60,491 bases of DNA, filler included, from Sphacelaria rigidula (GCA_964200075.2; 9 parts of 9 records of this genome joined end to end with filler, not necessarily neighbours in it); one strand, 5' to 3'. Positions 1 through 60,491 are shown, numbered from the whole stretch's first letter. The notes: generated by a model not told the origin, from the sequence alone. Program-made: numbers and translations.

Positions 1-963
1 GGGGGGGGAGGGGGGGGGTGTGATCCCCCACGGAGTTTTTTTTGCGGGGGCCCGCTGGTGTGGTGGTGGGGAGCGCCCCCCCCCCCCCCCCCCCCCCCTT
101 TCATTCAGCGGCGGTTCCGTGCGTTACCACGTTGGTTTGCAGGTCACACCGATATACCCAACTCGGGCTGATTTGGTAAACTTGATAAGTCATGGTGTGG
201 CATGCAAAGGCAGAATTTACTGCTGGCCCAGCTCGTACTTGTTTTCCCAAGTAAGTGCCACATCTCCTCACCACATGATGAATCGGAACAGTTGTTTTTG
301 CATCCTTTTCAATATCAAACACATCCCGGCGCTCTGCACTGTAGTATGCCCCACAAGGCACTCGTTCCAAGTGCAAAGGGCTTGAAACATTGTAGATACA
401 CATAGATGGAAATGCCAAAAGGTGGAGGACTCGTCTTGCCGACACTCCAATATGCTGACGGAGTGACAATTCTCACGCCCACGTTGCTGATCGTGAGGTG
501 TACACCAATGGGTCGTGGGATATTCAATCGTTGGTTCTGTCCTCGAGGAGAATACAAGACGCTTGACCTGCAGCGAGCTTTCACCACCTGATATTTTTTG
601 CATAAGGTTCGGGATGCGTACATGGCGAGACTTGAGAGTCTAAACGTAGCGCAACTTATCGTCTTGGGGGTGATATACAACGAACATCTGTGGAAAATGG
701 CCGCAACGGGGCGGCTCTACATGCCACGACCCGGAGGATTCAGGATCCGAAACGCACATGGTACGGCGTGTAAGGCTGCATTCAAAAACCGAGTGAAATA
801 GATCTTGGGCTGATTGCCGATAGTTTTTTTTTATATTTGCAGTCGGGAGGCTGTTACCTTACGGGCGTCGACAGAAATCGATTCACCAAGTTTCAATCAA
901 ATCGCAGATCGCAGCGAGTTGCTGCCCAGCCAACCCTTGCGGGTGCGAGGGTAGCAAGCTGGT

Positions 964-1086
964 ATGCGTTTGTCAAGATTATGGCGTATCGCCCTCATTT
1001 TGGCGCTGTGGCTGTGCTGTATCTTCGCTGGTCCGGCTAGCGCAGCCAAGGACGGCAGCAGAGCAAGCAACGCGGGGGACTCTGCG
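964..1086 (+). CDS. Putative first coding exon of a secreted protein (signal peptide)
   Basis: ATG with an in-frame upstream stop. Encodes MRLSRLWRIALILALWLCCIFAGPASA|AKD (basic n-region, hydrophobic core, A-x-A cleavage site). Phase-0 donor GTGAGA at 1087; possible 5'UTR acceptor TTTGCAG at 842. No downstream exons identified. Confidence 0.4.
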
Positions 1087-2149
1087 GTGAGATCACGACC
1101 TCACTTGGTGATGCAACGTTGTACGGTGGCGAATGTAGGCAGACAGGGATAAATTGTGAGGGATGCTGTGTCGCGTGTACAGTACCGTACAGTATACATG
1201 ATGTCGCTCGGTTGGATCCTCTTGTTTGGTGGCTTTGCTGCCTGCACATGACAAGCCACTTGCCAACAACAGCTACCTTTGGACAACGGTCCAGTGTGGC
1301 GTTACAAAGACTGCCACAGTCACTCATTGATGTGTAACAACCCCGCCAGGATTACTCCGTGCAATTCAATAGTCTGTACGCATAGCGCGGTTTGCTTTTA
1401 ACACTTGCCTCGAGCCTCGAGGAAACAACATTGATGCACAACAAGGCACGGTGTATCGGCAAAAGGGACGTTTCAGGGGGGCAGCGGGCGGTGGCGTTTA
1501 CGGTTTCATCCCTCCTGCGTATGAAATGCGTACTGCCGCATTGGTTGTGCACTACTGGATGTATCCAAACACACGAGGGCAGCGTGAGGGCTACCACAGA
1601 CAGTACAAAGCAACGTAGCAGGGGCTCGAAGGAATCCAGGCACGATGGCAGTCGATCATTAACCCGTCGGCCGGTCTCTGGTTGCGAACTGATGGTAGGC
1701 TGTAGTGTCTAGACTGTTCTACTGCACAGCAAGACGTGGTGTGTACATTTGGCGCCAGCGCACCCAATCTGAAGATATTCTTTTACTCTGGACATGCATC
1801 CATACGGCGTCCAAGCCGTTCGATGGTGACTACGTACATCACTGTGGCTGTCGTATACTGCGTGTTGTGCAGCTGATCAACGTACTGTTCAGGCTGCGAT
1901 GGTACTGTCGACGGTGCTATATCGCGACTGCTGTAATAAAGGTGCACCCTGATATCTCGCTCTGAAGATTGCTACAAGTACTGTAACAGTACTACTGCAT
2001 GCACATGGTTGGAATGGACGATACCGTTAGCATAAACAACGCAGTACTGACTGTAGTCTATTGCTCCCTAATAATAGTGTAGCCTAGTCTAGCGTAGCGT
2101 GGCGTAGTGTAGTATAGCACAGTGCAGTGCCCCAGACCGTGTGAAGCAA

Positions 2150-2290
2150 TACGAGCTGGGTCGGTCTAGACGCGGACTCAATATCTCAAAGCAACATCTC
2201 ATCGACACAGACGCGTTGGGTCGTGATCTTCACAGGTTATTATCAATCGTCTGATCAAGGGTCTGTCAGAAATATATTTCGGGACACGTA
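2150..2290 (+). mobile_element. End of a mariner/Tc1-like non-autonomous element (TA + CGAGCTGGG TIR)
   Basis: TA-CGAGCTGGGTCGGTCTAGACGCG. An inverted counterpart lies at ~4610-4723, and the same terminus occurs at 3446, 5740 (rev), 15434, 30903 and 236 (rev). Confidence 0.6.
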
Positions 2291-2738
2291 GGCCCCAAGA
2301 TCAAAAATTCCAGTTTTTGAGGGGGGGACAGCAGGCTGCTGTCCCCTAGTTTATTGTCGAGGCGTTGGCAGATGCGGTCAGCTGCCGTGTACAGAGATTC
2401 TTAAAATACATGAAGACCGGCGGGATGACGGACACACCGCCCCTCCAAGCTCATCACCTACCACGACTACATCTGTGGGATCATGTTCAGTGCCGTGTGC
2501 CTCGACTACCTACCACTATTCATACTAATATAGTAGTCCGGGGAAATTTTGGCAAGGCGTGAGGTATTGTTGCTACTTTGGCTACAGGCTGTAGCTTCCG
2601 TGCGCTCGTGTATTGTACATAAATGTGTGTGAGCGTTGCCGGCATCCAAGGTCGTCGGGACAGGGCGGGCAAGGAGCAAGAGTAAATATTATACGAACCA
2701 CGCAAAGCCCGCCAGACTTTTCGTTTTTGTCAGTGTTG

Positions 2739-3223
2739 AGGTCGCTCCATCAACAGACAAAAATAAAAATCTTGAAAAGTGCCATTTTGAAGCTTTTTTT
2801 ACGTTGTTTCACGCCCCCAAAGAGAGCTAGGCGGAGTTTGACACGTTGGAATGAGTTGGTCTCCTAGTTGAGGCTGTTCCAGGACATCCTCCCGTTTTCC
2901 GGTGGTCGCAGCTTTATTTCGGCCAAACAAGATTTTTTGTCCAAGAACGGTGAAAAACAGTCAAATCCAGAAGAGATCGCCACTTTTCTCTGCACTTGAC
3001 TGTTTATTACCGTTCTTGGACGAAAACTCTTTTTTTTTGGCCAAAATAAAAACTGCGGCCGCCGGAAAACGGAAAGATGTCCTGGAAGCGCCTCAACTAG
3101 TAGAGCAAGTCATTCCAAGGCGTCAAACTCCGCCTAGCTCTCTTTTGGGGCGTAAAACGACGTACAAGCCCCCAAAAGACACTTCTCCAGATTTTTATTT
3201 TCGTCGGTTATAAGGGGCGACCT
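2739..3223. mobile_element. Fold-back/MITE: ~230-bp inverted arms centred near 2980
   Basis: Example pair: AAAGAGAGCTAGGCGGAGTTTGAC (~2820) and GTCAAACTCCGCCTAGCTCTCTTT (~3122). Related sequence at 26555-26832. Confidence 0.75.
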
Positions 3224-3445
3224 AATCAATTTGTTTCGACAATTTCGACAAAACTTTCAAAAAAATCACAAACAAAAAGAGTCAAACATCCCGGCAATTT
3301 TCGAAAAATTAACCTGCCGGACGGGGGGGGGGGGTTCGTGTCCGACACTCTTCTCTCGACAGACCCTTGGTCTGATCAAGACTAAGGTGCCCATCTCTGC
3401 TCAGATGTTGAGGCCAATTTTTTCTCGTTATTTTAAGCCAATGCC

Positions 3446-5740
3446 TACGAGCTGGGCCGGCCCAGACGCGAATACTTCGTTTGCAGACCCCGCCTCACCT
3501 CAAAATTGAGAGTTAGTTGGACTTTCAAATCAGGTAGGAAGAAGAGCAATGCTACGGCAGGGGTGCACTTTTTCGCGATCTTTTGTCTGGTTCAGGGGCT
3601 CCTAACGATCCTAGACGCACAAGAATATGGGTCAGGGTATCCCCGTTTGCAGATTAATTCGGGATATACTCAGCACATTGTAATAATAGTTATCCTGGCG
3701 TACTCTCGCATATTTTCATAAGTCGTGTTTGGATGAGATAAAAGGCTCCTAACAGTTCTAACCTCGGAAAATATTTGTGTACCCCTACCGCAGCATCACT
3801 CAGAATGAGTTCGAAAGTTCAACGCTCAAAATGGAGGTGAGGCGTGCGATTTCGAAACCGGGCCCGGCGAAACTCGGAACAAAATGTTTTCGGCCATTTT
3901 CCGGCTCAGGCTTGATACCTGTGTTTTGAAGCTTTGTTTAGGACTTCGCTAGGCCATATTGAAAGAAAAAAGGAGAAATGTTCATTTTTGTAATTTTTTT
4001 TCACTTGTTTAGGACGTTTTAGTTTGGTACAGTCCATATTATCACGAAAACGCCCATACATCTCCCCCCCCTTCCCCCCAATAAATTAAGGCCCATTGTT
4101 TTTTCAGCACGCGTTTGCGATTCTCCACGATGAAATATCAATCACAATTCTAATAATCGTGCTGAAAAACTGAGACGAGTCCGAGAGCATTGACCATTCT
4201 CCCTTAACACTCTCCTCGAAAAACGAAAAAAACAGAGCTGTTTTCTTTTTTTTCATTTTGCACGAGTGATTCTCCATACGATTTATCAAGCACGACCCTC
4301 AAAAACTTGGGCGCGATATCCAGATTTGGTGCATTTCGTGCCTCTGCTCGTAACATTTCGACCTTGGTCTGGAACCTTATGTGCGTCATATCTCGAGATG
4401 GATAACGAAGTAGGCGAAGGTGAGGGTATCGATCGTTACTCCGTGCTCCAGGGAATGTCCACACCAAAAATCGTCGTCATCCGCAGTGCATAACGTTCGA
4501 GGGGTCATTAAGACTTGAGTATGGACGCTATCTCAATACGGTATAGGAATTACTGGACATGACGTTTAATCAACCAGAAAAAAAATGGCCCAGAGTTTTC
4601 AGAAGATGAGCACCTTCCCCTTGGTCAGACGATTCAAACGATTTGCGGATCACGGCCTAACTCGTCTGAGTCGATGAGATAATGCTTCGAGAGCTGAAGT
4701 CCGCGTCTAGGCCGGCCCACTCGTGGTGATTCCTATTCAGTACGGAGGTAGCGTCCGTACGAAAGTCTAGATGAAACCCCGAACGATGCATATAGCCAAC
4801 GATGCCGATTTTTGGTATGAACATTCCGTGGAACACGGAGAAACGATCGATACCCTCACCTCCGCCTCATTCGTTATCCATCTTGAGATATTGCGCACCC
4901 AAGGTTGCATTTTAAAATCAAAATATTACGAGCAGAGGCACTAAATGCGGTAAATCTGGATATACGTCGCGTCTCAGTTTTTGAGAGGAGGGCTTCAAAA
5001 CTTCGTATAGAGAATCGCTCGTGCGTAATCAAATGAAAATCAGTTCTTTTTTCATCTTTTTATTTACGTTGGAGGAGTTATTAGAAAAAAGGGACAATGC
5101 TCTCGAACCCTGTTTATGTGTTTTTCAGCACAATTTTTAGATTTGTGATTTGAAACGCAGCACGAAGAAGGGCATAGGTATGCCGAAGAAAAAACAAAAA
5201 TGGGCATTCGTTTTTTTGGAGGGAGGAGACGTATGTGTGGGCGTTCTCGTAAAAATATCATGATCTTTGCTGTACTAAAACGTCCTGAACAGGTGGAAAA
5301 AAACACTTTTTTTTTATGTTCATTATGGCCTAGCGAGATCCCGCACAAAATTTCAACTGACAAGTACCAAACCTGGGCCGGTGATTGGCCTAGAAAATCT
5401 GTTTCGAATTTCCCCCGGCCCGGTTTCCAAATCGCCGCGTCTCACCTCAAGTTTATGAGTTGGACTTTCAACTTTGGTGAGGAGATAGGGGATGCTGAAA
5501 ATGATGTCGGGATAAAACCATCTATAATATTTTTTCGTGAGTCAGCGTCAGTTTTCTGAAACCTAGGTACTGATTATTGCTATTCGCGCATGGGATAAAA
5601 AATCTTTTCGTTGGGAAGAATAGTGTTTCATCATGCCCCAAATATATTCTCCGTACCAAATTTGAAAGTTAAACTTTCAAACTGGAGGCGAGGCGGGGTC
5701 TGCAAAGCACAAATTCGTGTCTAGGCTGGCCCAGCTCGTA
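3446..5740. mobile_element. ~2.3-kb non-autonomous mariner-like fold-back element with TA at both ends
   Basis: TA-CGAGCTGGGCCGGCCCAGAC ... GTCTAGGCTGGCCCAGCTCG-TA. The internal arms are diverged inverted copies (3840-4070 vs 5220-5450; 4320-4480 vs 4800-4960). No transposase ORF. Confidence 0.75.
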
Positions 5741-6295
5741 TCCCCCCCTCGTCGCCAACTAATGCTAGCTACCGCCGACACTACTGCTCATGTGGACGCG
5801 CTGTTTTGTTCTACTGCACGGGGAGTACAGTACGGTACAGTAGGCACGGTACAGTAGGGTACAGTCTAAATTGTATCCAACGATGTGTCGCACTGGCTGC
5901 ACCGCCGGCTGTACTGCGATCTTTCCCCGGCCGTACGGTGCTCCTGGACACACCCAACATGCCTCCTGCTATTTTTTATTTTCAGACGAGTTTCATCAGG
6001 GATGCACAGGGGTGCGCAGGAATGCCCGAAAAAGTGATTATCACACACCTACCCACCCTCTTCTTTTGGACGTCTCAGGGGGGGGAGGTGTTAGACCATC
6101 ATCGCCCTCCCTGATGTGTGAGTGTGTGCGGTTAGTAACCGATCCACATACCCCCCAGATACGTGGGTGCAGGTATGGAAAAATAAAATAATGATACAAA
6201 AACAAAATAAGAGTAAAGAAAAAAGGAAATACATGAATTAAAATGAATTAAAAATACAAATGAAATGAATAAAATGCAGTAAACATACATATAAT

Positions 6296-6512
6296 GCACA
6301 CTCGGCTATTTGGCTACCCTCAAAATTCTTCCAGGGCGGTCAATTTTCGAGCTTCCTGAGGGTTTAAAAGCCCCCAGAGCAATTAAATGCCTCCAGAGGG
6401 GTAGGCTTTTGTTTCCTCCAGAGGGATGAAATGCCTCTGGAGGCTTGTTTTGCCTCGGAGGGCCGCGCATCCCTCCGGAGGCATTTTGGGTTGAGCAAAA
6501 TGGCCGCGTGTG
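6296..6512. mobile_element. MITE with CACAC-type termini and CCTC(T/C)(A/G)GAGG internal repeats
   Basis: CACACTCGGCTATTT ... AAATGGCCGCGTGTG. Same termini and internal motifs as 30995-32487. Confidence 0.5.
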
Positions 6513-6580
6513 TGATGAACAAATCAAATAAAAAGATGAAATAAAACAAATGAAAATAACCAGGGCTATAAAAGCCGGTC

Positions 6581-6633
6581 GCCCCGGTGGCTCAGTTGGT
6601 AACCTCGTAACCTTCTGATGGTTGAGTTGCGGG
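6581..6633 (+). other. tRNA-derived head (SINE or tRNA pseudogene), truncated by contig end
   Basis: GCCCCGG-TGGCTCAGTTGG (Pol III A-box) and an anticodon-like arm TAACC-TTCTGAT-GGTTG. The D-stem is broken and the sequence stops just before the expected GTTCG B-box. Confidence 0.5.
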
Positions 6634-6733
6634 NNNNNNNNNNNNNNNNNNNNNNNNNNNNNNNNNNNNNNNNNNNNTTAATTAATTAANNNNNNNNNNN
6701 NNNNNNNNNNNNNNNNNNNNNNNNNNNNNNNNN
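6634..6733. other. Artificial contig spacer (N44-TTAATTAATTAA-N44); also at 13367, 20100, 26833, 33566, 40298, 47030, 53761
   Basis: Eight identical 100-bp spacers with stops in all six frames. The segments between them are 6633 (x5), 6632 (x2) and 6631 (x2) bp. Confidence 0.97.
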
Positions 6734-7114
6734 GCCGTCCCATGTGTTGCTTGCCTTAGTCGTTTGACCATTGACCACGCATTCCTTTCGAGACGGAGCA
6801 CCGTTTTGCGAGGGGCGGGGCGAAGATAAATTTTCGTATAAACTCTGACCCGCGCCGTTCATCAGGCCAAGCTTCAGCGATATAAGCGCATAGTTGTGTC
6901 ACGCTCCCGAACATGGTGATCTGCTGCACACGAACGTAACGCAAAGGTGCCCAGCCTACCGCTGTTCTTGTGATTGACTGTCCTCCTACTGTTGCTTACG
7001 TCGCTCTCGTCTCAGAAAGTTTCGGCTGTCGCACATTTTCTGTCCAACATAACTCCGGGAGCATTTTCCCCCTTGCCTACCACCTCTTGCCACACTGCTG
7101 CCAATACATTGCAG

Positions 7115-10100
7115 GACATCGTATAGCTCGCTCACACAGTCACGTTCGGATCTGCCGGATGAGATCGGAGCTATGATGTGGGTCGCGCAGTACAAACCCA
7201 GCATGTCAACGTATATTCCGCTCTATGTCGGCATCGAAGAGGTGAGGTCTGTCACTGTGCGTCCAAGTGTCCCAGAGAGAACCGACGCTTTCGAATCGTT
7301 CTAATTTTCTGGCTTGCCTCCACAGGGATCGATGCCGTGGCAATGTATGAACAGTGTTTCCATGATTGTCGGCACACGTGGGCACGTGTCTACAGAGTAC
7401 GAGTGAGTACAAGTATACCATATGCAACAGTTTTGTGTGTTGCAATGCTCGGTCAGTTTGCGTTGTAGAGCTACAACTGCGTGCACGATACCCGTGCTAA
7501 AATCTTGGAAACTGCCTCACACGACTGCCCCCCGAATCCGTGAAACCGACCTTCACCGTGCATTTTCCCGTTCCAGGTCCCTCAACCGTACACCATCGGC
7601 TCCCTGCTACGGTTCAGCAAGGAAGCGTCGTACTGGGCCTTCAGTGTGGTGGGCAACTGGGCGGAACGCTACCGTATGTTCGCGCACGTCGACGTCAAGG
7701 CTCAGCAAGAAGCTCTGGAGAAACCTCTCTTCGACAAGCAGGTGCGGCGCATAGCTATGCAGGTGTTGTACAAGTGTACGATTACCTTGCGACTGCAAGC
7801 AGGGAAATCTGTGCCACAACACTTCTTGTGTAGAATAATTGTGTTTGCTTACTCAGGATGCCGCGCCGTGTCTCGAGTTGTTGAGTAGTGGAGGTGATCG
7901 AAGTAGCGCTAGTAAAGACTGGATCGTCATTTCTCCGGGTTGAAAACACGGTAATTTACACGTGAATACAACCGGCGACTCTAAAATGGAGCAATGATCG
8001 CCAGGATCACTCTCGAGGAGGAATGTCAATAGTCACCTCCGCAGTATTGAACCCACCCTTCATTTCTACCCTCCGCTGCCGCCGGTGGGGCTCTACGGCA
8101 GTAATTTTCCACAGCGCGAGAAACGCAAGCATCTCCACTGGAAGTGTCTATTTTCGCAGGTGTACACCAAAATGTGTGCATCCGCCATGGAAGGGCGTGC
8201 CGAAAGTTTGCTCAAGTTGCCCAATCAACGCGCATTGTGTGCTGGAAACATTCGACGCTATCTTTGGTTATATTTATTCTCCGTACGTTGTAGTCAGTGT
8301 TGCGCATCTATCCACGCTTTCAATATACCACTGTATACTTGTTCAACAGGAAGAACTAGAGAAGAAGGCAGCTGGTTTGGTTGAGAGCGGTGATGTGGAA
8401 GATGCCATGGCGCTTCTTACAGCTCACTCGAACTCTTCCGCGGTCGCAGCCGTGTCCGCCTACCACACTCTTTTTAACACGCTCGTGGCTAGATACCACG
8501 ACGGAGCCCAGATGCCGGTAAGTTCATTCGTATCTTACACGCCAAGAAGCACTACGGATCTACTAGAGGACGTAGAGTCTATTTCACTGGTTCGCCTTGT
8601 GTGATATTCGAACGTGGTTATGGTAGGGTACCCCGAGGTATTTGGAGGGTGAGTATACATTCGGCAATCGATACCCTGGAGTACTCAGCATTCTCGGGAA
8701 GCGCTGTCCTGCGTGTCCCGCAGTACTCAATATTCCCGCGGGTCCTTACGTTGCGCATCCTAGAGCTTTGTGACTGTGAAATAGGGAATAGGAGGGAGGG
8801 GGGGGGGGCGTACTCATTTGTTGCTTGCCCCAGTCGTTTGACCATCGACCACGCATCCCCGTCAAAATGGAGCACCGTTCCTCCTCCCAATAGAGACACC
8901 CCCAACATTTCGAAGCACATTACTTTTCCTATACATTACACAAATGTTTTTTCCTATCTTATCCCTGTCCTGCACCTCCGTCTTTGGCGATCTTTCTGCT
9001 AGTATAGCCATCGTTGTTTCGCTACTGTCTAGTGCATCAAACGATTTCATGCCACCTTCGGTCACGTCCCGCATTTCGCCCTCTAGCACGTCCCGTTCGT
9101 CCTTGTATGGTTCACATTTTGCCACTATATGAGTTTTACGATCTGTTGCTTTGCGACAGGGGTAATTCTGTGCATCTACTCCCCCTCCGCTTGACTACTG
9201 GTATATCCGTTTCTTCTTTTTGGCAGGTCCAGGTCCCCCACCCGAAATCGCAGTTTCAATCTCTTAGCGGAGTCCTTTGGGCAGTGCAGATATGTTTTCA
9301 TTTCTATCCCCTCTGTCAACCCCCCCGTAAACCCTGAGTTGCTCTTCCTCGTCTACTTTCCGCCTTTGCGCTTCTTATCCCCTTATTTCTGTGATGTCTC
9401 ATACTTTTGACTTGTACCCGCCGCATTCACCTATTATGGACATTATCTCGTCTTCGTTTCCTCAGATCTCCTTCCATAATTCCTCGTCTACTCTATCCCA
9501 CCTTATTCCAGCCCGCCCTTTCGTCATTTTCTTCCATCCAGCCCTATCAACTATGGCTGGCAATCTCGTTTTTGTCATGTTCTTTACGCCGTATTGCCAT
9601 TTCAGTTTTCTCATGCCTCTGTTAGTCTTAAGTGGGTACATTCCCAAGTCTTCCCTCAATGCTGTATCACTCGTCGTTTTTGAGCATCCACGTATGTTCT
9701 TAGCTGCTTTCATTTGTACTGTTTCCCAACTTCTTCACCAACTTCATGTTGCTCTCCCATCTCCTGCATATTCCAGCATTGGTACAATCACTTTCATTAA
9801 AATACATATCTTGATCCTAGAATCTGGGTACAAGTCTCTGAGGATCGCGACCATCCCGCCCATCTACACCTTACCCTTTTCTATTACTTCATTTATGTGT
9901 GCATTCGAAGAACAGTTTTTTCTATATCTCTACGCCAAGGTATGTATGATGGTCTACGATCGACAGTTCCTCATCTCCCCACTTCCATTTGAAATTTGCC
10001 GGGTTTTTCTCATCACCGTTCCATACAAGTACCGCGCATTTGTTTACGTTTGCTGTCAGTCTCCATTTCTAAGCGTGTTCTAGCGCCTTCTCTATTTGCT

Positions 10101-12918
10101 TCTGCAACCCTTCTGGTGTTTCTGATATCCCCATAGAATCTTACTCGAACATCAATCCTGATGCCGCAACTTTCCTCACCTTGACTCCTTACTTTGCTGC
10201 TTCTATTGCTATTATCAGGTAATTGATGAATAGTTTGAATAAAGTGGGTGATAATGTACATCCTCGTGCAACTCCTCGTAAAATATCAAAACATTCCGAT
10301 ATTTCCCCCTCTAGCATTGTGGCACTTATGACACATTATATCACCTTCACCATTCTCCACGTCTTTCCCCTGATCCCAATCTCTCACAACTTTTTTCACA
10401 CCCCAAATAGACGGGGGAGGGGGAAAGGCGGGGGGTTCACCCTACTGACATGCTTCCTGTCTATACGTTAAATACAAACATAGCTGCCCATAATAACCAC
10501 GTTCAACGAACTGGTACGTTGAAGCACCGTACATTCGACACATCTCTGTATACCCAGCACGACGGCGAACCTTGAAAAATTCCGTTCATTTCCACATATC
10601 TTGACGTAGTTATTGGGGAAAATCAATAGTCAAATAGAGAGTTTCGGAAACCGTATAGTCGCACTTTAGGGTCAGAACGGCACATATTCCATCCTGAAGA
10701 AAGGTTCAGGATAAAATTTTCAGGATGTATTGAGCAGGCATCGAGACCGAAAAACGTCGGATTGTTAACCAGCCTTCCAGTACAGATGACGGACCAGTAC
10801 TGGGCATGTACCCTGAAATACTCAGTTTTTTGTGTCGAAACGCTGGGTACCCTGGAATATTGAGTGTTTGCGACAATCGATACCCTGGGAAACCTGAAAA
10901 CTGATTATTCTGTGCAGCTTGGACCCTAGGGGCCCGAGCATACTCAGTACTTCAGGTATAAACACCAGGTACCTGAGGGGTAGGTATCCAGGGTACCCTG
11001 GAATACTGAGTGTTGTTGTCGATCGGTACCCTGTATACCCGAGGTACTCCGTACTCCACGTACCACACGGGGTTTTTCGGCGGGCCGGTATCCGAGGTAC
11101 CCCATGACACTCAGTACTTTGGGCAGTTAGTACTCTGGGTCGTGTGGGGTACTGATCATCTTTGGCTGTCGATACCCTGCGTACCCCAAAAATACTGGGT
11201 GTTTTCCGTAGTCGATATCCGTACGTACCCTGGGGTACTGAGTTCTCGAGATACCCTGAAATTCAGGATACCTCAGCGTAATCTACCCCCAATACTTAAT
11301 TCAAGAATTTCCGTTGAATGACGCCCGTGAAGCTTGGAGAGGACTGTAGAGGAGGGTCATGCCATGAGTAGTAGAGCGGCTAAAAGGTTATGTGCCTTAT
11401 CCGCCTAAACTGAGAATGCTGCCCTCTTTTAACTTAGAGAGAGCATGTTTGCACCGTAATGGTGCTCCGATAGTCATTGCCTAGTTGTGCACCTTTCCGA
11501 AACTGCAAGCAATCTAAACCAACAACCCTGCCTTGAGCATCAAATTAATTGTATGCTATATATATATTTTCCATCGTGTGCCGCCGCCCCCCGGTCGCCT
11601 AATGACGATGCTGACATGATTTGGGCGGGGTAAACGCGGGTTCGATTCCCGCCAGATGCGTCTGTCTTTTTTTCGAGGTATTCGATTTCCGTCGTTGAAA
11701 ACGTGACGACGTCAGTAGCAAAAATAGTTTGTTTGGGAGGCTTTCTCAAATGACACTTGACGCGGTGCGGGAGTGCTGATCCAACCCACGATACTGAAAT
11801 GTAGGGCGTGCACCGTGGGATAGATGGGTTGTTTGAAACCACGGACTGGTTCCGAGGAAGGAGCGGAGTTTCAGCTGGGGAAAAAAAAAAAGTCGGTGCC
11901 CCGTTAGACTTGAAGTGAAAATGACAGACGCGCGCGTGGTTTCCTCGGATACAGGACGGCACCGCCGAGACAGTGCAGTTCAACATGTTCTTCTACCCCA
12001 AGTTTTGGCTGGAGGCGGTCGGCTACTTCCACAGCAGACAGGTACGCGAGCAAACGCCCGATCCAACCAACAGCATCGCCCTGTGTATGGCACCCAGCGT
12101 CAGTGTCTAGTCAAAACCAGCGAATTCAGTGGGTTTTTCCCATCCCTGACGCCTTAACGACGATTTACGTGCAGCGCTTGGGGTATCACTTGGTTCTACA
12201 TGTAGGTAAGGGGGTTCGGCCGGCTAGAGCGGTGTGTGCAAAAGCAGTACAAACCTGCGTCCCGCAAAATAACGGAAACACTAAGCTGTGTCTCTACACA
12301 CCAGCGTCACTACACACCAGCGATACGTTTTTTTTCGAGTGTCGGCAGAGACGCCAGTGATGATAGTTGAGACGTTGCAGGAGCCACAGGAGCTGAGATG
12401 CAGTTCGCAGGAAGTGCCACATACAGCCATTTTTCATTCGCGACTGCTAGCATAGTACAGGTCGATGGGGTCAAGCCGTTGACATCTTGAAAAAGAATAC
12501 GAACTGCCCTGAGAGTGTTTCATGCTTCGTTTACTTCGGAAACGTGTGGTCAGCGATTCAGTCGCCATATATAATTAGCGACCGATACTTTTCACACACC
12601 GGTGTCTCCCGCTCAGTCACTCCGTCCCATGATATTCCTGCGCTTCCAATCCGCCATAAACAGGATGACGAGGCGGCTACAGTGGCAGTGGAAGCATCCT
12701 CCGGTGGACAGGAGGGCGTTAAGCACCCCTCGGGAGACACCACCAAATGTCCTCCCCCTCCAGCGGCAGGGCCACCTGGTGCCGCTATAGTCATAACCCC
12801 GTCTTCGTGGCAGGCCCGTGCCGGTCTAGCCATCGGGGCTACATTTTTTGTTGTTATTGGTATCGTATTGGGGCGATGGTCGGCAACTCGCTCTGGATAC
12901 GCTAACCTCGCGTACTAG
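7115..12918 (+). CDS. Peptidase family C69 (dipeptidase/secernin-like), 3' part, with C-terminal transmembrane anchor
   Basis: Five GT-AG exons in consistent phase: 7115-7241 (TSYSSLTQSRSDLPDEIGAMMWVAQYKPSMSTYIPLYVG), 7577-7741 (VPQPYTIGSLLRFSKEASYWAFSVVGNWAE), 8350-8517 (..FNTLVARYHDG), 11955-12041 (FFYPKFWLEAVGY), 12664-12918 (Pro-rich linker, TM, stop). Motifs match the C-terminal half of C69 dipeptidases. The 5' exons lie outside this contig. Confidence 0.85.
8798..10400 (-). mobile_element. 5'-truncated, decayed non-LTR retrotransposon (RTE/RTEX-like ORF2) in the C69 intron
   Basis: Minus-strand translation with stops and frameshifts gives RT motifs (GVARGCTLSPTLFKLFIN, GLQKQI, ANVNKC, YLGV), TALREDLG and a C-terminal Cys/His motif (THIVAKC). 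It ends in the structured tail followed by C11. Confidence 0.9.
10790..11285. repeat. GGTACCC/GATACCC/AGTACT-rich degenerate minisatellite element
   Basis: Recurring GGGTACCCTGGAATA(C/T)TGAGT and TCGATACCCT units; related patch at 8625-8745. Confidence 0.6.
11585..11865 (+). mobile_element. Probable tRNA-derived SINE
   Basis: B-box GGTTCGATTCCC at ~11639. The body (TTGACGCGGTGCGGGAGTGCTG ... ACCACGGACT) is shared with 35690-35795 and partly with 42725. Confidence 0.45.
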
Positions 12919-13774
12919 TTATATCGGGAAGTTTTGGCGGCCGGAAGACGCCCTCGTTCTGTGGATCTGATGTAGTTAGGGTATTGTTTGTGAAGTATGT
13001 GCTTAAGTGGTCCACACACCTAGATGTTGAGGTGTGACAAACGGCTCTAGCTGGCCTTCGAGTCGTCGTGCGTTTTATCGCGGTCTCTCGGAAAAGCCGT
13101 GTGTGGCGTTGGTGGCGTCGGCGCTGTTGTTCGGTGCTGTAGCCATTGTTGTTGCCTTGCAGTGCAATTGCTTGGCTTTTAAGTAGCTACGCAATGTTGT
13201 GACAAACCATGCTGTTTGGTGACTTTGTTTTGTAGAATTCCGCCCAAGGCTCGGAGAATCTTCCTCCCTTTTGGGTATTCGCCGAAAAATCCTAGGGGGG
13301 TATACTCATGATCATGCATGCCATAGTCATGGGACCATTGACCTCGCATCCCTACAAAGCCGGGACNNNNNNNNNNNNNNNNNNNNNNNNNNNNNNNNNN
13401 NNNNNNNNNNTTAATTAATTAANNNNNNNNNNNNNNNNNNNNNNNNNNNNNNNNNNNNNNNNNNNNGGAATGGCGCAAAAGTTGCGTGGATGCCCCTTGG
13501 ACCAGCGATCCCCTTTTGTCTCCCTTTTGGGCAATCAAGCCGCAGAAATCGTGAATTTGGTGATTTTGAGTCGTGATGATTTGTCCTGACCGTGCAATCT
13601 TGTAGGTTTTTAGTCCAAACGCCCGTGTCTTTTTCAGGTACCATATACGCCTCCAGTCATCATCCGCCGAAAATATTGCGGAACGACCGGCGGACATCTC
13701 AAAACAGAAACCGTTCAAGGGTTTGGTTGTGAGAAAATACCTCGTCACCACTTTTGCTCGCGTCTCACGAACAG

Positions 13775-16700
13775 GTCCATGGGAGCACCCAAAGATCCCG
13801 AATCCGGACTACAAGCCTGACGAGAATCTGTTCCAACGTTGCAAGGCGTGCACTCACGTCGGCTTCGAGCTATGGCAGGTACTTTCTACATCCTCCGCCT
13901 GGCCGATGCAGGATGTTTGTGCGCTAGTCTCCGGATCACACTTTGATCAAGATATGGTAGATAGTTGCAATCCACGCAAAATGTACCGCGTAGAGAGTAA
14001 CCTGTTGCGATTATTGCGCAATGTAGCGTGTAAAGTCGGCAATAGTTGCGTTAGGCCGGTAGTTTATCCGGTACACTTTTTGTCTGTTGAAACTATTGGC
14101 CATACATTGTTTGAGGTGTGCGCTGGATACTTGATGATCGCTTAAATTTTCATTTTAATATTTACCGTACCCTGGACACTGTACTACACAATCGAAAAGT
14201 GTACTGCGTACTGTATACAACATACAAGAGATTCCACACTGTATGTGGTATATTTGTTTACAATATAATCTAATGTCCAGGGTGTGGTATTTACTGCGTT
14301 AAGTTGAGCCCTAGTGCAACTATCGTCCAGGATGCGGTGATATCTCTTGGTTGTGGCAAGTTGATGTGGACAGGAGACAAAGCTGGTGCACTATGGAAGT
14401 CGAGCACGTTATCTACGCGCGCATCTCGTCGCTGATACCCTCCATGATACAGGCAACGATACAGCCAAACTCGTTAAAAATATTGACTGCCCATCATGAT
14501 TGCCTCTACATGAATTTGTGCACGTCTACTCCAAAATGCCTGACACCAGGATATACCACAAGAAAACTCTTGGCACCACTATTAATAGTAAATGCCCATC
14601 GTGACCAGCAAACTACTTCCTCGTTTTTCTTTTTTCACCTATGAGACTTGACAATGCGCTGTTTTTTTGCCGTCCTTATTATGATTTTTTTCTCAGGTGA
14701 AATCGGGCACGATCTTCGACGAGATTCTGGTGACCGACTCCATCGAGGAGGCGAACAAATTCGCGGAGGAGACGTGGGCCGCCAAGAAGGACAAGGAAGT
14801 AACTGCGCACGAGGAGCACAAGGCCAAGGTCCGGGAGCAGGAGAAGGTTAGTCAACCAACAGCGTTATAGTGTTGCTTACGGTTGCGTATCCACGTCGAT
14901 GGTGACGATATGTCGAACCCGAACGACCGGTTCTCGGCATGTACGTCGCCTGATCGCCGTTACTGGCTTGAGTGTGGGAAGAAGTCATTTTCCATGGATG
15001 GATGATGATCCAGAGCGTGATTAGGCGGTAGACTCTCGCGTGGCGTTTTGAAGGCAAACGTGATTCATCATCGATATTTCTCCGTGATATATTGTCGTTT
15101 TTTGGTCATTTCATCGCCGATATGTTTGCGATAATACCGTCAAATACTTGATATGAGTAGCAGTGGGCAATCGGGCTCCGCGCCGTGCCATGTTGAGGAG
15201 TATGTATACCTCTGATATTGATCATCGATGTCGGTGACCGTGCGGGGGTGAACCAAGCTGAATTTTCACTAGTCCACGATAGATCCTCTCGCGGAATCTA
15301 ACGTTCAAGGACTTTTACAAAAGAGCGGTACTGCAGAGAAGGACGCTGAACGGGGACAAAACTCGTCAGTCTGTGGACGGGTGAAACATGTTTGTTTCGG
15401 AGCAGTATTCGTGTCTCTCCTTCTACAACAGCCTACGAGCTGGGCCAGTCTATGAGCGAATTCATAGTTTGCAGGCCCATCTGTAGGCGAATATGTAGAG
15501 TTGGAACCTAAAATTCGGTGTGGATAATGAAGAAGGTATTATAAAAAAAGATACCTTTGCACACAGGGCATTGTGCTGATGCCTGAAAACTGATGAGTGC
15601 CCTTAACTCATGAAAAAAACCCCCATGTGTCAATGGGTATTTTTCTTCTTGCTGTATGCCTTCATCGTTCACACCAAATTTTTGGATCCAACTCTGAGTA
15701 GTGGCCGACGGATGGGCCCTTAAGTAACCGGGTTGGTAGAAATTCGGAACAGTGATTTGCAGGCCACATATCGGCCCACGTTTGGTGTTTGTGTATCGAA
15801 GTTTTGTGTGGGACCTCGCTAGGGTATAATGTACCAAAATATATTTTCTCGTCCTTGTCCCCTCAACTTTCGCGAAGACGGAGGACTGTCCGACAAGCGC
15901 AGGCACGAAAAGTTGTGGATTGGCACGTATGGCTGATCATTCAGTTGTCTCTTGCGCATGTTCACTAATGCTTTGTGCGTCAGTGCTAACAGCTGCAGGC
16001 GTAAACAATCGCTAGTACGCCCTAACTCGGAGGTCTACCTCAACAGTACTTCAACAATCAAATAGCGCGTCGCACGCTGCACGCCGCACAACAGTAGGAA
16101 TAAACACAACCTACCAGCTGCGGTGCGCTGTACTACTGACGTGGTGGTGCTCTGGTACCGTGTGGTGAACGCTCATACATGCCGCAGCCATAAACTTCCC
16201 CGTAACACAATATATTACAATATGTATACATACACATATTTGACTGCCGTTTTTCCCTGTTGACGTACACGGTGCATCATTGTAGTACCTTTCATCTCCT
16301 CATTTATTCGGTTGTTTACGGCATCGGCGTCGATGGCTGCTTTTGCTCTGCACAGACGATGCGATAGACTACAGTACGCAAGCAATAAGATATGCGTGTA
16401 TCATAGGATACATGCGACCTACACACCGAAGCACTACTGTTCTCACCCTGGAAATACGAGATCATGTTCAGCGAGTGGGGATTGATGTGCAAAGGCCCAC
16501 ACGGGTGACTGCCGACTCAAAAATTGAGTCGATGGGACCGAAGGAACAGTCTCATCTACAACTAAGCCGGAGATTGGTTGGCTGTCGAGCCCGCTCATGG
16601 TGTAGCGGGTCGAGACATGGCACGACACGGCCCTCCGCGACTCATGAATCTGAAAAAAATTCGCCGCGTGTACTACAGAGCGTACGTAATGTGCGTTACA

Positions 16701-17597
16701 AGCTCGGAGAGTGATGAGCGTGCTCACTCGGGCATTGATGCCACGCGTCGTGCGGAGTACGTGGAGTACAACGGGGGATTTCGCAAATGTGGATGCCATG
16801 GTATAAGACGCAATTGTGCTCTTCTAAGGGCTGGGGCTATGCGCAAACGTTGCGCGCTTTACTCAAGGACTGGAGCTGTTGGAACTGGTGGTTTTAAACA
16901 AATCGGAGTTTTATTCTCCACCTGACCATGTTTCTACATGAGTCACTATTGGAAAAACTTTACTCGGAGCATGCAGCGGCTGAATGAAACTGACCTGACG
17001 ACAACGACATTCCCGTTTTTATATGCGCATCTCGTCTGATGTTGAGTAGTGGTTACTTTATTCTTACCCCACAGCGCTGGGCGTCGGTAAATGATGAGGC
17101 GTTTTGCACAAGGATAGTAGCAGAGGATGCCAGGAGGGTGAATGAAAAATCGAGGTCGCTCGATATACCTTGTTTTTAAAGTAAAACGGTGTACCTGGTG
17201 ATTTGGGAGTCACCTCTTCGACCGAGTCTTGGTATTTCCTCGTGCATAGATTCGGGACCACCCCGATGTTCTGTGCTATGTTGTATGCTCCTCGTGTGGT
17301 GTGTCCTCGTCATCTATTGCTTTCCGTTCATCCATGCCACAAATGTTTGCTTTGCATCGTACCGACTGCCCGTCTCACCCTTGTGTCCCTGTGCGATTTT
17401 TTTTCTGACATTGCACGCGCCTTGCTTTGTGACAGGCGGAGAAGGAGGCAAAGAAGGTCGCGGCGGAAGCCAGCAAAGCTGACGATGAAAGCGCCGATGA
17501 AGTCGACGAAGACCTAGACGCCAACCTCGCCGACGCGGCAGAAGCGGCAGCTGCGGCCACCGCGGCGGCAGAGGAGGAGGAGCACAACGAGCTGTGA
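13775..17597 (+). CDS. CRT: Calreticulin, last three exons
   Basis: Exons 13775-13878 (GPWEHPKIPNPDY...VGFELWQ), 14697-14846 (VKSGTIFDEILVTDSIEEA..), 17436-17597 (acidic tail ending HNEL*). GT-AG boundaries in phase; hallmark ELWQVKSGTIFD motif. Confidence 0.95.
15434..15845 (+). mobile_element. Mariner-like non-autonomous element fragment in the calreticulin intron
   Basis: TA-CGAGCTGGGCCAG terminus; homologous to 30903-30994 plus 32488-32830. Confidence 0.65.
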
Positions 17598-20550
17598 ACT
17601 GCAACAGTATCTTGCGTTGACTTCTAGATTTAACGTCATAGCAAATAAGCCACACCGTAGGTTTTGGGTAGACGGCGAAAATACCTCGGTGACAACGTCA
17701 ATTGAAATACCCGTGAGCTTGTTTTCTGTACGTTAGCACCTCCGAGGCGTGAAGGTTGTCCGGCTGTTACAATATCTCGGCCAATCACGTAATTTGTGAC
17801 TGACGAAATTACTTGCTTGTGGTGTCGTGAGAAATTCTCAAGGGCTTGGGTCGTTTTTTTTTCTTCATTTCGCAAGTATTTGAAAAGTTCGTTTGTGATG
17901 AACTCACATGGCTGTGGTCTTGCATTTTGGTGGAAAGGTCGCTATTGGAAACAACAGTTGTATGTATAAGTGTGTTCCGGGTTGTCACCAAAGGCACCGT
18001 GACGCCATCGCTGTGAACTCGTGGCATTGTGTACATGTGCCATTATCTTGTGAAGGTGAAATTGATTTCGCGGGAAGACTTGGCTAAATAGCGAATTGGG
18101 CGGGTATAGTTTTGGGACAAATACGGATAAATCATGAACCACCAGAAGCATGGAAAAAAAGTGTTGCAAAAGTATGGCGTGCCGCTTTGATGATTTCTGA
18201 TGGCATTTACTGCTTCTGCTCGGGGAAATTGCGGAGATGATCATGGTCGTAGACGTTGTTTCAGCAGTTATAGTCGGTCCGATGCCCTCCCGAGAGGTGC
18301 ATGTGACTGCTGTGCTACATCCAAACTGCTAGGGTGTGCGGTTGGGTGAGTGTGGAGCTCGTCGAGCGATTTCGATTGATGCTCCTGTGAAAAAACGACG
18401 TAGGAACGAAGCGTCTGCATTCAGCCCTGTGCAGCGGGGCTAGGGGTGTGGGATGAAGTATGACTTGGTGCCATTGTCCTGCTTGGCCGGTGTCGGAAGA
18501 GTCGACAAGTTGTGGTGTGTTTCCGTCGTGCGTGGTGAATGGAAGATTTGGGAATCCGGCAGCCGCCTAGGGAATTCGAGAACGTTCCCTGGTTATCGGC
18601 ATTTTTTCGTTCTTGCTTCCACACGGCTCTATGTGAGCACCCGTGTTTTTTATAATGAAATCTCCGCTATTCTCTTCATTTCTTCCGCTTAATCACGTTT
18701 CCTCATTCCTGTCATGTTTCGCTAGCTGTCCGAGTGTAGACCTTCTCGTACTCGGTACATCTGCAGGCATCGTGTGCCATAATACTATGCTGTACTGTAC
18801 GCACCATCACTGAAATCAAAGTTCCGCCTTCGGCCACTGCAGGATATATTTTCACGTGCGTCTATCGAGGTCATCGCGATGATGGAATTGTGAGTTATCA
18901 TGGCTGATGATTTTTTTCTTCCGTAGCTCTGTTTTGTGTCCGGAGTGAAATGCCCCTTCCTGTAGTAGCTTTACAACGTGCCCCCATCCCGTGTAAGATA
19001 TCGACGTGTAGCTGTAAGCACACGCGAGTAATAAAGACAGAAAAAAGCGCACAAAATGAAATTTGGCCACGGTGAATCGAATGATCAAAGCCACTCTCTA
19101 TCAGCGCTCTACTCTCAATCTTACGGAAACGTAATTACTCATCTTCATTCTCCCCGACGATGACATGGGTGAAGAGATATTTCGGAACTGAAACGATTCA
19201 TTCCCTAATTGAACGCTTTCCACTCTCAATCGCATCCTCTACTCTCAATCTCAAGACAACACTGTAGTTAGCTGTTCGATGTTCTGTGTGAAGGCGCTCA
19301 GTCGTCACACCCATGGCATTGGAACAAAATTCGAACCAACTCTTCTTACTCGTAGTCGCGGCACCTTTACAGTCGGTCATAGACGCACGATCGAGCCAGT
19401 GCGCCCTGTGTCCACATAAGCACGATTGACTCGACGTTTGTAGATCGGTAGACACGGGACTACGGGGTTTTCGAATATCGGTGTTCAAAACAAATCAAGC
19501 AAAACATATTGGATACACTACACTAGGCAGCAGGTAGAGGCAGTGGAGCTGTTGAATAGGACGGGGGGGGCGATGAAAACAGAAAAAGATGAACACGATC
19601 GTGGTTTTACGAGCACCAAGTCGAAATGAAGAAGGCACACGATATATCTTCGAAAGCAAACGTTGACGCACGTACAACAGGAGAGCCGGGGGGAGCATCT
19701 AACACGAAGATATACAACACCAAGCCAGCGCAAAGCAGGCGCGCGGGATATACCTCCGAAAGGAAACGGCGCGCTAATACAGGCTGTCGCTTACGCCAGA
19801 GACATATGTGAAGGCTGAATTTCCTACTCGGCGCAAGGGATTTTGTTTAAGAAAGGTCGTGGGACCTCTGTTATTGAATTGATTCCCTTGTTGATAAATG
19901 TGTTTAATGTTTTTAGCGCACGGAGGCGCGTCCTGTCCAAAACGAGAGGCAGAGAGAAATCGATCTTCGCGTCGGCGACAGGCAAGAAGAGACGACGGAA
20001 TCTCCCCGCAACTCGGTGTTTCGGGACATGGAAAACTTTGCACATGCTGGTAAGATCGATGATGCCAATCTCTCGAGAGTTTGGTAATCGCCGAGCGGGN
20101 NNNNNNNNNNNNNNNNNNNNNNNNNNNNNNNNNNNNNNNNNNNTTAATTAATTAANNNNNNNNNNNNNNNNNNNNNNNNNNNNNNNNNNNNNNNNNNNNG
20201 CGGATCTGCCTCCATCTCCTGTAGTGTTGGGCCGAAGGGGGCGGGCTATCGTGGAAAGCGTCGAAAGGAAAAAAAAGAGTCAACGCAAATCCTCGTTCAT
20301 TTCCGACTGAAGCGCCGCTAGAGCTGCTGCCCCCCGTGGCCGCCATGCAGGGGGAACTGTGTGTATATGTGGTTGTGTGTTTATGGTGGCTATGATGCCG
20401 ATGACTTCTGATGCAGCCATGTTGATGTTAACAAAAAGCAAATCCATCGCTACACGAAACGGAACACAGGTGTGTGCACATCTAACCGTCGTCACGTACA
20501 TACAATATCAACGTGCATGAGCATCCCAACAGAAACAACTCCAAGCTCGG

Positions 20551-21051
20551 CGTAGCTCCCATAGCTCTTTGGGCAATCATGCGTAGCTCATGTAGCTCTC
20601 ATAGCTCATCCAGGGCAAACATGTGCAGATGCTACGTCCGGTCGCTCACCCAGGGCAAACCTGTGTGTAGCTCATGCATCTCTCATAGCTCGTCCAGGGC
20701 AAACATGCGTAGCTGATGCAGCTCTCATAGCTCACCCATGGCGAATATGAGCTGATGAGCTACGGGCTCGTAGCTCACCCAGGACGAATTTGAGCTGACG
20801 AGCTACGGGTTCGTAGCTCACCTATGGCAAACGTGTGTAGTTCATACAGCTCTCATAGCTCACCCAGGACGAATACGAGCTGATGAGCTAGGGGTTGGTA
20901 GCTCACGTAGAGCAAACATGTGTAGCTCATACAGCTCTCATAGCTTACTCAAGGAAAAAATGCGTGGCTCATGTAGCTCTCATAGCTCACAAGGGAGCTG
21001 CGCTAGAAAGAGCTAGCTCGAGCTACAGGGAGCTGATCTGTCCGACGTGTG
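20551..21051 (+). repeat. AGCT-rich 42-43-bp tandem array plus right terminus of a TIR element
   Basis: About 11 units sharing TAGCTCACCCAGGGCAAACAT. The terminus GGGAGCTGATCTGTCCGACG is identical to 45082-45101. Confidence 0.85.
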
Positions 21052-23173
21052 AAATTGTTGTAGAGCGCACGACCTTTGGAGAGGGTCTCCTAGAAAACGG
21101 GGTCCAAGATCGCGGTGAAGTTGAACCTGCGTTTGGCATTTCGCCCATTTCTGCCAAAAGAGTTTGGGTGGGGAAAGCACTTCCGGCTGGTGTATTTGTG
21201 TCACAGTAGAAGCTAGGCAGGTGTGGCTACGTCGGCCAGTTCATTCGGTGTTGACGTTTTTTTATGACGGTATCACCGGAGGAGCAATGGCTGAGGGAAA
21301 GCTCCTCGCCGATGTCCTTTGTGCGTCTTCGTTAGCGATTCCTGATCAGTCGAGAGATTGACATCGGGTTTCCACCATACACACCATCAGCATCCCTTCC
21401 GATGGCACTAGAAAGGCAGGCGGTTGGTTATACTGCGCAAAAATAAAGCGGCCTGGCTTGTCGCATCTTGACTGATGCCATCATATCTTGTCGTGCTGAC
21501 CAAGGCAAAAATCGATTCCTTTCTGCCTCTCATTTTGGACAGGACGTGCCTCTGTGCGCTGCAGAACCCGTCGTTGAAAACAGGGCGATATTACCGTCAA
21601 CGCTACCGCTCTCTCATACACACAAAATATCGAGCAATGACTGCTGCACAAGATCCATTCGGCAATCAGGGGTGTCATATTACGTATCATATACAGCTTG
21701 CTGCCAGGACAGCAGCACAGATTATGGTCAGGGCCGTGGAGTATAAAATCCACGAACATGGAGACTTCCTTGGTATGCCTAGTGAAACAGGAAACCTCTG
21801 GCAGCGGCTTCGCTGCTCTTGGCGTGGCCCGCATGAGGCCTGGCATACTGTTAGGTATGAATTGTGGTGTGCTGTTTTTCATGTGCAATCGAGGCGCACT
21901 GTGGGAAGGGGCGATGCGTTCGATTTTTCGATTGCCGTTCACTCTGCCCAGGCCACCAAATGCTTTTGCTTGAGGCGAGATATGGTTCCACCACGGGTAA
22001 GAGCGCTCTCGTAATGTATGGGCTGCTTGCCATTTTTTTTGCGGCCCACGCTGTGGAGGGCTGACCAAAAACGTCTCGTCTGCTGAAACAGCTTGAATTA
22101 GGATTCAAGTCGCGCGGCAGCCGCCAGTCTGGCGCTGTCGTTCCCCTCTAAAGCTAACGAAGTTCATTATGACTGACTGTAGTCACATGCCTAGGTGTTT
22201 TTGTGCGTAGAAGAACAACGCATGGAATTTAGAATGAAACTTATTCATAGCCCAAGGATAGCCTCAAAATGACTGCCAAACGCTAACAGCACGCGATTTC
22301 TTCGGCCTCCCAAGGCATGAATAAAGAGAAGCGATACCACAGTTTTTTCATATAGCTGTCTCTCCCGCACTATTTGAATTCTTGTATGCCGCGAGCAAGC
22401 AAGTCCGTCGACATCCAGCACCAGAAAGGGTTCATATACTGTCGATCAAAACGTCTTTTTGACTAGAGCTGGTTAACGCGACTCGACGCACCAGGAAAAT
22501 ACCTTGAAATTCAGTGGTCACGGGAATACACTTTGATCGCTGCATGTAGAGGAACACGAACGAAGGTGATCCCTCGAAGCTATGGATTACCGTAGGTTGC
22601 TTGCTTTGCATTAAAGCAAGGGCGTCCAAATAGTGGGGAGGGGTATATTGAAACACGTTCTGGCACGACAGAAGGTCCAGCAAATGTGGAGAGCAATTGG
22701 ACATATCGTGATGTCGACTGACTTCGTGAGGTCCATCCCTATTTTAATACAGTAATCCGCTTGAATCTCTCGTGCATAGACCACGAGACAGCCGTTGTCA
22801 AAACACGAAGCTCGAGAGTGCTGTAGGCACAAATCCAGCAAATAACGCCAATACTGAAACAGAGTTTCGAACGAACACCATAGCGCGACTTTCCGCAGGT
22901 GACGGGGAAGTGCGTGTTGCTGCCACATCGTACCAATCTTTACATAGTGAGCAAGCACAGTGCACTATTTTCAACAGTGGACAAGCACCTGCTCAACAGC
23001 ACCGCTCACATTACTTGAGACAAAAATTCACGTCTAAGTATAAAGGGGTAATTACAACATTTCGCGTCAGAGGCCGTATCGTTTAATCATATGACCGTAG
23101 GGTGCCTGGCCAGGGACAATTTTGAGGTACGCCTTAGTTACTCGCTGATAGACTTGTGAAAATGTACATGTGA

Positions 23174-23421
23174 GAGTTATCCTACGATAGGGGGGGTATT
23201 TTGAGCCACTTCTTGCACGAAATTACAAGTCAAATCGCCGTTGAAAGGAGCAACGGTTACTCGAACGAGCTTGTTATAGATGAATAAGGCTCATTCATAC
23301 CGATTGACATCGCTTTGAACTAAATACAAGCGCACCACGAGTATGGCAAGTCGTCTGACACACTTTTGAGCCTCTATTTTCGTGCAACCAAATACCCCCC
23401 CTCCCTATGGTAGGATGACTC
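23174..23421. mobile_element. MITE, 248 bp (empty-site copy)
   Basis: TIRs GAGTTATCCTACGATAGGGGGGGTATTT / AAATACCCCCCCTCCCTATGGTAGGATGACTC; colinear paralogue at 25646-26105. Confidence 0.85.
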
Positions 23422-25645
23422 GTACATTCTGCAAGAAAGGGGTGCTGGAGAATTGCACGAACATACAGCACAAGGTTGTCAGAGTTGCGGTTTGTGGGTT
23501 GCAGGAGCTGGGTGTTGACATGTAGTTTATGCCAAGAACCGGCGCAACCACCAGCAGGCAAAATTCAGAGAAGAACGTATCTGGCAAAATTCGGACGTAG
23601 ATGATCGAACTCGTCTTCACACCGCTGTTTCGGAGTGGCATAACGGCTGATTTCGCCTCAGTAGCTATTTCCTAGTTGACGCTCCCGGCATGTGTGCACG
23701 TAGCGTCATTGCTGCGGGAGGGGGGAGTCATTGCCCCCCCCACCCCCCCCAGGCTCCCCCCGTATCACCACTTTTATAGTCCGATAGTGAACGACCTATT
23801 CTCTCTCTCTACAACATGAGGGAACGCCTTGGAACAATATCTCGGAGGGCGGGGATTAGGCTGCCCAATAGTGCGTCGCATCATCGATCAAAAACAAAAT
23901 AAATCGATGACTTTGCAAAGTAAGATTGCGAAGCACTTATTTTTCGTGCACTGTTGCACCTAGCCTTCTTGTGCGAATATCTAGTCTTAGTAGTCAGCGA
24001 GCACATGATCATCCTTGAGCAGCGAACACGCATGAATCGTTCCGCCATCAGAAGGTAGCAGGAGTCAGAGTGCGATTGGAATTTTCGGTTAGACGTGGTA
24101 ACGCTTACGAATGGCTATCCTCCATTTTTAACACTCCCCAAAATGCCCAGTTTCACAGCCTCCCCAGTATCATACAGCTAACCACGTATCGGTAATATGC
24201 TGTGAGCATATCTCCCACGGGAGATGCTGAGTGATTACACTCCGTAGTTTCCCGTATCTGCCGCGCGTCGACGCCAAATCGATCACGTAAGGTGCCTCCG
24301 CTATGGACTTCCCGAGGCAGGGTACGAGTGGGCATTTTATCGACCGAGGCTGATCGAAGTCCATCCAGTGAGGGGAGGGCGCAAGAATCGAAACTCTGCA
24401 GCTTTCACGAGTGCTCGCCGAGAGCCCAGCACCAAACAAAGCAACCGTGTCTTCATACAGGGCAGAGGCCGGAAGCTCAACTATGTATCAACGTCCCTGG
24501 AGGGACGAGAGGGGATTCGAGTAAGGAATAAATCCGGAAGCGACTGGCTTCACGGAGCCATAGGAGGAGCGATATGGCGACTGCAGTCCGTCACCCTGCG
24601 GCAAACGTGCCACCTGTACGGCTCATACAACATTTTAGGTCAAACTGTAGCATTGGCGATACCGATGCCAAGCAATACAACACAATGTGGCATGGTGCCT
24701 CAGCAGACGGCGTGTGGATCAGCGGTAAAGCTACTTTGAAGATTCTTGCAATATATATATCGGGTCGACGAGCTGCAGGAGTACGGAGTCGGGTGGAAGT
24801 AGGTGCTCATACCCCGTGGTATCATCGCGTACTGACTCACCAAACATAACGATAGGGAGTCATGTACGCATGCTGCAACCGCGGGATGAGGTGAAGTATG
24901 CCGCATGCCGAGCAGCGAAAGAGGTGAAGCTCTGCGACGCATACTGAGCTGAGAACGCCCCCGTGCTTGCAACATAAATGGAACTCAGCTGATTGAGACG
25001 AGATGCCGAACCTCCTGAAATAAGGTCGAATCGTTCGTTGCAACATTTGTAAGCACCAAACGGCCAGTTTGGGGATGCACCGCGGACCGTGTGGCAATAA
25101 GTACCTGTGCGGCCAGGAAAAACATTACAGCAACCAAGACTTGACGAGAGCTGATGATGCCAAGTACGGGCAAGCGACGAGGGAAAGTGGAAACATACCC
25201 AACGATGAACATAATGCGTATGGAGGCGCCAAACGAATGGCACGGTGGTAAGTTTGTCGTCATAGCGTCCCGTTTAACACGGTCGAAGATAAATGTTGAC
25301 GCGGAGATGCACGTTCGTACCGCCTGTTGGAGCCGCAAGCGTTCCATAAACGGACGAATACCCTAGTCTCGCAAGCCCAGGTCGAAAATGCAATGGGAAA
25401 GGACTGCACGTGAAGCGTGCGAACATTGTCTGAAGAGCGTGGCGTCGCTCGACACTTCGTTTGCGGTAGATGATCCATAGGGTCGCATGCGTGACGCACA
25501 TCACTTGTTGAGACGAATAATCAAGAGCAGTGGGTGAAACGAGGGCTAGCGCGGGTAGCGAGCTCGCACAATGTCGGATATTAGTACTGAGAGAAGCCCC
25601 AGTTATCTCAAGAACCACGAACACAAATGGATTCTATGCACTACC

Positions 25646-26105
25646 GATTTATCCTACGATAGGGGGGGGGGGGGGGTATTTTTGGACACTTCTTGCACGA
25701 GATTCCGAGTCAAACCCTCGTTGAAAGCAGCAACGGTTGCTCGAACGAGCTCGTTATAGGTAAATGACGCTCTTTCATACCAATTGACACCGTTTTGAAC
25801 CAAATACAAGCGCGTCGCGAGTGTGGCAGGTCATCTGACACACTTATGATGAGCCTCTTTTTTCGTGCAATCAAATACTCCCCCTAGGAGATGAATGGTG
25901 GCCACAGACGGCGAAATAGAACGGGGATAAAATATGTGAAAGGGTTCTGTGTGATGTATGGAAGAAACTTAATGAACGCCGGAAGGTTGGAGGTGTCTCT
26001 GTTCGGAGTAGGAACGGTGCTCCGTCTCGAAAGGGGTGCGTGGTCAATGGTCACACGGCCAAGGCAAGTAACAACAGAGTACACCCCCCTATCGTAGGAT
26101 GACTC
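25646..26105. mobile_element. Same MITE carrying a LINE 3'-end insertion (25886-26085) in its right TIR
   Basis: Aligns with 23174-23421 except for a ~200-bp insert homologous to the LINE end at 8810-8990, flanked by CCCCTA (25880-25885, 26086-26091). TACC flanks both MITE ends. Confidence 0.85.
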
Positions 26106-27349
26106 TACCATGGCCATGTAACGGTCAACTCAGGTCCATAATATGCACGTTCTTAGTGCTCAAAAAAACCCGCGGGTATCGCGAGATTTGCATGTTGAGG
26201 ATGGATTTTTTCGGGGATGAACCTCGGAAACGTTAATAATATGCGCCGTACTATTCTTGAAAAAAATGCAGATACACTATCCGGTGGTGTCGTGTTGCCT
26301 CGCTCATCCTCAAGAAGTAAAAAAGGCAGTTTCTCTAAAATCCGTGATGACAGGGATTCTGACGAGCAAGAAGTTTTTGTACGGGGATGAACAAACCTTG
26401 AAATTGTTCGGGATGAACACGAGACACGATAAATTGCGTATGTATTATTTTCACGATGAGCAAGGTCATACATCACGGCCGGAGAGTGCATTTGCATTTT
26501 ATTCCATAGTATTTCGATGCTCAGGCTTCTTCTCATGTATCCAAAGATATTTTGTTGAAAAGTGCCTTATTGGCTTTTCTCCGTCGTTTTTCGCCCGAAA
26601 AGAGGGCTAGGCGGATGTTGACACCTTGGAATGATTTACTTCACTCGTTGAGAATGTGCCAGGGCGCCTTTGCGTTTTTCGGTGGCCTTAGGGTCGTCAT
26701 TGACTAGACTTTTTTCACGGATTTTTCATTCTTTTTCGGTAAAATTTCCGACTTCTAAGGCCGCTTCTTATTATAATAGACAAAAATAAAAACCTGGAAA
26801 AGTGTTCTTTTGGAGCTTCTACGTCGTTTTACNNNNNNNNNNNNNNNNNNNNNNNNNNNNNNNNNNNNNNNNNNNNTTAATTAATTAANNNNNNNNNNNN
26901 NNNNNNNNNNNNNNNNNNNNNNNNNNNNNNNNAAAAATTTGGATGTCAATAACCGAAATGTTGGGGTCCTACGGGAAAATCCAATTTCAGGGTATTTCGG
27001 CGATCCGGCGGGGAGTTTTGAAAATCCGACACCACCACGTTTTGCATCTTCTTCCTTAGAGATAGCGTGAGGGGTACGGTGAGGGTATTGGTTCGGAAAC
27101 CCTGGTGCTATGGAGAGCTGCGATTATGCACACTCTCATTTCGAGTGTTCTTTCTCGAGGCATATGCTACGAGCGAAATGTTTCCTCTACAAAGCGAGTC
27201 GTGCATCGCCGCAGACCGTCGATCTTCAGAGCTTTCAACGTCACTAGCCATGCTTTCAGTATAGCTGTGCAAATTTTACAGAGTAGAGTGCCTCCGAAGA
27301 TGAAGTTTTAAAACACCCGAAAATGAAAAATCCCACACCTGCATTCTAT

Positions 27350-28050
27350 TTCATACCAAAACTGGGATATGCAAGAGAAGAATGGCAGGGGAACGTGAGA
27401 TTAGTGAATAAATGAAAACAGTACCGATTTCAGCAGCTAAGGAAATGGGTGCTCGAAAGCGACGAGTTATACAGCTTCGAGAGCAGGGTCGGGAATGTAC
27501 CCACTTAAGAACAAACAGGGATATGAGGAAATTTAGACGGCAATATAGCGTAAAAAACATGCGGAGAGATTTCTAGCCATTGTTATAGGGCTTTATGGAA
27601 TGAAGTACGAACGGACAGGCTGAGATAAGGTGCGACAGAGAAGTCGAGAAAGTATGGAAAGAGATTGGGGGGAACCAATACGGAATATAGTCTGTAGGTG
27701 AAAGTGCGGGGTACAAGGGACATGATGGACATGAGGCAAAACGAAACGTTTAGGGGTTAGGGTTAGGCCATCAGACGTAAAGTAGACGAAGAAGATCACC
27801 TGAAGATATACGCGGGCTTGAGAGAGGGGATAGGGATGGAAACGTATCTAGCCGCATGGGCCGATGGAAGCGGCGAAAAAAGTGAAACTGCGATTTCGGG
27901 TGGGTGGACTCCGGGTGTGATAAAAAATCGGCAAATGTTTTCTCCAATACTGTAGTGTGGGTAGCTAGTGTTTGTTAGTATTCAACTACTGTAGAGTTCG
28001 ATGGGAACGCGCCCTAACTCTAAGTTTTCAGTCGGTAAAGCGGACAAGAG
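27350..28050 (+). mobile_element. Decayed LINE ORF2 3' fragment
   Basis: Homologous to the reverse complement of ~9240-9790 (GGAATGTACCCACTTAAGA, GAAACTGCGATTTCGGGTGGG) and to 30338-30900. Confidence 0.8.
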
Positions 28051-28308
28051 CAGCTCGCCGAGGGGCTAAGGGTAGAGTGCTCCGAAATTCACGTCATACA
28101 GCAGGGACGGTGCACAACGTCGGATCCCGACAGGAAGCACGAGCACCGCACCAATACACGAAGTGAAACAGCATATCTGGCATGGCGCATGGTACAACGC
28201 GTAGCACTAAGCGAGGCACTGGCTTCCACGACAGAAACAACCGAACTCCTCTACTATCTTCTGGTCATCACCCAACAGTCTCGTTAGAAACGTTACAAAG
28301 CAGCTCAC

Positions 28309-28380
28309 CTGTCAGCCGGTTGTTGTACAGCATCAGCTTTGTCAAAGCGGTCAGCTGTCCCAGCTCCTCGGGGATATCTC
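28309..28380 (-). CDS. Single 72-nt leucine-rich-repeat exon (LRR/ROCO-type protein)
   Basis: CAG|GAGATATCC...CTGACAG|GTGAG. Encodes GDIPEELGQLTALTKLMLYNNRLT, one 24-aa plant-type LRR, as a symmetric phase-1 exon. Confidence 0.9.
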
Positions 28381-30293
28381 CTGTGCCGAACGAAGGGGAC
28401 AGCATGGACAAACGAGTAATTTGACGGCACATTTGTTTACCTCCACGGAATACTTGTAAGCCTTGTGGACTGCCGCCGGTTGCTTCACCTTTTATAATAG
28501 TCGGTGGCGGTTTTATACGTTGCAAGTATTTCAGTTTCTCACCCATGCAGTGGGATTTAACACCCCATAGCAGAGTGGGGCACACGAGTGAGGCACATGG
28601 TTAGACATGGAAAATTCTACGGTAGACGTCAATGGACACAACTGCGGACGATAAAAAAGGCACGTAGCCTTGCTTAACCCTTAGACAGCGACCCCCCCGC
28701 AGGTGGAGCGAGACGGACAATGTCACATTTGGAGTTCAGAACGGCTCTTCTCTCCCTGCACGAGAAACATTTTTCTTCGTCATGTGGACGCTGGGCATGT
28801 ATAAAACAAATCGTTGCGGAGAACCCCCGACCAATTTTGACCGTGCAGTCAATAGAATGCAGAGTCAGTGTTTGTGCGGTGTGTATCTGCTGGATACAAC
28901 GGCAAGAAATAGTCAGCGTGCGATTGCTCTCTACTGAACACAATTTACTGCACGCTGCTAATTGCTCTACTTAGTGTTCCACAACATTGCCATGGCCAAA
29001 ATGAGAAACATCGATAGACAGCGAAGTGGTCCACCTGTAGGGGAACTACGTGCTCATTTTGACGGCGGTGATCGGTCGAAATGGTCGCCCAGCACCTTTC
29101 GGTCCACGTTCGTGGCTCACAATCTTCAACGGGAAACTTCCAAATACACATGGTTGGCTTAGTGAACTTCTCCGCTGGTCTGCGGACAGATCATCCTTCT
29201 CTCCCCTCCCCTGTTTGTTACGTTGTGCATGTGATGCGTACCTTGTGACCACGCCTGAATCTCCCGGGGATCACTTCATGTACGACATTCAATCGATCGA
29301 GTTCGTTCATATATTCTCATCGTGATTCCCATGGATTCATAGTCAAAATACATAGTAGCACAAGAGTAGGACACCTGCTCGAACATGGCACAGTATGGGC
29401 TACACTCGAAACGACACACTTATGTGTTGGATTACACGTACACCTACACTCGTGCTCAGTCGATCGGTGATTCCCTTCATGTTGCTTTGAACGCTAAATC
29501 TTCAAACCTCTCACGGAACCTTCAGGATAATCCTTTGGACAACATCTCTGCGCACATTCGGGGAAAAAAATGTAAACCAGGCCGTACAGCAAGAGCATTA
29601 GGTAGCACGTGACCAACGAAGTTGCTGTTTTCATGGGCGGTGTAACACTGTAGGAACCACTCTAAAGATGAGCAAACAAAACCTTCACTTGCCCGCGTGT
29701 ACCGGCCCAGAACGCGCCGGGCGCTGCCGTGGTAAATGTTGCCTGCGGTGTCACCCTGATACTCTTCGAATAGAAATCACACAGCTGGTAAGTCGAGAAC
29801 TGTGTTCCGTGGAACCCCATGCACTGTATCCAGAAAAAGACTTCAACCCTACATCGCAAGGCGTTACTACGGAATCGACGTTTCCTAGGGAGCATGCACA
29901 GAATAGAGACTAAGATACTGGCTCACATCGGCCATCCTCAACAACTCTCCACGTTCGTCGGACTACCGTCGTACACGTGGGCACCACTGTGGAGCCCGTT
30001 TCTAACTAGATTATGAAAAGGTACATAGACACGAACGAAAACAGCCAAGGCGTTGATCACAGCTTCAATGGTCGCGAAAGCTAAGAGGTCCGCACTCAGG
30101 CCATTCCTTGGTATAGCGGTAAGCCTAAATTATCACAACTACTAAAATGGCACCAAGAGGACGTACAAGAACAGCGGTTTGCCCATTCGCGTCTGACACC
30201 AAAGCTGTGGGATTTGTAAAACGGCGTAGGGCGTGGAACGCAATTCGGGCGGACGTACAGGCCCGTCATCGGGAAGTATGAACTTCCCTACCG

Positions 30294-30339
30294 TTAGGGT
30301 TAGGGTTAGGGTTAGGGTTAGGGTTAGGGTTAGGGTTAG
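30294..30339 (+). repeat. Interstitial telomeric repeat (TTAGGG)7 TTAG
   Basis: Perfect hexamer run; a shorter degenerate run lies at 27749-27767. Confidence 0.95.
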
Positions 30340-30900
30340 TAATACAGCTTTGAGAGCAGAGTAAGGAACGTACGCACTTAAAACAGCGACATGAGGAAAT
30401 TGAGATGGTAGTATAGCATAAAGAAGATTCAGAGAAAGAGTTTGCCAACCATAGTTGATAGGGCTGCATGGAAGAAAGTACCGAACGGGCACGCTGGGAT
30501 AAGGTGGGATAGAGAAATCGAGAAAGTATGGTAAGAGATAGGGGGAAACCAACACCAAATCCTATGCATAGGTGAAGGCGCGGGTTACAAGGGACATGAT
30601 AGACAGGGCAAAAAGGAATGCTTAGACGCCAAGTAGACGAGGGAGAACACCTGAATATACCAAAAGGCTTGAAAGAGGGGATGAGGATGGAAACATATCT
30701 GCATGGCCTAAAGCACACGGCGAAAAAATTGAAACTGCAGTTTCGGGCGGGGGGGCTCTGGATTTGATCAGATATCGACACATATACATCCCATTTGGCA
30801 CAAAAGTGCAGGTTGTGCTTCGAAAGCATGTGTTGGTATTCAACTACTGTTGGGTTTGAGGGGAACGCGTCGTACGTTTCCAGTCGGTAAAGTGGACGAA
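30338..30900 (+). mobile_element. Decayed LINE ORF2 3' fragment
   Basis: Colinear with 27465-28050 and with the reverse complement of 9240-9670. Confidence 0.8.
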
Positions 30901-30902
30901 AG

Positions 30903-32830
30903 TACGAGCTGGGCCAGCCTAGAGGCGGATTTGAAGTTTGCAGGCGAATGCACCGGCCAATATTCAGAGCTGGAGCGTAAAAATTGGTATGGCTAACGCG
31001 GCCATTCGGTTCCTGTTTGGAAATCCTTTATCGTGACTCTCACCATCTGGAGGGTAAATGGTCCTCTGAAGGGTAAAATACCCTCTAGAGGTGAAAATCC
31101 CTCTAGAATGGACATAAACGAATCCTCTAGAGGGCATCTGATGCTTCAGTGACTTCTGCGGTCTGAATACCCTGTAGGGGTGTTTCATCCCTCTGGAATG
31201 TAATTAAGGAATCCTCTGGAGGGCATCTGATGCTCCAGGGAGTATTCCTCAAGTTTCCCGAATCAGTCCGATATATACATATGACCATATCGCTGCTGCT
31301 GTGAAATGCATACCCCCCAGCAAACTTGTGGCACTTCATCACCCACCGCGTTCAGAGATCGAACCATGCAAACCCCATAATACTTATTCCCAGCTACCAC
31401 CACAACCCTGCAGGTAAGAGCACGGGTTGGGCACAGGCGCGGCGGCGGAACCACGCGGGGTACATAGGGTGCGGGGAATGACTGACTTGCTGCCCACACA
31501 CTCGAGTGATCATGTACAGTGCAGCCATAGACAAAGCTGCGCACGCTGTTCAAGTCATTTTCACGTCGCACTGTGAACAGAAAACATATATAGTCCTGCC
31601 CTGTCTGTGCTGTACTTTGTCCGTTTCCCTTTCACGTCCTACTGAGGGCAGTTGTGCGCATGCTGTAAGAACGCGCGTCGTGGTCTATACTGCAGTAGTA
31701 GCTAACGGTATATAACACCCCCATGTACGCAAAGTTACAGGCATCCACTCTGTATAGCCATACGCTGCCCATATGCCACGCTAACTCTGCAGTATATTGC
31801 ACCATACGTGTATAAGCACGATATAGTACTGTCCTGCACGGCATTGGACAGTCCAGTATACAGCACCAAACCGCGTGCTCCTCGTTGTGATCGTCATATC
31901 GCCATCAAAGTACATTAAAAAAATGTTGTGCGGTTTTTATTATACTTGTAGACCATGGACTACGGGGTTTTCAAAACCTGTATCTATACAATAGCGAGGT
32001 ATTTCCGCCACAACATATACTCACCTGCTAAAGCTACACAGCGCGGCCGACATACATTGGTATGTGAGACTTGAACAGCAGAGGCTGCTCGTAAATACTT
32101 TTTTTTACAGGACGAATTGATGGGCAAAAGGAAGATTTATTTCTCACAGCTTTTTCTTTACAAACTCCACCTACCAGTGTATATGGGATTTGTACAGCCT
32201 CTCTCCTGTTCTAAGTAAATCCTCTATGCCCGGCGTCGGGCATGAAGGATTTATATAGAACAGCAGAGGTTGTCCGAATTGCGTTTTCCATAGCATGCGC
32301 GTGGCTTCAAAAATAATCCAGACGATTTCAATGTTGACACAGTAGACCTTCGAGGGAGAACCCAACCTTGAAAATCCTCTAGAGGATTACAAATGCCCAA
32401 GATCCTTTAGAGAGCGGTTTTAGAACGGACGCTAGGTAGGGTTTCGTTTTAGAAAATCCTGTACCGGTAGCCGAACGGCCGCGTGTGGGACAACGCATAG
32501 GGCACAAAACAAACATTATAAAAGCACCAGAAGTTTTTTATTTTTTCCATGAGTTAAGGGCAATAATCAGTTTTCAGGTATCAGTAAAATGCCCCTAGCT
32601 TACGAGAATAAACCTTCTGGTGCTTTCGTAATTCTTTTGTTTATGCCCTATGCATTGTCCACACCAGAGTATACGCTTCAACTCTAAGTATTGGCCGGCG
32701 CATTCGCCTTTTGAAAACCGGGGCGGTAAAAATTCTGAACATTATTTCGCAGGCCACTCACCGGCCCACGTTTGGTTTTCGTGTATTGAAATTTTGTGTG
32801 GGCCCTCGCTAGGACATAATTATGACAACT
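30903..32830 (+). mobile_element. Mariner-like element interrupted by a ~1.5-kb CACAC-terminus TIR element (30995-32487)
   Basis: The host aligns to 15434-15845 on both sides of the insert. The insert is bounded by ACGCGGCCATTCGG ... CCGAACGGCCGCGTGTG and has subterminal CCTCTAGAGG repeats. Confidence 0.7.
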
Positions 32831-33309
32831 CAGTGGGTGAGGTTGCCTTTTTCTCCATGGTTTACGGGGTTCCAGTATGATAAAGACCATTTCTTCAATA
32901 GAACGCCCTAACCTCTATGAAAAATAATGAAGGCCCATTTTATTCTATCCGACAGACCTTCGTGGTTCTCCATGCTAAGTTTCAAATCATGATTATAAAA
33001 GTTGAGCTCAAACATTGAGATAAGGCCTGACAGCAATATTCATTTCTCCTCGAAGCTCAACTAAAAACACGAAAAACGATGAAAATTACGAAAAGTAGAA
33101 CAATATGAAAAATATGAAAAAAATACGAAAATAAATAAGGTTAGAAGCTGTTTTCAATTTTTTTATCCTGCACTAGCGGTTCGCCATTTTTTCGTGTAGA
33201 TGTTTTGTTTCCTGTCTTTTTCTGAGGGCTGTTTGGGGTATGGGTATGGGTAGTAAATTCCTCGCACTCTGTGACCACGGGTTCGAGAGATCGAGATAAT
33301 GTGACAGAT

Positions 33310-33502
33310 ATAATAATATCATCATTAATAATATATTAATAATATTATTAATGATAATGATAATTATGAAAATGATGATGATGATATTAATAATAATGAT
33401 AATGATGATGATGGTAATAATGATGATAATAACAATAATAATAGTTATAATAATAATTATAATAATGATGATGATGATGATAATAATAATAACAATAATA
33501 GT

Positions 33503-33560
<58 letters not shown>

Positions 33561-33565
33561 GTTAT
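33310..33565. repeat. (ATA/ATG)n microsatellite
   Basis: Directly visible; runs to the contig end. Confidence 0.95.
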
Positions 33566-34614
33566 NNNNNNNNNNNNNNNNNNNNNNNNNNNNNNNNNNN
33601 NNNNNNNNNTTAATTAATTAANNNNNNNNNNNNNNNNNNNNNNNNNNNNNNNNNNNNNNNNNNNNGGGGGCGGGCTACTGTGTTGCTGCCCTTAGTTGTG
33701 TGCCGTTTGCCCCCGCCTCCTTTTCGGGGCGGCGCGCGGGTGGTGTGGGGGGGGGGGGGGGGGGTACTACTGCTGGAGTAATGTTTTCGTCCGTTGTACG
33801 CAAAAAGTTGAAGGGGAAAGAAGGAGAAAATGTTCGATTCAATACTTTATACATACACATGTGAGCGCTACTCGGACTCCCACAAACTTCTATCATGACC
33901 TACCTCACCAACCCCCTTCATCCCCCACGAGACTGTCATTTGAACTTTGCTCTCGTCGCGCACCTACTCATTGTCCTGCGAAGGAGAGTGCGTTCCGCAG
34001 AATAGTGCCTGCTACTTTTTCTTCCTTTTTTTTCTTTCATTTGTTATGTAGTTGTTCGATGCCATCTTCGGCGAAAACTGTAAAACGAAGCGCCCTTGTT
34101 TGTTGTCCTGGTGGTGCCTCTATCGGAAAATTGTTCTGTAGCGCTTCAGCGTGACCTGCTGAAGTATGAAATCCAACGAGGGCTGGGTACTGGCGCAGCC
34201 AGTCAGTATATTTTTCACTGGCTACTGACGCAGCCAGTATAGTGGACCCCGCCAGAACGTCCGGCCTGCGACGAAACCCAGCCCTGGACTCATTTTCACG
34301 CGAATTGGCTTCAATAGAACAACTACATGCGATACCTTGGCTTCATTTTACGGCGTAATTCAGATGGGTCTCCGTTGAGTAATGAAGCATTGTAGTGGGG
34401 CGCACGTGAGTAAAAACGTACTGGCAGGACCGGCTGCTATTTTTCTAGCATCACTACATTGGCAGTACCAGTAGGACTTCCAGTGTTCACTGGTTCAGTA
34501 CTGTAGACTTTAGCCATCTGTGTTCCCCAGGTTAAGTACACAAGGGCAGTCGGAACAATGTGTCGTAGGCGTGTTTGCAGCCGGTTGAAGAATATTGCAC
34601 AGGGCTGACATGAT

Positions 34615-34930
34615 TGTCGTGTACCGGTATGGAAGTCTTTCAGAACATGCAGGAACCCGTCGGGTATGGTATGGGGGTTGTACAGAGACCCTTACCCGCA
34701 ACCGGGTATTTCTACAAGTGTATACCTATACCCCGGGTAATGTTGAAACATTTTGTGCATATCGTACACAAGTGCCGGTTACCGGTATGGCAAGGTTACG
34801 ACACTCACAGAACTGTCGGGTACGGGTATGGGAGGCTTACAGAAATCTCAAAACCTGTCGGGTACGAACACGGGTAAGTAACCCAGGTATACAAATAATC
34901 GCACCCTTCGGATCAGCAAAACCTTGAAAT
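34615..34930 (+). repeat. ACAGAACTGTCGGGTACGGGTATG minisatellite element
   Basis: Units of roughly 40 bp; second copy at 45121-45390. Confidence 0.7.
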
Positions 34931-35364
34931 ATTACGAAACCACGCTTCAGTACACTATGGTTTTTGCATATAGTTGGATTTGGGTGCGATTTTTGTATTT
35001 TTATTCCCCCGACAATGGGCCTAGAATGGGTGAACTTTTTGGGGGGTGGTCCCAAAACTGATACCGGCGTTCGCTTTTTTTTTTTAAATCACTCGCGGGT
35101 GTTGTACTAACAAGAATTTGAGTTGCACCGAATTTGGCAAAGACATAATTTTTGTTTAGAATGGCACTACTTAATAAGACGCCGGTACGTTCTGTTCTGC
35201 AGTACGTACATGCGTGTGTGTATGTGTGTGCGTGTCTCGTGTCTGTGGGTCTGCGTGTTTTTCTGTGTGTGTTTGCGTACGCGTGTTGTCTCGTGTTTTC
35301 TGCAATGCTTGACCACTGCTGTTGTGTTCGTGTATGCGTACTATTTTACTCCTTGTTTTAAAAG

Positions 35365-37028
35365 GTTCTACTGACGGGTGATGCATTCACGGGCAAGACT
35401 GCCTTGATGGCCAAGACGGCGGTGGATTCGGGATTCCCTTTCATAAGAAAGATCTCGGCGGATGAGCTCATCGGGATGGGAGACGTGAGTGCGTCTTGCT
35501 GTTTGTTCCGTTCCGTTCCGTTCCGTTTGTTTTATTTTTACTCCTCTCGTTCTTGCCATGCTGTATAAAGCTCACACCCTGGACAAGACAGTAGACTGTC
35601 ATGGAGTGTACCGTGTCCAGTATCGACTATTTTTTCATTGCTTCTATTCCAATAGACAATATATTCCGTACAGTTTGTTTGGCGTGAGTTGACACGATGC
35701 GGGAGTGCTGGTCATGATCCAATCCGCGAGACCAAAATGCAAGGCGTGTACCGGGGAGAGATGGATCGATCCCTTGAGACCACGGACTCGTCCCAACGAA
35801 GGGGGCGTACTCATTTGTTGCTTGCCTTAGTCATTTGACCATTGACCACGCATCCCTTTCGAGACGGAGCACCGCAACGAAGGGGAGGGATCTAAAGTGG
35901 CGACAAATGAAATAAAAAATGTAATGAAAATAAAATAAAATAAACTGTATACAGTACACTTTCCACGAAGTAATCTGTCGTCCAGGATGTGTGAAATTCG
36001 CGAGATGCTGTGACGAACCGCGTCAGAAATCAGCACCAAAAGAAGTGTCAAGTGTCTATCCACAGGCTCTAGACCCGGAGTGAATGAATGGACAACAAGG
36101 TCTATTTCCTTCCGTGAGGGACAAGATATCGTGCGTTTTACCCTGTGTAATGATTTTCTTGGTCTGAACTGACCTAGCTTGGGGCGAGTCGAGGCTCGCC
36201 AGGACGTGTAGCTGATTACTCCGTATCAGCTGACACGTAACCACGTCACCGGCTTGTGTACGTTCCAGTAGCACGAGACGCGTTATACGGGACGACAGTT
36301 CCGGGGTACATGCGGTGGAACATGAGTGGGTGGTACCTGGTAATCAAAGTGGGACGAATGCTAATACATGCACTGTTTTCAAGATCATTTTTATTCATGT
36401 ATATATATATGCATGTTCGAACGATAATGTTCGTATAATGTATTTTTTGTACTTCGTTATTACATGTATTTATAGCTAAAGAGTACGAGTGAAACAGGGC
36501 ACAATTTCTTCTGCGCGCTGTAGGTCTACATAGAGTATGGGGGCAGAATTGCCACAAAGATATCCTGCACGTGCTTTGTGTGTGGGCATAATAAGAAATC
36601 CAGCGGCGAATGTGGCTTTTGATAGCCTTTTTTTGTCCAAGACATTCGCGTCCCACGGTGACGTGTAGCTGAAAATACAACACTCTAAATCTCTCCCTAT
36701 TGTGTAGCTCGATTTTCCCGTTTTATTTGCTGAGTAGAATCACCTTGTGACCCCGGGTGTTGTGGATGCGCAGCAGATCCGTTACTGTGCGACAGATGAC
36801 GAGCTAACCAATCACCTAACCAATCAGTGCATCGATCAATCAACCATTCGATCGATGGATTTACCCCAAAGGTAGGTTTAGCACAGTGATGACAGGGCGC
36901 TGGTGAGCCACCACAGATTGCAACATACAGCGCATGTACTTGTGTTTGACGGCCGCTACAGTACACACTGCCGCATGGTGATTGTCACTCCTGTACATGC
37001 TCTACAGGCAACAACCAGCGACTTTTTT

Positions 37029-37070
<42 letters not shown>

Positions 37071-37306
37071 ACACACACATACGGTATCGTTCCACAATAC
37101 TTCTCAACATCTCAGCCAGTCGACTGCCATCCTCAAAAACGCAGGTACAAAAGGCGAGATACATCAGCAAAGTGTTCCTGGATAGTTACAAGTCACCGCT
37201 GTCCATCATCCTCATCGACGACCTCGAACGCGTGATCGACTTCGTCCGGACCGGCCCGCGATTCTCCAACACGGTGCTTCAGACCTTGCTGGTGCTGCTG
37301 AAGAAG
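35365..37306 (+). CDS. NSF: N-ethylmaleimide-sensitive factor (vesicle-fusing AAA+ ATPase), two D2-domain exons
   Basis: Exon 35365-35484 VLLTGDAFTGKTALMAKTAVDSGFPFIRKISADELIGMGD (Walker A). Exon 37145-37306 VQKARYISKVFLDSYKSPLSIILIDDLERVIDFVRTGPRFSNTVLQTLLVLLKK (NSF signature GPRFSN). Phase-0 GT-AG junctions. Confidence 0.92.
35805..35874 (-). mobile_element. 70-bp LINE 3'-end insertion with 11-bp TSD
   Basis: CAACGAAGGGG at 35794-35804 and 35875-35885. Confidence 0.9.
37030..37079. repeat. (CA)n microsatellite in the NSF intron
   Basis: Directly visible. Confidence 0.95.
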
Positions 37307-37783
37307 GTTCGTCTATCGTGTATGTACGTACGTACATCACCCATCCCATAAGTGAGCTTGGTTATGGGGTATACATCATATCTCCGTAACGCAAGTGCTC
37401 ACGACTCCACAGGTACATCGATTGAAAAATATCCAGTTATGGCTGGTTTAGGGAAGCAAAATGCACACGTAAATCTAAACGAAAGAAAAACGAGCACAAC
37501 GAGCAGCTGAGAATTCCCACGCTTGGGTTCGTTCCTGCTAATGTCGCCCATATGAGGCGCTTCATGCAGCCTGAAACCAAACATCAAGCGCTGTATGACC
37601 AGTTTTTTCGTGATAGCTTTGGGCTGGTTTCGGGGGGGGGGGGGGGGGGGGCTCTCGGGGAGCGTGTTTGTGGGGGTCGCTTCGGGAGAAAAAAAAAACA
37701 ANNNNNNNNNNTCCTTGTGTGGTTCCTTGTCCTCCACTCCACACCTTCTTTGCTGCTGTTTTTGGTTTTTTTTTTGTTGGTTG

Positions 37784-37816
<33 letters not shown>

Positions 37817-39133
37817 CTACCGTGCGAAGCGTCTTCTGGAGATGCTCATGGAAAAGGAAAACACGAAAATCAGCGTCAAATTCGTTGAGAATTGTTGGGT
37901 CGCGATTGCCCAAATTGTTGATCATTTTGACACCCCATTTTGGCTGGCATTTTGATGATTGTGACCGATTTTCGGCCATGAAACGTCGGACACAGCTTGC
38001 CGTGCGGCTCTGCAGTGTACGAGGAAGCGTATTTTTCTCGTTTTTAATAATCCAAGAAGGGAATTTGGAAAATATAAAAATTATTCGTTTTTGGCGATTT
38101 TGTTCGAACTTCCTGTTTTGTTCTGGAGGGGGGCGTTCTCATTTGTTGCTTGCCTCAGTCGTGTGACCATTGACTTTTTTTTGGATGGGCGGGGGGGGGG
38201 GGAGCGAGAACATCTACATTCTGCCATCTTGTGGCCGACGACTTGTCTTCGAGCCTTCGCCCACGGAGGGTAGTGGTGAAACACGAGAAAACGAGAAAGA
38301 CTTTCGACTAAAAAATGCGGAAGATATCGAAAACAGTGTGGCCTTTTACATTGGGCACGTTGAAGGGATGTTTAGAAACAAGTATAGAGATAGCTGTACG
38401 GTACTGTACAGCCCAGTACTGTACTGCAGCTTTCATCAAATACCCCTCTTCCCTATTTTCAGCCCTTTGACTGCGCATGTGCTCTAGTCATTCTCCAGCG
38501 AGTTGATGCGTGCCCTCTTCTTTTTTTATTTGCTATTGTATATTAGTAATGCACGAATGATATATTACAGCAATCCAGGAGTGTCTTCATCTTGTGGATC
38601 GACATTCATTTTTTACTTTGGAAAATTGATTTTTGTAGTCAGACTTGTGGTGACCCATCTGTTTGCACTCAAAGGGTTTGGGATTTCATCGTCAAAGGGT
38701 TATACACATAATGATCATATAATTCGTAAACGTTTGATCGCCCATGCTTTTTTTTCGGAGATTTTGTACGCTGACGGCTCCGCAAGTTTCCGACGGGAGT
38801 GATGCTGCGATAGCCCCTCCCACGCCCCCCCTCCCACCCTCCCCAAGGGGTCAAAAAATGAAGTGTCACGAAAAATAGCCACACGGGGGGGCATCGAGAT
38901 GATGGGTCGTTTCAGAAAATAGGTACTGGAATTTATTATGTAGGATGCAGATATAGCTGGTTTCACAAAGCAGATATGTAAATTTTATCATGAAGAACGC
39001 AGATTCAAGCTGGTCTTGGGAATCAGTTTTTCGAATTTGTTCTTGTTGGATGCAGGTATAGCTGGTTTCAGAAATCAGGTCCAAACATCTCATACAGGTT
39101 TTTGCCTCGGTCCGAATTACACTTTTCTGAGGG

Positions 39134-39177
39134 GGGGTGTACTCATGACCTTGCATGCCACAGTCATATGACCATAA
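39134..39177 (-). mobile_element. 44-bp family-B 3'-end insertion with 11-bp TSD
   Basis: TTTTCTGAGGG at 39123-39133 and 39178-39188. Confidence 0.85.
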
Positions 39178-40133
39178 TTTTCTGAGGGAGAGGAGACGAG
39201 GGGGGGCGGGGGGCGGGGGGACTGCCGCGGCATCACTCAAGGACGCCTTTTTTTGCTCCAGCGGAGATGAATGTTCAATTGTACACGGGTGATTATAGCG
39301 GAAGTGATGCAAGGCTCAAAAGAGGTTCGGTCAGTAGGCGCATAGCAGCATTTTTTCCATGGAGGGAGGAGGCAAACGGTGCGCCTTTCCCCTTGTATTG
39401 TTGACCTTGTACCCTTCTGCTGCTCTTGCATGCGTTGTGGACTAGAGTCTTGGCATGTATGCACAACTACTGTTGCGATCACTCGTACTTACTGATTTTG
39501 TTGTACTGAGAAATGACAGTATGCTGCTGCTTTGCTGCTGCTTGTGGCTTATACGACGAATAATAGTGACGCGTGGCATATGCGTGGCAACGACGCTTCT
39601 TATGCAAGCTTTTGTCTGTTCACCAGAGGCACCGGCTTCGAAGCCTCGCCCGTTCAGCGTCCACGTAGGGGTCCGGTGCGTGAAAAGTCTAAAATCGAAA
39701 TGTTAGAAGGGCGGCGGTCGCTATGTTGTATGTCGGATTGACTACTTGTATGACATGTAAACCGCTGACGAAGCCAGCAGTACAGGAGCAGGCCCAACCA
39801 TGGACTGCTCGGGAGGCCCGAAACTCTCATGATGTCTTCACCATCGAATTTACGGGACCCTAGGCAACAGTTCTCAACGGTGCAAGAGCTCCACGTAACA
39901 CGAGCCGCTCCGATACCTGTTATCAACCATTAATGTTAGAATTATTATGAATATTATTTTTATTACCTCCGCACATTAGGCCGACCTCTCAAACCCGTGG
40001 TCACAGACGTGGGCTCGTCTTTCCAATACCGACCTGCTTTTCCTTACAAGAGAAAGAGCTCCCACTGTTTTCCCTGAGACTTTGAAAAACAAGGTAAGAA
40101 TGGCCCCACGATAGCCCCCCCCCCCCCTCCCAG

Positions 40134-40297
40134 TCGTACGTTATCACCCACTTTGTTCAAGGTATTCATCAATGACTTGATAATAGCAATAGCAAGGGGT
40201 TCAGGTGGGTGAGGATATGGTATCAGGATTGATGTTCGCGGATGATTTTGTGGGGATTTCAGGAACACCAGAAGGGCTACAGACACAGATAGACAAG
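40134..40297 (+). mobile_element. LINE reverse-transcriptase fragment
   Basis: TLSPTLFKVFINDL ... SGLMFADDFVGISGTPEGLQTQIDK (catalytic FADD); same family as 8798-10400. Confidence 0.85.
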
Positions 40298-40501
40298 NNN
40301 NNNNNNNNNNNNNNNNNNNNNNNNNNNNNNNNNNNNNNNNNTTAATTAATTAANNNNNNNNNNNNNNNNNNNNNNNNNNNNNNNNNNNNNNNNNNNNTGG
40401 ATGACAGCCTACAATGAGTTGCTTTATTTTCTGGTATCGCCACTTCCAGAGACAGCCGCGGCTTGTACACTACCTCATGGGTGGCTCGCCATGGTGAGGG
40501 A

Positions 40502-40812
40502 GGGGGGGTGTACACATAATCTTGCACGCCGTAGTCAAATGACCATTAACCTCGCATCCCGACAAAGCCGGGACGGAGCACGCCGGGGTTTTGCTGGACC
40601 AGGCTCGCAGTCAATCACCAAGCGCGAAGAGCCGTCATGTTATGGGCGAATCGCATGAACGGCGGGCTGCATCGTGCTGAGATTGTTCGGCCCGAAGTGT
40701 ATGGATTATCTTGCGTATGGATGACAGCCTCTTATGAGCTACTTCGTTTTCTGGTATTGCCACTTCCAGAGACAGCCACGGGTTACACACTGTCTCATGG
40801 GTGTCTCACCGT
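40502..40812 (-). mobile_element. Family-B element (~310 bp, probable SINE) with structured C-tailed 3' end
   Basis: Tail shared with 13295-13366, 39134-39177, 47157-47248 and 53699-53760. Its 5' ~95 bp is repeated at 40398-40492. Confidence 0.6.
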
Positions 40813-43605
40813 TTCAACACTATGTGGTATGATCATCCCGTTCGCGTGGAATGGAGGTTCTCTCACCCCGCACAAATGATCTAGCTCGACCACCATCATA
40901 GATATTGCAAAAAAACATCTGGACACTCTTTGATAGTTACCAGCTTCGGAGAGACGTGTCGGCACCCTCCAGTAGCTTCGCCGCCGTATCTTTTTCCATG
41001 CCCAGATAAACAGCTTGCTTCAACAGCTTGTCGCGCGGCAACAGATCGTTCCTGGCAAGCATCGATAATCGCGAATAATGACCTAATAGATCCATATATG
41101 TTGGGGAAAATTCCGTCGACGAAAAGAGGCGAACACATCGAACAGGGAATGTGAAGGACCGGGGCGCCCACATGAGAGAGGACTCCACAGTTTGTGGAGG
41201 AAGACCAAATGTTAACATTACACTGTGTATTGCACACCTCAACACTCGTACGCTAAATACCACCCTCGCAAATGCCACCTCCACGTGATAGAATTTTCGA
41301 TTTTCATGACATATGCTCCCTAGGTGTGTCGGAGTACGTTCCTCGGTTTTATCCCCTTGATATTCGCTGCACCAACAAATATCCGTTGAATGTTGTAATC
41401 AATAGTACGGTAGAGGCGCTACCCCTGTGAGGGGTCCCACTATAGTGCGGCTTCCCACTCAGCGCGATCAAAATCGTCACACGTCCAGTCCGATACTAAA
41501 ACCAAGTGATTACACTGTACCAGTATCGAGCGCGGGGTCCCGGCATAGTGCGGTCGGTCATACCGGGCTGGCGCCCTACCGCACTACGCTATGATCCCCA
41601 CTGTTCTGTGTCGTGGCACGTAGTATACCACCCCCTGAAAAAGTAATGTTGGGTCACGACAAATATTTTCGGATCCCAACTGTCTTCTCCCCACCCGCGG
41701 GGGAGTGTGTACTTACACAAGACGCAAACAATCTTGTTCTGACCTCCACAATGTTAGCATTCAAACAATCTGGCGATCTTCAACGACAAAAAAAAAAACA
41801 CAGAAAAGGCAGCCCCAAAACTGCTCTTCTGCCCACCAGGCCACTGGCATTGCCTCACGAAGGGATTCGCCTCACCGAACATCGATTGAAGATTTCAAGT
41901 GGCACGTGGCAAAAAAGCGAGGTGATGATAACCCGACAGTTCGCTTGCAATGTACAATATATACTGCAGAACGGCGCGAGCTAGGTGTTCGCTTCTGGTG
42001 GAAAGTCTTTCGATGTACTCTTCTTCCACCTGTGGAAAGGAATACAAACGTTGTGGCAATGCAACCTTTTTTTATAGGGACTTCTGCGCCCCGGTGGTCT
42101 CACGGTACAACTGACACTATTCGTTCGGGGCAGGGGCGGCTTCCAATCCCGGCCGGATAAATTTGCGTTTTTGATCGTTTTCATTATCTTTCTAGAGCTA
42201 TGTTTGACACTTGGTTTATGAAGAAAATTATCAGAAACATCCACACCTTGGACAATAAATATATGGCCAATAGTTGCAATAGACAAGAAATATCCTGCGT
42301 AAAGTATATATCCTTGTCTATTGCAACTATTGACCATATATTGTCCAAGGTGTGGAGACATCTTTTTCAAAATAACGCGAACCCTAAGCCTTACCCCAAC
42401 CCAAGGCATACCGAGAACCCTCAGGCGATGGGGGGGTGAAGTGTTCCCTAGGCAGTGTGTGGCTTGGCAGACTTAACACGGCGCCCCAGGCGCCGATTTT
42501 GACGGAAACGCGTTCTGCGCACACGAGGAGCAGCTGAGGCTGTCAGCCCTGCGAAAGACCCCGAATATCGGTGCTTACACTCAAATCAAGTAAAGAAATT
42601 ATGGGGAAGGTTCTAATCGACCAAGTGGTGAGCACTACTGTTTTGTTTTGTTTTCGAATCTGATTTCCGCCATTGAGAACGTGAGAAAATGTTCGCGGGA
42701 AAAAAGCGTCTGTTTGACGAGAATCGACGCGGTGCGGGAGTGTTAGTCATGATCCATGGGTTGCACTTTCGCAGGACCCTCGAAGATCGGTCAAGCCCGT
42801 AAATCGCAGATTTTTTTTCCTTTCGATATTTGTCAAGAGGATTATAACATCTCCAGATCACCATTTTTTGGCATCCAACATTCACCGTGATCAGCGGTGG
42901 CAAGCAAATTTGTTTTTGGAAAGTCTTCCAAGTAACGAAGAAATTACGAATTCCGCAGACTTTTCTGATGCTTACTACTGCAATGTACAAACGGTCGCCC
43001 GTAGTGCGCATGTCGTGATATTTTGATGTGTTCCTTACAGCGGCCACCTTCCGCGAACGAACGAGCTTGTGCTGTGAGCGGTCTAGTTTCACGAGCTGAA
43101 TAGCAACGCCCACAGTTCTTGCCAAGGCACTACAACACTGCGTAAAACGAGCTTCACGAGGTGCTCCTTTCCTTGTTCTGTTGTGCGTACATTTTTCACA
43201 CCCTCTACAACAGCGGTCCCAGCGTACGCACACCATCAGGCGGCTCTCCCCCAGTCTTCGCCGCCGCTTGAATACGTTCAAGCTATGCAATTGGTCAGCT
43301 TCACGGTTCGGGCGAATCATCGCCGGTTCGAATGACCAAATCCACGATATTTCAGGCCTGATTGCCCGAAAGAATGAAAAAACTCGACCGCTGGTCAAAA
43401 GAGGTCTCCACGCATTTTTTGCGCCATTCCGCGTGCCTGGGCTGCGCGTACCTGGGTTGCAACGCTGAAAAGAAAGCTCAAGGATTGATTCGTACGGTAC
43501 GAATCAATAACACTAAACTCAAGTAGCTTCCAGACGACTCACTAATTTGTCCAACCCTTGGTTAGCTTGAAAAGCTCAAATCGAGAACCGTTCCAGGGAG
43601 AATTG

Positions 43606-45101
43606 CACACGAAGGACAGCTCATGAGCTAGCTCATCTACAGGCGGTAGCTCACTTGTAGTCAAACATGTATATGTGAGCTACGTCCGATAGCTCAACAC
43701 AAGGTAAACGTGCGCTGATGAGCTACGAGTTGGTAGCTCACTCAGGACAAAGATGCGTAGCTCATGCAACTCTCATAGCTCACGCAGGGCGAATATGAGC
43801 TGATGAGCTACGGGTTGGTAGTTCACCTATCGCAAACGTGCGTAGCTCATACAGCGCCCATAGCTCACTCAGGGCGAATATGAGCTGATGAGCTACGGGT
43901 TGATAGCTCACGTACGGTAAACATGTGCAGCTCATGTAGCTCTCACAGCCCACCCAGGGGAAACATATGCGGATGAGCTACGCTCGATAGCTCTCTCAAG
44001 GCAAACATGTGTCGCTCACGCAGCTCTTGTAGCTCACCCGGGGAAAACATGAGCGGATGCGCTACGCCCGGTAGCTCACCCCAGGGACACATGTTCGTGG
44101 CTCATTCACGTCATATGCCTAGCTCGCCGCTGGCCTACCCCGTGTCGCTTATGATGTGACATTCTTGTTCGAACGGGTGGCGCCACATATCATTAGGTTG
44201 CGATGTTTTGCCTCACTCTTCGCGATAGAAAGAAAAAAAGCCAAAACATATCCTCGTTCGCTTGGTCGGATGGTTAAAAAAAGTATTAATATTCAGTGTC
44301 AACAATAATCGACCGATTCATTTCTTTTCATCGGTTGGCCGCGAGGGTACGAGTCTATCTGTAAATGCATACGTTTTCCAAGTTAAATTGGAGCCGATTC
44401 AGGTGACTTATGCTCGCCGTCAAGGGGTTAGCCCTTTGACCGCGAGGGTTGGCGATCTTATAAATCAGCATGATTCACTTGATCTTTCGGGTGTGAATTA
44501 TGCCGATTCAGAGACCTCCTACCCTCGCGGTCAGAGGGATAAGCAATCGTAGCTCTCATGGCTCTCATGGGTCATCCAGGGCAATTATTCGCAAATCACC
44601 TAGCTCTCATAGCTCATCCAGAGCAAACATGAGAAGCTCATGCATGTCTCACAGCTCGTCCAGGGCGAACATGTGTAGCTCACGCATGTCTCATGGCTCA
44701 TCCGGGGCAAACATGCGTAGCTCATACATCCCTCGTAGCTCACCCAGGGCGAATATGAGCTGATGAACTACGGGTTGGTAGCACATCCAGGGTAAATATG
44801 CGTAGCTCATGCAGCTCTCATAGCTCACCCAGGACGAATATGAGCTGATGAGCCACGGGTTGGTAGCTCACCTATCGCAAACGTGCGTAGCTGATACAGC
44901 GCCCATAGCTCACCCAGGACGAATGTGAGCCACGATGAGCTACGGGTTGGTAGATCATGTACGGTAAACATGCGTAGCTCATACAGCTCCCATAGCTCAC
45001 CCCGGCAAAAACATCCGTAGCTCATGTAGCGCTCATAGCTCACTTGGGAGCTACGCTTAAAAACAGCTAGCTCGAGCTATAGGGAGCTGATCTGTCCGAC
45101 G
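43606..45101 (+). mobile_element. ~1.5-kb non-autonomous TIR element with two AGCT-rich subterminal arrays
   Basis: Left end CACACGAAGGACAGCTCA matches the reverse complement of the family right end (CACACGTCGGACAGATCA, complete in the copy ending 21051). Arrays at ~43617-44100 and 44549-45045 flank a unique core. Confidence 0.7.
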
Positions 45102-47859
45102 CTTAAAAACAGCTAGCTCGGGTAGGGAGTGGAGGTTGCACAGAAAACCGTACTCGTAATCGGGTATCTTATAAAGAGCGTACCCGTGCCCCCCAGTAAC
45201 GGTACGGGAATCTTACAGAGATTTCAGAACTATCGGGTAAGGGTATGAAAGGCTTACAGAGATTACAGAACTGTCGGGTACCGGTATGACAGTCTTACAG
45301 AAGTCACAACTGTCGGGTACGTTGAATACTCGGCAAAAATACCCCGGGAAAACAGAAAACCGTACCCTACAGAACACAACCTTGGAAAATACCACCCCCG
45401 AAATTACGAGCCGTAAGAAACGATCTAGGAAATGGTTCAGGACACGCTCTCATGTTCAGTTTCGCCGAATGAACAGGATGGAGAATGACTTTCGAGCTTG
45501 TACAAATACCGATATCTGGTGTCAGTGCCTCCGAAGAGACACTCACCGTCAATTTGTAAGGTGTGGTCAATCTAATCGAGCCCGATTCCGTAGAGGGCAT
45601 TTTTTCGGAGGTCCTCTACGAAAACTGGTCAAAATGATGTAATTGTATGCGGTCCGTCAGAGTGCTACGCTGTGCTGTATCAATAACGCACGTGTCAGTC
45701 ACGCCTTTCCGACAGTTTGGAACACCAATTGATTTGAACACCTTGTTTTCAGGAGGAGTGAACGACAACTATATATCCACGCAATGTGATGATTGCACGC
45801 TTGATCGAGTTCGTTGAACCCACCCTGAGTTGATTTTGAAATCGGTGATCGTACTACGTCGCCGGCGTAACATGTAACACTTTGTTCGATCTACAGTCAG
45901 TAGTAGTGTACAGACAGCTATCAGACACCAGCACCCCGTGTATCGGATGTTATCAGTTATAGTCACAACTGTGTTGGACTATACGAGATGGGCACTGGCT
46001 TTACTATACTGGACTGTACAGACTTTGCTGGCAATTCAGCATGGGGCCACGCACAACCGCTTGCACACCTGTAGCGCGATGGCAACTTTGCGCCCGATCC
46101 CGCCTTCTCTCAAAGCCTCCAGCGCTGACGGTTACGCTACCAGTAGTGCTGCCAACGAGCGCGCTGCGTGGCCGTATCATGAAGCTTTGACACAGACAGC
46201 AAAGCTTTAGCGCACCCATGGTTCTGCACCAGAGCATCCATCTCATGTCGGAGTGCTTAGTCGCAAAAGACAGTACGTGTATCGTGAAAGTTGATCTCGT
46301 CGCTACTACTTGCTGACTGAATAACTTGTTTTCTGTCGCATGAGTACCTTAACACATATGCCGCATAATCAGGTAGACTGACATTATCCCAATATCTTCA
46401 GCCGATGTAATTGTATTTATACCTGCGCAAGCAGATTGGCGGAACCTCATGGCAGATTAGAACCAGTTCTGCATGACATTTATTTGTGCAGACCCGCCTG
46501 TCGAACCAACGCTACTACTTTTAAATTCCATGCGCGCACGTGCCGGCCCTGCTGTGCGCGCAGCGCAAGGCTAGCAGCCAGCCGACGACCCAGCTGCTTT
46601 TATGTGTACAGATTGATTGTTATTGGACAATAAGACACTACCGCACAGCGTTGTCCCCAACGCAAATGCGGCCACGGGATTTTTTTTCCAAAACACCAAC
46701 GGCGGCCCTACTTCTCCTCACGAAACTATTCCCTCTTCAATCATTTCGAGAGCTCGAAAAAGCTCCCAAGCAGTTTTTGATGAAAGCCGAAGGAAGCCGA
46801 CGAGAGCATCCTCCTCTCACTGCTCACCTGGTGAGAGCCGTTTCGAATGTGCAAAGGAGACGCATGTGGCTTGGGAAGTCGCAGCAACGAGGCGCGACAA
46901 GGCCAGCTATAGGGGGGAAGTTTCAACACCGAATAAGATCCTTTGTTGGTTTATTCCAAGGGTCGGACAAATAATGATTCGTCTGGAAATTACTTGGTTT
47001 TAGTATGATGAGTCGACTCGTGACGAATCNNNNNNNNNNNNNNNNNNNNNNNNNNNNNNNNNNNNNNNNNNNNTTAATTAATTAANNNNNNNNNNNNNNN
47101 NNNNNNNNNNNNNNNNNNNNNNNNNNNNNCCCCCCTCCCTCAAAAACTAGAAAAAGAAAACCCGGGGTGCTCCACCCCGGCTTTGTAGGGATGCGAAGTC
47201 AATGGTCTTATGACTATGGTATGCATGATCATGGGTACACCCCCCCCCTCAAAACTCAATTTTTCGATCTTGGGGGCTACGTGTCCCGAAATCTTGTCCT
47301 CATAGCTCCCCGCTTCACCACTTCTTCTGTAGTCTACTTCTCTGTTTTCCGTTTCTCCATATTTTTCTATATACATATTAAATGTGTGCTCTTTCCTGCC
47401 GGTGTATGCCAGAGCAGCAGTGTGGTACTTCGCTTCATTGTGCTTCTTCATGGGGTAGAGGGTCCATACCCTAACTAGAGCGTTTGTAGTAGATGAGCTA
47501 TACGTACAATATTTTCCTTTCCCCGGTCTTCCGTTTCCCACGACTCGGCATAAGCGAGGTCCTGCGCAAGACCTTTTCCGCCGAAACCATGTGGCAGAGA
47601 CCAGTCATTCCTCTCTTTACGTTGCTTTGCTTTTAATTTTATTTCTTCTCTTTTTGTTTATTTTCTTTTTTCACGCGTTTAGCCTACTATATATTGTCTT
47701 GTTCTACCTTTTCTGTTTCTTCTTTTTTCTTCTACGAGTGCCTCAGTTTTGTTTTGTCTCGGGTACGTTTATCATGTGACCACGACTGGATCCCTGGGAG
47801 ATCAGCTACAGTAAAGTGCGGTTATCAATAAAAAACAAGTCATAACAGAGGACCCAAGA

Positions 47860-48125
47860 AGGTCGGCCGCCCCCCCAAGCAATGGGAGGATACCCTAAAG
47901 GAGAACCTACGTGCGCTAGGGGCTGTCCCGCACAAGGGAGCCCGACGAACGTGGTTCGTCTACGGTGTAGAGGTCAACGATGTATACGATTGATTGGGTC
48001 ACTGCGGCGAAGGACCTGGGCAAATGGCATGTTGGAGTCGAAAGGGAGCGGAAGAGTTTGAGGACACGTGGCGGCGCGCGGACAAGCGAGAATCAGACCG
48101 ACGTCACAAGCGAGAGGCTGCTACG
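47860..48125 (+). mobile_element. RTE-clade LINE ORF C-terminal fragment
   Basis: GRPPKQWEDTLKENL ... DWVTAAKDLGKWHVGVE with frameshifts. Probable LINE tails (ACCACG(A/G)CTGG...TAAAGTGCG...TCAA) occur at ~47775, ~49390 and ~52865. Confidence 0.7.
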
Positions 48126-48621
48126 TCGAGGGCTGCCAAAATCCTGTCCTCTCATATCGGTTGTTGATTATGTCCTTAGTCGGTGGCTCCGCGGTGCCCA
48201 CTGGTGTGTGTCTGTATCTACTGTACCCTGCTGCCATGAATCCCTTACAGTAGTCAGCGTCAGAAGTATGCAGAATCAGCACTTTCTTAGTTTCTCAAAG
48301 ATTGTCCAAATTGGTTTTGCTTGTCACTTCTCATCACAGTGACTATTAGATGCCAAAAAATGGGCATCCGGAGATATTTTATACCTCTTGAAAAATATTG
48401 AAAGAAAAATATATATGCGATCAATAATGAGTGACTTTCGGGCTTGACCGATCTTCGGGGGTACTGCGAAAATACGACCCCAGGCTCTAGCTTTTCGGTA
48501 TTTTCGGTGGACCAACTTCATCCGGATCATAAAAGTGAAGACTCAAAAAGGATTTTTTATTCGAAATTCCACCTAGTCACTGCGCTAAAGCAGGAAAACT
48601 ATGTTTCTTGGACCGTTTACG

Positions 48622-49110
48622 GTCAATAACACCCTCCTGATAAACGGGGTACCTTACCCGGTATCGTCCCCTCGACACCAACTTGGGCGATTGTGATTTG
48701 AGCATGGTTTGCTTATTTTACCAAAACTTTCGATGCTAGCACTTTCGAGTGCTGATGGAAAATACTATGCGAAAAATTCCCGAAAATAGGCCATCCGTAG
48801 AAAATGCTAGACTGAGGTCTGTCAGTAAAGGAGGGGAACACGATCTCGATCGTTATTGTGAAGAATTTTATACGTATTGATATGTCTGAATATTTACCGT
48901 TTCGTCGCTGAAGAGCGGAAAAACTGCTGGTATTTGACCAAAAACGTTCAATAACACCCTCCTGATAAACGGGGTATCAAGTCCGTATCGCCCCAAAAAC
49001 AAGAATTTGAGCACTGCAGTTTGCGCGCGGCCTACGCTTTCTCCCTAAATCCACCGGCGCTAGCACTTTCAAGTAGTAAAGAATAGTACTCGAGAAAAAC
49101 TCAATAAATA
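48622..49110 (+). repeat. Diverged direct repeat, ~325-bp period
   Basis: TCAATAACACCCTCCTGATAAACGGGGTA at 48623 and 48948, with downstream similarity (GCTAGCACTTTC). Confidence 0.7.
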
Positions 49111-49881
49111 GAACAACTACGAACTCTGAAAACTTCTGACGCTGACTACTATAGGCATTTTTTAATTTGCTTTGTAGTTTCCTCGTGTTTTCCTTTTTCT
49201 TGCTTTAGGTCGGCCATTTATCTCTGCACTTTGCTTGTGTCGATTTTTTATTACTTTTTTTTGCCACGACTTAGTCTGCTATGTCGTTCTGTTCGACCCC
49301 TCTTTTCTTTTTACCCTTTTTTTTCTGTTCCTTTTTTTTTTTTCCTTAGAGCGTGTTTGAATTTCGTTTTTTTTGGGTACGTCTATCATGAAACCACGGC
49401 TGGGGGGTCAGTTAAAGTGCGACAATCAATCAATCAACATAGACTGTAATACATACGTTTCGCGTGCTGATACACCTGTTGCTCAGGTCAGAGAAGTATA
49501 TATATACAATGTGTTGTAAAATAAAACAAAATAGAGCCAGCGTACGCATTTTCCCGGCCGGGCCCCTTCAACCCGTCGTCCTACGTGTGTAAAGGACGAT
49601 CATGTACCCTACCTATCAATGCTATATTACACATGTACAACACATGAGGGCGTCTTGCGTCATGACGTCACTCCACGACCGCGCTTTGATCCATTTTGTG
49701 GCACCCACTTCATGACGTGCCGAGTTTATATGAATCAATACGCACACACACGCCAGCCGCAACACCCGTCACTTCGCTCATACCTACTTGACGTCGGCCG
49801 GGTCCTGTAGACGGTTGCCGTTCCTGCTTGAGATAGCGTAAAGGTTCTTCCTCCCTTTCGATCGAGAGCCGCAGCGGAGAG

Positions 49882-50415
49882 ATGGCCAACACTAGCAGTA
49901 GCACGGGTGGCACCGTGGCCTTGACGGTTATATCCTGCGTGGCATTGTGGAGCCTCTCACGCTATTTTCACGACGATACCATCAGCCCCACCAGTATCTC
50001 CAGCAGCGGCGAGAACTGCAGCAGTGATGGCACAGCGGAATCTGAGTCTGACCTTTTGGAGCTGCTCAAGCGCAGCAGTGGGACAAGCACTACCGACCCA
50101 ACCATGATGCACATTGCAGCCTCACGTGGGCACCTTGCAATCCTGAAATGGGGCAAAGCAAATGGCTGCGCCTGGAACGAGATGACGTGTGCCATGGCCG
50201 CCCATGCGGGACATCTCGAGGCTTTGCGTTGGCTCAAGGCGAATGGCTGTCCCTGGGATGAGATGGCCTGCGCCATGGCTGCCAGGGGCGGGCAACTTGA
50301 GGCACTGCGTTGGCTGAGGGAGAATGACTGTCCTTGGGACGGGATGACTCGCGCCGCAGCGGGAGGTTCCGGCCACACCCAAATCCTGCAATACTGTTTG
50401 ACCAATGGTTGTTGA
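49882..50415 (+). CDS. Intronless ankyrin-like repeat protein (giant-virus-type GHLExLxWLxxNGCPWD repeats) with N-terminal hydrophobic anchor
   Basis: Intact 177-aa ORF with four ~25-aa repeats (AAxxGHLxxLxWxxxNGCxW), a Ser-rich linker and hydrophobic residues 11-27. Confidence 0.85.
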   Translation: MANTSSSTGGTVALTVISCVALWSLSRYFHDDTISPTSISSSGENCSSDGTAESESDLLELLKRSSGTSTTDPTMMHIAASRGHLAILKWGKANGCAWNEMTCAMAAHAGHLEALRWLKANGCPWDEMACAMAARGGQLEALRWLRENDCPWDGMTRAAAGGSGHTQILQYCLTNGC

Positions 50416-51274
50416 AGAGGCAGAGCCCGAAGGTTTTTCATTTGATGGAAGGGTACGAGGGGTGCGCAGGGGCGGGGATGCGGGGCGAATTTGCCACATA
50501 CATGCAGCGTGCGGTTGTGGAAGGGACGAGAGAAAGAGGACGGACGGCACAAGGCTGGGATGGAATAGAGCTGGTGCTTACTCAGGATGCGGTTTAATGC
50601 TGATTGGGTCTAGCTCTTGCGACCTCATGGCGTGATGCAGATGGTATGACCCTCCTGTTTTTGTCCTCTTCTCGATGTGCTGAAAGATGATGACACCGAA
50701 ATCAAGTACTTTTCAACCGGACATTGGGAAGCCGGGTTCACGTGAAAATTCACATGGTGCGGTTTGTTTGTAGACAGTCTGTCTTTGATACCACGGACTG
50801 GATCCAAATCTAGGTTGTTGGTGTAAAATCACTATGGTCATGCGCACTTCTGGCAGTTTATAGTGCTCAGCATACATCGATGCAACCTTGTGAGACCACG
50901 AAGGGGCGGAAGATATACTCCGTAGGCTCCACTTTCTGGATTTTTGTAGGTTTGTTCTCTTCTATTTCAAGTACAGAGAGTTGCATTTGTTGTTGTTGGT
51001 CGAATTTCAGTTGGTAGTTGTGCAGTACCGATAAAACAAAACACGTCCGACGACTGTTTGGCCGTGTCTTGGCAAAAAAAAAAAAAATCGAAGAAGTGCG
51101 GTGAAGAAGAAAACTCCGATCTGATGGATCGCCCTGTCAACGTGATTGACGTGGAAACAGATGATAACTAATACTGACCCCCGTCATACCGGTTTTCTTC
51201 TTTCTCGTTGCTTTTTTTCGGTTGAAGGATAATTTGCGAAGACACCGCCTTAGTTCAAGCCGTGCATGAACGTT

Positions 51275-51885
51275 GAGTTAGCCCTCGTCATTTTGTCCCT
51301 GGAGTCGTGTGAATCGACTGTAAGTCGCCCCTAATATTATTTTTTTAGGCTTGAGTCGCATGAGTCTACTCCGAGTCGTCCCTCATTTTCCGAATTTAGT
51401 CGTATGGTCGACTCTAGTAAGCTCTGACTCATTTTCAGAATTTGGATCTATGAGACGACTCTGAGCCGTGTCTCATTTTCAAATTTTGTGTATGAACCAT
51501 TGCCGAGTCGTACTTCGTTCGTTAACTTCAGAATTCGGCCGCATGAGTCCACTCGCAGGGCTCTCATCAGTGGGTATGTGTTATGTGTGTCGGAAATCGC
51601 CGAATTTTGGGAGGGAGAGACTTTTTCTCCGAATAATGTGATCGTATATTCTTTTACCGGGTCAGGCAACAGATCAATTGATGACTACGACAAGTGACTC
51701 TGGAATTCTAGCCCCGGGTTTTTTCCAGAAAGTTTTTATGTAGAAGTCGGGAAATCCAATTTTTCGGGAACGTCGAAAAATCCCGAAACTTCCGCCTCAG
51801 TTGTTCCTAATTGTCCGAATTGAGTTGTTTGAGTTGACTCGGAGTCGTGCGTCATTTCCTTACTTTGGTCGCATGAGTCGAGTAT
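51275..51885. repeat. GAGTCG/CGACTC-rich degenerate repeat element
   Basis: Recurring GTCGCATGAGTC(G/T)ACTC and CTCATTTTC motifs. Confidence 0.55.
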
Positions 51886-52403
51886 GAAAGGTCCCTCAGT
51901 CGGGAATCACGACCAAAAGAGTGGTTGGACGCGTGAAAAGTGTTGCGCTAGCTTATTTGAGTGCTGTCATGTACAGCAAATATTTAGCCTCTTTTGTCTC
52001 ACACCGTCAGCGATTAGGCTTAACGCTGCGGTATGGGCATCATCGGCGTGGCCGGCGAATGTTCGGTCGTAGGAGTGGCGGCCGTTCGATGCGACTGTAT
52101 GGGTTTAGAATATGAGCATATATACCGGTTGTTGTTGCGCTGCAAGACACGCGAATCAAATTCAGACCGTATGGTTAAACCCACGCTGCACGTGTTCCCA
52201 TGGAGTAGAAGTGTTCGCATGGAGTATATTTTGTCATTTTTTAAAGTGTGGTGATTAGATTAGCTCTCCATACCCCTTCTGTAGTGAACGTTCAGGCATT
52301 TGAAGAGATTGACGCTGTGTGTTTCAGCCGGGTATACTCGAGACGGCTATCGTGTCAAGTCTTGAGTATTTTTGTGCTGGAGTGCACGTGAGCACATGTA
52401 TGT

Positions 52404-52439
<36 letters not shown>

Positions 52440-55310
52440 CGGGGGTGGAATCAGAGCAAGGCTGTCGCTAGGTACTGCTGAGGTGAACGCGTTCACCTTT
52501 CGCTCGTGATTTCATAGCTACTGCCATATTTGCTTAGCATGTTATCCTTCTATATTTTGGAACCCAACTTTCGTGCGTTTTTCTCTCCTCTGTGTTCAGT
52601 TGGACCTTTACGGTCAAGAATTGGCACGGTACGTGCCGCCGGGCACATAAGTAGCGCAGGAAGTAAGCGGATAGGCATTCTGACATCTCTGGTGCTGACG
52701 TGTGATGCATTGTTGAACTCTGTAGGGATGTGCACAACGCACAGGGGACCATGCGTACCCCAGGACTTGCTACATGTAATTCTTTCCACGTTGTGATTTG
52801 CGGTTTGTCCGAGGGACCCATCACCCTTTTTTTTAACGTCGTTTTCGATCGTGTTCTATCTCATGACTCGTGGCTGGATTCCTTTGGGAACAGTTAATGT
52901 GCGACAGTCAATGGAAGGGAACCAACCCGTCACGATTACTCATGATGACGGGCAGGAGAAGGTGTTTCTATTCTTCGTGTTTGAAGCTCTAAACCAATCT
53001 TGAAAACTGAAACATGCGTGCAAGATGTCAAGATTATTCTTGCTCGCTCATTCGTCAGCCCTCTCCGCTGGATGCTGTACTTCTCGAGATCGAATCCCTG
53101 GTGCTCAGCCGGGTGATCAAACACGGCGGCAAATTCCACGACGCATGTACGGCAATGCACGATATAAATGTGTGCTTGTCAACCTCCTATTGTCTTTTTG
53201 CGAGGATGCTTCTGGTCCACCGCTGTATTGTTGTGCGACAAGCATGGCATCTTCGCGCGCCGGTCTCGGCGTGTTTTTTTGTCGATTTATCTCTGCGCAC
53301 ATCACTTGGGAAACCATCCAAGTGAAGGTTCCAAAATATTCTCAGCTCAAGTGACCCACAGAGAAACCCCTGCTAGGGCCTGCTCTTATCCTGGATCCCA
53401 TTTTCAATGTAAAAAAAGCTTGAACCGAGTCTTCAATGTTCGTGGCCTGAAAATCTCTGCTGTACGAGTACATGCCTTAGGTTCCTGCTGCGAGTTTTAC
53501 GTGAAACTGAACATTTTTGTCCTCTCGTGAGGAGTGGCATATGCTCTATCTCGGTAGCGGCATCGCACACACTCCCGGTCAGACTAAAACCAAGCAAGTA
53601 CGTCTCAACCAAATGAGAACTTGTCTTATGTTTCTGGTAAGATGTATTCAAGTTTATTTTACATTTTTTTGCATTTCAATCAAATTTCAAGGGGGGATGG
53701 GGGGGGGTGTACTCGTGATCATGCTTGCCATAGTCATCAGACCATTGACCTTGCATCCCCNNNNNNNNNNNNNNNNNNNNNNNNNNNNNNNNNNNNNNNN
53801 NNNNTTAATTAATTAANNNNNNNNNNNNNNNNNNNNNNNNNNNNNNNNNNNNNNNNNNNNCGTTTGCAGCAATTTCGCCCACATGAGATGCGTGTAGCAG
53901 TTCGAAATCAGCTACGACGCGACTCATTGGGGCGTTATAGCTGATTTCGAACTGCTACACGCATCTCATGTGGGCGAAATTGCTGCAAACGAGCCCAATA
54001 GTAGGATCGCAGCCTGTTTGTCGGACAGTCTCCGGTGCACTTTCGGTGGGGGGGCTATCTCGGCATTAGTCAACGGCTCTCGCAAAATCTTCGCCAAAAA
54101 AACACCATGGATAAGGCGGGCTATACGCTTGCAACATGGAAGTAGCAATCAAAATAGCGAGGCTGGCTGTAGAGTAAATTACCACGCGAAGTGGAGAGAA
54201 CATATCTAAAAATGTAGAAAGCGAGAGGAGAGAAACGGCAGAAAATCAAGGGGTACCCTACGGCAGACAGGGGAAAACAAACAAACAATATGTGAGTCCA
54301 TGAAAGGAGAAAACGACGTAAAGAATGCATTGTGGGCTACGACTGCCAAACGAGGAAAACAAAGTGTAGAGAAAGCCGCAAAAATATAATAATGGCGGAG
54401 TAGGAAAGTGATGGCTATTAGAAAACAATATATTGAGGAGGGCAAGCGGGAGAGACGAAAGCGTATGGAAATGGCCGCAAATAAGAACAGCATAGTAGGG
54501 GAAGAGGTGACTAATGATATGAAGAAAAACAGAAGACAGAGGAAGCGGAGAGGGAATCAGCAACGGAAAAAACAAATAATAGGAGAGGGGTAACCCCAGA
54601 TCACTGACATGGTATGACGCGATACCAAATAAATTTGATATGACTTCCGGCATTGCGCAGGTACGTTCAGGGCGAGCAAAATCGAACAGCAAAAGCGGCA
54701 GGGGCGGACGGGGGGGCGTAGTGTCAGTGCGGGCTTTCTGATGTTCGTGTGCAATTCTGAAACCTCAAAAGAAATAAAGACGTAAATAGTAGATAAAAAT
54801 ATAATGAAATTAAATTTAAAATAAACAAAAATTTGGGTCACTGTGGAGGGAAGAGTAAATCGCAACGCTACAGTAGAGGAAGGGTGGACAAGACAAAATT
54901 ATCAATGCGTGAGCCCGGCATATGATATCTCACACAATCGGTATCTCTACTGTTGCCGAGCAACGGCACTGGTTGCCTCAAGTTTGCCGATGTGAAGAAA
55001 CCACGATGCCTCCGTAGTGTCGTGGCGAAAAGTTGTTTGCCCTATGAAGTGACGATAGGTTGCCCCATGACGTGAAGTGAAGATACCTCTTGTTGAGTAG
55101 ATGTGATGTGTCGAACTGTAGGCCGATGTGAAGATACCAGTGTAGTGGCGACATGTTGTGACGTGGAGCGGAGGCGAATCCAAAACGACTTGACCCAAAC
55201 AATGTCTTTTCACGATGCCGCACATCAATCAATTATTCATACTAGGGGCTTTTCGTCATTGCCGGGCGTAGCATGTTTTTCTCCCCCAGGGTGAGTGCAG
55301 CACAGGTGCT

Positions 55311-55560
55311 TGTGACGAAATCACGCCGTCACGTTGAGTATATAGTGATGATATGGATGATGGTTTGGGATCTGTAGTGATGATATGGATGATGACATGG
55401 ACACAGGGGTGATATCCTGATGCAGTTTATGGATCCGCCTGGGAGGCACTCTTGAATAATGAGAATATTATAAAGGCTGACAACTGAGACTGAGACCAGT
55501 AAGACTGGGGAGCCCCTCAACAGCAGTGATTCAAGAGTGCTTCCACTGGCTGGCGTTACA
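55311..55560 (+). repeat. 5' LTR of the Ty3/Gypsy element
   Basis: TGTGACG ... CGTTACA termini and TATAAA at 55469. Followed by CGATATCAGTGC (55565-55576), a 9/12 match to the tRNA-iMet PBS TGGTATCAGAGC. The 3' LTR is outside the window. Confidence 0.65.
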
Positions 55561-55666
55561 ATATCGATATCAGTGCTAGTGCTAGTGAGTGCTAGAAGCC
55601 TGCTGAAAAGGATCTCGTCGGAGTGAGTCTGGCAGCTGGGGACAACCTGACATCACGGACGCGTGA

Positions 55667-56052
55667 CAGGGGTTCAAAACACGGATTTTTACAAATTGGG
55701 GATGGATCTTTCATTAGGGATAACAAACCCGGAGAATTAAAATCTTTCTTTACACACCAAATCTTCGAGTACGGTTCCCTTACTTTACCTGCTGATAGCT
55801 ATTGAACCATTTTGGCGTCCGTTCGGACACCCGAAATTCCCCAAAATTGGTTTTTCACCTAGGACCCCAACATTTCGGTAATCGAAATCCAAATTTCTAT
55901 GGCGTGTAGCGGTTGTCAATAGATATCAGTAGGTGAAGAAATGAAACCATATTTCGAAGATTTGGTGTGGATACAAAGTTTTTAATTCTCCGGGTTTCTC
56001 ATCCCCAATAAAAGATCCATCCCCAATTTGTAAGATCCCGTGTTTCAAGCTG
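55667..56052. mobile_element. MITE inserted in the Gypsy leader
   Basis: ~135-bp imperfect TIRs (TTACAAATTGGGGATGGATCTTT ... AAAGATCCATCCCCAATTTGTAA). Its core matches the reverse complement of 26933-27000. Confidence 0.8.
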
Positions 56053-59000
56053 GTGGTGGTTGCAAAAAGGCGGCTAGCCTGTGATTGATCCGGACTGGAG
56101 ACTTGCTGAAGCTGCGTGCAGCGGGAGTTTGGAGGCTCCCATGACTGTGTGGTGCGGCGACGAAGCAAGGGAAGTGCAGTTCGCGAAGGTCCGCTGGCCT
56201 GCAGAGGTTCGCAGGTAGCCGGTTACAGCTACAGCTATGACTACCGGCTCACGTACCACAGTGACACCCGTGGTCATGTGGGAAGAATTGCGACTTCCCC
56301 AGTACAGGGATAGGTACCCAGAGAGTGCATCTCGCACTTTTTATACAAAATACCTAGAGTACAAGAGGCGTGTGGAGCACGCTAATACAGGGGGTGCCGT
56401 GCGGCATCAGGTGGTCACTATGGCTCAACAAGTACCGACTCATGTACAGAGAGTGTTCGCTCGTTTGGAACATAACGAGAGCACCATCACCTCGCCGCAA
56501 TTGGTTGCGGTGATCAAAAAGCATGCAGGGCATGCGGCGGGCGCCGAGGTAGATCCGATCCAAGCGTCCGCGGCCGTGGCGAAAGCTGTCGCAATGGATT
56601 CTCGGGGAAAAACGATGTTGGAGCGTGTTGAGCCCATCTTGGCTAATTTGGAGAAGTACTTGACGGAAAATCCAAACGTAGAACTAGTATATCGTTCCCC
56701 CGATGGTGAGTTCATTCTCGGTCCGGCAGCAGTAATCACTAAGGCTTTGGTGGAGGAGTTGGCACTGGAAAAATTCAAGCAAGCCGTGCTTGTCAAGCTG
56801 CAGCACCAATCAGATTGGAAAAACGACCCCTACCTGGTGATGAGCACCGTCGTGGCCGAGACCAAGGAGTGGCGGAAAATAGAGGTGTTCGGCCAGTCGT
56901 TCAATTCTTCGCCGAAAGTCTTCGCGCATCCTTAGCTCGAAATCGGCTGGTTGCGCCGCGAGTATTACTTGCCACCGCTGTGGCCAGGTCGGCCATTACG
57001 CGCGCGATTGCCCAACGTCTTCCGGTGGAGAGTCTGGGCACTCTAGTGCCGCGCGGCATCAGCATCGTCTGTACAAGGGCACAAGACCAGGTAATCGTGG
57101 TGGCGGCGACAGATCCTCCGGCGATGGAGGGTCGCAGGCGAGCCCTCAGCAGCAGCAGAACCACCAGCAGCAGGGGCAGCGGCGTCAGCATGGGCCTGGC
57201 TCTGGGTCCGGCGCCACCGTAAGTGCTGCTGCTTCGCAGCGGGCTGTGCAGGTGGGCCCGACTTCTACAGAGTCGAACACTGCGCCGGCGCCGGTGGTGG
57301 CGCGACGCCTGTTGACGCGCTGGTCGGAGGGTCGTCAAATTCTTGGTTTGCTGGCTAGGGGGCATACCCGCCGGCGGTGTCGTTTGAACCTGTCGGAGCG
57401 TCTTTGCCTGCACAGCTTGCGCAGCCGTGGCGTCTGGTAAGATTAGCGGCGCATCGGTCGGCGGATGAAGTGCCAGTGAAGTTTGCGGACAAGTACGTTC
57501 CTGCGGAGCTGTGTCTTCCAAATCAACGGGAGCGTGGAGCCATTGTGGTTCGGTCTGTGTTGGATTCTGGCGCCCACTTCACTAGTCTGCCAGTGCAGAT
57601 GCTGGAGATGCTGGAGCGACAACTCCCGAGTGTGCCGCTGCGCATGCCGTTTTCGCTCGGGGCGCAGCAGGGAGTCACCGCGTCAGGTCAGCATGTTTCA
57701 GTCACGGAGCGTACTGTTCCATTGCAGCTAGCCTTCAAGACTGCTTGGGGGCTGGCGCCGTTGCCTCCGATCTCGTTTGCTATTATGCCAGGATCGGATG
57801 GCGTTGTTCTTCTGGAGTTGCCGACGCTACAGGATCTAGGAGTCGACCCGTATAAACGGTTGAAGGATTCCATCAAGACGCGGATGTCTCCGCCTGGTCC
57901 GCACGTGGAGATACCCGCCTTTTTGGGCAGTCGTCGCGTGAGCTTGTCGGTGAATGCTTTTCAGGAGGCTAGGCCAGGTGACCGAGGAGCGGGATGCGGC
58001 GGTGGAACGCTTAGTAGAGCGCGGTCCGGATATGTTCATGGACCCGGTGGAAGAGGAGTCCGCTCGGAAGGTCGCGCTGGTGGAGAGCGTGACGGATGCT
58101 GTGGCCAAAGGCCTCAGCGTCCCCAAAGCGGAACGCCTGCGCGGCATCTTGCATCGCCGCATCAACGCGTTTCATCGTGCGCTGCGGGGTGATTCCCCTG
58201 CGCGAGTGAAGCCCATGCATGTTCAGCTGAAACGTAGGGCACCCGCGGTGAAGGCGAAGCCGCGGCGGTACGATCCGGTGAAGTCGAGCTGGTTGGCGTT
58301 GTGGATGGCGGCTCTTTTGGCGCTTGGGTTGATAGTGCGGGACCTGCAGGCGGTATGGTCCAGTCCGGCGATGGCGGTTCCGAAGAAAGACTCGTTTCGC
58401 CTGGTAAGCGACTACAAGGCCATAAATGATCAGGTTGAGAAGTCGCTGGGTGTGATGCCCAACCAAGAGTCGGACATGCGTGATCTCTTGAGTGCCGTTT
58501 TTTTGGCAAGTTGGACCTCCTCCAAGGTTATTGGCAGATGCCGTTGGCGGAGGAGGCGCAGGAGATTTTCACAATCACGACCCCGTTAGGCTTGTTTACC
58601 CGAAGCGAGTACCGCAAGGTGTGTTGAATGTCATGGCATATTTTCAAGGTATCATGACGGAACTGCTTGTCGGCTTGAAGTGCAAGATATGGGTGAATGA
58701 TGTATTTTTTTTCGCTAATACGGAAGACGAACTCTTAGATGCGCTTGATGCTCTCTTCGCCCGTTTAGAGAATGCTGGTTTGTTTGCGGCGGCGCACAAA
58801 TGCACTTTCTTCGCTAGTGAACTCGTATGGCGTGGGAAAGTGCACTCACACGGACGCGTATCTCATGACCCTGTGAGATTGCAAGGCTTGCCTGACATGC
58901 GGCGCCCGGAGACGGCCGCAGAACTCATGCAATTCCTGCAGGCCGTGAATTGGCTGCGTTCCTCGTTGCCGCGTATGGCAGAAACAGTAGCTCCCTTACG

Positions 59001-60491
59001 TTTTTTCCTCGAAGAACTCATGGCGGGTGCTCCGAGGCGGACGAAGCGTGTTGCAAAAACCGCGCTATTCTGCCTGCATCGTGAACGGAGGGTAGGTTGC
59101 AGGCGTGAGCGGCAGCGAAGGATGTGGTGGCTCACGCCGTGGCGCTGTTCCACCCTCGTCCTGATCGTCAGGTGCGCTAATATTTCCGGATGCATCTGAA
59201 TGTCATTGAGGTAGTTTCGTCACGCAGGTACCTCAAGCGGAAATGCAAAGACGCCTGCCAGTTGAGGACATGACGCATAAACCGCTGGCTTTCCTCAGTG
59301 GTAATTGTTAAGGGTTCGCAGTTGCGTTGGGCCACAATTGATAAGGGAGGTTTTGCATACTAAGCACTTTTCGTCGTTTGGGGCATCTTTTGTGGGATGG
59401 CGTGCACATTTTCACGGATCACCGAAATCTCGTGTATAGATTCAACCCGGAAGCGTGCGTTACGTCTGTGTCGAAAGTGTTGGCACAACGTTTGGAGGGT
59501 TGGAAAGCTGTTTTTGGCCAGTACCGTTACTTGATTTGCCATATTTCGGGTGACCGTAATACATTGGGTGACCTGCTTTCGCGTTGGATGAATATTCCGA
59601 TTTGCCTGCGCGCGCTGTGGCTGTGTATGGTCCGTGTGAACCTGATGACTCGATGCCGTCCATATCTGTTGTCCGCCAAGCGCAACGAAAACATCTTGGG
59701 GCCGAAGATGCGGATGTGTAATCTTTCGAGTCGGACGTTGGTACTGCTATCTTGGACAATGAAGGTCTGTTTCGTGTGCATGTGCGTGGCCGAAACGGTT
59801 TGTGGATTCCGAGTTCTGACAAGCAGTCGCAGGTACGTCTGATGATTTGCGCGCACATGTGCGACGCTGAACATTGCGGTGTGGCTGCGACGCTCGTGCG
59901 TCTGCAAGAGTTTTGTGTCTGGCAGGAGATAGAAACTCATGTGCGCGAATTTGTCTTCCAGTGTCTTCACTGTGCTTACTCGAGGGCGGGCGATGTTGTT
60001 CCCCGCCCGCTCGGCAAAACAGTCCATGGGACCACGCCGAATGAAGTCGTTTATTTTGACTTCTTGCTCATGGGCGAGAGTGGCCCGCTAGCTTCCCAAG
60101 GTTTGTCGGAGGATGCTGGGTTTCGATATATTTTGGTAATCATGGGTGATTCGAGGAACTTTGTGGCTCTGGAACCAGTAGCCGTGTGTACTGCTGAATC
60201 GACTGCTGCGTCTTTGCTGAATCGGTGCAAACCTTTGGGGGTGCCGCGTGTGTGGGTGAGTGATACCGCCACGCAATTCAATAATGCGATATTGGCCCGA
60301 TTGCAAGAGGCTTTGCGCTTTGATCCCCAGTTCGCGGTGGCGTATTCTCCGTGGTCTAACGGTACGTGCGAATGCATGGTTAAGAAGGTAGCTCGTGCTC
60401 TTCGATCTATTCTTCTCGAGCAGCGTCGAGAGGTGACCGAGTGGGTGGACGTGTTGCCCGCTGTGCAATGGGCGCTAAATACAGCATATCG

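Follow-up and report, generated by a model that had tools for sequence, protein, structure and literature searches.

Copies of a common 3' tail

The window, i.e. the whole stretch of 60,491 nucleotides of Sphacelaria rigidula DNA that was analysed, is made up of nine contigs of 6631-6633 bp each (~6.63 kb), joined by N44-TTAATTAATTAA-N44 linkers. An nhmmer search with a tail profile, built from the tails themselves and 92 positions long, identified exactly 10 copies of one 3' tail, with E values from 2.2e-8 to 2.3e-23 and the next match at E 3.7. Five of these belong to family A and five to family B, which bears out the original prediction of about ten 3' ends in two related families. At the 3' side all 10 copies extend to the last positions of the profile (89-92 of 92), while they start at variable 5' positions, which is what 5' truncation predicts. 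The breaks between contigs often fall at the tail-bearing elements.

Among the family A copies, the tail at 6734-6830 (minus strand; nhmmer E 7.4e-21) has lost its last bases and C-run to the contig start, and its 5' end lies near AACGGTGCTCC. The feature at 8794-10423, also on the minus strand, is a decayed 5'-truncated LINE copy (element 8809-10414, C11 at 8798-8808) flanked by the target site duplication (TSD) CCCCCTCCC at 10415-10423 and 8794-8802. On the plus strand, a 197-nt 5'-truncated copy (25887-26083 within 25880-26091; E 7.4e-22) ends in C6 and has the TSD CCCCCTA at 25880-25886 and 26085-26091. A tail-only copy of 69 nt on the minus strand (35806-35874 within 35794-35885, C5 at 35801-35805; E 2.3e-23) has the TSD CCCCTTCGTTG at 35875-35885 and 35794-35804, and a 47-nt copy on the same strand (38134-38180 within 38128-38180, C6 at 38128-38133; E 1.4e-9) may, tentatively, retain a decayed TSD, CCATCCAAAAAAAA / CCTCCAGAACAAAA. 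A C12 run is located at 38191-38202, 17 nt upstream of this last copy.

Family B is represented on the minus strand by two tails whose 5' parts are lost at contig ends, at 13295-13366 (copy 13301-13366, C6 at 13295-13300; E 7.1e-19) and 53699-53760 (copy 53708-53760, C9 at 53699-53707; E 1.8e-13), and by a 40-nt copy at 39123-39188 (copy 39138-39177, C7 at 39131-39137; E 2.2e-8) with the TSD CCCTCAGAAAA at 39178-39188 and 39123-39133. The region 40398-40838, likewise on the minus strand, holds a copy of ~330 nt (40509 to ~40838, C7 at 40502-40508; E 2.3e-19) and part of a second. A 94-nt copy on the plus strand (47146-47239 within 47137-47254; E 1.6e-20) ends in C9 and is flanked by the TSD CCCTCAAAA at 47137-47145 and 47246-47254. 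Positions 25886 and 47157, which had been listed among the 3' ends, do mark real copies, but both are the 5' junctions of plus-strand copies, whose C-runs are found at 26084-26089 and 47240-47248.

Family A as a LINE

An intact ORF of 1382 aa, P0152, is present in L012, a contig that contaminates a 'bacterial MAG'. It contains Exo_endo_phos (residues 193-415, 8.1e-11), Exo_endo_phos_2 (1.4e-7) and RVT_1 (6.7e-32) domains, a CCHC motif after the reverse transcriptase (RT) of the form CX1CX8HX4C, and an N-terminal region of ~190 aa. Against PDB, the best matches of its RT are human L1 ORF2p (2e-21, 78.6 bits) and R2 (8e-21, 76.7 bits), with nearly equal scores. The TGA stop of the ORF lies inside the terminal motif ATGAGTACG and is followed by C13; four more external copies keep the frame open to the same TGA. 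Neither a TSD nor the 5' end of the full-length copy was found in L012, and no separate ORF1 was seen for the family A LINE.

The window copy 8809-10414 aligns by tblastn to P0152 residues 852-1382 at 50-64% identity, and its RVT_1 match (E 1.4e-6, 28.6 bits) falls slightly below the cut-off of 29.6. None of the window copies, which are all 5'-truncated, retains the APE endonuclease domain. The 69-nt tail at 35806-35874 is identical to the L012 tail (100% over 69 nt). The prediction that an RT-encoding LINE has its 3' end in family A therefore holds, by the alignment of the 8809-10414 copy to an intact APE and RT ORF, and the full-length element whose RT and endonuclease it had proposed to classify is represented by the 1382-aa ORF of L012. 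An RT of non-LTR type, an APE domain N-terminal to it, and a constant 3' end combined with variable 5' truncation and variable TSDs are all seen. Judged from its sequence, family A belongs to the APE-type non-LTR retrotransposons (LINEs) and has one long predicted ORF and practically no 3' UTR.

Other LINE sequences occur in the window, all on the plus strand. A family A-type RT fragment lies at a contig end at 40138-40297 (P0152 residues 902-958, tblastn E 2e-16; blastn match to 10087-10259). A related second LINE family is represented by a fragment at 27340-27911, detected by blastn and by tblastn (P0152 residues 1052-1242, 36-79% identity per piece), which extends from the post-RT region to the CCHC motif and on which no tail is visible, and by another at 30338-30791 (tblastn, P0152 residues 1098-1253). 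Directly 5' of the latter, TRF reports (TTAGGG)~8 at 30293-30339.

Family B and its relation to family A

Family B is ~330 nt long and non-coding, and shares with family A only the last ~55-60 nt, comprising a small hairpin, GAGTAC and the C-run. Homology among the B copies spans ~200-330 nt, and the sequence upstream is unrelated, also when the external B copies are included. No RT matches were found beside the B tails. Two B copies are arranged head to tail, the 5' part of the second (40398-40490) beginning 11 nt after the run of the first, and they appear as a direct repeat, 40398-40490 / 40718-40810.

The original prediction treated family B as a SINE. It is indeed short and non-coding, with a tail shared with a LINE and with TSDs, present at the copies at 39138-39177 and 47146-47239, but a Pol III-derived head was not found: a tRNA, 5S or 7SL head gave no Rfam match at E <= 1 on the B copy at 40502 or on L032/L035, although strongly diverged heads could escape such a search. 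ARAGORN reported 0 genes in the window, and Rfam at the gathering threshold gave no matches over the whole window. Given the shared tail, which is the sole basis for this reading, the family A machinery most likely moves family B in trans, in a SINE-like partnership.

Tail motif and constraint

The nine ends visible in the window read GAG(T/A)A(C/T)(G/A), followed by runs of C11, C6, C5 and C6 in family A and C6, C7, C7, C9 and C9 in family B, as predicted (a GAGTAC(A/G)-like motif with C5-C11, never poly(A)) for 9 of 9. When nine external junctions are added, a GAGTAC(G/A)-like end followed by C is seen in 18 of 18, with a run of at least C4 in 17 and C1-T-C4 in the remaining one. Poly(A) occurs at 0 of the 18, nine in the window and nine external, so that copies with poly(A) tails, named in the original prediction as evidence against it, are absent from this set. 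Two hallmarks of the L1 clade, poly(A) and a T-rich nick site, are not seen in family A: C-runs are found throughout and the TSDs start with C.

In comparisons within family A, all 6 of 6 pairs have a dS of 0 over the last 30 codons, as against 0.12-0.97 in the preceding 147 codons, and dN/dS overall is 0.22-0.39. The absence of synonymous change indicates that the tail is constrained as nucleic acid. A hairpin is common to the A and B tails, with variable loops and 94.2% of cells paired. No compensatory changes are seen in it, shuffles scoring as high as the real alignment, and the tail folds no better than shuffled sequence (z = -0.27). Conservation of the last ~90 nt at synonymous sites suggests sequence-specific ('stringent') recognition of the tail rather than recognition of poly(A), and the pattern suggests that the tail may act in cis, with the RT recognising the hairpin and terminal repeat.

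Target sites

Five exact TSDs of 7-11 bp constitute the target evidence in the window. Four of them had been reported before and all proved exact; the fifth, CCCCCTCCC, was added for the copy 8809-10414. All five open with C3-C5 and then T and have a T in front of them; read on the element strand, the insertion sites are T^C(3-5)T within C/T-rich tracts. The dinucleotide before the 5' TSD copy, claimed to be CT in the four TSDs, is CT in 4/5 and TT in 1/5 of the enlarged set.

The exact AGGG^AG motif of the original prediction fits 4/5 TSDs. Immediately after the run, T stands in 12/18 junctions, and G in 3/5 external family A copies. C is present at positions +2 to +5 after the run in 8-10/18 junctions, where ~4 are expected. 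The preference is thus better described as one for a C-run within a pyrimidine-rich tract than as exact AGGG^AG. The flanks of the three external family A copies with G after the run are not pyrimidine-rich (in L012, GTTGGGGG...).

One insertion can be compared with a paralogous site that lacks it. The copy 25887-26083 lies in a MITE-like element, where it interrupts the C-run in the right terminal inverted repeat, and the CCCCCTA duplication is confirmed by one paralogous empty site, the intact MITE end at 23340-23440, together with both left ends.

Proposed mechanism of insertion

With a probability of about 0.7, we consider family A to be an APE LINE and family B its trans-mobilised partner, both inserting by target-primed reverse transcription at G-tracts with a C-tailed RNA. 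On the opposite strand, the endonuclease would nick behind a G-run (5'-AG(3-5)^A), whose 3' end, once free, would pair with the C-run of the template RNA, and the RT would recognise the conserved ~90-nt tail and start reverse transcription there. The net result would be target-primed reverse transcription in which G/C takes the place of the T/A microhomology of L1, and the family A machinery could also copy family B RNA through the common tail. We infer the priming by pairing of the G-run with the C tail from sequence features: since 5/5 TSDs start with C3-C5, a G-run would stand at the primer end, which fits such pairing. Each new copy would carry a C-run, so that tails would themselves become targets, leading to head-to-tail arrays and contributing to a surplus of long G/C homopolymers. 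A LINE ending in a C-run, with a short partner, at C-rich, pyrimidine-rich sites would represent an uncommon form of a well-known copying process. Searches of the full-text literature found no retrotransposon with a homopolymer C tail.

L1 elements have a poly(A) tail, a TTTT/AA target, an APE endonuclease, an RT and a Cys/His motif, and the tails of older copies serve as targets. Family A resembles them in its APE, RT and post-RT Cys/His motif, in the match of its RT to human ORF2p, and in its 5'-truncated copies with variable TSDs; in L1 and family A alike the TSD starts with the homopolymer base of the tail, so that tail and TSD merge, and tails of older copies appear to serve as targets. 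Unlike in L1, the tail is C and not A, the target run is G and not T, synonymous sites stay conserved over the last ~90 nt, no separate ORF1 is seen, and family A lacks a 3' UTR or visible polyadenylation signal because its stop codon lies within the terminal motif.

Tails of short repeats are found in CR1/L2-type elements and in LINE/SINE pairs of the stringent type, for example UnaL2/UnaSINE1 of the eel. As in UnaL2 and UnaSINE1, the autonomous family A and the short non-autonomous family B have in common no more than the terminal ~60 nt, in which a small hairpin is conserved and a short repeat of variable length follows, and they have no poly(A). They differ in that the repeat consists of single C units, insertion is non-random, at a C-run plus T, the tail falls within the ORF, and family B is without a recognisable Pol III-derived head. 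RTE-type LINEs have a single ORF, a very short 3' UTR and an A/T-rich short-repeat end, and are not known to carry poly(A) or a C-terminal zinc motif. The single APE and RT ORF of family A also runs almost to the 3' end and lacks poly(A), but P0152 has a post-RT Cys/His motif and the ~190-aa N-terminal region. For R1Bm and TRAS/SART of Bombyx and Zepp of Chlorella, the target is in each case one defined repeat or gene and the tail is poly(A), and Zepp nests in its own tails. With R1Bm and TRAS/SART, family A would share the setting of the reverse transcription start by pairing of the template 3' end with the nicked target, and with Zepp the formation of arrays by nesting into its own tails; unlike all of these, families A and B use dispersed G-runs and carry a C-run.

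Origin of the C-run

At the five TSD pairs, the C count of the 3' junction exceeds that of the 5' TSD copy by 1, 4, 1, 6 and 6. A 3' junction richer in C than the target implies that the run is partly element-borne, and the two junctions with a single surplus C imply that the element may contribute very little of it. Alternatively, the run could arise at integration and be absent from the template RNA. Either the RT or an enzyme of the host would then extend the nicked target end with untemplated G, or the RNA with C, before copying begins at GAGTACG, so that the LINE would be the same and no C/G pairing would be involved. Among LINE RTs, that of R2 is known to add untemplated nucleotides, run length differs widely between near-identical tails (C5 at 35801-35805, C13 in L012), and the three external copies with G-starting flanks do not continue into C-rich sequence. 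Homopolymer slippage, however, can also account for the variation in length, and untemplated tailing alone cannot explain the C-run that opens the 5' TSD copy in 5/5 cases, for which reasons we regard this route as unlikely.

Another possibility is that the run is wholly target DNA, the element ending at GAGTAC(G/A) and entering only pre-existing long C/G homopolymers, with the 3' surplus due to replication slippage. The genome has 36 G/C runs of at least 7, where ~4 are expected, and at most 7 of these are tails; many long runs thus lie away from tails, flanks often go on as C-run, T, C-run, and two junctions have just the one surplus C. Slippage should nevertheless run both ways, whereas the surplus is on the 3' side in 5/5 cases, never on the 5' side, and reaches 4-6 C, and targets with CCC only yield junctions of C7 and C9. 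This makes a purely target-derived run very improbable.

Abundance and tail arrays in public runs

Four public runs, X1, X3, X4 and X6, none of them on record as RNA, were examined as contigs. C-run tails are seen here as well: at the L012 junction, the 3' loose ends, whose consensus agreement is low (0.35-0.5), have 12-16 more G on the plus strand in all four runs, and the contigs at place 95 with these loose ends number 1420, 671, 1407 and 97 in the four runs. Pieces of family A number tens of thousands across these contigs, with a strong bias towards the 3' end, and the summed depth in the tail bin, which is a contig depth and not a copy number, is 3.5-5.9x that of the next bin and 9-200x that of most body bins. 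In at least 141 (X1), 48 (X3), 115 (X4) and 10 (X6) contigs, places 171-175 are connected with places 95-101 by joints that go back by 73-81 bases. These joints represent arrays in which a tail unit of ~79 nt is repeated head to tail. In 378 contigs of X1 and 315 of X3 there is a sharp 5' boundary at place 173 +/- 2, with a long C-run and T before it. A self-cleaving ribozyme (HDV-like or hammerhead) was considered as the source of the ~79-nt unit and rejected, as L012 60-400 gave no Rfam ribozyme match at E <= 10.

The many joints of 73-81 nt period and the sharp boundary after a C-run and T could also be produced by a satellite spread by recombination, or by concatemers from template jumping of the RT, the C-run preference then being partly a by-product of the arrays. 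Solitary tail-only copies with their own TSDs in unrelated sequence (35806-35874 and the B copies), and the clean duplication of the copy in the MITE end, argue against this, and arrays are expected anyway where tails serve as targets, leaving it a marginal explanation.

The longest G runs in the window reach G36. That the G/C runs at element ends are a sequencing or assembly artefact, e.g. two-colour poly-G, is hardly credible despite such lengths and the frequent contig breaks at these elements, since the run follows element orientation (C on plus-strand copies, G on minus-strand copies), tail and run are present in six independent public assemblies, and TSDs overlap the runs exactly.

To return to G-tract priming by a C-tailed RNA, a broader version of it is possible at somewhat less than even odds: families A and B may stem from a recently active, extremely abundant LINE lineage with an oligo(C)-ended template RNA and a G-tract endonuclease/RT, a true G/C mirror of L1, seeding G/C homopolymers and the ~79-nt arrays, and without a 3' UTR because the RT-recognition signal would be written into the last 30 codons.

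Tail copies and insertion sites

When aligned in element orientation, the ten sites form one homologous 3′ tail in two versions, with the terminal sequence ...GGGATGCGTGGTCAATGGTCAAAYGACTAAGGCAAGCAACAAATGAGTACG in family A and ...GGGATGCGAGGTCAATGGTCNNNTGACTAYGGCATGCATGATCATGAGTACA in family B. A search of the window with the tail profile found exactly ten copies (E 2.2e-8 to 2.3e-23; next match E 3.7), which differ in their 5′ starts but all run to the profile's 3′ end. The nine visible ends carry C-runs of C11, C6, C5 and C6 (family A) and C6, C7, C7, C9 and C9 (family B) and none has poly(A), in agreement with the original prediction of two related families with about ten C-run 3′ ends. When nine external junctions are added to the nine of the window, 17 of the 18 have C4 or more after GAGTAC(G/A), the remaining one reading C-T-CCCC. 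The base directly after the run is T in 12 junctions, A in three and G in three (G in three of the five external family A copies), and positions +2 to +5 are C in 8-10 of the 18 junctions vs. about 4 expected. An association of run length with copy age was considered and dropped, as identical tails carry C5 and C13.

The insertions are flanked by target-site duplications (TSDs) of 7-11 bp that start with a C-run. The four TSDs named previously were recovered as exact repeats at their junctions, and the long family A copy with its C11 run from 8798 provides a fifth, CCCCCTCCC, repeated exactly at 10415-10423 and 8794-8802. The bases before the 5′ TSD copy are CT in four of the five cases and TT in one. 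The proposed target CT^CCC(C)T therefore describes four of the five sites with a visible 5′ copy but does not hold as a strict motif; the preference is the looser one for a C-run within a pyrimidine-rich tract. One family A insertion, A_25886 (25887-26083), interrupts a terminal inverted repeat of a ~230-bp MITE-like element. One copy of this element lies at 23174-23402; the second, which hosts the insertion, spans 25646-25886 and 26085-~26110. A G/C run forms part of its terminal inverted repeats (ATCCTACGATA-G(n)-TATTT ... AAATA-C(n)-TATCGTAGGAT), and the intact paralogous MITE end together with both left ends gives the pre-insertion sequence ...AAATAC-C(n)-TATCGTAGGAT, which confirms the CCCCCTA duplication.

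Family A is a LINE with apurinic endonuclease-like and reverse transcriptase domains

The long copy of family A (8809-10414, minus strand) is decayed, with 29 stops in one frame over 8809-10410, and retains a match to RVT_1 (E 1.4e-6). A HMMER search with its reverse transcriptase (RT) part against 1.84 billion representative proteins gave 7050 matches at E <= 0.001, and Exo_endo_phos was found upstream of RVT_1 in eight of the 12 longer matches scanned. Scanning of public collections with the tail pattern yielded three metagenome contigs and two contigs in metagenome-assembled genomes (MAGs) labelled as bacterial, and no matches among the viral contigs scanned. One of the three tail-pattern matches in genome contigs, in a Lactobacillus gene (L004), was rejected as a chance match, as were two of the five GAGTACRCCCCC matches (L028 and L030) in the MAG G001. 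Family A-type LINEs, family B copies and other LINE fragments are carried by contigs L011-L014 and L032-L035 in G001 and by L012 in the second MAG, G002. We take these LINE-bearing contigs to be eukaryotic contaminants of bacterial bins, and the tail can thus serve as a sensitive marker for the DNA of the eukaryote, having revealed eukaryotic contigs in two MAGs with bacterial labels.

L012 (5259 bp) encodes an intact ORF of 1382 aa, P0152, in which Exo_endo_phos covers residues 193-415 (E 8.1e-11) and RVT_1 covers residues 763-1012 (E 6.7e-32). As read from the sequence, a CX1CX8HX4C motif lies near the C-terminus. P0152 has no RNase H match, and its first ~190 residues belong to no Pfam family. 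Against the PDB, the RT scores alike with L1 ORF2p and R2, and a search with only the endonuclease domain gave no significant sequence match, an exodeoxyribonuclease (E 0.34) being the closest relevant entry. The tail of the family A copy A_35805 shows 100% identity to L012 across 69 nt and the long copy aligns with P0152 residues 852-1382, showing that the window copies and L012 are one family. The earlier claim that family A is the end of an RT-encoding LINE was therefore correct: it is an APE+RT LINE, accompanied by a short partner, and its copies keep the same 3′ end but are truncated at 5′. For the full-length copy in L012, a search allowing 3 mismatches detected neither a TSD nor a 5′ end.

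The TGA stop of P0152 lies inside the terminal ATGAGTACG, directly followed by C13, so that family A is essentially devoid of a 3′ UTR, similar to RTE elements. Four more external copies have frames of 177, 177, 177 and 92 codons open to the same TGA, with no stops. Pairwise comparison of four copies over the last 177 codons (80-96% nucleotide identity) gave dN/dS values of 0.22-0.39. In the last 30 codons (90 nt) dS is exactly 0 in all six pairs, vs. 0.12-0.97 in the preceding 147 codons, and the non-coding family B keeps the same tail positions. The tail is thus conserved beyond coding needs, and we read it as a candidate cis-acting recognition signal, whose overlap with coding sequence is a notable feature of the family. 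Both families can form a small putative hairpin, UGGUC-loop-GACUA, with GUC/GGC and UGC/GCA extensions and a loop that varies. In the hairpin alignment 94.2% of cells pair and seven of the eight main-helix pairs show one-sided variation; no pair shows compensatory changes, and shuffled alignments score equally. The folding energy of the tail is no better than that of shuffled sequence (z = -0.27), and Rfam gave no matches in the window at the gathering threshold and nothing meaningful for the tail at E <= 10.

Family B is a SINE-sized partner

Homology among the window and G001 copies of family B extends over no more than ~200-330 nt, beyond which the upstream sequences are unrelated, and no RT adjoins the copies in the window or in L032. 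No head resembling tRNA, 5S or 7SL RNA was found (ARAGORN, 0 tRNAs; Rfam, nothing meaningful at E <= 1). Family B is therefore a non-autonomous retroposon of SINE size; the alternative, that it represents the terminal part of a second LINE, was rejected, there being no RT beside the L032 tail. The predicted SINE partner is borne out in its size, its lack of coding capacity and the tail it has in common with the LINE, but not as regards a tRNA, 5S or 7SL head. Families A and B have the last ~55-60 nt and the C-run in common, and the TSDs of two family B copies start with CCCT. Because of the shared tail and identical junction features, family B is probably mobilised by the machinery of family A. 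In this the two families are similar to the stringent pair UnaL2/UnaSINE1, a LINE and a SINE whose common tail has a hairpin and ends in a short repeat.

Abundance and tail arrays in public runs

Contigs of four public runs were aligned to L012 at >= 85% likeness, giving 82,399 (X1), 54,091 (X3), 94,040 (X4) and 4,578 (X6) matching pieces. In X1, likeness is at least 99% for 9,631 pieces and 95-99% for 23,709, which indicates that family A is large and includes very young copies. Given these tens of thousands of pieces, many of them at least 99% alike, family A is likely to be a main driver of the repeat content, the assembly breaks and the surplus of long G/C runs in this alga-associated genome. 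Summed depth in X1, which does not equal copy number, is 4.38 million in the tail bin, falls to 1.01 million in the adjacent bin and ranges over 0.02-0.47 million in the body, with the exception of one variable-linker bin at ~32. The bin L012 3697-3872, a linker of low complexity, is nearly single-copy. The 3′ bias in depth is clear in all four runs. About 500 nt upstream of the LINE ORF (L012 4262-4752, plus-strand coordinates) match the LINE body in repetitiveness (summed depth of 0.22-0.46 million in X1) and probably represent the 5′ UTR of the element or what is left of an ORF1. Inside this stretch lies a weak tail-like segment in inverted orientation.

The 13-base run ends at L012 position 95, where in all four runs the loose ends (1420, 671, 1407 and 97 contigs) continue with 12-16 more G on the plus strand; at positions 96 and 97 they continue with A and then a long G-run (plus strand). 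All of these come from contigs, which cannot show RNA ends; none of the public runs is listed as RNA, and the reading of X6 as RNA is a guess. On the element strand, the sequence past the tail accordingly reads C-run, T, C-run and then C/T-rich, with low agreement (0.35-0.5). A second sharp boundary at position 173 delimits a tail-only unit of ~79 nt preceded by a long C-run and T (378 contigs in X1, 315 in X3); A_35805 and A_6734 are units of this kind in the window. Joints going back 73-81 bases, from positions 171-175 to 95-101, occur in at least 141, 48, 115 and 10 contigs, with 1363 further joints, and are head-to-tail arrays of the ~79-nt unit. Elements have thus inserted into tails, a nesting similar to that of Zepp, and tail-only units and arrays are produced by one and the same family.

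Proposed priming at G-runs and alternative explanations

Most LINEs end in poly(A) or in short repeats rich in A/T, and among priming rules the pairing of a T-tract with poly(A) is the one understood best. In the five TSD pairs, the 3′ junction has 1, 4, 1, 6 and 6 more C than the 5′ TSD copy, and the surplus is confined to the 3′ junction, so that the run is in part target and in part brought or created by the element. We favour, with a probability of about 0.7, target-primed insertion in which a C-tail meets a G-run. The endonuclease would nick the opposite strand 3′ of the G-run, at 5′-AG(3-5)^A; the freed G-run end would pair with the C-run of the template, and RT bound to the conserved tail would begin at the paired site. 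Register and slippage could then produce the variable run length, and fresh C-runs may serve as further targets. The main points of the original interpretation are supported by the data, with the nick, the pairing and the RT start as its predicted steps.

The main rival keeps the same element and holds that the C-run is made by untemplated addition at integration; we consider it rather improbable. Still less likely is a run derived purely from the target, which is hard to reconcile with the one-sided C surplus. Satellite amplification or template jumping may contribute to the arrays, but would leave the solitary copies with their own TSDs without explanation, and we consider this reading very unlikely. 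A sequencing artefact can be dismissed, as the C/G runs are coupled to orientation and occur in six independent assemblies.

Target-primed insertion of a C-tail at a G-run would be the mirror of L1, in which poly(A) pairs with a nicked T-tract and tail and TSD run into each other, and it is similar to R1Bm and TRAS in target annealing. To our knowledge, none of L1, UnaL2/UnaSINE1, RTE, R1Bm, TRAS and Zepp combines a homopolymer C tail with a G-run target, and full-text literature searches returned no report of such a retrotransposon; it is possible that the A/B family is already catalogued in Repbase or Dfam. A C/G version of tail priming would be a natural experiment on the co-evolution of tail, endonuclease specificity and RT initiation, a question that tail and target swaps would make testable.

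Window make-up and other repeats

The nine contigs of the window, each 6631-6633 bp, are arranged in order of descending size with linkers N44-TTAATTAATTAA-N44 at 6634-6733, 13367-13466 and onward. The sequence is eukaryotic, with LINE and LTR-retroelement ORFs, an ankyrin ORF, a calreticulin-like exon and a (TTAGGG)n stretch; the dinoflagellate spliced-leader motif has no match in the window, and one public run with window contig 2 is labelled 'algae metagenome'. At least five contig ends (6734, 13366, 47130, 53760 and 40297) lie inside A, B or LINE repeats, which suggests that these are abundant enough to break assembly. Long G/C homopolymers are in excess throughout the window, with 36 runs of >=7 vs. 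~4 expected and, among runs of >=12, nine of G/C vs. two of A/T. The A/B tails account for at most seven of the 36, and the remaining runs have no obvious motif in common upstream; these could be targets, expanded runs or the tails of other families. The long runs include C23 at 76-98, G18 at 33747-33764, G20 at 37632-37651, G31 at 37786-37816 and G36 at 52404-52439, and such runs are potential G-quadruplex or i-motif sites.

Two fragments (27340-28045 and 30338-30897) belong to a second, related LINE family with 36-54% aa identity to P0152 from after the RT to the CCHC motif. The sequence ...GAAATGCATA with C6 (31270-31318, C6 at 31313-31318) might be the tail of this family. About eight TTAGGG repeats (30293-30339) abut the 5′ end of the truncated LINE fragment at 30338-30791, which could reflect insertion into an interstitial telomeric tract or break healing. 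Contig 1 ends in a sequence (6580-6633) that resembles a tRNA A-box (TGGCTCAGTTGG) and was not called by ARAGORN or Rfam; another SINE might have its head here. A GC-richer contig (54-58%) carries, at 56883-60489, ORFs of a Ty3/gypsy-order LTR retroelement (zf-CCHC, RVT_1, Integrase_H2C2/rve). Two different contigs (20571-20989 and 43689-45043) contain a satellite of ~85-bp period, composed of 42/43-bp half units, and large near-perfect palindromes occur at 2739-3223, 53861-53991 and 55677-56045 (self-inverted blastn matches of 493, 133 and 392 bp).
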